A stretch of 64,000 bases of DNA, taken from contig NW_026262679.1 in NCBI RefSeq assembly GCF_021869535.1, positions 39,494,001-39,558,000 of the forward strand, in the 5' to 3' direction. Shown piece after piece: positions 1-64,000 of the stretch. The stretch comes from Mytilus californianus (lineage: Eukaryota). The stretch's first letter is position 1. The number at the start of each line of letters is the position of its first letter. Below the pieces are notes generated by a model. The model was not told the DNA's origin. It searched no databases and worked only from the letters and a program-made list of their open reading frames with translations. The translations under genes were made by a program, and so were the position numbers.

Positions 1-122
1 GCTTTACACAGTGTACACCAATGAGTAAGTATAAAACAGATTTTGCAATAATTTAAACACGATGCAATAATATATTCTGGATTGTTCTCCTTATTTGGAT
101 ATTCACATGACTTTCATTACAG

Positions 123-477
123 GTTTGAAGTACATTTTTCTGAAATGGAACAGGAAAACCCCAGAAACAAGACAAAAGTAACAGTAAGAAGAAGAGGTCA
201 GTTTGAAATTACAAGTTATACCATAATGGTAAACGATTAATGGTTTATATATCACCTAGTCTGTCATTTTAATGAGGCAAGAAAATAACTTTTTTCCATG
301 ATAAATTTTATTTATTATTATCTTTATATTCTAATTGAAAGTAATGAAGATGATTGTTCATTTGTATGATCAGACAATTTAACACTTTTCACATAAAGAA
401 TGTCACAATAAATCTACAAATAATCAATGTCTAAACCATAAAATATCTGAATGAATGCTATGTTTATTTCAGATTAA
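123..477 (+). CDS. 3' end (last two coding exons, C-terminal half of the WWE domain) of a tandem paralog of the vWA-MIB/HERC2-WWE gene; the rest lies upstream of the window
   Basis: Exon 123-196 (tacag|G TTT GAA...AGA G|gtcagt) encodes FEVHFSEMEQENPRNKTKVTVRRR. Terminal exon 473-477 gives D-stop (GAT TAA). Near-identical to exons 47040-47113 and 47367-47371 (GAC TGA), with splice sites intact. Confidence 0.85.
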
Positions 478-935
478 TGATAGCTGATGGAAATTTTCAG
501 TGTTGACACTAGTCTTTTGGATAAAGACAACCTAGAGGCAGTTAATCTTGGAACTTTAGTGTTTATCGTATCTGTCTCGTCCATGTGTCTGTTCTTTGGG
601 CAAACAAAATATACTAACATGAAGATCACCTCACTCAATTCAATAATATCAGCACAGTGGGATTAATTAAGGAAGAGCCAAAAAAAGTGTGTTTAAACAA
701 TTTTGACCAACGATATATCAGTTTGATACATATAGTTCAAACCACCTTATCCTCTTTCATCAGAATTATTAAGTCATTAAAAATTTTTTTAAAAAGAAAC
801 AGATACTATAGTAAAATGAAAGTGTTGACCAGGTCTAGTGATATATCCGACTTTCTGATACCCAATACTTTGGCCATATATTTAACAAGGTCTGTTTTGG
901 CTTCTCCGTCCACTGCTGGGGCAGATATTTGAACG

Positions 936-1117
936 CAGGGTCGGATCCAGGATTTAAGGTTAGGGGGGCGCAAACTTAAATTTTCGCGGAGTGGAGCAAT
1001 GTTAAAATTTCTTTGAGGTAAAATTAACGAAATATTCTTTATTAAACTGATGACAACACATGCCCTGCAAATTTTAGGGTGTCGCACGCCCGCCACGCTC
1101 CAGCCTGAATCCCCCCG
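936..1117. mobile_element. MITE with CAGGG(T/G)CGGATCCAGG-type TIRs inserted in pseudogene exon 3
   Basis: Left end CAGGGTCGGATCCAGG and degenerate right end CCTGAATCCCCCCG, flanked by a GAACG direct repeat (931-935, 1118-1122). Absent from the paralogous exon 48992-49119. Confidence 0.8.
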
Positions 1118-1278
1118 GAACGCCTACACCGTCGTCTTCATAACCTTCAAAATAGCATGTCATGTTAATGTAAGTTAGTTCTTAACTATCAGTAACGGCG
1201 TCCTTTAACTTGGTTTTCTGAAACACAGTAACTAATTTTGCATGATACGGAATTAATTTCTTGGTATAAATAGGTTTT

Positions 1279-1570
1279 AAAACATGTTTATCCCCGCCTC
1301 ATTTTTGCGCCTATCCCAAGTCAGAAGCCTTTGGCCTTTGTTAGTCTTGTATGATTTTTAATTTTAGTTTCTTTTATATATTTCGGAGTTTAGTATGACG
1401 TCCATTATTACTGAACTAGTACATATTTTTGTTTATGGGCCAGCTGTAGCCTCGGGGTGCGGGATTTTCTCGCTGTATTGAAGACCCATTGGTGGCCTTC
1501 GGCTGTTTTCTGCTCTTTGGTCGGGTTGTTGTCTCTTTGACACATTCCCCATTTCCATACTCAATTTTAT
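1279..1570 (+). mobile_element. 3'-terminal fragment of the Naiad-B-type PLE family
   Basis: Matches the 3' end of the element at 28490-28780 (…gacacattccccatttcc…ctcaattttat). Absent at the paralogous site near 49250. Confidence 0.75.
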
Positions 1571-2686
1571 TTGAATCAGGTAAGTTTAGTGAAATTTGAT
1601 TAAGAAAAGAAAAATAAATTATGTTTACCTGTGATAAAATTGTCTTTAGCACCAGGTTTGGCTAAAATTTTGATTGATACAGATTTGCCAGGCTTCATAA
1701 TCACAGGCCCTTCGTCTGTAGGTTGTACATCTGCTTTCTGAAATGAAATGTCAAGCACATATAAAAAAAACATTAGAAATGTACAAACAAATGCCTGAAT
1801 TCCAACAAAAATCTATTTACAAAAAGTCATGTACTTTAAATAAGAAAAAATAAGTATTTGATATTATGTGCCATTAGAAAAGAGACATGAAACTGATACA
1901 AGGGAAATATTACAGTGTAAAATATTTATTGCTTTAGATTGCTTTAGAGCATCTTTTTGTATTCTAACTTATACATACATTATCAATTGTTTCATATTGT
2001 TGCTGCTGTACACCTTTATACAAATACATGCAGCATATTTATGTTTTGAATAAGGCGATGGCAATGTAATTATGATACAATGTGATGAAAGAAACTATTT
2101 GATACAATCCAATAGTAAATAAAATGTGTTTAAATGAAACGGTTTATTACGTGTAGTTGCTAATTTATACATTTTTATTTGAATATCGTTGTTTTGCGTG
2201 TGAAAATTTTATGCTTAGCACATGTTTTATTAGGAAACTCGATAGGAAGTATAACGAGTGTAAGCATGCCTTTGAAAATAATATATCCTTTCTCGGCTTA
2301 TTCCTACTGTATGAATACGTGATGGTCTATTGAACGTTACTGGTTATACTTGTTCTATCGATTCTACGTGGAGCAATAGAACACCAGATAATTACGTAAA
2401 ACTTAAACTCGTTCGGCAATGCGATATCATGAGAAGGGATTCTAAAGCACAATAAAGCAATGTCTAGTCACTTATAGATAATGAATTTTCTGACTGTAAA
2501 AAAAACCCACCGCAAACGAATATGTAGACGATCTACAAAACGGAAAAAAGACAAATGTTATCTTTATATCATTGAATAACGAAAACATCAAATTCCTCAT
2601 TCACAATTCACAATTCACAACATTTAATAGTTATATTTCCCAAATACACCAAGAAGCCGCTAGCATTTTGTGTCAATTCGTTCCAT

Positions 2687-3031
2687 GGGAGACCGCATCA
2701 GTTGTGTCGTGATAGCGTGCTTGCCTCGAATGCGAAAGGTCGTGTGTTCAAACCCCGGCCTGGTAAAATCAGGAAATTGATAGTTGCTGCTTCTCTGCCA
2801 AACACGAAGCATTAAGAAGTAGAGACAAAGACTAGTCTGCTCAAAGTCAAATAATGTGTCTGGGTAGGTTGGCGTGTTTTCTTGTGGACAGTTACCTGTG
2901 AATAAGCACGTTTAAAATCCGCTTTAGCTAGTATCGGTACATAGCAGGATTCATATCAATTTATAACATTCGTGTTCTAATATCTTACTTGCCACTGGGC
3001 AATAAACACCAATCTATCCATTCATCCATTT
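2687..3031 (+). mobile_element. tRNA-derived SINE, degraded
   Basis: Degenerate A/B boxes (GTGTTCAAACCC), a body shared with 21044-21382 (TTGCTGCTTCTC…GCATTAAG…CAAAGACT) and an (ATCC)n-like tail. The 3' part is also seen at ~50560-50800. Confidence 0.7.
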
Positions 3032-3409
3032 ATTCAAATAGTTAAAATGATGCACATGAAATAGTTTATTTTCTATTTTTGATTGTTTCCCATGGCGGCG
3101 TATTCACAAAATCGATGTATGAAAAAAAGGGTATGTGAGGTAAGCGCATATGAGACAATATTTAACCAAACAACCAATAAAGATAAAAATAGACATATAG
3201 CTATATGGCATTCATTGACGAACACGACGCAGATTCCATATGAAAAGCTCTTTTTCTTGAGAATGCTATTAGCCTCGAGGTATCGTGATGGTTTCGATTC
3301 ATGCTTGTGTCAAACCAAACAACTTCAACCTGGTATTTGTTACGTCTGTGCAAATCAAACGGCATTTAGAAATGAAATGAAATTCGTCCTAAATGATATA
3401 GTAGAATTA

Positions 3410-3750
3410 TAAAATAAGTAGATGTGGAATGATTGCCAAAGAGACTGCTATTCACCAGAGATCAAATGACGTAGATGATAGTAACTATAGGTCAACGTAC
3501 GACCTTCAACAATGAGCTAAACTCGCATATCAAGCTATAAAAAGCCCGACATAACAAAATGTAAAACATTTCAAATGAGAAAACCAACGACCTGATTTAT
3601 CTACAAAACAACACTTACAAAATAAAATTTGATTTACAGTTACAAACGACAACCACTGAATTACACACTCCTGACACATACAGAATGCGGCGGGGTTAAA
3701 CATGTAAGCGGGTGCCCAACCCTCCCCTAAACCTTTGGCACTGGTTCAAA
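3410..3750 (-). repeat. Dispersed high-copy repeat equivalent to the 3' end of Naiad-A-type PLEs
   Basis: …AGATGTGG(A/T)ATGATTGCCAA…GAGAC… core shared with 9830-10240, 37700-37860, 40240-40540, 48470-48620, 49790-49920 and 51250-51570. Confidence 0.7.
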
Positions 3751-5039
3751 AGAACAACATAAGATCAAACTGTACAATACAAAAAACGAAATCCCATATT
3801 ATGACAAATAGCATAGAAAGATTTCCCATGCATTGGATTCAGTTGAGACGGTCAAGTAATTGATACAAATTCCATGATCTGAACCGAAAATCTTGAACAT
3901 TTTGAACTTTTGGTCTCGAGCATATCGGGTTAAGGTTATGCTAGAAACGAATGTCGTGGGCCCTGAAATGTTTATGCTTAATCGCAAAGCACAAATAGTC
4001 AGCTACCGGCCTGAGTCACTCACAAAACTCCTGATCTTTGGCAGATATATACGAACACGTTCAATTTTATAGCGTTTATTACATTTTTTTACAATTTTAC
4101 ATTTATTATTTAATGTTTATCCCCAAAACGTACAAAATTATAAGAAAAAATGCATTTAAAGGGTGTGTTAAATAAGAATCTAAACCGTGTAATTTGCGGA
4201 ACCTTATTTTTTGTGAGTTGTATGCAAACAAATCATTTTTGGGTTTAATTCATTGATTGAACAAAGCAGGTGTCTTAAGAAGTGGTAGTAAAATGTCTTT
4301 CGACAGTTCAAATAATTTTTTGCAGTGAGGGCTCTTTATATGACATGATACGATATATGCCGCGTACAACATGCCAATGCAGAGTATTCTGAAGGCGATT
4401 TTAATGATGAATTAACTAGACTTGTAATGATTTTCTACCTTTTCAAATGCTTTTCCTTTCTTTGACTTGTCTGTTTACATCGGCATGCACAATGTGATAC
4501 AGTTGTTACTCGAAAGATTGATTTGTGTAAAGATTGCATATACATTTGTACTTTCACTTTCCTTTTTAATCAATATAGGTCACATTAATCTGGTTCAATC
4601 TCTGACGGTATGTAAAATTTAAAACAGTACAAGTAGAAAAAACGGTAAAACTTATTACCGAAAAGCAAAACTTCGAAAAGTATAAAACTACTTGCAAATT
4701 TAAAGTAATAAAGTAAAACAAAAATACTGAACTCCAAGGCAAATTCGAAAAGGGGAAAATCCATTATGACTTACAAAATCAAACGCTATCTATGAACGGA
4801 ACAAGTGAAAAACAATTGGCATATTCCTGACTTGGTACAGGCATTTTCCGAAGAATATTTATGAAAATTATGCAAATTTAAAGTAATAACTGTGTTAAGT
4901 TTACTTCAATTCTTTTTAATTGAGTTAAATAGTGCAACATGGATATGAAAAATTCTCAATTGTGAAACTAAAAGCATCTCTTTTGTCGTACACTTTTGTT
5001 CTAAACTGACCCTCATTGTCAATATTTAGGTGTAAGTCA

Positions 5040-8000
5040 AGATATGAAGCACAGCACACTTAACTGTATCTGTTGTATCCTATATTTAAAACATTGTTGT
5101 GACGTCATTCTTGTGTTGTCCCCGTTCTTTGGTTTAGTGATTGGACTATCATTTACCTGAAAGAAACCATCATGTTACCTTTAACTGTCCAATATTTTAA
5201 AGAATAATTTCTTCTTAAAGATATTGGATAGCTGAAGGTAGCATGATTGTTCTTACAAGTAAATGATAATTCAAGGACTGAAAAAAACCATCAATTCACA
5301 CAATTTTTTTCTTTATTTTGAAAACAATTTACAACGAAAGGGCAAATGACAATTACACAAAAATATTTTTTTATTAAGGTCACCTTCAAATACAATAATT
5401 TCGTCACTCATTAAGACAGTCTTGAAAAAAACTTTCAAATTGATTTTTACACTAACAGGGTCAATACTTATTTCACAGCCATTCATGTTTTTAGTTTTCC
5501 CCTGTAGCACCAATTTAGTTTACAATGTACGTTGTAAGTTTTGTTTTTGGTGTTTTAAGGTATTTCTTTTTGCATAAGATTTTGACATCTTCGTCCGTCT
5601 TTGGCTATAAAAATCGTCCTCTGTGTTGTTCTCATTCTTCCTAACATTTTTTTCAGCTACAATGAAAATGAAAAAAATCAAATAATGCTTCTAACGCTTG
5701 ATAGATCATGCTGCAATACAAGGACCACAAGTAAAATAATTTTATTATCATAATTAGGAGAAAATCGTTTAATATCTGAAATAGATGTTTACTAAGTCTT
5801 TATGTGCAAGCCCCAGATTGTTCCTTGGACAAAATATCTAATAAAGAATTTGATTAACAACCTTAAAACCTCACCCTGTGTTCAAAAGTGCAAATCGAGA
5901 ATTTGCCTCATGAACTAGGGGGTTACAACAGTTTTTTATAATTTTCAGGTGTCGGCGTTGATTTGCAAGTTCATTGTTAAAAAAAGTCTGATATTTTTGC
6001 CTGTAGAGGAATATATTGCAAAATTTCGCTTGACGATGAATATAAGAAACAGAAAAGTGGAACATGTTACCGCAGGTTTAAGAAATCAATCGTGTGTCCG
6101 ATTCGCACTTTATTCTTAGTGATCTTTTTTTTTCTTTTTTTCTTTTTTTTTACTGAAACCGATGAAGTCTCTTGAATTGAGACAAATGAGGTGCTAGATT
6201 TAATCATATGTTTGTTAAATAAGTTTTTAGATAGTTTGTAATTGTGTTATCTAAATTTGAACATAAAAACCTGTCCTGCTTTGCATTGATTGAAAAGGGG
6301 GGAGTTATTAATACAGGTATTTTTACTACATGTATATATATAACGTCAAAATACAAATTAAATGTGTTTCTTTCCAATGTATTTATGAACAGGTTCAAAC
6401 ACTTCATTTTAGTTTAGATCTCAAAAGTGAAATTGATTGAATATAATGATTATACATTAAGCACAGAAATAAGGATGTGCACTAACAATGCTTTGTTTTG
6501 AAAGAGAAAAAGAAAGCATTATTTGCAAAGAGAAATCGAGAGACAAAAACATATTTAGGTACATGAAAAAACCACATTGGACAGCAATACGCAAATAAAT
6601 AAAAACAAGAGCGACACGAACATTGCAGAAAAACCGGGAAAAAGGAGACGGGAGGTATTCAAAAGGTCCTGTTTTGGTAAACAATAACTGTCACTTACAA
6701 GACAACCGCCGAGTCAAGGTCAATTTCGGTGGACAAGGAAGGAAAGAAGGGACCTCCGTCATACGGAGAAATTATGAATACATTTTTTTTATCTCCGGAT
6801 ATTTCATGGCGATGAATTTAGATATTATAACTATATCAATTCATTTTTACAAATAAAAGATATAATATTTGGATCATAATTCTCTTAACAATCATTAAAA
6901 TAATATAAGAGGGGAAAATTCCCATGAGCAACAAATGAATTTAAATTGCTTACACGCTTGTTATCTCTTCATTTGTGCCCATTCATTATATTTTATAGTG
7001 TTGTATTTGAAATAAAATCGACTGTGGTGCACTCGATATGGTGTAACCTTTTTCTGGAACGTGAGCCGGTCTTCAAGCTTCATGTGTTTTTCATTTTTTT
7101 CTCTCATTCAACTAATAAGAAATAAAACCCCTGAAGGAATAGGGAAGTAATAGGAGAGGACTACATTTTAAAATATATACAAAACTTGCTATTATAAGCT
7201 GATATAGCTATATCCTCCTAGTTGTCTGTACTGAAATCGGTTATATCTGAATACACATTTGATTTTAATCCAAAGTTTAAAACAACACAATCACTATTCC
7301 ACCATCTTCTTGTCGGAAAGAATTTTGCATTTAGAATATACTTTCATCGTCTTTGTTCATTTTGAGACACCAGATGCATGTGAAGGTATTCACGGAAAAT
7401 ACATAATGTAGTCCCAGCGCACGCAAAAAGCATGATACAGATGTACTGTGTCTAAATGTAGCTATACATATAGTTTACCTTCAACTGTACTTTATTTTTT
7501 CTATCGTTTAAGTTGAGCACCTGTTTAAAGAGGCCAACATGTAGGATAAAATGAATAAAGTTTATTCAAAATAATTAACACACTAGATGAAAAAAGTATT
7601 ATTAGTAACAAAAGTTTGTATTTGTTTGCTTTTTCACCTTCTTTGACAAGTTTTACAATGTTTTAAGTAAGATATAAGCCTCTAACAGTGCATTCTGTAA
7701 GATATTGAACAGGTCTTCGGCCAGCGTTTATTGTTGTATCCGTTCTTTATTTCAGTGATTGGACTATCATTTACCTGTAAAAAAAAAACATGATGTTACC
7801 TTTAATTGTCCAATATTTTTAAGAATAACACTCCTCTGTCTTAAAAATATCGGACAGCTGGAGGTAGCATAAGTGATTCTTACAGGTAAATGATAGTTCA
7901 AGAACTTAAAAAATCCATCAATTCACACAATTTGTTTCTTCATTTTGAAAAATATTAACAACGAAAGAACAAATGATAATAACACTAAAAACCTTTTTTA

Positions 8001-9143
8001 TTAAGATCACTTCCCAATACAATAATTTCGTCACTCATCAAGACTGTTTCTTAAAAAAAAACACTTTTAAATTGATTTTTACATCCAGCGTCAATACTTG
8101 TTTCACAGCCATTTTTCTCAAATTTTGGGTTGTCTCCTTTATGGCCAATTTGGTTGACAATACTCGGTTGATAGATCATGCCGCAAAAAGGAACACATTA
8201 CCGCCGATTCTCACTTTGTTCAAAGTGATCGGTTTTTTCTAAAAAACCGATGTAGTCTCTTGAAATTAAATAAACGTAGGTGCTAGATTTAATCATATGT
8301 TTGTTAAATAAGCTTTTAGACAGGTTTGTAATTGTATTATATAAATTTGAACATAAAACCCAATCCTGCATTGGATTGAGTGAAAAGGAGGAGTTATTAA
8401 TAAAGGTATTTTTACTATATATATAACGTCAAAATACGAATTACATTTGTTTCTTTCTTATGTATTTATGAACAGTATCAAACACTTAAAATCCCAAAAG
8501 TAAAATTGATTGAATACAATAAATATACATTAAGCACAAAAACAAGGATATGTACACTTACAATGCTTTGTTTTGAAAGAAAAGAAAAAAAGACAAGCGT
8601 TGTTTGCAAAGAAAAATCGAGCGACAAAATACATTTCGGAAACATGAAATAAAAAACAACAAAAAGGGACAGCAATACGCAATAAACTAAAAACACGAAC
8701 CTTGCAGGAAAAAAAAACGGAAAGGGGGGTCGGGGGTATTCAGGTGGTCCGGATTGGATAAACAATAACTGTCTTTCTCTTGTAAGACAACCACCGAGTC
8801 AAGGTCAATTTCTGTGAACGAGGAAGGAAAGAGGGGCCTTCGTCATACGAGAAAAATTATGAATCAGTATTTTTTTCATGCATAATAGGTGAATACGTCT
8901 GATCGGTATTTTGATCTCCGGATATTTCATGCCAATGAATTTAGATATTATAACTATATTAGTTCATTTTTGCAAGTAAAAGAAATAGTATTTGGATCAT
9001 AATTGCTTTCACGCTTGTAACTCTTCATGTGTGTGCTCATTCATCATATTTAATAGTGTTGGATTTGAAATAAAATCGACTGCGGTGCACTCGATATGGT
9101 TGAACCTTTTTCTGCAACGTGAAGCTGCCTTCAAGCTTCATGT

Positions 9144-9178
<35 letters not shown>

Positions 9179-9330
9179 CTCATTCGCCTTATGAGAAATA
9201 AAACCCTAGAAGGAATAAGGATGTAATAGGAGAGAACTACCTGCTGCAACTAAATTCTCCTCGTTGTCCGCACTTCAATCGGATATATTTGAAGGCTTAT
9301 ATCCTTTACTTCAAGTTCGATGGGATAGAT
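5040..9330. repeat. Diverged local tandem duplication, units ~5040-7350 and ~7480-9330
   Basis: Colinear blocks: 5100-5500 with 7740-8130, 6060-6860 with 8200-8990, and 6860-7260 with 8990-9300. No counterpart in the 47-57 kb paralogous block. Confidence 0.75.
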
Positions 9331-9590
9331 GCTTTCAATATAGTCACCAAACTATGAATTATTTAGTGAGAGGTAATCATCTACGTGAAGTTAAAGGATA
9401 ATGCTTGCTCCTTTTCGTATTTCCTTAGAATCTCCTGTATGAATTCTGCCTCATATGAATAAAGGAACAAGCCGGAAAGAACAGGAGCACAGATGGTTCC
9501 CATGAGAATGCCGATTGTTTGTTGACAAACTCGTCCTCCAAACGTTACAAATATGTTGTCAATCGAGACAGCAAGCATCTTGATAATATA
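9290..9590 (-). mobile_element. Penelope-like RT fragment (third PLE family)
   Basis: ORF 9381-9578: IDNIFVTFGGRVCQQTIGILMGTICAPVLSGLFL…SFNFT, a degraded PLE RT IGIPMGTNCAP core, followed by a degraded YIDD-like motif. Confidence 0.8.
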
Positions 9591-9829
9591 AAAATAAGGA
9601 TATGTGGTATGATTGCCAATGAGACATTATGTCATGTCATGTAATGCTCTAAATCGAGACAGAAAGAGGTTGTTACCACACTTTTGTACTTTTTGTCCAA
9701 ATATATATCGATTTCAATAATTAATGAGCTCGAGTAACTATATTGTTCTTGAAAAACTATGTAGATTTATAAAAATTATAAATGTGAGGGTCACTCCTAC
9801 TGGTTAGTTTGTAATTCAATACTTTATAT

Positions 9830-12735
9830 AGAAATAAGAAGATGCGGTATCAGTGCCAATGAGACAACTCTCCATCCAAGTCAAAATTTATAAAAGTAAA
9901 CCTTTACAGTTCAAAGTACGGTCTTCAACACCGAGCCTTGGCTCACACCGAACAGTAAGCTATAAAGGGCCCCAAAAATTACTAGTGTAAAACCATTCAA
10001 ACGGGAAAACCAACGGTCTAATCTATATAAAAAACGAGAAACGAGAAACACTTATGAACCACATCAACAAACGACAACTATTGAACATCAGATTCCTGAC
10101 TTAGGTCAGGTGCAAACAAATGCAGCGGGTTTAAACGTTTAAATTGTACCAAACCTTCACCCTTTTTCTGAAACAATATGTTAACATCACAACATAGAAA
10201 GACACACTATAAAATATCAACTGAAATAGCTTAACTCAATCAAAGGACATATTAACACCAGTGAACATACACTGAACAAATAAATTTGACCTATGATACA
10301 ATGTAAATACAAAATAAATAAACTAAGGGAAGAATAATAAAAGTAACATGTTATACCGGTATGAAATGTTAAACAATTTAAGAAAAACAATATGCTCGAA
10401 CAAAAATATCAGCCATTTGCAATTAGTTTAAACACAGGTAAATGAAAATAGTTTTGTTGTAAGGTATACGTGTACAGTTCCAATATAGAAAGGAAATATT
10501 TTTACAAAATAAATAATTTTGATGTTCATAGTACGAAGTGAAAATTTATAGTAATACTAAACACTTATCAAAGCTGGTATATAGACCAGATATAACCCTG
10601 AATAACATTAAATAACAGAAAAGCATAACAATTAGTATCAACAGGTCAAATAAACAAGAAAGTACGATTTGAGAGTACTCGCAGTTACTGACAGCTAGTT
10701 AAAAGCCAAAACAATTAATAATAAAAAATCATGCATCAGAGACTAAAATCAACTAAAACACATCCCAGGGATTTAGTATATTAACGTCATAGATAGTCAA
10801 AGAAGACATGACTAGTGCAATGCCAAAAATAAATGTATCGACAGACAGTAGGATAGTAGGAGTTTAACCTCTTTATAGATCAAAATGAACGTGGGTGTGT
10901 CTTTATACATCCCGTTTGAAAAGAATACAAATTTAGTTATGTTTTCATTTGCTGATGACAAAATCGATATAAGGGCCAATGTAAACTATATTCAAAGATC
11001 TAATTACAACATTGGTAAGATAACCTTTACTAATAAGTTTGTTTAAAGGTTCGATGAGTTAACACGGATCACATAGTGATTTCCGCGCTTTAAGTACAAT
11101 ATTACCGTAAAATTTAGGATGTGAAATACCGTTTTTAATCAGTTTTCTACAGATACAGCCAAATTTACTAATCAAATCTTTGTATCTATGAAAGAACTTG
11201 GTAAAAGTTTTACGTAATTTATGGTAAAGAAATCCCTGACTTAATAATTTACCAGTGATGCATTGATTACGTTCGTTAAAATGTATGACATCACTACACA
11301 CAAGGGCATAACGAACGAGTTGGGATATATAAACACCGTATGATGGAGCCAAAGGAATATCGCCGTCTAAAAAAGGAAAATTAACAATAGGGAATGAAAA
11401 TTCGTCTCTTATGTCGTAAATTTTCGTATGGAGTTTTCCTTTAGAGATTGAAATGTCCAAATCTAGAAAAGGACAACTACTGCTGTTTATGTTAGATTTA
11501 GTTAAAGTAAGTTCTATTGGGCAAAATTTCGGTAGTATATTTAGAGAACTCTGGATTATTTAACGAAAAAATATCATCTAGAGAACGGACGGTATTGTTG
11601 AATGTATCAACCAAATGTAACAATGACGTGTCTTTACTGAGTTTGGTCATAAACTGAGATTCATAGCAATACAGGAATAAATTTGCTATTAAAGGGGTGC
11701 AGTTAGTGCCCATAGGAATACCTACTACTTGTCGATACACTTTATCGCCGAAACGTACATATATGTTGTCCAGGAGAAAATTTAAAGCTTCAATCATATC
11801 TTCACATTTCCAGTAAGTGTATCTAGCATACTTTCCCTTTTCGTTACAGAAAAAGGCTTTAAACGAGTTACAGCAAATAAATTTGTAATGAGATTTTTCA
11901 AAAGACCATTTATTAAATATGAAAACTTTTTCTTGATAAGATTGTGTGGAAGTGTAGTATAGAGTAGAAAAATCATAACTGTCAACAGAATTAAAAGGAC
12001 CATCAAAAGCATGTATTTTATTTAAAACCTATAAAGAATTTTTAACACTTCAAAAATAATTAATACCATTATTTTCATAAGCTTTATTACAAAAGTTAAT
12101 AACAGGTTGTTTGGAAGTAGTAAGGGAGGTAGTTAGAAGCACTGATAGATTGGTAGTAGAACGCTTACTAGATGCGGAGATGAAACGGAATTTAAATGGT
12201 TTTTTGTGCAATTAAGGTAACCAGTACATAATAGGGACTTTCAAATGTTCGGAAGAGGCTTTAAGCTGGGTAGTGGCAGTGATATGCTTGTTTACAATTT
12301 GACTCTCTGTGGAGCGTACGGACTTGAATGTAGATGAATTTGTAATTTCGTTTTGGAGAACTTCCGTGTAGTATATGCGTCACACCACCACTACATTATT
12401 TTCTGCTTTGTCTGCCGGTACGAACACAAACCGCTTTGCGAGTACTTGGAGTTTATTTTTTATTCTTGAAATGGGAATATCATGGACCCTATTACTAATT
12501 TCAGAATCGTTTTCAAAATGAGATATACGAATATTAACAGTATTCATAATTTTATTCAAATAACTGTCTAGAGATTTTTTATCAGATTTTTCACGTTTAC
12601 ACCAATTTTTACAGTAGACAGACAGAGCGTCTTTAATGACCTGACGACACTGTTTCCAATCTATTTTAGATGGAGGACGATATTTCGGTCCTTTCTTAAG
12701 AAAAGTTATGACCTCACGGTCTTCGACGATTTGAG
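9830..12735 (-). mobile_element. Naiad-type Penelope-like retroelement A; 5'-truncated and decayed; candidate selenoprotein ORF
   Basis: RT pieces KGPKYRPP…FVFVPADKAENNVVVV*RIYY…MYWLP*LHKKP…RQVVGIPMGTNCTP…SLDDIFSLNN…FPFLDGDIPLAPSYGVYISQLVRYA. Native stop at ~10933-10935, then a 3' UTR running to ~9830. Contains several stops and frameshifts. Confidence 0.9.
10741..10798 (-). promoter_or_regulatory. SECIS element (type II) in the 3' UTR of Naiad A
   Basis: Minus strand reads GACUA-ucu-AUGAC-GUUAAUAUACU-AAA-UCC cug GGA-UGUGUUUUAGU-UGAU-uu-UAGUC. This gives helix I, a UGAC/UGAU quartet, an ~10-bp helix II, an unpaired AAA and an apical mini-stem (folded by hand). Confidence 0.8.
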
Positions 12736-12779
12736 GTCTCCTGTTATGTTTGTATTGTTAACGTGTACTTTAATATTTA

Positions 12780-12958
12780 ATGTAATTGTTTATATATATA
12801 TATATTTATATTCAAATCAGCACAATAATGTTAGATCTGCAAATTTGCGAAAGCAAATTTTTGTTCTTCCCTCGCCCGGATCCGAACCCATCCTATTGGG
12901 ATATCGAGACAACACCGCCTGCACTGTGTCCAGATCTCTAGACCACTCGGCCACCTAG
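12780..12958 (-). mobile_element. tRNA-derived SINE head
   Basis: Minus strand has A box TGGCCGAGTGG and B box GGTTCGGATCC (12878-12888). No tRNA cloverleaf 3' half; the sequence continues as SINE body. Confidence 0.75.
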
Positions 12959-13419
12959 ACTGAACTAAAAACTCAGCTTTCGGTGGCTTAGTGTTACCTT
13001 TTCCCGTCAGTGGAATCTAGAGTTGTAACACAATACATGATATATTAGGCATGAAGATGGAATTGATTGCAGATTAGCTAAATTATCTATCGTAAAGGAT
13101 AGTAAGTACGTCTAAACAAGTGACAACTCTACGATATATATATTCTCTGTAACTATGTAATTTGTAGTTAATGAGAAACAAAGTTCATACAGACACATAT
13201 CCACCAAAGTTCAAATGAAGTGGATGTAAGCAATTATGTCCTTTTATACAAGGTTTTGTTTGATTCAGAGTATTTTTACAAACTAGTCGATTTATCCCTC
13301 ACAAAAACAAGATATTTTTATCTAAGTATTCTTTCCATTAATTATTCTCTCCGTTTTTTGGATATTTCTTCATTTTTACAATTGTGAGTCTATCAATTAA
13401 AATCCGAGAAGAAAATATT

Positions 13420-13880
13420 TGGAAATCGTCTGTTCAATGTCGAGAACTTCGTCGTTACAACAAAATTCACAATATATTATCAGTTCACACACTTTTACAT
13501 CTTGCCGTTGTCTACCTGCGAAATCGTCTGTTCAATGTCGAGAACTTCGTCGTTACTACAAACTTCACAACATATTATCAGTTCACACACTTTTACATCT
13601 TGCCGTTGTCTACCTGCATTTGAATGATAAATTATTATTCATGGTAAAACTAGGCTCAATAGCAATAAAGGATGACCAATGCTCTTTATGTGGTTGTCTT
13701 TCCACTGATGTTGTTCAACATTTAATTATGTACTGTGAACACATTTTGGATGAAAGAAATATCATGTTTTACGGAATTGTACCAGTTCAAGAATCTGTAC
13801 GCTTTTTTCAGCAAGATGATGGCGATATAGTCGTAGCCTTACTTGGTGGTATTACAGATTTTATGCAACTATGAACTCTG
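13420..13880 (+). mobile_element. Decayed non-LTR retrotransposon 3' end (CCHC knuckle) with a 98-bp tandem duplication
   Basis: CSLCG…DVVQHLIMYC is a C-x2-C…H-x4-C motif typical of LINE ORF2 C-termini. Direct repeat at 13422-13519 and 13520-13617. Confidence 0.55.
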
Positions 13881-16313
13881 ACAACTGAAAAAAACATGGT
13901 GTGCTGCTTGGCAGATCATATATTTCATCTATACGGAAAATGTAGAGGCGAATTATCTTAGCATAGATTTAATGTTGGACACTGAAATATTTATCATTAG
14001 ACAAATGTAGCATATACATATACATGTATATATAAAATGTATGGGTCTTTTTTCTTTTTCTTTCTGCTTAAATTGTAGTTTGTAACTTATGTGCTGTTCT
14101 TTTTTTGTAATTATTTCTATATCTTTCAATTACGTTTTTATGTATCTGGTTATTGTATTGGATCTAAGTTTTTAATATCTCGGGCTAGCATCAGTCGAAT
14201 CGGGAACATCAAATTCAGTAGTAGCATGGGTCTATCCAACAACTGTAGATACAGCCATCGTAATAGTTCCGTATGTAAGAAATGAATAAAAAAAAATTAA
14301 ACTTCAAGGTCGTATTTATTTACAGCTTTTGCTTTCATTTTTTTTTTCTTTGAATCCTTTGACTTTAATGTTGTATGTCAAATCTTTACCTACTTTTCTT
14401 CTAGACCTAAATGCTGCCTTTTATCCGAGGACTAGGAAGCGGTGTTGTCCATTTACAAATTTAACATCACACATTTTTGAAAACAAAAGATGTATTTGAT
14501 GTTTGTGTACTAGAAACGTGCGATTACGACATCTTTGATACGAGTCATTAATATGCATGAAATTTTTGTCACTGGACACATACGTTATCAGTATTCTTTT
14601 CAAGAGGAATGTTTACATGTATCTATAGCAATCAGTGACATTTTAACGTCATGGACATATGGTCGGATTTACATGAATGAAATAAGTCAATTGACGAAGG
14701 TTGACCTTTCCCCTGAAACATCATTGCGGTTTATAAATCAGATATTTTCAAATGAAAACACATTGAACCACGACACAACATCCTTTGAATTTTGTAATTA
14801 ATTGAGAGTGATGAAATGATTCCCATGGATACCGGGGCACGTGTCTCATCTTCTTTGTGTGTTTTAATTCATTAGCTGTATCAGCAGAGCAAAATAAGCA
14901 CGATACCGTTATTTCTTATTATATTTTTGAAAGTCATAATCTAATGGCACAAGTTGGACAAAAACATGTATCTGACAGCCACTAAACTCCCTCCAACGAT
15001 AGATAGACATTCATATCATAACTTTTACAAAATGTAGAATCTGCCCCTTTTAATAGGGGACGGACGATAATGAAGATAGTCGCGGGGACCCGAGTTTCTA
15101 ATTTTTATCCGCAATCATAGATTATAAAATTATAAAATGTCGCTATTTCAGATATTTGATAACATGTAGCAAACTTTGATATTTAGTTACAATTAATTCT
15201 GATTAACATACTGAATTTTCATTTATATGATAACTTCTACATTAGTTTATTTTATGGGGATAACTTCATTTGAATAAAACAGAAATCTTTTATCTACAGT
15301 TGAGGACGATGTCAGATCTGTTATTTATGTTTATTTTATAAAAGTATTCAATTATACCAGCTGAAGTCCATTATAGTAATTATAGTAATGGATTTCTGAT
15401 GATACATACATTTTACAATCTATACCATACATTTGTTCACCTCCGTTTGTGTTTATAAATAACATGAAAAAAAAAAGTATGAGAACATTTCGCCGTATAC
15501 GTGGTGAAAAATAATTTCATCATTTACATAAATATAACTAGCAAAAATTCAGAAATGAAATGAAGCGTTCTGAAATTTCCTTTAAACGGCGACATAAATT
15601 TATCAAAACAAACTTATTGTTGAAACACTGTATTACAGTTTCAGCGTTTTTATAAATTCATGATTTTAAAAAAACAAAAAAAGTTTGCCTTCAAGAAGAG
15701 CCTAAGTAACTTAGAAAATTTGGTTCAATAATAACGGTTTTAATGAACAGTTAATGTGTCTACCGTCCGACTTAGACTTAGACTTAGGTAACAATACACA
15801 GTTAGGAAAAAAACTTAAAATTGACACTCAAAATTTTTACCACTACAGCCGATATGTTCGTCCAGTTTTCTGAATCAATTAACATTTATACCTAATATTC
15901 TCATTGGAATTCATAGAGAGAACATATGACATATGACTCCTAAATGTGTGATTTGAAAATGATTTGACTATTATGGCATCTGATTTACTGTTGGTTTACT
16001 GGGTACTTTATAATGTGGAGGTATAACACACCAAAATAGTAAATTAGTTTGTTTTCGCTTTTATATGCTCTTCTTCTGTATATGAACGATATTCGAACGT
16101 TTGCAAAGTAAACAGGTGACAACATTTTGTTTTTTCCTACTTTTGCAACAAATCATAAAATCTAAACGCTTTCTAAAGTGTATTTAACTGTTGGCAAGTG
16201 ATGATTATCATGTCTGAATACAGGAAAAATATGTGCAGATAATATGTCAACTGAGATAATACGGGCTCCACTAAGAAATAAAAACGGAAATTGATACAGA
16301 TGATACTATCGTG

Positions 16314-16459
16314 TTATTAACTGACTGTTTCTGTATTGGCCATTAAGATTAAAGATTAAAGAGGTTAGCTGTATTGGTCCAAAGATTCGATGAGTCGAGA
16401 GCCAAGACGGCTGATCCAGAATCTATAACAAGGCCAATACAGAAACAGCCAGCTCATAA
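16314..16459. mobile_element. Palindromic MITE-like element
   Basis: Arms ttattaactgactgtttctgtattggcc (16314-16341) and ggccaatacagaaacagccagctcataa (16432-16459). Confidence 0.6.
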
Positions 16460-19400
16460 AACTTTCATTATGATTATAATTTTTCTATTAAACTGAGAAA
16501 CTTACCGAGAAAGAGATACCGGAATTTTTATTTCAACTTGTCTTTTCGCAGTAACGATGCCTTTTGGTCAATATTAATGAAATTTCTGATTTCTCGTCCA
16601 AGTACTTAATAGTTGCTAATTTAAATCATCTTATCTAGCAAATAAAAAGTAGCTGGGAAGAATTAATCAGACATTTTAGCCATTCTTACTCCTTCTGTGA
16701 TCTGATGATTGATCAACGGAAATGAAACAGTGATGATAATCAAAAGTTGTACTGGGAAAGGCTGTGGATTATACCGGAGGTGAATTTCCTGTATTGATAA
16801 GCCCACTGATTTCTCAATATTGGACCGGGCGTATTAATATCAACAAGACGGATTCATCAGTACATGCTGTTTATCCGTATTGCGCCTGATTTTATCATTT
16901 AATAAGTAGGGATATGACATAGATTACACTATGTATGCTACAAATCTACTCTTTTATATCAGGTTTGGTTTTACTTGAAAAATATTTTTTTTTTATATTA
17001 TATTTTGTGTAAACGACATTTAAATCCTGAGCTCACATTACAATGTAATTTTAAGGAAGTTTATCAAGTATTTATAGAAATACTGTAATATGGGAAAACC
17101 ACACCGAAAATTGTTGTTTAAAGGAAAGATTACTTTATACTTATTATAATGTTTAAACCGATTTGACATAGCATAGTAAACAAAGATATATTTTAAATGT
17201 ATTTAAACCATTTCCATGTAGTTCTTATGTAATGAGTTTCAAGGTATGAAAACATAAAGATAATCAATTATCTTATTTGAATTCTACAGGAATTAAGGTT
17301 GTTTACATAAAGGTGTGGAAACTATGGGATAACATTAAGCAATTCAATTACTTCCAAGGTAGGTGGTTTCATATTTTAATTTATGGATAATGATGCGATG
17401 CTAATGTGTACCCTGTCAAGACATTTAATACATTCTTCCTACGTATAAAGGAAGATGTAAGTGTGGGATTATTTTGGTAATAAATTCAAATTCGACAAGC
17501 AAGGAAAAAATACCCAAAACTATTCAAATATACGGTTAAAATAGGACAATGCCTAAAAATACACATAAAAAATTTGAAAATAAAACAAACGAAATCAAAA
17601 CAAATTAAATAACAAAAATAAAGGAAACGTTGTAACAGTTGTAGTAAAGACAATAGTTGGGTTTCAATATAACAAGCAAAATCGATTTTAGGAACCTATA
17701 AGAAGGTAATTGTTTCAGAATTACGCAACTTATATTGTCTAAAATAAATCGAGATTTATTTATAGGCAGCTATCGAACATTATAGGCTTGTAATGACTTT
17801 CCTTTGTTTTGGGGTTTATAAATAGCTTTAGGTTGCACTTCGGTTCATCTAGGCAATGCTATTTCCCATAGGAACTTCTTTTACGACTAAAAGAAATTCT
17901 TGCAAAGTTCAAAACATAGGCTTGTGTGGCATAATATACACATTTATATGCCATGAACTTCAAAGAGTTTAGACTTATACTAAAATTATGTACTACCCTC
18001 CCTTTACCTTGAGTCATCCTGAGAATTCAATGTGTGCGCTATCCAACATTATTTACATTGGTAAAATTCCAAAAGAAAATAAAACAATTTACATGGAGAT
18101 CATATCTGGGAACCAGTAGGAAAACAAAAAAAATATATATAAATATTAAATATCTCCCCAAAAAAGGCTTGGTTTGTGCATCAGCTTTTTTTTCACAAAG
18201 TGCAACTTATAGTCTTTTTATGTCCTGTATTCTGAAATACACCATATCTGTACTTTTCCATTAGATGATTTTCATTAGATGAAAACGTTAGTGTTATAGT
18301 TACATTTTGTATGAGTAAGATATTACCACAAGTTTGACGGTTCTTATTTGTCCCGTTCTGGTCTCTATTTCTTCTTCCCAACATTCGTGTCAACTCTACA
18401 CTTTAGACATATCTGTTTATGATGTAAACAAAAAAAAACAAGATTGCAGCGTTAGAAAGAGGCCTATGTGCTTGCACATTAATCTACTTTTTTTTTAATT
18501 CTAAGAAGGGAATCGTGAAAAAAACTAGAAAAAATTTCTTTGTTGTTAATATGATTCGGTCATTTGTTTTCCATATCTTGCAGAGTAGCATCATTTATGG
18601 GGCCATTCATGAAAATACTGTCAATCAGAAGTATTGACTTTATCAATTTAGCTATTATTTACTTACCTACTTCTAGCTGTTTGCCAGTTTGTTTGTTTTT
18701 TTTCAGGGCGAAACTGTCTTACATCCTAATGGTAGTGATCAAAAAGTACTAAAATGGGAACGGACAACGTTTCGGTAATAAACTTAATCCATTACAATAA
18801 AATAACAATGCTCCAACGTCACCCGTTGCATATATTTAATCTGCCAAAAGGCAATAACTAAAAAAAAAGCATTTCCTTTAAAACCTTTTATAAATATCTT
18901 ACAAGAAATGTAACATGTCTTCTGTTGTATCGGTTGAACTATTTCAGAGCATTGCATCTTTTTATTGTCCTAGTGCCTATGAAACCCAATTGTCTTTCAT
19001 TTAAATGAAATATTGCTACACCTTTTTTTTGGCGTCTTTGATAGATTGATTTGTGTGTTTGTATGCATTTTTTCGTCAGTTGTGTTGTACGTCTGTGATG
19101 GATGTTTACACATTTTTTTACTGCTGTTTCCTTATTATTGTCACATTAATCTATTATGTCTGTTTGGATTGGTTACCGAATTTTGTAAACATAACGGAAC
19201 TATAAACAACTGTCATAAAAGTTGTAGCTACCTATACAACCAGGTTTGGTTTAACCCAACTTTTTCTTCGGAAAACACCTGTACCAAGTCAGGAAAATGG
19301 CAGTGGTTTTTGCCACTTGTTCCGTTCATTGATAGCGTTTGGTTTTATCAGTTTTTATGGACTTTCCCATTTTTAATTTGCCTTGGAGTATTTTTGTTAT

Positions 19401-20120
19401 TCTTTTTTGCAAGTGTTTTTTTTTTTTGTATAGAGTCTGTGCAAGTCTATAAACTTAATCAAATTATCTATTATTATACGTCAGGTAAAAAGCACATCCA
19501 AAACTGATTGGTGTTTCTGATATAGGTTTTTCAGTAGCTGTATTCAACTAACAGATGTGGTACCTAATTATCTAGCGGCAGCTTACTTTCATAGCAAGCC
19601 AATTTGACTTTGCTTTCAAATTATGTATTGTCATCCTTTAACCAGCTGAAATGTGGGGTTTCTTTTTTAGTTCTACGTATAAAAAGGCACAGGAGAGGTT
19701 TAAGTACGTTAAGCTGGCTTTACGTTAAACTTCTTAATCGATTTATGAAATTTGAACATCGGTTAACATCTGTTGACTTCATTTACCCCACCGGATTTTG
19801 TGGCTGCACAAAATCGGACTATCTGGACCATGTGTTATTCGTTATTGTGTGTCTTTAGTTGTATGTCTTTTTAATCATGATTAAATTTCTTGGTTGGTGT
19901 AGTTTAAATGTCCTATATTTTTGGTAGTTTCTGATATTCTTTTAATGTTTTAGATCATAACATCGCTAATTGTGCCTGAATAACGCTGCGACTGTTTACT
20001 ACATGATCCAAAATGCGAATTAAGCGAAAAAAAATCGTTCGAATCTAAAGTTAAAGCAACTTATTCATCATATATACATGTCAAAGCAACTTCATTGCTA
20101 ATATCAGTGTTTAATTTCAG

Positions 20121-23100
20121 ATGGACTCAATTTTGGATGCAGTCCAAGAAATGAAAAGGCAACAGAAAACTGTATGGCAACGTCTAAATTCACTTACGTA
20201 GGTAACATAATATATCGTACGGAAATGAGTCACTTTAGTTATCAACCGTGTTTATGTTTTAAAAGTAAACATGCTGCGATATAATATATTTATAAATTTA
20301 AAATCATTACAAAATTTGTACATCTCATTATAAACACAACAAGTGCCACTGCTGCAGCGGGAATGGCTAATCTTTCAGAGCACATGTCTTCATCAAAGTA
20401 TTTGGTGATATTGTGATCTTCAGATTTTAGTTGTCTTTGTCATGTTTTGTGGGCAGTTGTTCTTCTTTCATTTTTTTTTTCATTTGACCATTGAGATGTC
20501 TTTGTTTTGAAAATATGTTTAATGCACCTCTTGTTCTTGTTAGAAATTTTTTAAAAAGCTACCATTCTGATTATTAAATCCCAATTCAATTTGGTGATAT
20601 CAAGACTGCTGCTATGAAAACATGTACAAAACTTCGGTAGAATAATAGTTTGTCTTTTCAATATTACAGTGTGTATGACTGATAAACCGTGACATATCGA
20701 AAGAAAACCTCAATCTAGAGCTGATTTGTATGGTTATAAGTACCTTATTTTATAACGCATATCTGTATTTCTATAGCAATAAAGTGTTTAAAGTAATCTT
20801 AAGCTACAATCTGAAAACACATTTCTAAGTTAGGAAGAAGTCATTAAAGTTACTTAAAAAGAGACAACAACCCGACCAAAGAGCAGAAAACAGCCCAAGA
20901 CCACTTACCATGCTTACAATGCACCATTAGCAACATGACGGGTGCCACTAGTAGATCAGAATATGCTTATAGTTCCGGAGCACTTGAGATCTTCCAGTTT
21001 TTGGTGGGGTTCATGTTAGTCTTTAGTTTTCCTTCTAGTATTTTGGTCTCGTGGTAGCGTGTTCGCTTCGAGTGCGGGAGGTCGTGGGTTCGAATCTCGG
21101 CTGGGTCAAACCAAAGACTTTAAAATTGGTATTTGCTGCTTCTCCAAGCAAGTGGCATTAAGGAGTAAGAGCAAAGACTGGTTGGCTCGGAGTCATAATA
21201 ATGTGTCCGGTTGAGGTGACATGTCTTCCTGTGGACTGTTACGTTGTGAGCTAGCACGTTAAATATCCGACTAAGCATTGCGGTCTAGTACAAAGCAGGG
21301 TAAATATTCATATTACATTAACATGTTCTCGTCCTGAATATGCATATTAATTTGCCGCTGGACGTTAAGCATCCATCCATCTTCTGATCTAGTATTTTGT
21401 TAACTTGTTTGTCTTTTAGTCCTCTTTCGTTTTTTTCCATGGCGTTGTCTTTTTATCTAGAATTATGATTTTTGAATGTCCATTTATCTTCCGTCTCTTT
21501 TTTAATACACCATATGAATGTTTAATTTACATACCACTAATTTGTTGCGCTCATATTAAAACTTATTGAAAGCAAACCAATAACGAATTTTAGTAATTCT
21601 TAAAGCCCGTAATTCCAAAACTTTGTGCAAAATATTAATGTCGCTGAGGCCATCTATGACTGATATCAATTGATTTTCTCATTTATGAACAATAAATGTA
21701 CAAAAAAAATATGCATGTCTGGTATTTCATTCATTACCGGGGCGATGATTATCAGGTTGATGATAGCATCGGCGTTAACCGTCCACCAACACTAGTATCG
21801 ATTCATTGATGGATACTGTTTGAAGATTTGATACCTGAAATAAGTTTTCACTAAATATTCTATCGGAATCGTCAACTTCTTCCTTATGGAAATAATACGG
21901 GTTTATTTTCGTTTCAGCTTAGTTGAGAATTCCAAGCAAACGATCAGACGACTGGAAAGTAAGTAGTTATGGTTAATCATTTGTACACACATTAAATATG
22001 TGTTTGATCGAGTTTGTTTCCAATAATTTGCCTGCAAATTGACGTCATTCAATTACATGTATTCAGTATTGTGATATGTAACGCCACTTCTTATCGAATG
22101 ACGTCTGTAGTCAATTCCACAGTCTGTGCATTTACAATAACGTTACACAATCACAGTCGACGTTTGCGGGATATTTTATATGTTTTATTTTGGAAAATTA
22201 AACGAGCATTGCATTTGAACATGAATATCAGTAATGTGTTTATAGAGCCGGTGGGATATAATCATTATATTTATCAGAGACAAATAATACTAGTATATGT
22301 CTCTCAGATTATAGAGGTTATAAATTGCATCATATTGTCCAGTAATTATCCTTTAAAATGAAACAGCAAACTATTTTGTCGATAAGATAAACAGTTAAAG
22401 GAATATCATTGTTTTACATTTTATGATTTTAGGAGCTACATTATCATCTTGTGAATAGGAAACATCAAACTCTATGTTATATTGAAATTGAATAGAATTT
22501 TCAACCCCGAAACATTAGAAGTTTTAGTTAAAGCAAAGCGAACTATAAGATTTATATCAAGCTTTAAGAAAATTGAAAAACTAGGGGAAAAGCTATAAAA
22601 GACCAACTATATTTAGAGAACTATTCATAAATATTTTGCGTACATGTTTAAACAACTGTTTTACAGATCTGGAAGAACATGTACAAAACTTAGAGACACA
22701 GTGCGATAACAATTCTACCAAACTGACCGATATTAATCTACTAGTTCATTCTTTGTTAGAAGTAGTAAACAAATTTGTTGTTGCGGTAGAAAATCTTCAA
22801 GACAACAGAACTTCAGAAAAGACGAAAAATCTATTAGATACAACAGATAAAAGAAATAATAAAAATAGAAATCATTCTACAACTACTTGTTTGACAAATA
22901 TCAGTGTACCTGTAAGAAAAGATTCGGACGAGACTGAAAATAGTAGAAATGCCAAATTTGATCAGCCTATTTATAATATGAATTCAGAACACACAATTAA
23001 ACCCGACATATGTAAGACAATGTGTCCATACAAAACAGATTTATCAATAGACGTTTACAACGTGTCAATTTGTAATGATTTTTCGAGAAGAACGCATAAA

Positions 23101-26100
23101 GATGACAGTAAGTATATTACTGATGCTGAAGAACATCGATGCACATGTGATGATAATGGTCAATTTGCATGTAAAGAAGAAGACAATGTGCCAAACAAAG
23201 ACAGAAGTATCCATACAACTCACACCGTACAGCTTTCAAAAAACAGCATGAATTGTACTAAGCCGAATAAAAGGTGCACCATCAATAAATTTGGATATAA
23301 ATGCAAAAGTTGGAATATACAAAATGATAATCGTATGAGCTTTCATGGTACTTCGCCAAGATTTGAAGGTAATGACTTTCCATCTTCTACTTTTCAAGTT
23401 CCAGTAGAATGCTCACCAGTACCTAATATTAAGCAAACTGAGAATTTTTCTCTCGAAACAAAACGCAGATTCATGTCACTGAAAAGGTATGTCACATAAT
23501 TACATGTTAGATATTATGTACATTAAATCACTTTGTAGCTCTGCTTTTCAACATTTGCTACCTTTAACAAAGGGGTTCGTAGAAATTGCAAGAAATCTCA
23601 ACTATTTTATGTTCAAGATGCGTATCATTTTCCGAGCACCACTTACAATACAACAAGATAACCAATTAGAATCCATGAAAATTAATTCCACATTGAGGTA
23701 ATCCCAGTACTACTGTAATATTTATTTCACATTGGAACAACACTTACCCGTTGTGAAATAAAAAAAACCCAGGCGAAAAAAACATATTCTTAAAAATGCA
23801 ATAAAAGCCATGGAATTTCATTTCAATGATATTTAAAAGAGGTCCATAAAATACAACATTTTAGATGAATACTATAAATATACTGATATCTGTCTAAAGA
23901 GAGAACTTTTGATCAACGAAAGATGTATATACAAACCAAAGGAAACACTATAAAAAAACAAGTGCTGTACTAGATTTGCAAGTATCAAATATATAACGGA
24001 AGAAGTTCAAATATAAATAATGTAACATTTGTTTCCGTGTGCATTTGAATCCTACATAGATATATTTTGAAGTAGATACTAAAGTGTTGAAACTAAACTG
24101 TCTAAAAAAAACAAATATAAGTAATTAACCTTTTTACAATAATGATGTAGATATCATAAATTGGTCACAACGTGTACTGAATTGTATTGTCAATATAGAG
24201 ATTTGTTGTGGAAGAGTGATTCCAATTGCAGACAGAAATATAATAAAAAGTTTGATTTCGCATCCATATTCTAACAGTAATATTGTCTATAAAGTTAACA
24301 AATATTTCTCTTTGGCTTAATAAACATATTGCAAAAGGTTATAACTTTACGCCTTTTGTTCTAATATTTTTTCTCGTATTGTCATACAAATAGAATTGAA
24401 AATGTATTAGAAAATATGTATACATTAAGGTTTTGTAGCGATTCAACTGTAAAAGACTGTGAAGATGAATGTGAATTGATTAATTTACCACAAATGAGTA
24501 CTAGATGTACAAAAAATGACTTTGGATACAAAACCACAAGATCAGATATTCAATATGATAACCGTGTGAGCTTTCATGGTAGTTTAGCATGTTTTGAAGG
24601 ATGTATAATTTCATCTTCAACAATTGAAGTTCCAGAAGAATATTCACCAGTACCCAATATAGAGCAACCTTTCATTCATCATACCAAACCAAATGTTGTA
24701 CCGTCAGAAAGGTATGTAATAAACTATATATATAACAGGTTAGATATTGTACAATTGAAGCTTCTGTATTTATCTGTACTGAATTATACATATGTTTAAC
24801 AACTATGGTAGCCTTATAACGAAGTATAGACTATTTTTGTAATTATTTTTTTCTGTAGAAATGACTGATTGGTGTTCCCTTACACCGCATAACCGCAAAC
24901 GATTTATCGCTACAAATGCCTATCTATATACTTGGACATATTGGAGGTAGTTTTAGTTATTTGCAATTTGTACATTTCCCTTTGATCTTACTGCCTAATA
25001 ATTTCAAGATCATGGACAGGACTTGATACTCGAAAATATTAGGCAATGACGGCATGCATCAGTGCAGCAAGGTCACGTGATCATGTCCGACCGCTTCAAT
25101 TTATCAATGAAATGCACGCGACTTCATTCATACAACCGAACAACTATCCCAACGTTTTGTACGCTTAAAAGTAGTTTTACTTATAATTTCATTTTACTTC
25201 ATATTCTCAACCAAAAGAAATAGCCGATAAACAGTCGGAAAGCTGACCCCGGTTTGACCCCATTTCTAAAGACAACAATGAAAGTCATGTGACTACCATA
25301 TCTGGTCATTTTTTTTTTTTGTCATTTTTTCTTCAACTAAAACGATATCAAATGAAATCAAAGCATGCTGTACGTTATAAATGCCAACTGCGTATACTTT
25401 CTAGAGGTTCTAACAATTCTAATGTGTATAGTGTGAACATGAAACAAACCGGGATGCGGTATTCAGTACGTAGGTGAAACTGGACGATATTTATCTAAAC
25501 GCACTCAAGAACATCTGTATCGTTTTAAAAGACCCAATAAATTCAAAAGTATCATTTATCAACACCTTAAGAAGCACAATCATCCTATTAAATATTTAGC
25601 AGTTCAAGCTGGTGAATCTCATTCAAAGTTTGTACGATCACGGAAAATAATTGAATTAAATTGGATTAAAAAATTACAGACAGTCTACCCTCTTGGTCTT
25701 AATGATAATATCATGGGAATTGGTAATATATCAAGAACCGATTCTGTTAACATTTTGGATATAGTTTCTAAAACTGTTCGTAAAAACCGTTCTCATGGTC
25801 GTAGAAAAAAATCGCAATCAAAGAAAATTTCGGACCAATCATACCAATATTTCGGACCTAATTTCTATTTCAAAAAACAACGGCAGACATTATCTGTTAA
25901 ACAAAGCTCTGTTCATTACCGGTTAATAAGTTAAATAAAATTTTAGAGGATTGCAACACAATTTCATATAGCAGTCCTAAGTATGAAATCGTTCAAATTA
26001 TAATGGCATATTGTTATTCTAAACTGTTTCCCAAAATTGATCGCCCTGAAGATCATAAAAAACAGTTTATTAAAATAAAGTATGTTAATAAAGGTTTTGA

Positions 26101-29100
26101 TTTTGTAAATATTGCCGGTATTTTTAACGACCATTCTGTTAAAGAAAAAATTCCGGGATATTTTGATAATACTGAGCTCCCTCTTATTTGTTATATTTAC
26201 AAGAAATCTACCCGGAAATTTGTGTTTAATTATAGTCAATTGTGTAAAGATGTTAATATCAGTGAAAATACACCTACTTCATGTAATTGCAGTAATTCCG
26301 AATACATTTATGGACCCATTTCCCATGTTATAACAGGAGATCTTAACATCGTTCAAGACCGAGAGTTAAAATCATTCCTCAGTAAAGGACCTAAATATCG
26401 TCCCCCGTCAATTATTAATTGGAATGAGTGTCGTAATATCATCCACGACTCACTCCATACTTACTGTTTGAAATGGATAAAACGGGAAAAAGCTGACAAA
26501 AAATCTTTGGACTCTTTTTTTTAATTCAGTAATGAACATAGTTGATATACGTATTCAACATTTTAAAGAACATTTTACTCTTAACAATAACCACAATAAA
26601 CCTATTTCTCGTATCAAACATAAACTAAAAGAACTAGCCAAGGAATTTGTTTTTGTCCCGGCCGATAAAGCTGCTAATAATATTATTATTGTTTGACGTA
26701 AATTTTACATTGAGGTTCTGAAAAAAGAAATCACCAATTCACCAACATTCCAACTGACTCCATTTTCAGAAAACGACATCTGTAACAAACATAAACTTTT
26801 AGCTACCGCTTTACAAGCAGAACCAAATACAATGAAAGTCCCAACTATGTATTGGCTTCCGAAGCTACACAAAACACCTTACAAATATAGATTTATTTCG
26901 TCTTCAAGCCATTGTTCCACTACTTAATTGTCTATTCTTCTTACCAGTACACTTGGTACAAACAAAAACCTGATAATAAATTGTTCAAATAAGGCCTTTG
27001 AAAATAGTGGAATTAATTACTTTTGGAGTGTCAAGAACTCGTTGGAAGTACTTGATAAATTACATGCATATATTGGTGATTTTGAATCTGTTCAAAGTTT
27101 TGATTTTTCTACCCTATATACCACATTGCCTCACATTCTCATTAAGAAAAAATTCACACACCTAATTAAATGGGCATTTAAAAAGTCAGAATGTGAATAT
27201 ATATGTTCAAACTCTTTTAGGTCATTTTTAGTAGCAATAAACAAAAAAACTATGTCAATTGGACATGCTTTGATACTATATATGCCTTGAATTTTTACTA
27301 GATAACATTTTAGTTTGCTTTGGAGATTCCGTATATCGTCAGGTTATCGGAATTCCAATGGGGACTAACTGTGCACCACTTATTGCGGACCTTTTTTTGT
27401 ATTGCTATGAGTTACAATTTATGACAAAAATCAGCAAAGACCCATCGAAACAACATCTGATACACAAATTTAATAATACTTTTAGATATTTGGATGATAT
27501 TTTGGCTCTCAATAATGACGACTTCAGTATGTATACTAAAGAAATTTATCCTGTTGAACTTACTTTAAATAAAGCTAATACTAACAATGACCACTGCCCT
27601 TTCCTCGATCTTGATATCTATATCATTAATGGAAAGCTTAATACTAAAATATATGATAAAAGAGATGATTTTTCATTTCCTATCGTTAATTATCCATTTT
27701 TAGATGGTGACGTTCCCTTGTCACCATCTTACGGTGTTTATATATCTCAACTTGTACGATTCGCTCGTGTATGTAACAATGTTTTAGATTTTAACGAGAG
27801 AAATTTATGTATTACTGAAAAATTATTACATCAGGGTTTTCGATATCACAAACTAGTCAAAACATTTACTAAATTTTATCATCGGTATAAGGACATCATT
27901 CGTAAATATAGCTCAACATGCAGACTTCTTATACGTTCAGGTATTTCACATCCAATTTTTTATGGAAATATTCTTTATAAAGCACAAAAATGTCAGTATT
28001 CACCTCTGAAGCTAACAAAACCTTTAAATAGACTTATTAAGAAGGGATATAGTTACGATACTGTTGTCAGGTCATTAAAGATTGCATATTTATTTTGGCG
28101 TTAATATTGATTCACTTATAGGGTCTTTGCATCGGCACTAAACACAATTATTTAAAAACCAGTTGTTGGCATGACACGGGTTATGTTCTTCTCATATATG
28201 TTATGATGGTATGATACTAAACCCCTAACGGGAAGGATTGTGCCTGATATTCATATGATGAAGACATAATCTTTCAATCAGTTTAATTGAAGTCTGGAGC
28301 TGGCATGTCAGTTAACTGCTAGTAGTCTGTTGTTATTTATGTATTATTGTCATTTTGTTTATTTTCTTTGGTTACATCTTCTGACATCAGACTCGGACTT
28401 CTCTTGAACTGAATTTTAATGTGCGTATTGTTATGCGTTTACTTTTCTACATTGGCTAGAGGTATAGGGGGAGGGTTGAGATCTCATAAACATGTTTAAC
28501 CCCGCCGCATTTTTGCGCCTGTCCCAAGTCAAGAGCCTCTAGCCTTTGTTAGTCTTGTATTATTTTTAATTTTAGTTTCTTGTGTACAATTTGGAGTTTA
28601 GTATGGCGTTCATTATCACTGAACTAGTATATATATTTGTTTAGGGGCCAGCTGAAGGACGCCTCCGGGTGCGGGAATTTCTCGCTGCATTGAAGACCTG
28701 TTGGTGACCTTCTGCTGTTGTCTGTTCTATGGTCGGGTTGTTGTCTCTTTGACACATTCCCCATTTCCATTCTCAATTTTATGAGGATGACATATTAACT
28801 GAGATACAATAATTTCAAACAGCTTATTGTTGGCAAACGTACCCGTGAATTTGTCTTTGTAATACAATAAAATTAATCTAATTATATGAATAGAGAGTTA
28901 AAATATATTAAAGGCTTCTTTCAATATATCCATTTTTGTTGCTCTGTTTGTTGCAAAGATGAATCCAGAATTTCTTCATGCGATAAACACATACCTTAAA
29001 TGATCACAAAACAAGAAATGTTTTCTAAGGAACTTTAAAAAATGCATTTTTAAGTTTTTCTCTCTGCATTTATCCACCAATTCATTGATTTCTAGTTTTA

Positions 29101-32100
29101 GTCGACCTTGGAGTGAAACCGATTTTCTTACGGACGCCGAAAGGAATGGCAACGGTAAGTTCATAAAACATTGTCATTTTCGATGGCGTACCTTGAGCAT
29201 GTTTTTAATCAAAGACTGGAAACCTATATGTTATGATATCAGTCTTTTGCAAAAACGATGATCATTTTAATGTAAAAACATTTAAACAAGTGTTTTAAAT
29301 TTTACCAATATGGAACATGCGTGTCATTTTTTATTTGATGACTTTGATTTGTGACTTTAAAATTTAGCTAAATGTAACTAAAAAGAAAAAGTTGCTGAAA
29401 ACAGAGAACAAAACAAAATAGTGCAACTTAGACAACATATGACCACTAAAATCACATGAATAGCAAATGCTCTAAACAGAAAAGCGTGTATCACTTTTTG
29501 TGCGACACCTTCGTGTTGTTAGGTGTAATTTACGCAAATTCTTATTATAATCAACGATCGGTATCATTATCTGAGGGCGCCCAATGAACAAATTTTGATA
29601 GAAATATCCTCGGATGGAATTCCTAAAAAACTTTTATCTCATGCACACTGGGGTATAAGTATCAGCGTGGTATTCAAAATATATTGTCAAAGACTAGCAC
29701 CGACCACTTAGATAACAGTGAGACCTTACTTATCTTTAAATTTAAAGTTACTTACAGTTACGATAAGCATTGATATATATCCAATGAAAGAGATTAAAAT
29801 CCGCTTTCGAATAAAAATTAAGGAAAAAGAGTCAAGTGTATTTGGTGACCATTTTTATCTTTTAATGTTCGATGATTTGGCATATGGATAGACGAGATGT
29901 AGATACGATTAATACAATGATTATTGTAAGAATTGTTATTTCACAAAAAATCGCCAATGTACATTGGCATTAATTTTCTAGCATACACCTTATAATATAG
30001 TACATTTGATAATACTTATTCTCAATCAGGCACAAACATTTCACAACGTCGTCACTTTGAAAAGAAAATAATTTAACATATCTAAATTAACTTTGAGTAT
30101 TTGATCAATTCTGTTTAAAATATCTGTAAATATTTTTTTTCTTCTAGATGACACGAAACAGCCTCGGACAATAAGAGACTGGTTGGGACATCTTCAGCAG
30201 GTTCTTGAATACAGTATGTAGCGTGGTGTTTTATTCTAAATAATAAAAGACAGGAGGTATTTCAATATGAAGAGACAAAAAATATACTGTAACAATCACG
30301 TTTATAAGGCTCAAAGAGAATCAATAAAAGATAATAACGGTTTCAATTCATCGATATTAATATTATATTTATATCTGATTAATGTAAACTATTTCTGATG
30401 GTATTACAAAACAGTTTTCTTGTTTTTCAAATATGACATGAATCAGGAAATAAAAGATTTTTTATGTAGTGTCATATCCTTGACCTTCAATTTTTAGGGT
30501 ATGAGCGTTCCTGATTAAGGTAAATCCGAAGTGGAACACGAAGGTTTCATCAGATCATTATTCAATACTTCGGTATTGAACTGAATTATAATTTTTTTTT
30601 GCAATTACAGTCTCCGTTGATTAATTGATAATTTATTTTAAAAAACAAGGTTCCAACTCCCTCAGGCAAAGTTGAACTTAGATGGATTTGGTCATTCTTT
30701 TAAGCCCCTTTTGATTATCAAATGATTATATAGCGTTTTACGTGTTGAGGTAGTCATACATCCTTGGCATTAATTTTTGTGGTATGAAAATCCTGATGAA
30801 GGTAAATCCAGGAAAGTGCTTCATATGCAAACAAATTTTCAAGTGTTATTTTCATTATTCATTTATGTATGAAAAAATTTCAGAACCACTTATACAAATA
30901 TAGGCATTCGATGTACAAACAGAGAAAGATAGAGAGAATTGACTGTGATTAATGTTATATAAAAAACTTGACTTATATATATTATTGTAACTGGAAAATT
31001 AGCTTTATAAATTTTCTGATTAGATTCTGAATTGTAGTAAAAGGGCTAATGCTGTTTTGATTCTAGGTAGATGCAGACAAATTGCAGGTAAAAGAAGACA
31101 AGGAAGAGGGCGCCACATTACACTGGTTTTAGACATTTCTGAACGGATGAAAGGACGAAAATTTGAAGCCATGAAAACGGCTGCTGTTCAGTATATTGAA
31201 GGCAAGTTTCATAATTTGATATGTATACAGAAAGAAGAAAAATTATTATCTTCTGGTATTTTTGTTTTAATGATGCAAATAAAAAATATCAAGAAAATCC
31301 CTTTATGACAAAGATACATGTATATATAGTATTTCACATTAAAAGAATTATCTATCTCTTTGTTTTATAGGCACTAAGCAACATGCAATTGTTGGATTAG
31401 GTGATAATATCGGTCTTGCTGTTTTTGGTGGACAGAGTCAACTCATTCAAGAGACAACTAATGATTACAGTTTGATATTGGAACAAATAGGTGAAGCAGT
31501 AAAGAACGAACATAAATTAGAATCATATGATTTAGTTAATGCAAACGTTGTACATACATTTGGTGCTAGCTATATCTTTAACACAACAGAAATTATTAAC
31601 ATGAGGTTACATTCAAACTATATCGTCCTGAACATGCATGAACTATTTGCCACTGGACGTTAAGCAAACATCAATAAATTACTCATTCAAACTATAATAT
31701 ACAATTGAATAAATTAATTATGTAACGTGCAATTTTATATACACTGTCAATGTATATCTACCTATTCCGTCACTTTACCTATTTAATGGTTGGAGACAAA
31801 ATTTATATTCTAGTTGTGCAAAATATTTAATGATTAAAAAGTAAAATAACAAAAATACCGAAGGCGATCAGGAACATTGACAAGCGCTGAGAAAGTTTGA
31901 AATGTCTAAAGGCATCTATAGGTAACAGGTACCTGTAAATTATAGCCCAAAACCATCGAATGTTGAATTTGCTAGAGGGAGTTGCATCCATAGTTTTTAG
32001 AATAAACTTAATTGGAAAGCTGAGAATTAATCAAAACAGTTGATATTAATCGTGGTTAATATATGAAACATTGTGTTTTGTAACGTGTTATCAACAAACG

Positions 32101-35100
32101 CGTTTGAAAACATTTATGGAATATATCAATTATTAATTACTACATGTACACTCAAAATATAATGTTTATTAACCTTAACTACTTTTTATAAAGCTCAACT
32201 ACAACCACAAGGAAATGCACCCATTCTTGGAGGATTGATAATGGGACTAGCTGGAGTTCTATCAGGTATTTAAATTGACATTTTATAAATAAGTTATAAA
32301 AACTAACATAAAATACGAAATACATACACAATTATATTTTTAGACAGATGTCTTTACAATATTTCAAGCTTTAAATCATTGAGAGCTAACAAAATATCAA
32401 TGAACTTTAAAAGCCGATGCTATCCTAGATCTGCCATCAACACCTTTATCTCCAAATAACATTATATGACATCTGATAACCACTGCCAAGAAACATGACA
32501 TGGGACAGTCAAATGAAAAACATATACAGTGGGTTAATCTAGTTTTTGATATATCAACCCTACTTGTTTTCCAATCTCTATCAGTGGACCGACAATATGT
32601 ATAGGCATAGGACAATTGAGCGAAAATAAAAAAAATGCCCATTGGGTCATTTGAGCGCCGACATCATAGGACATTTTAGCGCCGGAATTTTAACCATATC
32701 TGGATTTTCAAATAGGACGTTTGAGCGTTATTTCCTGTGATACTTATATATGAATTAAGAAAATATTTTTAAAAAAATTAAAAAAAAAAAAGAGTAAGTT
32801 TTTAAAATGAATATATTTTATTTGATTTTACACCCGAGTCATTCGACCGGTTCTGGCTAGTTAATGGTATTGTAGTCCTGGGTTGATCTGTACTTACCAA
32901 TCAATTCTACTATACTTCATTGGCTATGCAAATTTTCTTAGTTCTAACTTTCTTATATTTATAAAGTTAAATGTCCCTTGGCACTTTAGATCTGAATACT
33001 GATACATATACATGTTAAAATGAATATAATTTTGACCAAGACTAATAAAGGAAAAACAGCCCTGTTTGTGACAGTTTCCGATATAGAGTGAAGCGGATGA
33101 TGATATAGTTCAACGTCCTTCGAAAATTATCCGTACCGAGTTACAGAACATGGATTAGACAAACCTAAAATCTGAAGATATTAGCAGCGTTTCAAAGGCT
33201 ATATATAGAAAAAGACGTAAATCTCACCCTGCACTTCCAAAATCTAGAGAGGAAACGCACGAATCGTATCGTTAATGAAGATGAATATTGAGACAAATAC
33301 ATTTGAAAATTTTGTACAGGTTAATGATGAACAAACGAACTCCTTCATCATTTTAATTTTTTTTCGCTCAAATGTCCTTAAATATCGGCGCTCAAATGTC
33401 CTATACTTCGGCGCTCAAATGTCCTTTTTTTGTCGCTCAAATGTCCTGCCAATTCGCTCAAACGACCATTGCCAAATGAACAAACAGAAAATTCAGTACA
33501 GGAAATTTCAAGCATTTCACTAACAAATAATCATGGTATTATAGATAATTCTAACATGACGTTCTTCATACGCTTTGAGTACACACCCGTGGTAAAATAT
33601 GAATATATTTTTTGGGCTGTTCCGATCGTACTCCCACGTCATATGCTTTTTTATGAATGAGCTACCCGACGTCATACAACGATGACTTAAGAATATGAGG
33701 ATTTTACGGGAAAATACACGCTTGTGAAACCGAAAATCATCACAACAAGGAAACATAAACAAACGATGCTAAAATGTGTTATAATCCAATTTTTTTATAC
33801 ATATTAGAAATATATTCTTATTTAAATTCATCCAAACCTATTTAAATACATTATTGTAAATAGTTTAAGCATGTCACTTATTCAGTTTGCTCCGTTCTTT
33901 TGCGTCAATTGAATTGTGAGTTTGTTTATGGGAACGGCAAATATTTGCCTTCACCTAGAGCGCTTCGATCCAAAAGAATTGCCGTATTTGTCCTATTAGA
34001 ATCGAAATAATTCATGGGGGCTTGAATATATCGTGATTTTACCACGGGTTGTCCCTTTATGCCGATATTTTACCTCTCGCTATCGCTCAGGGTAAAATAT
34101 TTAGCATAAAGTGGCAACCCGTGGTAAAATCACGATATCAAGCTCCCATGAATTATTTCTTAAATATAGACAATAACATGCACATAGTTATAAGATCTAA
34201 TCAAACGTATACAGTATCAAAGTATGTTTGCAATTACTAAACGCAAGATAATGAACATAACCTGCCGATATGAAATCTATGTATGTTATTTTATCCCTTT
34301 TTTTATAAAGTGTTATTTCATCTATATAATTCTATATAGTTCTTATTTTTGTTTACCTCGACTTTCGTACCATATCTTTAGTTTATCAATGATATGATAA
34401 TGTTATATTGTGTAAAGCGTTTAAAGTAAATTGTCATAACGCGTATTATACATGTTTTATAATTAATAATGATATTATTATTAATTATGATAATAAAATG
34501 AGTTCTTCCGTCGATAAAGATGAGTTCAGGCAAAAAAAGTTACTAATTATCGGACTGACAAATAAAACAAAACAGCAATGTGTACTGATACCTGCCATGT
34601 TTTTTTTATATTACAGGGCTGCTGTACATTGATATTGATAAGTTTGATATTTAGAATAATAATGAACTTTCTCCGTTTCCTTCATAACAGGTCCACTGGA
34701 TCGAATAGGGGATAATCCATTGCAGGGACATATGATAATTTTCACGGATGGAACCTCTGGGCGTGTTTTTCCAGATTTTGATACAGATGTTGGTATGAGC
34801 CGTCCCTTTGTATTTGGAAATTTCCGTGTAAGCGTTATATTATAGTGATATAAGTTAAAGTGTATTACTCCCATATAAACAGATGTCGCAGATTTTTGGA
34901 CCACTCTTATTTCAATTTCACAAATTCATCAGCAACATGATTTGATTGTCAGCGCTACATCTTTTCCGTTTCTCAAATACAGTTTCAGTTCTTTAATTTT
35001 TTAAAGGAAAGCTCAAACCTTAAGATTATATTTAAATGCCCTATAACTATATTATTATGGTAAATATATACGTAGATTAGAAATTTATTAGAAAATGCAA

Positions 35101-38100
35101 GGAACGCAAATGAGTAGATGTTTATATTTTCTGACTACAAAACAAGTTTAAATGTTTTACCAAATAAGCTAAGTTCAAAGTACGTTGTTTGATAGCCAAA
35201 AATACGTAGATATTGAAAGCAGGAATATCAGTTTATAATTTAAACAAGTCTAAATTGAAAACAACGTTCAAATCTATGATTGCGTTGGATAAAAACCGCA
35301 ATTTTTATACGTGTGCATGCAAAACAAATGTCTTGTTAGAGGGGTCTAAATACAGCACAAACAACATTTTCCAAAAGACCAAAAAAGTGAAAAAGTATAT
35401 TTTTACAACACGCATTTGACTAACAGGTCGAACAACAAATGTTCTTAAACTCTGCTGACTGCCATTGGCGATTACCAAATAAACGGATCACCGATGTAAT
35501 AAATGGATCTTAATTATAAATTTAATACTAAACAGAAAACAATAAACTTGCGGAAAAGATGGTATACCACAAACAAAAGGTGCAAAGATTTTTGTACACC
35601 ATATCCGGATTTCGACAATTAATGTCTCTTCAGTGATGTTAGGAATCGAAACGGTATTTGGAAAGTTTATAATTTAATATATATTTGGCTATTCAAACGT
35701 TTGGTTTGTCGGAAATATCTTATATGAACAAATATATTGTTAGGAAGGGACAATTTAATTAAAACATATTCATGTTGTTTATTACATGTATCCTTGGAAT
35801 ATATGTTTAAAGCAGGCAGTTGACACTTCTATATGAATCAACTATGCATTTGCCTTCTCGTCCACTTGTTTCTTATTCGGTTAACTTCATACAGGGTCTT
35901 CTGAACAAGAATGTAATGAAGGTATAGTTTTCCATAAACTTCACTTTCCGCTGTATACATTATGATCTTTCACTGAATAATTCAAAGTGTGATGACTTGT
36001 TTGTTGATTACATCTTTCCAATTTAACATAGAATATATGTACCATAGATACATGCACAACTAAGTCTAGATCTGCTTCATACCTTTATTTACTCCTAGAA
36101 GTATTATGTATGAGGACTGGGTTGTTTGAGACAACTGATGGATATATCATTGTTCTTCTTTCTAACATTACTTGTATGCAGTTTCCTTAGTTAAGTATGT
36201 ATCGGTTTTCTAATCAGTCATTAATTTCTTTGAAATGTATCGTATTTTAGGGCCGTCCAGAGACTCATAGCGTCCTAGAGATGATAGGTAGCACCCAAAC
36301 AAAAATATATTATGTTCCAGTTGGAGATGACATCAATAATCCTGTAAGTATTTCCATGAGTTGAATTTTGTTAGCATGATATTTGAATATCCAAGAAACT
36401 CTGATCGTTATAATCTTCAATGTGTTTGGAATGTGTTCCTTGCAACACATCATCTAGTCCAAAAGTATTTGTCTAAAGGTCTGGGGTTTCTTTTCACACA
36501 AAAAAATCTAAGAATCACTTTATCGTGAGTCACTTTAAAATGTTCATATCTTACGAATATTTTCTGCTGGTTTTTTTTATTTTTTTGTAATGAGACACAT
36601 TAATTTAAATTTGTGCCTAGAAAAACATTTATCGTATTTTGTTCTCGATTATTTAATGATATTGCATTTAATATTTTTTCAAAAGAAACCGTTTGATGTG
36701 TTTATATAAATCATGTTTAAAAAAAAATCCTATAAACTTCGTTTCCAAAAAAAAACTTTATTATATTATGGAAGCTATAAAGGGACACATAAAAATATAA
36801 ATATCAAATCCTACATGGCCACTACCAGCAATTCATGAATCTGTCAGAATAAAGCTACACGCCCTCCTCAGGCCATTCAAATTTATGAACTGCTCGTGGC
36901 GCCATCTAGGATTCTGAAGTTTGATCGGAACAAATTAGAACTAGAATACGTTAATCTGGTGAACAATGATAACCCCTCCAAATTGCTTTCTTCAAGCGAC
37001 ATACATTTGGAATTGTTTAAGTACTTGTACAAATCACAATAATTGAAACGGGATGCGTACCTATATTCCGACAGTCAACTATTCCGACACCCCAATGGTC
37101 CAATAGTCCGTTGCTCCGATATCCCATAAAATGACCCCTTCAACAACCTTTCCTACAAAATGACTGACTACAGGTAAAATTCTTTTTCACTTTCTTTCAC
37201 TTTCCCCTTTGTACTTTGTCTGGACGTGCGCGAGTATATACATTTGGATAAAAGTTAATTAAAAGTAATGGTAAAAGCGGGTCTTTTCAACACCTAATAT
37301 CTCAGACCTACGACAAATCTGTTGAACACCCATGATAGCACTCGCGAAAAAGGAATCAGTGGAATAAAATTCAAGTAAAATTGAATAAAAAATGTATATA
37401 AAGTTAAAAGTTTTAAAAAAAAATCGATGCCCTGAATTTTTGTACGCATCAAAATGAATATTTTTTTTTGAAAGTACGATTTCGGGCATTGTTCCTTTGT
37501 GTTCCTATATACCTCGGAACCATTTAGAACAAGGATAAATCCATTAAAAAAAAACTCATCAAAGTAGGATGACAAATGAACTCTTTACATCAAAAATACA
37601 AGAAGTTTGGACACTGAGAAATGTCTCGCTTGATCTCTTGTCATGTTTAAATACTAATATATCGCCAGTTTTAAACTCTAGCTAGGTCAAACAAACCTTG
37701 AAATTTGTCATTTCGGGGCCTTTTATAGCTGACTATGCGGTATGGGTTTCACTCATTGTTGAAGGCCGTACGGTGACCTATAGTTGTTAATTTTTGTGTC
37801 ATTTTGTCTCTTGTGGAGAGTTGTCTCATTGGCAATCATACCACAACTTCTTATTTTAATCTTGACTATGTTTGAATGATTGATTTGTCTTAATTATATC
37901 ATTGCTTATTACGTTTATAATGTCCGTTTAATATTTTAGACTTTAGAAGAAGCAGTTAGGCAGACACATGGTAAAGTTATACAAACCAGTGAAATGCATC
38001 GTTTAATCAGAATGACTCAAGTAATGGTAAGTAAAAATTAAAAGTAGGTAAATCATTTTATTCATCTTCAAACAAACACGGCATGTATTGATAAATATGA

Positions 38101-41100
38101 CAAATTTTTAACCTCACTGAAGAACATTTAAATTGTCCACATGTTAATAACTTATTCAAGATGTCATTAATTTCCGATGTGACTTTTTACTGTTGGCTTG
38201 GGATTTCTAACGGGGATACTTTCAATAAATCGTTCATTTAGAGCATCTGCAAATTGTTCAATATTCAGTGTTCGTATATTTCCTTGTTTGTACTTTTTTG
38301 CCCTTTCTAGCTGGTTTTCAATTTGTATTATTTCGTTGTGTTATATTTGACCTACAACAAATAATGACGACTATTTGATATCTAGAATAACGTAAGCTAA
38401 AAATCTTCCTGACCCCTTTCCCAAAATGAAATTCTCGTCCCCAAATATAATAGATAGGTAAGAGAAATCCAAAAGTTATTCATATAATTTTTATTTATTC
38501 AGGCTGTGGCATCACATATTGCTTCAGAAATAAGAAATTTTCCAAGTAAACAGACAAGGGATGTCATTAAAAGGAAAATCAGAGAGGCATCAAGTCAGGA
38601 CGATCCACATGTAAGAAGTTCATTTTAGGAAATCAATACCCTGGCACATGGTCATATGCGTGACCCAAGTTAGGAATTACTTCGGTGGTTATTCTTTGTT
38701 TGCACCATTTTCCTTGTTATTCAAGGATGTGTAATATTTAGTCTTTGTTCAATTTATTTACAGTTTTTAAGACAAGGCGAATTTAAAACTGGACGTATCG
38801 TATAGAAGAATATACATTGATTTCTAAGGGAGCAACCATTTAACTTCAAGGGTGGGGTTATGGGTTTTTTTGTCTGATTCAGAAATTTTTTTCGCGCTAT
38901 CAATCAAATTATTTTTTTTCAAAATTCAACACTATAATATTTTTTTACATCAAATTGGGGATCAGAATATTTTTGGTGGAAAAAACCATAAGCCCGACCT
39001 CCCCGTAAGTCGTCATTTGAGATAACCTGGGCACGCCCAAGCTGATCTCAAAAACCTTACCATCACTATCATAGACCACAACGAGGGTTGGTCAAGGGCA
39101 AACAGACTTGCTCGGGAAAGTTTTTGGATAAGAAAGTTAAGGACAGTTTCCTCAGAGGGCATTAATGAAAAAAACATAAAATGAGTCCCTACCATCACTT
39201 GTTTCCTGTATATAACTCAGGCTTCAGTACAGGACTCTCACAGTTTTAAGGAATGTATTCCTCCTCCCAAAAATCAATATTGAAAAAATTTACCAGAGTA
39301 CTGATTCGTGATAATTTGTATGATGTTCAAGATTATTATTTCAGTTCGACTACCACATGTCAAGATAAGAATCATTTGACATCTTACTGATGAAGGATAT
39401 TAGTTATCCGAAATATTAAATATTTGTTCATGATTTTTTTTTTGGTAATGTTGTACCCTTTTAGACTTGTTTGTTATATATTATATTTTGTAGTGTACTG
39501 CATCATATTTATATGATCCATCGCCTCGTAAGATTTATCGTTGGCTATTATTCAGACATTTGATATAAAAATATAAATATATATGAAACTAAGGTCATCA
39601 CTATAAGAGTGTTACGGCCAGACAAATTGGTCGAGCATTATTATTATTTAATATGTATCAAATAAATAGATAGATATTGACATATTTATCCAAATAACTC
39701 GCCTTTTTAACAACTTGATTGAATTTCGATTTTCACTACTGGCAATTCGATTGGTGTCGCAGATAAATATTACCCTTTCAGAGCACGCGATATCACTTCC
39801 ACTTGTGGTTAGACTTTAATGTTTACAGTTTGTATATTATCTTCTTTCCCTCATTGTTTGTGTATGAGATGGGAGTATGCGTTCTAATCGTAAGCCAATG
39901 CAAACACATATGGGAAAACACAAAACGGAACAGAAAAGCGCTTAAGTAAGGAGTTTGAAAGTTAATTCGTTGTTCCAATCAAGATTATTTTAAGAGATGT
40001 TCATTATAAGTAGCCAGTATTAAGGGACATTGTTTTCAGACAGAACTTTGATATTTTTTATATCCCAATTGCATAATTATCCGCAACTCATGGAAAGGTA
40101 TGCGTCCAAATCCCTGCAATGCTATGCGAGTACTTTCATATCTGTACTAAGTTTCTTTAGTGTTTTTTGTTAGTTATTTTGTGCTTTGTATTGATCTGAT
40201 GAGTTAAGTCCTTTTCAACAGATTTTTATAGTTTCTGCTTATGTTGTGCTGTTACACCACTGTCCTAGGTTAGGGGAGGGTTGGTTTGGTGCCCGTAAAC
40301 ATGTTAATGCCATATCTGCATGTGCCTGTCCCAAGTCATGAGTTTGTTTGTTGTTTTTTTTTTCACTTGGCCTCTGGTTTTGTAGTTTGAATTGTTTTAC
40401 ATTTGTCATTTCGGAACCGTATAGAGCTTGCTATGAGGTAGGGGTGTTGCTCATTGTTGAAGGCCGTATGGTGACTAACTTTTACGACATTTGGTATCTA
40501 TTGGAGAGTTGTTTAATTGGCAATCATACCACTTTTTTTTTATATAGTTTAATGTATCGTTCTACTATATAAAATTGAGTACATGCCAAAAGGAGGGGGT
40601 AAGTAGCAGCAGGACAGATAAATCTCAAGATAAAAACAAAAAAACAAACAACAGCGGAGAAACTATTTTTGATTGATAAATACCATACAATATATAAAAA
40701 TGGACTTCCCCTTTTTTTATTATACTGTTTTCCAAATACACAAGAACATACAAAAACAAATTAATAAATGTTAGATTCTTTAAAAAAAATATCAACAATT
40801 GTATATGATTTCAAAAGAAAAAGCAAAGATGCGATAAAAGTACTGAAATGCTTCTAGAGAGGATACATTGGAAAAAAAGAGAATACTATTCTTAATCTTG
40901 ACAGTCACTGGAATGTCTCTAATGAACAACTAGATAGCCCATACAACTATGCCTTTAGCGTTGATATAGTGATTCTGTATGATATTTATAATTATGAATG
41001 CTTTTGTTATTGAAGGAAAATATAAAGGTGTAAAACATCAATTGTAAATATAACTGGTATGATTAAAAATTGTTTAGACACTTTATTTTTCCTTTATAGG

Positions 41101-44100
41101 ATGACTGTTTAGATATGGTTATGGATTTTATTAATCCTCTAAGTCATGAAAACGAAAAAGGAATGTTTTTGGAACTGAACCTAAGTACCTTGCAACTTGG
41201 CGATAGGGTTCGTCGGGGACCTGATTGGTCGTTTGGTGATCAAGATCGTAATCTTCCTGGAACAGTCGTCGGTCTTAACGGAGGTGGTATGTATAGTTTT
41301 TTCGATATTGTTTTTATTTTTTCTGAATATGGTGCGGTTGAATTCTTTCATATAGCAAACATGCAAACACAAGTGTAAACAAATTTATACTGTAAGTTCT
41401 ATTCACTTTTAGTTTTTTTAAAGGAGAGACAAAGTGGCAGTCAGTAAATGCTTTCGAATTTAGACAAATTCAAATATTTTTTATATATGATGAAGACGAT
41501 ATGATGATGATTCTTGAGTCAACATACCAGTTTCACAATTTAATCAAATTGTATATGCATGATGACAGCGCATAGTTTGAGAAGTGTACTTTGCTGAAAC
41601 ATATGTTTTAGATGTGTTTCACCTATGCTTAAATTTTCCTAGTTTTTAGATTTTTTTTTCAAATATTGCATTACCTTGGATAGGTTAAAATAATTTGTTC
41701 TTATCAATTAGTGTGCGCATTTTTCTTTAAAGGTACAATTTGGGTAGAATGGGATCATGGCGATAAAAATGTATATGCGTATGATGAACAAAGACACCAT
41801 TATAAAATTATGAAAGTGAATGAACCCAGAAAACTTGTTGATGGGATTATCGCCGTTGGTTGCAGAGTTGTTAGAGGTAATTACGAAATACATGTATTTT
41901 GATATCCTTATTTCAATTAAGATTATATGTGCATATAAAAAGTTTATTATTGTCTTTTTGAACAAACTATTCAAATAAGAACTAACTTTATAGAAAACCG
42001 ACATCTTCATTGTGTTTAGATGGTTATTTCTACATATAAACATATTTAGGCCAGTAAGGTAACATAACAAAATAGTTTTTTATATCTTATTAAGTAAATG
42101 TTCCAATAATATTCATGAAATCTAAAGCTATAACTGTTAATTTCACAACAATACGCTTGAGACAATATCTTATAGGACAAGATTGGAAGTTTGACGATAC
42201 CGATGGTGGACCAGGTAGTATAGGAACTGTTTTAGATGTAAGAAGAGAAGGCAATGTTGTGGTGAGTAGAACCTTTACTACTACAACTAACGAATATATG
42301 AAAAAACAAATTCAAAACCTAAAATTCAACAATAAGCCAGTTTTGGCACAACTATTTGAAATCGTTTGTTTCCATTGTTCTTCAATATACAAATTAGTTT
42401 TGTTTGGTTTTAGTACCACTGATGATTCTTGGTAAAGACGAAACACGCATATGTGTTCTTAATTACAATTTTGGTATCTGTAATGAGTTTTTGAAGAGAT
42501 CACATATGTTTCAACAAGTATATTGTTATTGCCTTACATAATGTATATTTGAAGACTTTTTCATTTTGTATCATTGTAGGTAAGATGGGACTGTAAACGA
42601 ACATGTCTGTATAAGATGGGATGTAAAGGGCGATTTGAAATTCGTTTGCAGTAAGTATTTAAATTACACGGTTGTCATTCAAAGAGTTATATATCAATGA
42701 AATGCACACACTTTGACAAAAATGGACATTGTTTATATATAGATATATATAAACGAAATGTTACTAGGATTCTTAAATACATATTAAACATTATTTTTTA
42801 TTATCTTATTACTATTTCTTTGGTTTGCATTTTTACTCGAAAGTAGTATATTTTGGGAAATACGAACTTGAATGTGTTTCGATCAATCATTTAGATAAAT
42901 TTGGTTAAAACAATGCCCCAAAACTTTACTTGTACATTATTAATTTGCAAGATAATAATTTGACCTCATTAAATCCCTCTTAATTCGCCTTATTTTAAGA
43001 TGATTTTGAATTTGCTATGCATGTACACACTACAAACCAGTAAAAGTCTGAAATGGCCTATATCTGTACTCGACTGTACTGATTTTTACTCGACCAGTCT
43101 GAATTGGTCTGAATTTTACTTAATACTACTCGACCCAGTCTTAACCATACTCGACTGTACTGATTTGTACTTGACCCTTATCTTTGCTATTGAAAATAGT
43201 CTAAACTATTACTCGACCAGTCTGAAACAGTCTTAACCCAGTCTGGACCAGTACTCGACCAGCTCTCGACCTATTTTTTCAGTCTGAACCATACTCGACC
43301 AAAGGTCTGAACAATACTCGACCAGTCTGAACCATACTTTACCAAATAACCTCTGCTTTATAATTTTGATTGTTTAAATAACTTTCTCTTTAACTTACAT
43401 GACAACAGCCACAATTAAAAAAAGATATATATAAAAACATTTTTTACATTCTTTAATAATACATGATTCTCTTAGATTTGGCAAATCGAGATAGTTAAAT
43501 TATCTAATTTTAAAGTCTGAGTCTTGTTAAATAAAAGACTTGTTTTACCTGAAAACCACACCTATACTGAGGGTAATAAAACCTTATTAAAAATAAGGTG
43601 TTTTTTGTTTGGCATGTGTTTTTTTTTTAAACAAAACTTGATTTTCCTAAATTCCTAAATAAAAACGAATGTAGGACAGAAAGTCACAGGACAAAAAGTC
43701 ACAATTCAGTTTTGAGGTTATTTTTCTTTGAACAATAGAACACTTATTTTTAAAAAAACATTTTTGTATTTTTCTTGAAACAATATCAATAATGATCAAA
43801 TAATTGTTAAGAAAACAAAATGTTACAATGTCTTGGTACTTAAATGGCTTCATGGTGCCAAGAAATATATCCTTTGCATGATTAAAATTTTATAAATCTT
43901 TATTTATCAAATTAAGTCTTATGAACAATTTCCTAAACTGTAAAATGAATATGTGTCATAAAAAGTAAACATTTCAGGATCTTTCTCATAAATATTCAAT
44001 CAATTGTATACAAATTATTTGTGACTTTTTGTCCTATCAAATTTGTGACTTTCTGTCCTGTGACTTTCTGTACTTAGGTTTCATGGTTATATACAATAGT

Positions 44101-47100
44101 TATATAACTATCTTTTTAATGAGGTAACAACAGCCAACAAAATCACTGACATTGTTTAACCTTATATCAGAAATATATCTATTCCTATTCATAATTTGGG
44201 ATATATATATATTTTAAAAGGGATAAAAAATTCAAGAAATGAATAAAATTTTTCTTCTGATAAGGGGTAAACTATAAAGTAATACATCCTGCTTGACGCA
44301 CACTGATTAAAAAGATCACACCTGGTCAGAGAGTAATAAATTTTAAATAACATCCATTGAAAATTACAACATCCTGTAAAACTTAAATAACAAGGCCTTT
44401 GAATTCACTAGATAAGTAATACACGAGTTTAAGAAAAATATGGTTTTCTTTTTACCTGTAAAACACCTGTACTGAGGTAATTAAACCATTAAACCTTATT
44501 AAACTGCTTCTTGTATGCCATGTCTTTAATTTTGACAAAACGTATTTAAATTTAATTAAAATAAATTTCTACTGCTACTTTGGAATACATTTCCTTTTTT
44601 AAAAGGTTATCAAGGATAAAAAGATGAAAGTTTTATTATTATTATTATATTAAATTTTTGATTTTACAAAACAAAGGTGTCAATTCTAACATTTATTAAG
44701 TTGCTTTATATACTATTTTATATATATTTTGATAAAAAAAAAATTGAATAACATTTAAGATATTTGAATAATGGTTGAAAGTTATAGTATTTTTGATGCA
44801 TAAATCAATGTGAACATGATATCATGTATATGAAAATTCATTTAACGAACTTAATTTATTACATGATATTTTTTTAATCCAACCAGAAATTTGATCACCT
44901 TGTTTTATTTTAATTTTAAATGTGATATACATTTTATATATATATATATATATGAATAACAGTTCCTAAATTAATGAAAAAATAATATAGATAGATACAA
45001 AAAATAGGTCTAGGTTGGTTAAGACTTGGTCGAGTATGGTTCAGACTAGGTCGAGTATGGTTCAGACTAGGTCGAGCATGGTTCAGACTTGGTCGAGAAT
45101 GGTTAAGACTATGTCGAGTATGGTTCAGACTCGTATAAAATGGTTAAGTACTGGTCGAGTAAAGGTCGAGTACAAGTTCAGACTGTTTAGTATGGTTCAG
45201 ACTACAGTCGAGTAATATCAAGTAAATTTCAGACCAATTCAGACTGGTCGAGTAAAAATCAGTTCAGTCGAGTACAAATATAGGCCATTTCAGACTTTTA
45301 CTGGTTTGTAGTGACAGTTATTAAAAAGAATGTCAGCTACAAATAGTAAACTAGGGATTTAATCGGAAGACCGATTATATTGACTGATTTGACACGCAAA
45401 AATTCATTCTTATACAGGTTACAGATAAAACAACGATGTATATTACTTTTTATATTTGATATATAATATCAAACGTTAACATTTTCATTATTCTATTGCA
45501 CGTGTTATTTTTATTTAACTAGCTTGTTTATATTTACCTACCTATGTTTATATCAGGATTTGATTTCTATCGGCTATCATCGAAGGTCATGTCGATTGAT
45601 AATCAGTAGATGACGTTCAGTCCCAAAATGTAAAAAAAGAAATCATATATTGTTTATTGTAGCCTATGGAACTTATGTAATTTGGATATGCGTTTTAGTA
45701 TGTTATAAATCGAATTTAATAGTTTCATAATTTGGCAGGTAATGCCCCTTTTTTAATACTGACACCAAAGGTATTTAATTTATTTCTCCCTTAACATTGC
45801 ATTATCTTATATAGCATGTCCCACAAATTAAGCTTTTTGTTGATCTAATAATTGTATGTTGATATTTAACAGATGGTGAAAATAATTATATGGAAGCTTT
45901 GCTTTTATTTCAAGGTCAAACTTAATATTGACAATTTTTTTTTTCCGAGTTCACAAATTTAAACATCGGTAAAGATGTAAAGACTCGTATTGGATTATAT
46001 GGAACAGCTATCTGTATTATTATATTTCAAAATACATCAACTTATATCTTATCATTATAAAGAGGTGATAACGCCCAAACTAGTCGACAAAACAGGAACC
46101 GAATGCCAAGACGTCGGCATGCAAGACGCCTATCAATGTCAGACGAGGAGGAAGAATATGTATCATCTACAAAACATGCTAGCGACTACGTCATTCCAAT
46201 ATATTCAGATTCAACAGGTACTCTAGTACTCTACTTTATGAATTCTTTAATTTATTTACAATTTTATATGTAATCAATAGAATATATAAGCTCAATCAAT
46301 ATGATGATGATTCAAAAAGAAAATGTGTTATTTTGTTTGGTTTATTTTTAGATATATTTTAACAATAATAAAAACTTGAACCAATGTTCTTTTAACACAG
46401 TAAGCGCTATTTGGGAGTATAAAGACGGTTCATATTGGAAGGAGTATCCTGATGATATAAATGTAAAAATAGAAAGGGCTTACCAGAGAAAACAAAGGAA
46501 AACCATTATCGAAATGGATCGTACTACGTAAGTAAATATAACGTTATATTTCAAGCTGTTGCTAGCATGGTTTAGTGAAAAATATGTTTATACATCAGGT
46601 ACGTTGTAATGTCATAACTTTAGCCAGGATTAATTCACTATTAAGAATGTTCGCTACTCTGTTTCAAAATGACAAGCTTTTCAAAAGACTGTTATAAAAT
46701 GATAGTATATAAATAAAGGAACTAAAAAAGCAGAAAAAAATGAAGGGTCCGTATGCTTGTTTTTGAGATATAAGCCATTGAACATTTGGCGGGAAATGGT
46801 ACGTTCTCTCTAGATTTTTCATACTATAACATTGTCCACTTTTCTCTTATAAAAACTATGAAAATATAAAAGGATTTTATAAAATTTTTCAAATATGGCT
46901 TTTAAAACTATATGAAATAAAATTATGGAAAGAAAAGTAGGGGTCAGTGGACAAAATTTTTGCAATAATTAAAACACGATGCAATAATATATTCTGGATT
47001 GTTTTCCTTATTTGGATATTCCAATGACCCTCATTACAGGTTTGAAGTACATTTTTCTGAAATGGAACAGGAAAACCCCAAAAACAAGACAAAAGTAACA

Positions 47101-47371
47101 GTAAGAAGAAGAGGTCAGTTTGAAATTACAAGTTATACCATAATGGTAAACGATTAATGGTTTAATTTTAATGAGGCAAGAAAATAACTTTTTTCCATGA
47201 GATATTTTATTTATTAACTTTATATTCTAATTGAAAGTAATGAAGATGATTATTCATTTGTATGATCAGTCCATTTAATATTTTCACATAAAAATATCAC
47301 AATAAATCTACAAATAATCAAAGAATAAACCATAAAATATCTGAATTAATACTATGTTTATTTCAGACTGA
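20121..47371 (+). CDS. Uncharacterised multi-exon gene: N-terminal low-complexity/repeat region, vWA, 2x MIB/HERC2, WWE (~940 aa)
   Basis: Phase-compatible exons: 20121-20201 (ATG 20174), 22667-23486, 24439-24711, 29096-29154, 30148-30213, 31067-31201 (GC donor), 31371-31490, 32194-32265, 34691-34792, 35895-35921, 36261(or 36251)-36343, 37940-38026, 38503-38610, 41100-41286, 41733-41876, 42176-42261, 42580-42650, 46063-46217, 46401-46527, 47040-47113 and 47367-47371 (stop). The sum from the ATG is 2829 nt, open throughout. The true start and the 35921/36251-36261 junction are uncertain. Confidence 0.85.
21044..21382 (+). mobile_element. tRNA-derived SINE, full length
   Basis: A box TGGTCTCGTGG, B box GGTTCGAATC (21087-21096), conserved body and a (CCAT)n tail. 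Confidence 0.85.
25300..28780 (+). mobile_element. Naiad-type Penelope-like retroelement B (N-terminal GIY-YIG, CxC linker, RT); near full length, decayed; candidate selenoprotein ORF; in intron 3 of the vWA gene
   Basis: EN: GCGIQYVGETGRYLSKRTQEH…ELNWIKKLQTVYPLGLN (25452-25710). Linker: TSCNCSNSEY…HVITGDL. RT: ADKAANNIIIV*RKFY…YWLPKLHK…GIPMGTNCAP…RYLDD…PFLDLDI…SQLVRFAR. Native stop at ~28139-28141. Frameshifts (several in homopolymers) and a TAA at 26925-26927. The 5' boundary is approximate. Confidence 0.92.
28187..28264 (+). promoter_or_regulatory. SECIS element (type II) in the 3' UTR of Naiad B
   Basis: UCUUCUCAUAU-auguu-AUGAU(28203-28207)-GGUAUGAUACU-AAA(28219-28221)-CCC cuaac GGG-A-AGGAUUGUGCC-UGAU(28245-28248)-auuc-AUAUGA-u-GAAGA, starting ~45 nt after the RT stop. 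Confidence 0.88.
31067..38026 (+). CDS. vWA domain exons of the above gene
   Basis: HITLVLDISERM…FEAMKTAAVQYI…IGLAVFG…GNAPILGGL…HMIIFTDG…KIYYVPVG…LEEAVRQTHGKVI follows the vWA strand/helix order. Confidence 0.85.
32645..33467. mobile_element. Internally deleted MULE-like DNA transposon
   Basis: TIR GGTC(A/G)TTTGAGCG with subterminal GGACATTTGAGCG repeats. The internal remnant QRPSKIIRTELQ…SKAIYRKRRKSHPALPKSREE resembles invertebrate Mutator transposase N-termini (from memory). Flanked by ATTG on both sides. Confidence 0.7.
34005..34159. mobile_element. Foldback (palindromic) MITE
   Basis: gaaataattcatggg…atcgtgattttaccacgggttg…ttttacc and its reverse-complement arm ending cccatgaattatttc. 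Confidence 0.8.
41100..42650 (+). CDS. Two MIB/HERC2 domains of the above gene
   Basis: LGDRVRRGPDWSFGDQD…GTVV…IWVEWDHG…Y and VGCRVVRGQDWKFDDTDGGPGSIGTV…VVVRWD…YKMG both match the G-x-RV-x-RG-x-DW-x-(W/F)-x-DQDG…GTV…V-x-WD signature. Confidence 0.9.
43028..45313. mobile_element. Non-autonomous CACTA/EnSpm-type DNA transposon
   Basis: Ends are CACTACAAACCAGTAAAAGTCTGAAATGGCC… with a near-perfect inverted copy ending …GGTTTGTAGTG. 3-bp TSD ACA. Subterminal ACTCGACC repeats at 43060-43345 and 45010-45290. Confidence 0.9.
43672..44076. mobile_element. MITE nested inside the CACTA element
   Basis: TIR TAGGACAGAAAGTCACAGGACAAAAAGTCAC with an inverted copy …GTGACTTTCTGTCCTGTGACTTTCTGTACTTA. Confidence 0.7.
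46401..47371 (+). CDS. C-terminal WWE domain of the above gene
   Basis: AIWEYKDGSYWKEYPDDINVKIERAYQRKQRKTIIEMDRTTFEVHFSEMEQENPKNKTKVTVRRRD* fits the W…W-x2-Y…IE-x-AY…M-x-Q-x-N…RR pattern. Confidence 0.85.
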
Positions 47372-47622
47372 TGATAGCTGATGGAAAACTTTCAGTGTTA
47401 GCACTAGTCTTTTGGATGAAGACAACCTAGAGGCAGTTAATCTATGAACCTGAATGTTTATCGTGTCTGTTCTCGTCCATGCGTCTGTTTTTTGGGCAAA
47501 CAAAATATACTAACATGAAGATCACCTCCCTCAATTCAATAATATCAGCACAGAAGGAAAATGTTGTTCGTTCGATCCTACTGTGTCAGCTTGTGCTGTT
47601 TATTGTGTATCTTCCCTTTCTT

Positions 47623-50600
47623 TCAATTATCTATTTGGCTTTTAATACTTGTTATTATGACATCTTTTTGTAGACCATTAACTACCAGTACTTTGTTGCG
47701 TGATCTGGATCCCTATATAAAACAATAAAAAATGTCAAACTGTTTTGCTTATGTTCATAAGATCTACTAAATACTATTCACTGTCATCAAATGGTTCAGC
47801 TTAGTAAATTGTGCAGTTCAAATCGAAATAACATTTAAAAGTTATCATTTGTTTCGCAAAACAGCGTGTATGTCTCGCTTGTATTCCCAAATTTGAAGTT
47901 TTTTCGTTTATATTTTCTATGTCCTAGGAAAGCCTAGGTTCGCACTCAAGACAGATCGTCATTTGTTGTGGGTTTATTTTCTTGTAATCCAGGGGGGAAA
48001 TACAGCAAATCGATCTTTTTAGATTGTTAACCTAGTGTCAGCATTTTTCTGTCAGCAATGTTATAAGAGGTAGGGTTAATGTCCCCTAAATTTATTTCAC
48101 ACTGACAATGGCTCCTTTCGAAAATTATCATTCATTATTGAGAGTATCACAGCTTCATGTGTATATACTTTGAAAATGTAACACCTTTATGTCGTATTTC
48201 TGATCTTGTAATCATATTATAAATGCTTAAAGATTGTCCAATAATATAATTTTAAAATATTTAGACAAATCTAGAGCATTTACCAAAACAATGAACCAGA
48301 AAGAATCAAAAACAAATATCTATGACTATCTGAAGTAAAACTACGTATTTTAAGTTAAGATACAAATTTTGTGAATATTAACAAAGTTGTTAAAAAAATC
48401 TAATCGGTATTAAATTATTAAAACTCCACTAGATTTCGTGCCTTTCGGATTTTGACCTGTAAGTAAAATAAGAAAATAAGGAGATGTGTCATGATTGTTA
48501 GTTAGACAACTATCCACCAGATACCAAAGATGTGGATTTAAGCAATTATAGGTCACAGTACGACCTTCAACATTGAGCAAAACCCATACCGTATATTAAG
48601 CTGTAAAAGGCCCCGGTGAAATAATTTCAAGGGGAATTGGCCATCCTTCTTTATATTGATACCGTTATTAATGTAGCGATTTAGTCTGTTTTCAATAAAA
48701 ACAAAACTTAATGTTATTCTATTTCTTTATAAGATTAACATGCTTTGTAGGTGATATTATGTGCCAAATGTTGCTCCTATGCTGAGTGTTTTTAACATTC
48801 TTATCGATTCTTACGTAGTTGAAAATAATAACGAGTCAAGAAAGTTTGTTTTAAAAGATTTTGACCAATCATATATCAGTTTGAGGGATTCCTACCCATT
48901 ACATTAATGCATAATATATTCAAACCACCTTATCCTCTTTCCTCAGCTTTATCAGATAATTTTAAAAAAAAAACGGGTAAAAAGTATCTACCTTGTCTAG
49001 TGATATTTCTGACTTTCTGATACCCAATACTTTGGCCATATATTTAACAAGTTCTGTATTGGCCTCTCCATCCACTGGTGGAGCAGATATTTGAACACCT
49101 ATTCCATCGTCTTCAAAACCTGCAAAAATCATCCATGTTAATGTAAATTAGTTCTTAACTCTCAGTAACGGCGTCCTTTAATTTGGTTTTCTAAAACACA
49201 GGATCTAATTTTGCATTAAACGGAATGACTTTCTTGGTATAACTAGGTTTTGAATCAGGTAAGCTTTGCGAAAAGATTATAGATTATTTTTACCTGTAAT
49301 AGAATTGTGTTTAGCACCAGGTTTGGCTAAAATTTTTATTGATACAGATTTGTCAGGCTTCATAATAACAGGTCCTTCGTCTGTAGGTTGTACATCTGCC
49401 TTCTGAAATGAAATGTCAAGCATACATAAAAAAAAAACGATTAGAAATGTCCAAACAAATGCCTTAATTCTAATAAAAAAATATATTTACTTTAAAAAAA
49501 AGAAAAAAATAAGTATTCATATCACGAAAAAAAGTCGTATCATTTATAATGAAATATGCATTGAGAAAGTAAACATGAAACTGAACCATTCAACCGTACA
49601 CGTGAAGAAAACCTTTCACTTTTCTTTGAATGCCCGTTTTGTCACGTGACACAGACTTCATTTCCATGTTTACATCTCATAACTTTCTAAAATCAAAAAG
49701 CAAATTTTAAATCATAACCAGAATATGATGCTTCTTATTGAAGTCTCACATTTTATTAATAGAAGTACGTTTTGATCTTATATTTTCAATATAAAGATAA
49801 GAAGATGTGGTATAATTGCCAATAAGACAACTCTCCACTAGAAACCAAATGAGGTGAAAGTAAACAACTATAGGTCACCGTAGGACCTTCAGCAATGAAC
49901 AAATCACATACCGCATAGTAAAACTTATGAAATATTACAGTGTAAAAATATGTATTGCAGTAGATTGCTTTAGAGCATCTTTTTTGTATTCTTACGGCTA
50001 CATACATTATCAATTGTTTCATATTCTTCCTGCTGCATTCCTTTATGCAAATACATGTAACATATTTATGATGATGCATTGTATAACTTTTGTCTGATTG
50101 TAGATCAAATTTGATATTATTTAATGAAAATAAAATGTGTTTAAAAATGCAACGGGTTATTAGTTACAAATTTATACATTTTTATTAAAATTTCGTTGTT
50201 TTGCGTATGAAATTTTGATGTTTAACACATATTTTATTAGGAAACTCAGTAAAACGAGTGTAAACATGCCTTTAAAAAATACCTATCCTTTCTCGGCTTA
50301 TATATTTCAACTGTATGAATACGTGATGGTCTATTGTGCGTTACTGGTTATTACTTGTTCTGTCGATTCTACATGAAGCAATAGAACACCAAAGAATTAC
50401 GTAAAACTGAAACTTGTTCAGCGAGACGATATCGTGAGAAGGGATTCTAAAACACAATAAAGCAATTTCTAGACACTTATAGATCATGAAAGTATTGAGT
50501 AGACGCATAACTGTAAAAACGAACATAGCAAACGTATCTGTATATGACTTGAAAATAGATACTAGTAGCTGCTGATTCTCTGCCAAGCACGTAGCATTTA

Positions 50601-53600
50601 GAAAAAGAGGCAAAGACTGGTCGACTCGAAGTCAGAGTAGGTGTCTTGTCTTACTAGGGACTGTTACCTTGTGATTTAGCTCGTTAAAACTCCGGTTAAG
50701 CGTGTTGGTACAAAGCAGGGTCCATACCAAATTAACGAGTTCTTGTTATAATATCCTACTTGCCACTGGGAATCAAGCACCAATGTATCCATCCACCCAA
50801 TCATTCCACAAGAATAGTTAAAATGATGCAAATGAAACATTTTGTGAACGAATAAGCGTTGGACTGTTTCGTTAGTTTATTATTTGTGGTACTGATGCAA
50901 ATTAAGATAGTCATTTCTCCGTTTTAATTGTTTCCATGGTGTAGTGTTCACCAAATCGATGTTTAATAAAAGGGCATGTGAGGTACTATAGTTAACGCAA
51001 ATGAGACAATATCTTACCAAACAACCAATAAAAATAGACTGATAACTACATGGCATTCGATTATGAACATGACACAAATGCAATACGAATAGCTCTATTT
51101 CATAACATTCATAAGGATGCTATTAGCCTCGTGCAATCGTGATGGTTTCGATCCCCGCTTGTGTCAAACCAAAGACCATTAAACAGGTGTTTGTTCCTTC
51201 TGTGCAAATCTTGCGGTATTTAGAAATGAATATATGGTAGAAATATAAAATAAAGGAGATGTGGAATGATTGCCAATAAATGAGACAACTATCCACCAAA
51301 GACAAAACGGGGCAGATTTTAGCAACTATATAGGTCAACGTACGGCATTCAACGATAGCAAAACTAATACCGCATTGTAAGCTATACAAGGGACCAGAAA
51401 TTTTAACAAAATTTAAAACAATATTCAAATGAGAAAACCAACGGCCTGATTTATGTACAAAACAACATACGAAAAACAAATATGATATACAGCAACAAAC
51501 GAAAACCACTCAATCACAGGCTCCTTACTTGAGACAGGCAAATACAGAATGTGGCGAGGTTAAATAATACACGAAAAACAAATATGATTAACAGCCAAAA
51601 ATCATTTCCACGCAATAGATTTAGCTGAGACATCAAATCCGTATTCTGAAACGAGAATCTTGAACAGTTTGAATGTTTGGTCTCGAGCGTACCTGGTGAC
51701 GGTCATGATAGAAACAAGTGTCGTGGGCCTTGAAATCTATAACATAGTTACGTTTATATTAAATTGCAAAACACAAGTAGTCAGCTACCAACCAGAGCTT
51801 ATCACAAAATTCCTGATCTTTCGGTTAGACATATGAGCATGTTCAATTTGATAGCATTTACTTTTATCGGTATTTACTATTTAATGTATATATCAAAAAT
51901 ACTTTGAATATATAAATATATAAGAAACAATACATTTAAAGGGTGACGTGTGTTTAATGAAAAGCTAAACCGTCTAATTTGTGGAACCTTATTATTGTGT
52001 GTGTATTTCTGTGTCTGCACCCGCAGGTCCAAGGTTACCTGTATGCAAAAAGAAACATTCGGGTTTGATTTATTGATTGATTGTTGTCAAGTTGTTTTGC
52101 GTCAAGTGGTTGTCTAGTATTTCACGCATATGCAGGACAATAACAGGTCCATGGTCATTCAATGATCAGGAAGGTTCTGTCAAATGGGTCGTTTTGTAAT
52201 GAACTAATGTGAATGTCTACTTGAAAACAGCAGGTGTGTATGGAAGCGGCAGTTAAATGTGCAACAGTTCAAATAATATTATGCAGTGAGAGTTCTTTAT
52301 TAGTCCAAATAATTATGGTCTAAACTTGAAAGGCTATTTTCTTCTTTTTTTCTTTTCTTTTTTTTTTTTGCTGCGACGTCACAGCAAAAAAAAAATGAAA
52401 ATAGCCTATCGACTTCTCTTGAACTGAATTTTAATGTGCGTATTGTTATGCGTTTACTTTTCTACATTGGCTAGAGGTATAGGGGAGGGTTGAGATCTCA
52501 TAAACATGTTTAACCCCGCCGCATTTTTGCGCCTGTCCCAAGTCAGGAGCCTCTAGCCTTTGTTAGTCTTGTATTATTTTTAATTTTAGTTTCTTGTGTA
52601 CAATTTGGAGTTTAGTATGGCGTTCATTATCACTGAACTAGTATATATATTTGTTTAGGGGCCAGCTGAAGGACGCCTCCGGGTGCGGGAATTTCTCGCT
52701 GCATTGAAGACCTGTTCTTCTGCTTCTACTTCTACCTGATAATGGCCACAATCAACGAGCTGATTATTATGCCATGACTTAGGTGCGCATACAGACCCCC
52801 TCCCCCCACCCCCCAATTTGATAATTTAGTTCAGCTTTGTCAGAGAGGCTTTAAAGGCCTCGACTGACGATGCTGATGCTACCCCAGGAGGGAGAGCATT
52901 CCAATCCCTGATCGTTCTCGGGAAAAATGAGTATTTCCTGTAATCACTTCTGGATGCTGGAATTTGGAAACTTTTGTCGTGCATGTTCCTCGACAGTCGT
53001 GTTGGTTGCATAAGACGACCTTCCTTAGTTACAGCCACTTTGTTGTTTACTATTTTATAGAGCATAGTTAGTCTAGCGTCTTTTCGCCTTTTTTCCAGAG
53101 ATGGCCATTCCAGGTGCTCAATCATTTTGCTGACACTTGAGTGGTTATGGTGTTTGTTGGAAACATATCTTGCTGCTCGTCTCTGGACCATTTCTAGACG
53201 ATCTATTTCGGTTTTAAAGTATGGGTCCCATACTGGACTTGCATACTCTATTATAGGTCTTGCCAGGCTTTTGTATGCATTTTCTTTGACTGAAGTTGCT
53301 CCTATGTTTAGATTTCTCTTAAGGAAGCCTATTGTCCTATTGGATTTGTTACATATGTTATTGATATGATCATTCCACTTCAGTTCAGATGTGAAGGTGC
53401 AACCAAGGTATTTAGCACTTTTGACAGGTTCAAGTTTGTGGCCATGCAATGTGTACGATGTTGGAATGGTGTTGTTTTTGCGGCTGATGGTAAGAACGTT
53501 ACATTTGTCCGGATGGAAGGACGTTTTCCATTTGACTTCCCATGTTCCCAGTTTGTCCAGGTCGTTTTGGAGGTCGTTTGAGTCTTTGTTGGTGACCTTC

Positions 53601-53960
53601 TGCTGTTGTCTGTTCTATGGTCGGGTTGTTGTCTCTTTGACACATTCCCCATTTCCATTCTCAATTTTATCAATACGTCATAATTATTTGGACTAGATCT
53701 ATATATATGATGTATGCAGCGTCAAAAACTTTGTCCGATGTGGAGTTTTCCGCAGATGCAGAAGTAGGGAGCAGGGGCCCCGTGCATCTCTTATGCGGCT
53801 ACATATCAGTATGTTAATGCATAGCCGGACTTTTTACATGTCCGACTCCAAACGTAATCCATTTTGGTTTTCTGTTGCACTTTCCGAGGGCGATTTTAAC
53901 TAATTACATAGATTTGAAATGATTTACCACCTTTTCAGAAGCTTTTCCCTTCTTCGGCAT
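47623..53960 (-). CDS. C15orf40: UPF0235 / DUF167 (YggU-like) protein, C15orf40 homolog, intact (~119 aa)
   Basis: Exons 53931(or 53928)-53960, 49294-49402, 48992-49119 and 47623-47712 encode [10 protein letters not shown](V)[108 protein letters not shown]. Family motifs AKPG-x-K-x-[10 protein letters not shown] and G-x-x-SR-x-K are present. Minus-strand AATAAA at 47599-47604. Confidence 0.93.
52411..53670 (+). mobile_element. 5'-truncated 3' end of the Naiad B family, interrupted by a LINE
   Basis: 52411-52716 plus 53587-53670 differ from 28398-28780 at only ~2 positions over the first ~300 bp. TATC flanks both ends. Confidence 0.85.
52717..53586 (-). mobile_element. 5'-truncated non-LTR retrotransposon (CR1/L2/RTE-X-like RT C-terminus), recent
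   Basis: Uninterrupted frame from ~53586 to 52826: [25 protein letters not shown]…KYLG…[15 protein letters not shown]…QRRAAR…[15 protein letters not shown]. Short 3' UTR with an (AGAAGT)-like tail. TGTT direct repeat at both junctions. Confidence 0.9.
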
Positions 53961-54916
53961 TGTCTGTTTACATCGGCATGCACAATGTGATACAGTTTTA
54001 ACTCGAAAGATCGCTTTGTGTAAGGATTGCATTTAGGATATACATTTGTACTTTCACTTTCTCTTTTAATCAATATAGGTCACGTAATCTGGTTCTATCT
54101 TTAACGTTATGTAAAATTTGAACCAGTAGAATGAGGTAAAACGAATGACCGAAAAGCAAAATTATGAAAAGTATAAAGAACTACTTGCAATTTAAAGAAT
54201 AATTGTGTTAAATGGATGTCTACGAGAAAACCATGCAAAATGCAAAAAAAATATTTGTAATTGAGTCAAATATCATTGCATTTAATAACCCTACTTCTAT
54301 ATTTTAGTATGAGAGTATTCCGCGATTAACAAATTTTGATGCAGAAAGTGTAAGTTAAAATCAAGAAATTTTATCTGAAAATGTTGTCTATGTGGTAAAA
54401 ACTTTATTTTCACACATACAAAAAAGATTTTGGTTGATTGAAAAATCAACTTTGAAAGATGAAATCATATCTTTTGTCGAACAGTTTTGGTCTCAACCGA
54501 TCTGCATTGATCTTCATTGTCAATTTCTAGATTTAATTCAACTTAAGATGTGGGGCCGCAAACTTTTATAAAACTAATCAAATATAAAAAAAAGACTACT
54601 ATTATAACTCATATTTGTTTTACGGTAGTCTCAGATTTTAAAACAATTATGCCGATTAGCATGCTGAATGTTCATTTATATGACAACTTCTAAATTAGTT
54701 TATCTTATGGTCATAATTACATTTAACTAAAATGCAAATCTGTTATCTAAAATTGAGGCTGATGTCAGTGAGACCTCGTATTTATGTTTATTTAATAAAA
54801 GAATTAAATGATAGCCGTTCCCTATTATTATATTCAATATTCCTTCGACAAGATTTCTTTCTTTTCATTTTTCATAAAAACTGTGTGCCCCTTTATCTGC
54901 CCTTTATGCAATCATT

Positions 54917-56322
54917 CAGGCGCATAGCTACGTTTACGTCAAAACGCCCGGGCGTGCACATGAATTTTGGAGAAATTTTTTTTTTTAATCCAAATAAATT
55001 AAAAGAACTGGTTAAAAGCACATGAGCCTTATAATGCTTTCTTAATTAAATGACATGTAATTGAAGACAAAAGTGACGAAATTTACTGTTTAATCAAATG
55101 GTATCATATTATATATATGTTTATTTTCTGCCAAAGTCTGAATCTACTGTGAATTCTACTCAGTTTACAATTATTTAAAGAAACTCATTATCTGCTGAAA
55201 TACGATAAGTGGCTTCCATTTTTATGTTACACCAGGCCATCAACGAAAATTATTTGTTTCACGAGTCAATTAACAAAAAATGAGCGTAAAATTGTGAGAA
55301 AATTAGATGAAATCAATATAATTAATAGAACGACAGCATTGAAATGGAGACTTGCTTTTTTACTATCTCTATAAAGGTTTGAATATTTTGTCGATTGATT
55401 GTTTTACCCCACATCTCCTTTTAAACACATTTTAAAGTATCTGGTTTGGAATTTCTTTTCTCGAAAACAAATGACCATTAAATTCTAAATCCACACAATG
55501 AATAAATTTACTAAAAAAAGCTAGACTCTAAAAGTGAGGCGAAAGAATATCAAAGGGATATTTAAACTCATCAGTCGAAAGACAATGCCATGACAAAAAT
55601 GAAAAACGACGAAAAGACAAACAACAGTACAAAAACACAACATAGAAAACTAAAGATTGAGTAACCGGAGGTGATCTCAGGTGCCCCGGAATGGTAAGCA
55701 GATCCTGCTGCACATGTGTCACCCGTCGTGTTGCTCATGTAAGTACAAACCCAGTAATAATTCTAATTCGGTAGGTCACATTTGAAGAAAAGAGGACAGG
55801 GTTGTGGTTACAGCAATTGGAACATATCCGTCGTCATCTGTGAAACAGATACTCCATAACAGTCAACCAACTCGTGATGACGTCCATAAATTTTTGGAAG
55901 GAAAAATTTCAACTTCATCATTAGGAGCTCTTGGTTCGAAAGTTTCCTTTTAAGCAGCAACCCTATATCAAGAAAATCACGATTGGAAATGCAAGCTCTG
56001 GAATATCGTATCAGCTGGGAGATATAAACTCCCGTGATATGCAGTTGCTGCTGGTATGTTGCTACACAGAAATGGAAAGCTCACAATTGGGAACCTGAAA
56101 TCATCTCTTTTGTCGTAAAGTTTTGTTTTCAACTGACCAAAAATGTTGCTATTGATGAGTTTTTAATGACAGAAATAGTATCTCTTTCTCGATAACGCGT
56201 GAGATTCAGGGGGAGGGGGTCACCTCCTTCTAGGATGTCCTCTGCCATGGACTCGTATGAGCCCCTCAGACCCCTCGCCGAGGTTCGGGCGTACACGTAA
56301 AAATGGCATAGCTACGCCACTG
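54917..56322. mobile_element. ~1.4 kb TIR element (CAG…CTG ends, 6-bp TSD ATCATT) containing a PLE 3' fragment
   Basis: Left CAGGCGCATAGCTACGTTTACG…ACGCCCG and right CGGGCGTACACGTAAA…TAGCTACGCCACTG. ATCATT at 54911-54916 and 56323-56328. Confidence 0.7.
55540..56135 (-). mobile_element. Penelope-like RT C-terminus and 3' UTR fragment
   Basis: Degraded …DDFRFPIVSFPFLCSNIPAA…YISQLIRYSRAC… on the minus strand. Its UTR is shared with 20930-21020 and weakly with 6590-6720 and 8660-8810. Confidence 0.75.
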
Positions 56323-57431
56323 ATCATTATAGTAAAAAAATGTAATGTTGAACAAGCCTTAACTTAAAAATTATTTTTTTTTAATTACATTTCAAGTTAA
56401 CTATCCGTGACGGATATAAAATACGTTCTGACAAAAAAATATATATTGCCTTCAATTTTGCAACAAACATGACAAAGGTACGTTAAACTCACAGTGGTCA
56501 CAAGTTAAACTCTACAATCTCTATCATACATTTTTCACATGGTCAGTTTAGTGTGCATGTAAATAACATAAAATCGTATAGGAATATTTCACCATTGCTT
56601 ATATTGCAAATAATTTCAGACTATCATCTTTACCATGCCAGTCTACTGCAAAAATGGAAATTTCATTTAACTTGACGACAAAATTTATAAGAAGTGTTCT
56701 TAATTTTTTCTGAGACTATGTTATAGTAGTCTCAGCCGTTTGTATTACAGATATAACGTATCATCAATTCAAATTTAAAACCAACAAAGTTTGTTTTCAA
56801 GTCGAAGAAACTTAGATAATTTGGTTTAATGAATAATTCTTATGAACCGTTAATCTGTCTACCGTCCGATTTAGATTAAGAAAGAAAACATGTTTGGTCA
56901 ATCAAGTCAATATATATCATGAAACATCATTTCAAAAAAGAAAAAAAAAGTTGTTTTTTATATTTTTACTCCTTCATACTTATTAAAATCTATGTAGTTT
57001 TCAAATCACGACCAAAAAGTTGGTTAACGATGCATGTGTGTCCTGGAGAGAAAAACGGATAATGTAGGTTACTATCTAGCACGTAAATTTTATGGTATTA
57101 GGTAAGATCTTGCATCTGTATTTTCTAAACGTTTTGAAATAACTTGTTTTAGGCTGATAATACAAAATGTAAATTTACTTTGAAGAAAATAAAATGAGAA
57201 AAATAACAAACAAAAACTCGAAAATTCGGTAATACCTTTTGACAATGCCACTTGAGTTCACTCTTGGTCATCACCTGGTTTATGTTGTCTGGTTTTTTTT
57301 GCAAAACGGGAAAAATTCTTTAAATGAGTAAACACCCTCAGGCGTTCAAATGAGATATTTAACCGGTGTAAATTCTAGAATAGATACCTACTACTTGAAA
57401 AAAGCACATTCTCAGCAAAATGCAGCAATTT

Positions 57432-57588
57432 CAGGGGCGGATCCAGCCATTTTTAAAAGGGGGGTTCCATCCCAGGATGAAGGGGGGCGGGTTTCCAACC
57501 ATATGTCCACAATCAAAAGCATTGATCCCAAAAAAAGGGGTGGTTCCAACCCCCGGACCACCCCCCCCCCCCCCTGGATCTGCCACTG
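57432..57588. mobile_element. MITE, CAGGGGCGGATCCAG…CTGGATCTGCCACTG, 5-bp TSD AATTT
   Basis: TIRs and TSD (57427-57431, 57589-57593) read directly. Confidence 0.85.
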
Positions 57589-57710
57589 AATTTTTGAAAA
57601 AAATGGATCAAGCACTGACTTAATCATGTTAATTAAAAGTTGCAAGCCTATTTGGCTTTTTGTTTAAAAAATATACAAATTAAGATTTGGGATTCAGGTT
57701 CATCAGAAGG

Positions 57711-57886
57711 AATACACCTTATCGCTATTCCCGCTTGACCCCAGAATCTGTCCCGCTTGAACTTTTGACGTCATACAACAATCACTTTTCCATTGTGGCG
57801 TCAGATATTTTCTATTATGACGTCAAAATTTTATGGGAACTTTTGTGATGTCCAGTTATGGCGGACAAATAACGATAAGGTGTATT
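57711..57886. mobile_element. MITE with 19-bp TIR AATACACCTTATCGCTATT
   Basis: The left TIR at 57711 and right …AATAACGATAAGGTGTATT differ by one mismatch. Confidence 0.8.
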
Positions 57887-57902
57887 GAAAAAATATGGCT
57901 GT

Positions 57903-58421
57903 GATTACACCACAATATTTACTCTTGAGTACAGACAAACCTGTGCACCTAGAAAAGTTTTAAGGCATGGCAGGAAGTAGGTAAATAAAATTCGAATGCA
58001 TTTAATGTTTCAGAACATTAAACACTTACCTTGAATTTTGAGATTCTTTTTTTTTTTATAAAGCCTGCAGACGGTAATGAAATTAACAAACACCCGAGTT
58101 TCATTTGATATGGTCCACTCATTTACACAGTCCAGATCACCTATTGTTGTGCAGATATCTATTGTCCAGTTAATCAATACAACTACATGTAACTACAATT
58201 ATTTCCATAGTGGAACATCTCAATTTACGCAAACATTTTTCTAAACTTAGTTTATTTTGGCACCTTCTGTGGAAACAAAAAAAAGGGACCACAAAATCCA
58301 GAGAAGTTTATAATTTTCTGAAACATTAAATGCATTTAAAATTTTCTAGTTCCTGCCATGCCTTAAAACCTTTCTAGGTGCACAGGTTAGTCTGTACTCA
58401 TAGTAAAATGTGTGGTGTAAA
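57903..58421. mobile_element. Element with ~110-bp imperfect terminal inverted repeats
   Basis: 57903-58020 is the reverse complement of 58311-58421 (…GAGTACAGAC(A/T)AACCTGTGCACCTAGAAA(A/G)GTTTTAAGGCATGGCAGGAA…). Confidence 0.75.
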
Positions 58422-59515
58422 TTTGACCATATAATTAGCCAAAAGGTTATGATGAACCTTAAATGGCACAATGTACATGTACATGTAATATGATTTATAT
58501 GTTGATTTTTTTTTTTGATTTTCTTATGGTACATGTATACAGGACTTCGTCCTAATATTACCCATTTGGTATAAGAACCTACAAACGTAAAGCTTTTATA
58601 CTGGGGGCTAGAGATGTGTTACTCTGCATCATGTGTTGTATATACTCTCATTATGGTTACTATTATATTCAATTACTCTCAATAAATGGATACACTAATG
58701 ATGGAACAATTCAAATAATTTGAAATTCATTATTTCAAAACAATAATTCTGTTTCATATTATATAATTAATCAAGTGACATTACATGTGTATTGTCAGTC
58801 ACAGCTCAGACATAAGTCTTTTTTTGGTGTCTGACTTACGGAAGTCAATTTTGGACTTGTCTAAGTCACAAAATGACAGACTTGTTTAGGTCAATTTATG
58901 TATCATAAAACAGGATGAAAACTTTTAATTTGACTCTGTGGCTAAAGTATATCACTTATAATGACCATAAAAAATTCTCTGTGAATTAACAAGGACCTGA
59001 GCTATGTATAAGTTATGATCTGACTGAACATTTTTTCCTCACATGTAGGTTTTTTTTCATTTTATAATGGTTATAAAGGGTTGCATTACAAAGTGAATAA
59101 ACATTGTCTCATTTTTTTTAGACTCTCGCTTCACTCATATTTTTCTTCAGAAGGCAAAGCTTTGCCTAACAATGTTAAAAAATAATTTCATGTAGATGTA
59201 TGACCTTTACATGGTTGTGCTTAGGTTCTCGAAGTTGGTCAATTTTGGTAAGTTATCAACTTGAAGAAATCAATATTCACAACATTTTGATTTTGGTATT
59301 TATTTTTTGCTTTTAAAACAATAATTTACTTGTTTAAGTCATATTTTGTTTTAAAATAAAGGGAGACAACTCATGAAATATACCAATTTAGACCTCAACA
59401 AGTCAAAAACAAAAATAGACTCCTTCATGTCTTATCTCTGAATTACTGTGTAAAAAATATAGAAAAAGGACCTTAAAAGACTTCTCTGTTAAAATATCCA
59501 TTTTGAATTACTTTG

Positions 59516-59618
59516 CAATCTAATTAAAATTAGTTCTCCACACTTGCTCCTCATTGCTCCCACACGCGACATATTAACAACGAGGAGCAAGTGTGGAGAA
59601 CTAATTTTAATTAGATTG
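59516..59618. mobile_element. 103-bp Mutator-type MITE (37-bp perfect TIRs, 9-bp TSD)
   Basis: CAATCTAATTAAAATTAGTTCTCCACACTTGCTCCTC with a perfect inverted copy. ATTACTTTG at 59507-59515 and 59619-59627. Confidence 0.88.
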
Positions 59619-61519
59619 ATTACTTTGTATCCAAATTGCAACCCAATGGTTGACTTGGGTATATAAATATGTTCATCCCTATCCCTGTTTTTTTTTATCT
59701 GACTGTAAAACCTATGCTGAAAGAAGAGTGTTCATTTGACGTGCAGGATGTAAAAATATCATGCAGATTGTTTTGATAGTGACTATTTTCAAGTGGCAGT
59801 CAAAATTCTTGCCCTTCATTGATTCCAGTAGGTCCTATTTGCAGAACCTACATGTACTTATTTGATTTATTTATTAATTTTATCTCATCCTGAATAATAT
59901 GCATGAGATATCTGCCACTGTATGTTAAGCAAACAGCAATTAAACAAGCTTTACAAAGTTAATTTATGCTGAATATTGCAATTTTCATTTATTAAAAATA
60001 CTCATTCAAATAGATAAATGTATTAAACTGTCATGACTGAAATTAAAACTACTGAACATTTATGCAGATAATAGTTGCAGGAGTGAATCATTCCTGAGCT
60101 GCTCATTTGTCAGTAATGGAGAGTTGTCTATTCAGGGGTTCATATTTATTTAAGAAAAGTTGAGGACCTTTGAAAAAACTACTTAAAGGTTCATCTGCAT
60201 TGTAGGACGATCATACTTTATTTATGTATTTACAACTTTAAGTTATATATTAAATTACATATTTATTGATTGTCTCCCCTATTAACTTTTCTCTCTCATG
60301 TGAATGTGCTGACTATTCATTGTTCTATTATCTTGTATTTTATTATATAGACAAAAAAAAAATCATTGTAATCATTGTATGAAATTTAAAACCCACAAGG
60401 GTCCATAATTGGTCAAATAACGAATTTCTATTTCTATTTCTATTTCTATATACAGGTATAGAAAATGCTTTAGATTGATAATATGGATAAAAAGAGATGT
60501 GGATACAATGGACAACAACCCAAACAAAAACAATGATAATAAACCATTTTCTTTAATTCAAACTAAAAACTAAAATTTAAAGCATTATTGGGATCTGATC
60601 CAAGTTCTACAACTGTTTCTGACAAGATAAATAATGTAGACATGATAGTCAGATTGCTTACAGTCTCAATAATTATATCTGTTTATGCCTGTTTATGTCT
60701 GTTTATGTCAAATTTGAACAGCTGATCTTTTGATGATTAAGTTGTTAAATGCTTTAATCATACAAATTTATTTTCTATCCTCTGGAATATATGAATACAT
60801 AATTTTATGCTTTATTTTTTATGGAATCTTAAACATTTACAATTTCATAACTTCTGCATTAAAAAGCATGAATTATAAATTTCCTGAACTATTTACATTA
60901 CAACATCAGACCACATTGAGTGGTTGAATCGAGACTACCATTAATTTATATTCCAACAGTCCAAGAAACATTTTCCTCAGATTTTATTAGGATTGGTCAA
61001 TGAGAAATTAATTTACATGTAGTATGAAAAAGTTGTGTTTGCAGGCAAACATTCATGACATTATTGATAATGCTGTCTACGATGACAATACCCCAATATC
61101 ATATGTATACATCAATGGCATAATTACCTGTTCTATAAAATTAAAGAAGAAAAAAAATATGCTTTTGTAAAATAAATCCATGTTGCATTTTTGAAATTAC
61201 ACAAAATATAAAAGAAGTCTTATTTGTGTTGTTGGGTTGTTTACCTGTTGACACATGACCCTAATTTCCATTTATTCATATAAACTCAAATGCGTTAATG
61301 CTACTTGTTCCTGATACATTTGTATATATATAAGTAGAACAATGTGTTTTTTTGTTTGTTTATTTTTTTTACAATCTGATACTTACCCAGTGATATTTAA
61401 TTAAAATTGTTAAAGATAAAAAAGGTGGTAATTACAATTGTTTATTTATTATACAATAGCATTTTTGATAGCAGGGAAATTTGTGTTTTTTTTATAGCAG
61501 GGAAATTTGTGTTTTACAG

Positions 61520-62509
61520 AGTGAGTTCAGTTCTAAATAGAGATACTAAACAATTTGGAAAAAAGTATTTGGTAGACGAAGAGGATGATACATGTTGGAA
61601 TTCAGATCAGGTACATTTTAATACATTTTTTCCTGATATACTATCTGAGTAACACTAAATGATAAGTTTCTACATATCATTCCTCTTAAGTTCAGGTTTG
61701 ATTTGACAGTTTCGTTAAGAGAAGAAATTAAAAAAATGAACAATGGTCTGTGAAAGCTACAACAAATGTATGTTTTTGTTACATCATAAAAAATGGATAT
61801 TATTTTTATATTTCAAAACGTTCCTGATGTTTCAGGGAAAGATAAAAAATATGATTTACAATTGGGTTTCATAGGAACTTCTATAACATTACTGTAACAA
61901 TTTATGCCCCCAATATTAATGACCACATAATGAGGACTCTTGTAAAGGTTCCTTGAATGATCTTTTTTATTGAGTTTGACAAGAATTTGGCATAGTTGGT
62001 TTATAGGAGAATACATTTGAAAATGTACCAATCAGGGTCGATCAGAATAAATTAGGAATTTTTATAAACAACATTCTATAGAGAAGATAATGAAACAAAA
62101 TAATTAACAAACAACTGCAGTCAAGTGATTGAAACCATTCAGGCTAGTCCTTTTAGCTAGATTAGTCGGTAATCAGACGAAAAAGTGGTTGTTGGGGTGC
62201 CGTTTTTCTTTTCTTTAAATATATAAGTTTACAATTGTATGACATTATTTTTATACTTTTTTCATTTAAGAATTTTTTTAATGATCATTGATTTTTATTA
62301 CTGAATCTGTTTATACATTTATGTAATTGAACTTGTATATTCAGGGATCACCACAGTGGATAGCAGTTGAGTTTGATCAAGAAGAGCATATTGCAGAAAT
62401 CAGAATTAAATTTCAGGGAGGCTTTGCTGGAAGAGAATGTTGGGCAGAATCATTGGACACATCAGAAAAAATAATAGAATTCTATCCAGATGATATAAAC
62501 TCATTACAA
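61520..62509 (+). CDS. NR2C2AP: Nuclear receptor 2C2-associated protein (TRA16) homolog, two internal exons; first and last exons not located in the window
   Basis: Exon 61520-61610 encodes (R)VSSVLNRDTKQFGKKYLVDEEDDTCWNSDQ and exon 62345-62509 encodes GSPQWIAVEF…KFQGGFAG…IIEFYPDDINSLQ. These match the remembered family motifs RVSSVLNR…FGKK…CWNSDQG…QFQGGF…FYPED-x-NSLQ. Confidence 0.93.
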
Positions 62510-64000
62510 ATATCCTTTTGCTATATTATGTTGTTCCACCTTAAAGATGTAACCTATAGCATTAATTGTTATTACATTTTGTACGTTTCTTGTTCTGAAT
62601 AGGCATGGAATAACTGCCCCTGGATGTTAAGCAAACAACAATCAATTTATTAATTTATATTATAAAAGTTTTTAGATTTATTTACCAGTGTCTACAAAAA
62701 TGATAAGACAAAATTATGATTGTTTATTACTTTGCAGAGAGATTATAGCTAGCCAAATATAAAGGTTTAGATGAGGACACCGATATGATTATGTCATTAC
62801 AAATATCAAGATGCATAATAGCATCCTCTGATGTTCTACTACTATGGGGGTGTTTAACAACCTTGACTACCCATGAGGGTCTCGCATGGTCATCTGATGT
62901 TCTACTATTAGGAGGTGTTTAACAACCTTGACTACCCATGAGGGTGTCGCACAGTCGTCTAATGTTCTCATTCGTATATGCTTATTTATATTGAAATGGT
63001 GTACTGATTTAAGAAAAGGTTTATTATATTAACAAATGACTAATGTACAAACTCCCAATATTTTAAAATAACAAGCTAAAAAGTTTTAATGTCTTGTAAG
63101 GTGTACATGTTTATCCGACAAAGGTAAGCTGTCCAATAATCAACTTTTAAGTTGAATCTTTGGTTAATTGCTTAGTTTCCCTGAGTTATAGGATGACTCT
63201 TGATTTACATCATTTTCATGTTTCAAAAAAAATGATACATTGTAAGTTTTCTTGATTAAGGTTTAATCTATAATTTAGTATTATCATTAGGTCACTAGCA
63301 TCAATGTAAGATGTACAGATAAGTGTGACTGGTGGAACCCTAATCTTCACCTCATTTTCCTGGTTCATTTGATTATTTCATGATACATGTGTAAATTCCT
63401 TATCTCAAATTCTGTTAATATCTTGATATTAATTTTATTCATTTATTAATTTATTTATGCTTATTTCAAATCCCAAGAACCCAATTGATTTGAGTTTCAG
63501 TAGGCCAAAGGTAAAGGTCACAGTATCTTTAATATGACTGAAAACTATGAAAAAAAATAATTTCCAGACAGTTAATCTTGGAGAGAGATTCAAATATTTA
63601 CAAATCTTTGGTGTTTAATGGGACTTTGGAAGAAAAAGGACCCTATCTTCGATTTAATATCACATTTTTAAAGGGTTTGACAGCAGCAATAATTATAGAC
63701 TGAAGCTTCGACAAATTTTATGTTTTAGATTATTTGACATATATTGTCAGCAGACTGTACAATTATCACATTCAACCAAATTCCTCCCTCCTTTTATTTG
63801 CTGCAAAGAAGATAAGACATGTCTTTGTTAAGCTGATTGATTTATACGCAAACAAATAAATGCATATGGTTTTTCTATGTATTAAAAATGTTTTTCTAAT
63901 TGATGTGGGTATTTTATTAATTGTCTATGTAGATTTCCATATATTGGTAATTTAATATATATTATTTGACTATGATTACAACTGTACCTTAACTACTAGC
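62510..64000 (+). other. Putative U12-type (AT-AC) intron of NR2C2AP
   Basis: Homology ends at …TCA TTA CAA, followed by ATATCCTTTT (62510-62519), the U12 5' splice consensus. Candidate branch site CCTTAAC at 63987-63993; the acceptor probably lies just beyond the window. Confidence 0.8.
62827..62968. repeat. ~66-bp tandem repeat (2 copies plus a partial)
   Basis: Units start at 62827, 62893 and 62958 (tct(g/a)atgttct…). Confidence 0.85.

What the first reader, a model, noticed from the sequence alone, without database searches (positions are those of the whole stretch)
20121..47371. Unfamiliar vWA + 2x MIB/HERC2 + WWE protein with no catalytic domain
Seen: a continuous ~940-aa reading frame over ~21 exons combining these domains and ending directly after the WWE. 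Known: MIB/HERC2 domains are substrate-binding modules of E3 ligases (Mind bomb, HERC2, HECTD1, CUL7/9). WWE domains occur in PAR-dependent E3s and PARPs (RNF146, Deltex, PARP7/11/12/14) and often bind iso-ADP-ribose. I know of no characterised protein with this combination, and no RING, HECT or ART domain is visible. Inference: a bivalve-lineage adaptor or decoy linking ADP-ribose signals to ubiquitin-system partners; its tandem duplication hints at an expanding stress or immune family.
Basis: partly seen in the sequence, partly recalled or inferred. Interest (0 to 1): 0.75.

Follow-up and report, generated by a model that had tools for sequence, protein, structure and literature searches.

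The report
Non-enzymatic vWA–MIB–WWE scaffold gene in mussel
This is a real, transcribed 22-exon California-mussel gene encoding a protein made only of binding modules (coiled coil, vWA, two MIB/HERC2, WWE), one member of an uncharacterised family that is found from sponges to hemichordates and has multiplied in mussels.

Summary
A 22-exon + strand gene (window 18754-47371) translates exactly into RefSeq "uncharacterized protein LOC127734540" of Mytilus californianus (985 aa).

Architecture: coiled coil, a ~340-aa disordered region with a repeated conserved motif, vWA, two MIB/HERC2 domains and a WWE. No RING, HECT or ART domain was found.

RNA reads support all six splice junctions from 41.7 to 47.4 kb. 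The last exon adds two bases and TGA, so the protein ends one residue after the WWE. The last WWE exon of the tandem paralogue LOC127734539 lies at window 124-195.

The "bivalve-lineage" inference is wrong. The vWA-MIBx2-WWE core also occurs in oysters, scallops, gastropods, a brachiopod (there with a CARD), hemichordates and a sponge. No vertebrate or ecdysozoan member turned up.

This gene belongs to a Mytilus-only clade that lost two of five vWA metal-site (MIDAS) residues. It also lost two phosphate-contacting WWE residues, while keeping the adenine-contacting ones.

Most likely it is a cytosolic, non-catalytic adaptor. ADP-ribose binding is plausible but weakened and untested. An immune role rests on two single domain fusions. 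I found no paper describing this architecture.

The parts
18754..18774 (+). Coding exon 1 of isoform X1 (residues 1-7, MGTDNVS)
   Evidence: Exact match to P0151 residues 1-7 with a GT donor at 18775. Not tested with reads.
20121..22812 (+). Exons 2-4 (first part; exons 20121-20197, 21918-21958, 22667-...) encoding the N-terminal coiled coil (residues 8-95).
   Evidence: AlphaFold model has a single helix at residues 8-95, pLDDT about 56-81. The block is conserved across Mytilus paralogues. Exon map.
22813..30155 (+). Rest of exon 4 (to 23486), then exons 5 (24439-24711), 6 (29096-29154) and the start of 7. These encode a ~340-residue disordered region (residues 96-433). It carries two copies of a conserved motif (NDFGYK..DNRV.FH..CFEG..PVPNI[EK]Q) at 23260-23439 and 24482-24667.
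   Evidence: pLDDT < 50 over residues 95-433. The motif was found by HMM in all Mytilus-clade members. The internal repeat is 54% identical.
24712..29095 (+). Intron 5, carrying a + strand Penelope-like ('Naiad') retroelement. ORFs 25443-25931 and 27274-28101. Not part of the protein.
   Evidence: Weak RVT_1 hit. The earlier scan notes name it Naiad B. It lies between exons that join exactly in P0151.
30171..38601 (+). Exons 7-14 (30148-30213, 31067-31201, 31371-31490, 32194-32265, 34691-34827, 36251-36343, 37940-38026, 38503-38610). They encode the vWA domain plus a helical extension (residues ~439-700). Degenerate MIDAS residues: D475 (31132-31134), S477 (31138-31140), R479 (31144-31146), A546 (32217-32219), D581 (34747-34749). 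Intron 8 is GC-AG.
   Evidence: Pfam VWA/VWA_2 over residues 470-624. Model pLDDT is 70-94. PDB matches are generic vWA folds such as Rpn10, TFIIH p44 and ITIH1. MIDAS columns.
41100..42650 (+). Exons 15-18 (41100-41286, 41733-41876, 42176-42261, 42580-42650) encoding two tandem MIB/HERC2 domains (residues ~735-800 and 808-865)
   Evidence: Pfam MIB_HERC2 with two stretches, E 4.8e-23. Foldseek match to the Mind bomb 1 MZM region, 4xi6, 24% identity. RNA joints at 41876/42176 and 42261/42580.
46063..46217 (+). Exon 19: disordered basic/acidic linker (residues 867-917), including RRLSMSDEEEE
   Evidence: pLDDT < 50. RNA joints at 42650/46063 and 46217/46401. RRxS and acidic Ser sites by regular expression only.
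46401..47113 (+). Exons 20-21 (46401-46527, 47040-47113) encoding the WWE domain (residues 921-983). Pocket residues: Y924 (46418-46420), F961 (47041-47043), Q970 (47068-47070), N972 (47074-47076), V979 (47095-47097).
   Evidence: Pfam WWE E 6e-12. A profile of the family WWE matches DTX1, TRIP12, HUWE1, PARP11 and RNF146 WWE structures. Residues were mapped through the HUWE1 and TRIP12 alignments and PMC11269756. RNA joint at 46527/47040.
47367..47371 (+). Start of the terminal exon: AC completes the Asp985 codon, then TGA. The 3' UTR follows.
   Evidence: RNA joint at 47113/47367 in raw reads (2 reads) and in contigs of three runs. The translation ends ...VRRRD*. The same ending is seen in the Mytilus paralogues and orthologues checked.
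124..195 (+). Last WWE coding exon of the upstream tandem paralogue LOC127734539. The duplicated block is 41-657.
   Evidence: tblastn at 93-96% identity. The sequence ...ENPRNKTK... matches the P0152 tail. The block 41-657 ~ 46958-47553 is 90% identical in nucleotides.

Best explanation
Shown: the locus is Mytilus californianus LOC127734540. It is a transcribed 22-exon gene whose product has no enzymatic domain. In order, the product carries:
- an N-terminal coiled coil;
- a ~340-aa disordered region with two copies of a conserved linear motif;
- a vWA domain whose metal-binding MIDAS site is degenerate;
- two MIB/HERC2 beta-barrel domains;
- a basic/acidic linker;
- a C-terminal WWE domain.

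It belongs to an old animal family with the core vWA-MIBx2-WWE. That family gained long N-terminal extensions in molluscs and multiplied in Mytilus.

Inferred: it works as a cytosolic scaffold. The coiled coil would multimerise it. The MIB pair would bind short peptide motifs of partners, as in Mind bomb 1, and the vWA would bind another protein surface. The WWE would dock the complex onto an adenine-nucleotide-type mark such as ADP-ribose or PAR.

In this Mytilus clade both small-ligand sites have drifted. MIDAS went from DxSxS/T/D to DxSxR/A/D. The WWE went from Tyr to Phe and from Arg to Val. This copy therefore probably binds metal not at all and ADP-ribose weakly or differently. It would act as a modified adaptor, or as a regulator of the paralogues that keep intact sites.

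A stress or innate-immune setting is suggested only by a CARD fusion in Lingula, a kinase-RNase (Ribonuc_2-5A) fusion in Potamilus, and the lineage-specific expansion.
For: - Gene and product: exact 22-exon mapping. RNA junctions and the stop are supported. Pfam domains pass their cut-offs and no other domain is found.
- Structure: helix at residues 8-95, disorder at 95-433 and 869-917, and confident vWA, MIB and WWE folds.
- Family: the same architecture, ending within a few residues of the WWE, in Mytilus, oysters, scallops and most gastropod models checked (two gastropod models and a transcript contig run tens of residues further). It also occurs in a brachiopod, hemichordates and a sponge. 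Short forms are 52-54% identical across phyla.
- MIDAS: 80 of 125 family vWA domains have the complete DSS[ST]D pattern. All 35 degenerate ones come from Mytilus. The sampled ones form one clade with SH-aLRT 100.
- WWE: the adenine-contacting Gln and Asn and the stacking aromatic residue are kept. The phosphate-binding Tyr and Arg are present in the sponge and hemichordate proteins but are Phe and Val here.
- MIB pair: resembles the Mind bomb 1 MZM region, which binds Jagged1 peptide (entries 4xi6 and 4xi7).
- Fusions: CARD at 27 bits against a cut-off of 23.9. Pkinase 3e-45 plus Ribonuc_2-5A 4e-30.
Against: - No binding, partner, localisation or induction data exist, so everything about function is inferred from domains.
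- The two phosphate contacts lost in the WWE may abolish ADP-ribose binding. The residue mapping rests on sequence alignment, and a one-residue register shift would place a Lys at the Arg position.
- The CARD and kinase-RNase fusions are single gene models that could be annotation merges. No other N-terminal domain was found in 49 family members.
- Expression in the one raw RNA run is low, at 2-5 reads of depth from a 6% sample.
- Absence from vertebrates and ecdysozoans rests on word-indexed searches capped at 8000 candidates.
Confidence: 0.55

Rival explanations
1. Decoy or dominant-negative paralogue. The Mytilus clade has lost ligand binding at both the MIDAS and the WWE pocket. It would act by sequestering partners of the ancestral, intact-site paralogues (LOC127734652 and LOC127734816 types), through the MIB domains or by mixed coiled-coil assemblies, without reading ADP-ribose at all.
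For: Two of five MIDAS residues, and the WWE Tyr and Arg phosphate contacts, are replaced in this gene. Intact-site paralogues coexist in the same genome. The degenerate clade is the one that multiplied: six M. californianus members fall in it.
Against: The WWE Gln, Asn and aromatic residues, and the domain as a whole, stay under constraint: 97% identity between the tandem copies and 88% to the M. edulis orthologue. A fully dead pocket would be expected to drift. Most paralogues keep the Tyr, and several have Lys at the Arg position.
Confidence: 0.2
2. Substrate receptor for a separately encoded E3 ligase or PARP. The protein supplies MIB and WWE substrate-recognition modules in trans to a catalytic partner, so the 'missing' enzymatic domain sits in another gene.
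For: MIB/HERC2 and WWE are best known as recognition modules of E3 ligases (PMC11269756). The MIB pair resembles the substrate-binding region of Mind bomb 1.
Against: No E3 or PARP gene lies next to it. The downstream neighbours are a DUF167-like gene and an F5/8 type C gene, and the flanking ORFs have no Pfam hits. No family member found carries a RING, HECT or ART domain.
Confidence: 0.2
3. Artefact: a chimeric or mis-joined gene model, a pseudogene, or an extracellular vWA matrix protein like the shell proteins of bivalves.
For: A retroelement lies in intron 5. The RefSeq model comes from the same assembly. Junctions upstream of 41.6 kb were not checked with reads.
Against: The reading frame is open through all 22 exons with consensus splice sites. 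All six tested junctions are supported by RNA. The architecture is collinear in dozens of species. The N-terminus is a polar helix with no hydrophobic leader in the sequence (no signal-peptide predictor was run). MIB and WWE are intracellular domain types.
Confidence: 0.03

Closest known systems
Unnamed vWA-MIB/HERC2x2-WWE family (for example Oscarella lobularis P0206, Ptychodera flava P0204, Saccoglossus kowalevskii LOC102801576, Magallana gigas A0A8W8HVC8, Mytilus edulis XP_071166214.1)
   Same: Same domain order, and the oyster, scallop, Solemya and most Haliotis models checked also end within a few residues of the WWE. The core clusters with these proteins in a tree.
   Different: The ancestral short forms (about 430-580 aa) start directly with the vWA and have an intact MIDAS site and the full set of WWE ligand residues. 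This gene has a 430-aa coiled-coil plus disordered extension and degenerate MIDAS and WWE phosphate contacts. No member has a described function.
Mind bomb 1/2 (MIB1/MIB2) E3 ligases
   Same: Two MIB/HERC2 domains. Foldseek matches the MIB1 MZM-REP structures 4xi6 and 4xi7. Some databases auto-name family members 'MIB2'.
   Different: No ZZ finger between the MIB domains, and no REP, ankyrin or RING domains. True MIB2 proteins score far lower against the family profile, at E 1e-26 or worse.
PAR-reading WWE E3 ligases (RNF146, DTX1/2/4, HUWE1, TRIP12)
   Same: WWE fold. The best PDB matches are DTX1 (E 1e-19) and TRIP12 (1e-10). The adenine-binding Gln is conserved, and the aromatic position is Tyr as in RNF146.
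   Different: No RING or HECT domain. The equivalent of Tyr1658 is Phe, and the equivalent of Arg1676/Arg827/Arg163 is Val.
Intracellular vWA proteins (Rpn10/PSMD4, TFIIH p44/Ssl1)
   Same: Closest solved vWA folds and sequences. All are cytosolic or nuclear protein-interaction vWA domains.
   Different: Only generic similarity, at 10-22% identity. These proteins have no MIB or WWE partner domains.

Membership tests
WWE domain (Pfam PF02825) | Profile score above the curated cut-off | tested here: met
   46.2 bits against a cut-off of 21.1, residues 921-983. Confident beta/alpha fold, pLDDT 84-92.
WWE domain as ADP-ribose/PAR reader | Ligand residues: Gln (adenine), stacking Trp/Tyr, Tyr and Arg (proximal phosphate), as set out in PMC11269756 | tested here: inconclusive
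   Gln970, Asn972 and Tyr924 are present. Phe961 replaces the Tyr and Val979 replaces the Arg. Both are intact in the sponge and hemichordate members. This is a sequence mapping only; no binding assay was possible.
MIB/HERC2 domain (PF06701) | Profile score above the cut-off, in two copies | tested here: met
   81.3 bits against a cut-off of 33.5, two stretches. Structural match to the MIB1 MZM region.
vWA domain (PF00092 / PF13519) | Profile score above the cut-off and a Rossmann-like fold | tested here: met
   VWA_2 at 31.7 bits (cut-off 27) and VWA at 25.4 bits (cut-off 23.8). Foldseek and HMM matches to many vWA structures.
Metal-dependent (MIDAS) vWA | DxSxS ... T/S ... D motif | tested here: not met
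   The gene has D475-I-S477-E-R479, A546 and D581. 80 of 125 relatives have the full motif, and all degenerate ones are from Mytilus.
Mind bomb E3 ligases | MIB-ZZ-MIB, REP, ankyrin repeats and C-terminal RING fingers | tested here: not met
   Only the MIB domains are found. There is no ZZ, ankyrin or RING at E <= 0.01.
RING/HECT WWE E3 ligases and WWE-PARPs | A RING, HECT or PARP catalytic domain in the same polypeptide | tested here: not met
   None is found in the product. The transcript ends one codon after the WWE.
vWA-MIBx2-WWE family (unnamed) | Collinear vWA, two MIB/HERC2 domains and a WWE at or near the C-terminus; core groups with the family in a tree | tested here: met
   P0151 nests in the mollusc clade (SH-aLRT 99) and is sister to M. 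edulis P0003 (99).

The most novel reading that the evidence does not exclude
vWA-MIBx2-WWE proteins are an ancient, strongly conserved animal family of non-enzymatic ADP-ribose readers and adaptors. They were missed because vertebrates, insects and nematodes lack them. They would feed into death-fold or RNase-type innate-immune or stress effectors, as the CARD fusion in Lingula and the kinase-Ribonuc_2-5A fusion in a unionid mussel suggest. The expanded Mytilus clade would be a set of rewired or decoy versions that lost metal and phosphate contacts.
Probability: 0.25. Interest if true: 0.7.

Novelty: new variant of a known kind. Interest (0 to 1): 0.5.

Why it matters
WWE and MIB/HERC2 domains are known almost only as recognition modules bolted onto E3 ligases or PARPs. 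Here they sit with a vWA domain in a protein that has no enzyme part at all.

That combination is old and constrained. Sponge, coral, hemichordate and amphioxus versions are 52-54% identical to each other. It is absent from the standard model animals searched, which would explain why nobody has studied it.

If the intact-site members bind poly(ADP-ribose), they would be a new class of free-standing PAR reader or adaptor. The Mytilus expansion has both small-ligand sites altered. It would then be a natural experiment in rewiring such a reader, and a candidate component of the large lineage-specific stress and immune repertoires of bivalves.

For annotation, the result shows that labels such as 'E3 ubiquitin-protein ligase MIB2/HECTD1/HERC2' on these proteins are wrong.

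Tried and rejected
- I first doubted the 5' half (20-31 kb) because it holds a retroelement and low-complexity ORFs. It is real: the 22585-23496 ORF is exon 4, and the retroelement lies wholly inside intron 5.
- The ORF piece at 40195-40338 that I had taken for an exon is not one.
- A second full copy inside the window does not exist. Only the last exon and downstream spacer of the upstream paralogue are present.
- Flanking ORFs of 90 aa or more in 1-20 kb and 47.4-64 kb gave no Pfam hit.
- Paper searches for the domain combination in four wordings found nothing on this architecture. One paper lists a 'Mib-herc2' orthogroup as expanded in bivalves, without architecture (PMC8382680).
- The earlier notes of this scan hold nothing on it.
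- Searches for a specific vWA relative by PDB sequence profile and Foldseek gave only generic vWA folds.
- A Pfam survey of 49 N-terminal extensions gave only the single Lingula CARD and coiled-coil-type noise.
- Regular-expression scans for tankyrase-, TRAF-, KEN- and D-box-type motifs in the disordered region gave nothing convincing.
- No RNF146 residue-level alignment was printed, so I mapped WWE pocket residues through HUWE1 and TRIP12 instead.


Full report
**What is in the sequence**

The window is AT-rich animal DNA (GC about 0.31) with short exons. Stop-free pieces on the + strand between 31 and 47 kb already read as vWA, MIB/HERC2 and WWE fragments. Pfam confirmed them on the raw exon pieces.

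I searched the representative protein library with one exon (window 41100-41288). This returned full-length relatives. The best were Mytilus proteins with VWA, two MIB_HERC2 domains and a WWE that ends 1-3 residues before the C-terminus.

A word-index search then brought in P0151. This is RefSeq 'uncharacterized protein LOC127734540 isoform X1' of Mytilus californianus, 985 aa. It maps onto the window at 100% identity in 22 coding exons. With the splice sites placed (20 GT-AG introns and 1 GC-AG), the joined CDS of 2958 nt translates exactly to P0151 plus TGA.

20121 is the ATG of Met8 in exon 2, and 47371 is the last base of the stop codon. Isoform X1 adds seven residues from a further exon at 18754-18774.

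The contig is JAKFGE010000003.1 of assembly GCA_021869535.1. The RefSeq model is therefore not independent of the window.

**Independent support**

I laid one raw stranded RNA-seq run and three runs of RNA contigs on 41651-47650. Every predicted junction there is seen with GT..AG ends:

| Junction | Raw reads | Contigs |
|---|---|---|
| 41876/42176 | 5 | yes |
| 42261/42580 | 11 | yes |
| 42650/46063 | 8 | yes |
| 46217/46401 | 3 | yes |
| 46527/47040 | 7 | in three runs |
| 47113/47367 | 2 | in three runs |

- Exonic reads lie on one strand only.
- The last junction matters most. Exon 21 ends with the first base of a codon, and the terminal exon supplies 'AC' and then TGA. The protein therefore ends ...VRRRD*, one residue after the WWE.
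- All Mytilus-clade members checked end the same way, '...RR[RKS][DE]*'. Oyster, scallop and some gastropod models also stop within a few residues of the WWE.
- The 'further exons add a catalytic domain' refuter therefore fails for the transcripts sampled.
- Junctions upstream of 41.6 kb were not tested with reads, because only one call was allowed. They rest on consensus splice sites, the open frame, and collinear conservation in M. edulis, M. trossulus, M. galloprovincialis and M. coruscus.

**Anatomy of the protein**

Pfam on the whole product gives only four families, all above their cut-offs:

| Family | E-value | Residues |
|---|---|---|
| MIB_HERC2 | 4.8e-23 (two stretches) | best stretch 808-865 |
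| WWE | 6e-12 | 921-983 |
| VWA_2 | 2.5e-7 | 471-582 |
| VWA | 1.9e-5 | 470-624 |

An AlphaFold model built on 28 family sequences shows, in order:
- one long helix at residues 8-95, a likely coiled coil;
- no confident structure from 95 to 433;
- a confident vWA with a helical extension (439-722);
- two beta-barrel MIB domains (739-865);
- a disordered linker (869-917);
- a confident WWE (921-984).

The disordered region is not featureless. A ~60-residue motif (NDFGYK...DNRV.FH...CFEG...PVPNI[EK]Q) occurs twice in this gene, at window 23260-23439 and 24482-24667. It is conserved in every Mytilus-clade member.

There is no hydrophobic leader. Foldseek finds generic vWA folds (ITIH1, TFIIH p44, Rpn10, archaeal ArnA) and the MZM region of Mind bomb 1. 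No RING, HECT, ART, ZZ or ankyrin domain is detectable.

**Tandem duplication**

- The last WWE exon recurs at window 124-195. Its sequence matches the tail of P0152 = LOC127734539.
- The repeat runs on through the 3' UTR and spacer: 41-657 ~ 46958-47553 at 90% nt identity, and 681-2485 ~ 48838-50490 at 78-86%.
- At least eight paralogues lie on this one chromosome: LOC127734446, -447, -539, -540, -543, -545, -652 and -816.
- In a maximum-likelihood tree of the vWA-MIB core (54 rows, quick search, SH-aLRT only), LOC...540 pairs with M. edulis P0003 (99).
- LOC...539 pairs with M. edulis and M. trossulus proteins (98).
- The duplication therefore predates the split of M. californianus from the M. 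edulis complex, and both copies have been kept since.

**Distribution**

A profile of the core and a profile of the short forms show that the architecture is not a bivalve invention.

| Form | Taxa |
|---|---|
| vWA-MIBx2-WWE | Oysters, scallops, Solemya, gastropods (Haliotis, Nucella, Babylonia, Batillaria), the brachiopod Lingula, hemichordates (Ptychodera, Saccoglossus, Glandiceps), the sponge Oscarella |
| vWA-MIBx2 without WWE | Anthozoan corals, amphioxus, several heterodont and unionid bivalves |

- The short forms (about 430-580 aa) begin directly with the vWA. They are 52-54% identical between sponge, coral, hemichordate and amphioxus. That is unusually strong constraint for an unstudied protein.
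- No vertebrate, arthropod or nematode member appeared. Only true MIB2 proteins did, with far weaker scores.
- This is 'not found', not proven absence, because both searches scored only 8000 word-sharing candidates.
- All members are labelled 'uncharacterized', or carry transferred names (MIB2, HECTD1, HERC2, MIB1) that their architecture does not justify.

**Ligand sites**

vWA metal site:
- Of 125 family vWA domains, 80 have a complete MIDAS pattern (DxSxS...S/T...D). These include the sponge, hemichordate, coral, amphioxus, oyster, scallop and gastropod members and some Mytilus paralogues.
- 35 have D-x-S-x-R/H...A...D/N, and all of these are from Mytilus.
- The sampled degenerate ones form one clade (SH-aLRT 100). 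Its sister is a Mytilus pair with an intact site.
- This gene has D475, S477, R479, A546 and D581.

WWE pocket:
- I mapped the pocket through the HMM alignments to HUWE1 and TRIP12 and the residue roles given in PMC11269756.

| Role | Reference residue | This gene |
|---|---|---|
| Adenine-binding Gln | strictly conserved Gln of the E3 WWE domains (HUWE1 Gln1667 by my mapping) | Gln970, kept |
| Phosphate-pocket Asn | HUWE1 Asn1669 | Asn972, kept |
| Stacking aromatic | HUWE1 Trp1619 / RNF146 Tyr107 | Tyr924, kept |
| Proximal-phosphate Tyr | HUWE1 Tyr1658 | Phe961, changed |
| Proximal-phosphate Arg | HUWE1 Arg1676 / TRIP12 Arg827 | Val979, changed |

- Phe961 is also found in the neighbouring copy 539, while the M. 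edulis and M. trossulus orthologues and the other M. californianus paralogues checked keep the Tyr.
- Val979 has Lys on either side.
- The sponge and hemichordate proteins have the full canonical set.
- This mapping is by sequence only. A one-residue register shift in the last strand cannot be excluded.

**How it most likely works**

Shown: a transcribed protein made only of interaction modules, from an old and constrained family.

Inferred:
- It is a cytosolic scaffold.
- The coiled coil multimerises it.
- The MIB pair binds short peptide motifs, as in Mind bomb 1.
- The vWA binds another protein.
- The WWE docks onto an adenine-nucleotide mark such as ADP-ribose or PAR.

For the ancestral short forms, with intact MIDAS and WWE sites, a PAR-reader adaptor is a reasonable prediction. 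In the Mytilus clade that holds this gene both small-ligand sites have changed. This copy probably binds no metal and binds ADP-ribose weakly or differently.

That fits either a rewired adaptor or a regulator or decoy of the intact-site paralogues. I cannot separate these two readings.

Two single gene models hint at the setting:
- Lingula LOC106157515 carries a CARD ahead of the core (27 bits against a cut-off of 23.9).
- A Potamilus model joins vWA-MIB to a protein kinase and a Ribonuc_2-5A (IRE1/RNase L-type) domain.

Both could be annotation merges, and no other N-terminal domain was found in 49 members. One paper lists a 'Mib-herc2' orthogroup among families expanded in bivalves (PMC8382680). 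Whether that orthogroup is this family is unknown.

**Comparison with known families**

The protein works like the recognition half of WWE or MIB E3 ligases, but it is not a member of any of them. The defining RING, HECT or ART domain was looked for and is absent. It meets the Pfam definitions of vWA, MIB/HERC2 and WWE, and it fails the MIDAS test. The family it belongs to has no name and no described function in the literature I could search.

**Verdict**

- It is wrong about the bivalve origin and unproven about ADP-ribose and ubiquitin.
- The gene is already annotated (as uncharacterised), so the locus itself is not new.
- The new content is the recognition of an ancient non-enzymatic vWA-MIBx2-WWE family and of a Mytilus clade with both ligand sites altered.
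- Interest is moderate, at 0.5.

Noticed in passing
window 24712-29095 (ORFs 25443-25931 and 27274-28101, + strand): A Penelope-like 'Naiad' retroelement sits inside intron 5 of the gene, in the same orientation. It has a GIY-YIG-like ORF followed by a reverse transcriptase ORF. The scan's earlier notes flag SECIS-like hairpins in it.
   Followed up: partly
window 31202-31370: Intron 8 of the gene has a non-canonical GC donor (GCAAGT...AG). It is the only non-GT donor among the 21 introns.
   Followed up: partly
window 41-657 and 681-2485 versus 46958-47553 and 48838-50490: The tandem-duplication unit includes the last intron, the last exon, the 3' UTR and about 1.8 kb of downstream spacer, at 78-90% nt identity.
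   Followed up: yes
P0151 versus P0152 and P0003 (window exons 2-4 and 20-21): The two M. californianus tandem copies are more alike at both gene ends (coiled coil 91%, WWE 97%) than copy 540 is to its M. edulis orthologue (64%, 88%). The vWA and MIB parts show the reverse. Both copies share Phe961 where the orthologues have Tyr. Gene conversion at the ends is possible but untested.
   Followed up: partly
about window 48.1-54.6 kb (- strand) and from about 57.7 kb (+ strand); L001:40392-46801 and L001:49963-50140: Downstream neighbours in the public annotation are a 142-aa PF02594 (DUF167-like) gene on the opposite strand and an F5/8 type C (discoidin) domain gene. The first exon region of the DUF167-like gene probably explains the GC-rich 52-54 kb stretch. 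Neither is an E3 ligase or a PARP.
   Followed up: partly
P0204, P0206, P0214, P0216 (alignment A7): Short vWA-MIBx2(-WWE) proteins of a sponge, a coral, a hemichordate and amphioxus are 52-54% identical to each other, starting 'MPLDTVLCLDTSGSM'. This is strong conservation for a protein with no known function.
   Followed up: partly
P0205 (Potamilus streckersoni) and P0130 (Lingula anatina): Two single gene models fuse the vWA-MIB core to other modules: a protein kinase plus Ribonuc_2-5A domain, and an N-terminal CARD. Neither fusion was checked against RNA.
   Followed up: no
window 46651-46850 and 43051-43450, 45051-45250: Intronic stretches show very high summed contig depth in the RNA runs (up to about 3000) on both strands. 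These are probably transcribed repeats from elsewhere in the genome.
   Followed up: no

What the first reader, a model, noticed from the sequence alone, without database searches (positions are those of the whole stretch)
26694..26696. Same in-frame UGA in two divergent Naiad retroelements: candidate selenocysteine-encoding retrotransposons
Seen: element B reads DKAANNIIIV-TGA-RKFY (GTT TGA CGT, 26694-26696). Element A, on the opposite strand 14 kb away, reads DKAENNVVVV-TGA-RIYY (GTG TGA CGC, 12380-12382). The two ORFs are clearly different subfamilies (my rough estimate is 55-65% aa identity). Their other stops and frameshifts fall at different places, so this is the only shared stop. Known: PLE RTs usually have Cys here (DKA-x-NN…VC-K/R, from memory), and Craig et al. 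2021 (MBE) reported Sec-containing Naiads in spiders and clams. Inference: both families encode a Sec-containing EN-RT whose translation depends on host Sec machinery, and possibly on selenium. I cannot tell whether this lineage or this single-site pattern has been described.
Basis: partly seen in the sequence, partly recalled or inferred. Interest (0 to 1): 0.92.

Follow-up and report, generated by a model that had tools for sequence, protein, structure and literature searches.

The report
Selenocysteine-coding Naiad retrotransposons in a mussel
The two shared TGA codons are real and mark two dead copies of mussel Naiad retrotransposons whose better-preserved relatives most likely read four or five UGA codons as selenocysteine using their own SECIS hairpin; this trick, and this exact codon, were published in 2021 for clams and spiders.

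Summary

- **The sites.** Both window elements carry TGA exactly 8 codons after the DKA motif. Craig et al. 2021 (PMC8557442) found UGA at this site in all four published selenoprotein Naiads.
- **The window copies.** Both are 5'-truncated and broken by private frameshifts and stops.
- **The families.** Each has thousands of copies. All 60 sampled copies have TGA at this column and none has TGT or TGC.
- **Family B** has copies with a 1029-codon frame free of TAA/TAG. It holds four TGA codons, all at conserved cysteines: 2nd Cys of CX4CxxC, the Cys before GIY, 1st Cys of CCHH, and DKA+8.
- **Family A** adds a fifth TGA, at the 1st Cys of the CxC motif.
- **SECIS.** Each family has a SECIS-like hairpin after its stop codon. 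It is the only Rfam match there. Covariation across seven Naiad 3' UTRs supports it.
- **Selection and host.** Purifying selection acts on both sides of the TGA. The host (Mytilus, by protein names) has two tRNA-Sec genes.
- **What is new.**
  - Mussels as host.
  - The CxC Sec site and five Sec codons per ORF.
  - Reciprocal Cys/Sec swaps between sister families.
  - Many relatives in other assemblies and marine metagenomes.

The scan already reported this on other pieces of this genome. Sec insertion itself is untested.

The parts
25437..28785 (+). Element B: 5'-truncated, broken copy of a young Naiad family. It starts at about codon 123 of the family ORF.
   Evidence: It is 99.5% identical to an open-frame family copy from window 25437 on. 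The 3' end is placed where about 40 other genomic copies stop matching.
25440..25442 (+). TGA at the first Cys of the CCHH zinc finger of the GIY-YIG endonuclease (family codon 124)
   Evidence: TGA in all 13 family-B copies aligned at this column.
26664..26672 (+). DKA motif (GAT AAA GCT), diagnostic of Naiads
   Evidence: motif definition from PMC8557442.
26694..26696 (+). TGA 8 codons after DKA (family codon 549): the reported site
   Evidence: TGA in 30 of 30 sampled family-B copies, with no TGT or TGC.
28139..28141 (+). Position of the family's TAA stop codon (the window copy is out of frame by then)
28193..28257 (+). SECIS-like hairpin of element B, starting 51 nt after the stop codon
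   Evidence: Rfam SECIS_1, 31.7 bits, E 2.6e-4 (gathering score 35). Sequence unchanged in 23 of 30 sampled copies, with single changes in 6 more. Covariation. The 46-nt core is found 3363 times in the genome.
9827..12744 (-). Element A: 5'-truncated, broken copy of an older Naiad family. It starts downstream of the CxC motif.
   Evidence: 96.9% identical to a family copy. The 3' end is placed where about 40 other copies stop matching.
12404..12412 (-). DKA motif of element A
12380..12382 (-). TGA 8 codons after DKA in element A
   Evidence: TGA in 30 of 30 sampled family-A copies.
10933..10935 (-). Position of family A's TAA stop codon
10741..10798 (-). SECIS-like hairpin of element A, about 135 nt after the stop codon. 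The window copy has three private changes and scores lower than typical family copies.
   Evidence: Rfam SECIS_1, 27.2 bits, E 5.5e-3 here. A typical family copy scores 32.9 bits. Conservation across copies.

Best explanation
The window holds two dead, 5'-truncated copies of two Naiad families. Naiads are Penelope-like retrotransposons with an N-terminal GIY-YIG endonuclease. The host is a Mytilus mussel. The source elements of these families encode a single endonuclease-reverse transcriptase protein of about 1000 residues. In it, four (family B) or five (family A) conserved cysteine codons have become UGA. A SECIS hairpin in the element's own 3' UTR recruits the host's selenocysteine machinery (SBP2, eEFSec, tRNA-Sec), so these UGAs are read as selenocysteine and the full protein is made. 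Shown here: the codon pattern, the open frames, purifying selection, the SECIS-like structure with covariation, and the host tRNA-Sec genes. Inferred: that Sec is really inserted, and that transposition therefore depends on host Sec capacity or selenium supply.
For: (1) TGA sits 8 codons after DKA in both window copies, in 60 of 60 sampled family copies, and 2213 times genome-wide in the DKA-x-NN-x4 context against 0-1 in the control.
(2) Three sampled family-B copies have a 1029-codon frame with no internal TAA or TAG and four TGA codons. The two other frames hold 41 and 98 TAA/TAG.
(3) All TGA codons fall on conserved cysteines: CX4-U-xxC, the Cys before GIY, the first Cys of CCHH, and DKA+8. 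Family A adds the first Cys of CxC. Three of these are the sites published for clam Sec Naiads.
(4) A and B are saturated at synonymous sites (pS 0.70-0.84) but pN is only 0.20-0.27. B against a 77%-identical relative gives dN/dS of about 0.07-0.09 both upstream and downstream of codon 549. The sequence on both sides of the TGA is therefore translated.
(5) SECIS_1 is the only Rfam match at E<=1 in whole family loci. It lies on the coding strand just after the stop. In seven Naiad 3' UTRs, ATGA, TAAA and GA are invariant and 11 of 13 pairs show compensatory changes. 91% of cells are paired against 64% in shuffles (0 of 500 shuffles reach it). Two relatives exceed Rfam's gathering score, at 45.1 and 42.8 bits.
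(6) The host genome has two tRNA-Sec genes over the cut-off.
(7) Family B copies are about 99% identical and number in the thousands, so an element with these TGA codons transposed recently.
Against: No direct evidence of Sec insertion exists here: no proteomics, ribosome profiling or reporter. The Mytilus SECIS hits are below Rfam's gathering score (31.7 and 32.9 against 35). MFE z-scores of single hairpins are modest (-2.05 and -1.55). RNA-seq reads cover the element on both orientations, so sense transcription is not demonstrated. Pfam does not recognise the protein pieces. The sampled copies were the 30 closest to each window copy, not a random sample of the families.
Confidence: 0.87

Rival explanations
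1. SECIS-independent read-through. The UGAs are decoded at low efficiency by near-cognate tRNAs (Cys, Trp or Arg), as in the stop-codon read-through used by some retroviruses. The 3' hairpin is then not a working SECIS.
For: The DKA+8 TGA is followed by C in both families, a context generally regarded as leaky (my own knowledge, not tested). The Mytilus hairpins score below Rfam's gathering threshold.
Against: Four or five successive low-efficiency read-throughs would give very little full-length protein. The other TGA codons are followed by A or G, not only C. The hairpin keeps the SECIS-specific ATGA, AAA and GA signature with compensatory changes across distant relatives. Two relatives pass the Rfam threshold.
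Confidence: 0.06
2. The TGAs are ordinary nonsense mutations that were fixed in dead source copies and spread by copying with machinery supplied in trans. The ORFs are not translated through them.
For: Both window copies are clearly dead. Penelope-like elements are mostly 5'-truncated, so many copies never encode anything.
Against: All 4-5 in-frame stops are TGA, all fall at conserved Cys columns, and there is no internal TAA or TAG in 1029 codons. The same columns are TGA in families whose synonymous sites are saturated. dN/dS is about 0.07 on both sides of the TGA. TGA at this column recurs in at least 47 protein clusters from other sources.
Confidence: 0.03
3. The UGAs are real stops and the element makes separate products. 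Short N-terminal peptides are made first, and the RT core is made by re-initiation at a downstream AUG such as the Met before YWLPKLHK.
For: Gene callers and RefSeq annotate exactly such truncated ORFs of 430-498 aa.
Against: The endonuclease domain itself is split by two TGA codons 11 codons apart, which cannot yield a folded GIY-YIG domain. The conserved DKA segment would be cut off from the RT. This model gives no reason for the SECIS or for the restriction of stops to Cys columns.
Confidence: 0.03

Closest known systems
Naiad_Mmer and Naiad_Scon, the selenoprotein-encoding Naiads of the clams Mercenaria mercenaria and Sinonovacula constricta (Craig et al. 2021, PMC8557442)
   Same: Same element type, in bivalve hosts. 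UGA replaces the Cys before GIY, the first Cys of the CCHH finger, and the Cys 8 aa after DKA. The SECIS lies in the 3' UTR close to the stop codon. Each ORF has 3-4 UGA codons.
   Different: The host is a mussel (Mytilus, Pteriomorphia), which the paper does not list among Sec hosts. There is an extra UGA at the second Cys of CX4CxxC, a finger where UGA was reported only in spiders. Family A has a further UGA at the first Cys of the CxC motif, a site the paper does not list, giving five UGA codons. I could not align to the published sequences because the supplement is not held.
Naiad_Sdum and Naiad_Smim, the selenoprotein Naiads of Stegodyphus spiders (same paper)
   Same: UGA before GIY, at DKA+8 and within the CX2-5CxxC finger, with a SECIS after the stop codon.
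   Different: Spiders use the first, or the first and second, Cys of that finger and not the CCHH Cys. Here only the second Cys of the finger is UGA, and the CCHH Cys is UGA as well.
Cys-type Naiads of bivalves (for example the extended Penelope-2_CGi, and the mussel Naiads in fig. 5 of the paper)
   Same: Same domain order and motifs. The same genome holds 2401 DKA-x-NN-x4-TGY sites.
   Different: These have Cys codons at all the sites. The paper's mussel Naiads have a 5-aa longer CX2-5CxxC finger, which families A and B lack.
Selenoprotein P
   Same: It is one of the few known proteins with many Sec residues decoded processively from one mRNA.
   Different: It is a host selenium-transport protein with two SECIS elements. 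It is unrelated in sequence and function. This comparison rests on the paper's discussion.

Membership tests
Naiad clade of Penelope-like elements (Craig et al. 2021) | GIY-YIG endonuclease N-terminal to the RT in one ORF | tested here: met
   Family-B copies read IIY...YVGET, with the catalytic R, E and N context, upstream of the RT motifs in one frame. Window copy B keeps YVGET at about 25470.
Naiad clade of Penelope-like elements (Craig et al. 2021) | CX2-5CxxC and CCHH zinc-finger-like motifs in the endonuclease | tested here: met
   C-HAKK-U-LT-C, and U...C...H...H around GIY/YIG, with TGA at two of the Cys positions.
Naiad clade of Penelope-like elements (Craig et al. 2021) | KR-rich stretch, CxC motif and GxKF/Y motif between EN and RT | tested here: met
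   RKNRSHGRRKNRNQRK; CNC in B and UDC in A; GPKY.
Naiad clade of Penelope-like elements (Craig et al. 2021) | DKA in place of the DKG motif of other PLEs | tested here: met
   PADKA in both window copies.
Naiad clade of Penelope-like elements (Craig et al. 2021) | Recognisable RT core | tested here: inconclusive
   RT-like motifs can be read (FDFSTLY, PMGTNCA, YLDD), and the ESM Atlas neighbours are animal RT / HTH_animal / GIY-YIG clusters. However, Pfam RVT_1 does not match the pieces at E<=10.
Naiad clade of Penelope-like elements (Craig et al. 2021) | Tandem or inverted arrays with pseudo-LTRs, 5' truncation, and no canonical hammerhead ribozyme | tested here: inconclusive
   Head-to-tail copies 4020 bp apart are seen. 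Most copies are 5'-truncated. There is no hammerhead hit at E<=1 in three family loci. Pseudo-LTRs and target sites were not examined.
Selenoprotein-encoding Naiads | In-frame UGA at the Cys before GIY and at the Cys 8 aa after DKA | tested here: met
   Both sites are TGA in every aligned copy of both families.
Selenoprotein-encoding Naiads | SECIS element in the 3' UTR near the stop codon | tested here: inconclusive
   SECIS_1 scores 31.7 bits (B) and 32.9 bits (A), below the gathering score of 35. The ATGA/AAA/GA signature and strong covariation are present, and relatives score 45.1 and 42.8 bits. SECISearch3 grading, used in the paper, is not available here.
Selenoprotein-encoding Naiads | ORF otherwise intact in the family | tested here: met
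   Three of 30 sampled B copies have a fully open 1029-codon frame. No single sampled A copy is fully open, but overlapping copies cover the whole frame.
Selenoprotein-encoding Naiads | UGA actually decoded as Sec | not testable with these tools
   This needs a reporter, 75Se labelling, mass spectrometry or ribosome profiling. The host does have two tRNA-Sec genes.

The most novel reading that the evidence does not exclude
Sec-coding Naiads may not be four isolated oddities. They may form a large, old, mostly marine clade in which Sec and Cys swap back and forth at five or more conserved cysteines. Mytilus carries at least three such lineages with thousands of young copies. One family has five Sec codons. 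There are natural sister lineages that differ only in which cysteine is Sec. More than 3000 SECIS hairpins are scattered through the genome. That would make mussels a natural system for two questions: what Sec does for a retrotransposon, and whether TE-borne SECIS elements seed new host selenoproteins.
Probability: 0.55. Interest if true: 0.65.

Novelty: new member of a known kind. Interest (0 to 1): 0.45.

Why it matters
Selenoprotein-encoding transposons are known from a single paper and four families.

- **Extension of the known kind.**
  - Here they are among the most abundant young repeats of a mussel genome.
  - They use up to five Sec codons, including a site not yet reported (CxC).
  - They have many relatives in other assemblies and ocean metagenomes.
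- **A natural experiment.** Sister lineages carry Cys and Sec swapped at single positions: codon 412 against codon 549, and TGC in 152 copies against TGA in 67 copies in an identical context. This bears on why Sec is used at these sites.
- **Raw material for new genes.** Thousands of dispersed SECIS hairpins could seed new host selenoproteins.
- **Annotation.** RefSeq lists the truncated ORFs as 'uncharacterized protein'. Some pipelines translate the TGA as Trp. Repeat libraries will treat these elements as broken.

Tried and rejected
- **Rfam at gathering threshold** over the whole window gave nothing. The SECIS hits appear only with the E-value threshold.
- **Pfam** gave no useful match for the protein pieces, so family membership rests on the motifs defined in the paper.
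- **The paper's supplement** is not held, so there is no direct alignment to Naiad_Mmer, Scon, Sdum or Smim.
- **RNA reads** from three raw RNA-seq runs and one PacBio transcript set cover the whole element.
  - Depth rises toward the 3' end.
  - Coverage is on both orientations, and most reads are only 95-99% alike.
  - This shows neither sense transcription of this family nor translation.
  - No well-supported variant was listed at the TGA positions, but 413 rows were not shown, so this is not evidence.
I could not fetch the copies of the third lineage (TGC against TGA) or a random sample of copies, and I did not try another route.
- **No consensus was built.** I tabulated codons column by column on natural copies instead.
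- **The RT tree** cannot give the ancestral state. The protein search only admits products of 264-840 aa, which excludes full-length Cys-type ORFs.
- **Alternative genetic code** was considered and rejected. The 'W' at these sites in some database proteins is a gene-caller artefact over TGA.

Full report
**1. Observation**

Window 26694-26696 (+) reads TGA in the context DKAANNIIIV-TGA-RKFY. Window 12382-12380 (-) reads TGA in the context DKAENNVVVV-TGA-RIYY. The degenerate DKA-x-NN pattern occurs only at these two places in the window, against 0.03 expected by chance.

**2. What the two window elements are**

Three-frame translations show an N-terminal GIY-YIG endonuclease (YVGET) followed by a DKA motif and an RT. 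This is the Naiad type of Penelope-like element.

I compared each window copy with natural family copies from the same genome and mapped the 3' ends through other copies.

- **Element B** spans 25437 to about 28785 (+).
  - It is 99.5% identical to a family copy with an open frame.
  - It is 5'-truncated at about codon 123.
  - It carries six frameshifting indels, one in-frame 24-bp deletion and one TAA.
- **Element A** spans 12744 to about 9827 (-).
  - It is 96.9% identical to a family copy.
  - It is truncated downstream of the CxC motif.
  - It carries four frameshifts and five private stop codons.

Both copies are dead.

**3. The families**

The window's genome is 1.65 Gb in 175 contigs.

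- **Copy number and age.**
  - The first look found more than 2170 candidate copies of the B segment; the best 40 are 99% identical.
  - It found more than 2851 candidates of the A segment; the best 40 are 97-98% identical.
- **Family B.**
  - Three of the 30 fetched copies have a 1029-codon frame free of TAA and TAG. That is 1002 codons counted from the first ATG.
  - This frame holds four TGA codons.
  - The other two reading frames of the same stretch hold 41 and 98 TAA/TAG.
  - The four TGA codons lie at the second Cys of C-x4-C-xx-C, the Cys just before GIY, the first Cys of the CCHH finger, and 8 codons after DKA.
- **Family A.**
  - It has the same four TGA codons at aligned positions.
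  - It has a fifth at the first Cys of the diagnostic CxC motif: UDC, where B has CNC.
- **Column-by-column tabulation on natural copies.**
  - DKA+8 is TGA in 30 of 30 copies in each family.
  - The CxC site in A is TGA in 26 of 27 aligned copies; the other is TAA.
  - The N-terminal sites are TGA in every copy that reaches them.
  - Eight A copies show TGA at all five sites, and eleven B copies at all four.
  - No copy has TGT or TGC at any of these columns.
- **Genome-wide counts.**
  - The DKA-x-NN-x4-TGA pattern occurs 2213 times, against 0-1 for the control.
  - The same pattern ending in TGY occurs 2401 times.
  - The column is therefore Cys in other Naiads/PLEs of the same genome.

**4. 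Selection**

- A and B are 58-64% identical in protein.
- Their synonymous sites are saturated (pS 0.70-0.84) while pN is 0.20-0.27.
- B against a 77%-identical relative from another data set (L063) gives dN/dS of 0.09 upstream and 0.07 downstream of codon 549.
- Subfamilies listed differ next to the TGA only by synonymous changes: ATT/ATC/ATA for Ile and GTA/GTG for Val.

The sequence on both sides of the TGA has therefore evolved as translated protein. The TGA codons were kept while neutral sites turned over completely.

**5. SECIS**

- **Element B.** In a 651-bp search of the 3' region, SECIS_1 matches 28193-28257 (+) at 31.7 bits, E 2.6e-4.
- **Element A.** It matches 10798-10741 (-) at 27.2 bits. 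A typical A copy scores 32.9 bits.
- **Specificity.** In whole 3.5-kb family loci it is the only Rfam match at E<=1, and it is always on the coding strand after the stop. These scores are just under the gathering score of 35.
- **Conservation.** Of 30 B copies, 23 have the hairpin sequence unchanged and 6 differ at one base. Nearly all A copies share one form.
- **Relatives.** Five relatives from other sources each have a SECIS_1 hit at or just after their stop codon. Two are above threshold, at 45.1 and 42.8 bits.
- **Covariation.** In an alignment of the seven hairpins, ATGA, TAAA and GA are invariant.
  - The 10-bp helix between them shows compensatory changes in 9 of 10 pairs.
  - Overall, 91% of cells pair against 64% in shuffles and 38-55% in slid controls.
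  - 0 of 500 shuffles reach the observed covariation score.
- **Single-sequence folding.** Energies are only modestly better than shuffles.
- **Spacing.** The UGA codons lie 1.5-2.9 kb upstream of the SECIS.

**6. Host**

- A 90%-identity protein cluster holding the family-A downstream ORF contains XP_071143438.1 [Mytilus edulis] and XP_052105288.1 [Mytilus californianus]. Both are annotated 'uncharacterized protein'.
- Sequencing runs of four coded organisms hold at least 84% of B's 31-mers. RNA holders include a 'mollusc metagenome'.
- The genome has two tRNA-Sec genes at 79.6 and 77 bits, against a cut-off of 47.

**7. Comparison with what is known**

Craig et al. 2021 (PMC8557442) defined Naiads and reported four families with 3-4 in-frame UGA codons and grade A SECIS elements, in two clams and two spiders.

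- Clams also use the first CCHH Cys.
- Spiders use the first, or the first and second, Cys of CX2-5CxxC.

The paper lists no mussel among Sec hosts. Its mussel Naiads have a finger lengthened by 5 aa, which A and B lack. Four literature searches found no later paper on Sec-coding transposons.

New relative to the paper:
- the host group;
- UGA at the second Cys only of the CxxC finger, in a bivalve;
- UGA at the CxC motif;
- five UGA codons in one ORF.

**8. Wider distribution**

- **Protein search.** A search with the B segment downstream of codon 549 gave 3212 hits. Of the best 120, 43 begin 2-9 residues after the U column and none begins in the 12 residues before it. This is what a stop codon at that column would produce.
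- **DNA checks.**
  - DNA was fetched for seven ORFs that begin just after the U column, and all seven show TGA at DKA+8 (L061, L062, L065-L069).
  - One ORF that reads W at the column (L070) also has TGA there.
  - L062, L066, L068, L069 and L070 also have TGA at the first CxC Cys. L067 has the same four-U pattern as B.
- **The 'W' proteins.** Five database proteins show W at these columns. In the one checked, the codons are TGA read by a TGA=Trp code.
- **Reciprocal swap.** L063 is the reciprocal of B: TGA at CxC and TGT at DKA+8, where B has TGT and TGA. It still has a SECIS-like hairpin.
- **Third lineage.** In the window's genome, one 30-nt DKA context is followed by TGC in 152 copies and by TGA in 67 copies.
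- **Tree.** On a quick tree of 103 RT cores, the inferred TGA state (42, plus the 5 'W') occurs on both sides of the midpoint. The 10 Cys rows need at least 4-5 changes. The sample excludes full-length Cys-type ORFs by length, so the ancestral state cannot be read from it.

**9. Mechanism and rivals**

The best reading (0.87) is SECIS-dependent recoding of 4-5 UGA codons as Sec in the EN-RT protein of the families' source elements. The window copies are relics of these families.

| Rival | Confidence | Main difficulty |
|---|---|---|
| SECIS-independent read-through | 0.06 | It leaves the SECIS unexplained. |
| Inherited nonsense mutations | 0.03 | All stops are TGA at Cys columns, and selection acts on both sides. 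|
| Separate truncated products with re-initiation | 0.03 | The endonuclease is split by two TGA codons. |

Sec insertion, selenium dependence and sense transcription are not shown. RNA reads cover the element on both orientations.

**10. Verdict**

This is a new member of a known kind. Earlier notes of this scan on other pieces of the same genome reached the same reading.

Noticed in passing
window 9381-9578 (-): A 65-aa ORF with an RT-like motif (GILMGTICAPVLSGLFLYSYEAEF) lies just beyond element A's 3' end. It looks like a fragment of a different retroelement family.
   Followed up: no
window 22636-23499 and 24416-24799 (+): Two ORFs upstream of element B share a segment of about 55 aa (…FGYK…DNR-SFHG…FEG…VP-E-SPVPNI-Q). 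It is a repeated unit of unknown nature.
   Followed up: no
window 13384-13874 (+): Overlapping ORFs repeat the same peptide (…VQCRELRRY-K-HNILSVHTLLHLAVVYL…). This indicates a short tandem duplication next to element A's truncated 5' end.
   Followed up: no
G000:C154:27755505-27807263: At least 50 tandem copies, 728 bp apart, of an 81-nt tRNA-like gene. It scores 42.8 bits with the tRNA-Sec model, below the cut-off of 47. It is probably an array of a long-variable-arm tRNA.
   Followed up: no
G000:C1:66493944-66502029 and G000:C13:18890562-18899101: Family B copies lie head to tail exactly 4020 bp apart. This fits the tandem arrays typical of Penelope-like elements and gives the unit length.
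   Followed up: partly
P0101 / L070:601-2616: A public gene call translates the element's TGA codons as Trp (a TGA=Trp code). Sec-coding Naiads can thus look like proteins of an organism with an altered code.
   Followed up: yes
P0153, P0154: RefSeq annotates the ORF downstream of the DKA+8 TGA as 'uncharacterized protein' in Mytilus edulis and M. californianus. The transposon and its recoding are not recognised in these annotations.
   Followed up: partly
G000, 3363 sites: The 46-nt core of family B's SECIS-like hairpin occurs 3363 times (up to 2 mismatches) across the genome. I did not check whether any copy lies in a host 3' UTR.
   Followed up: no
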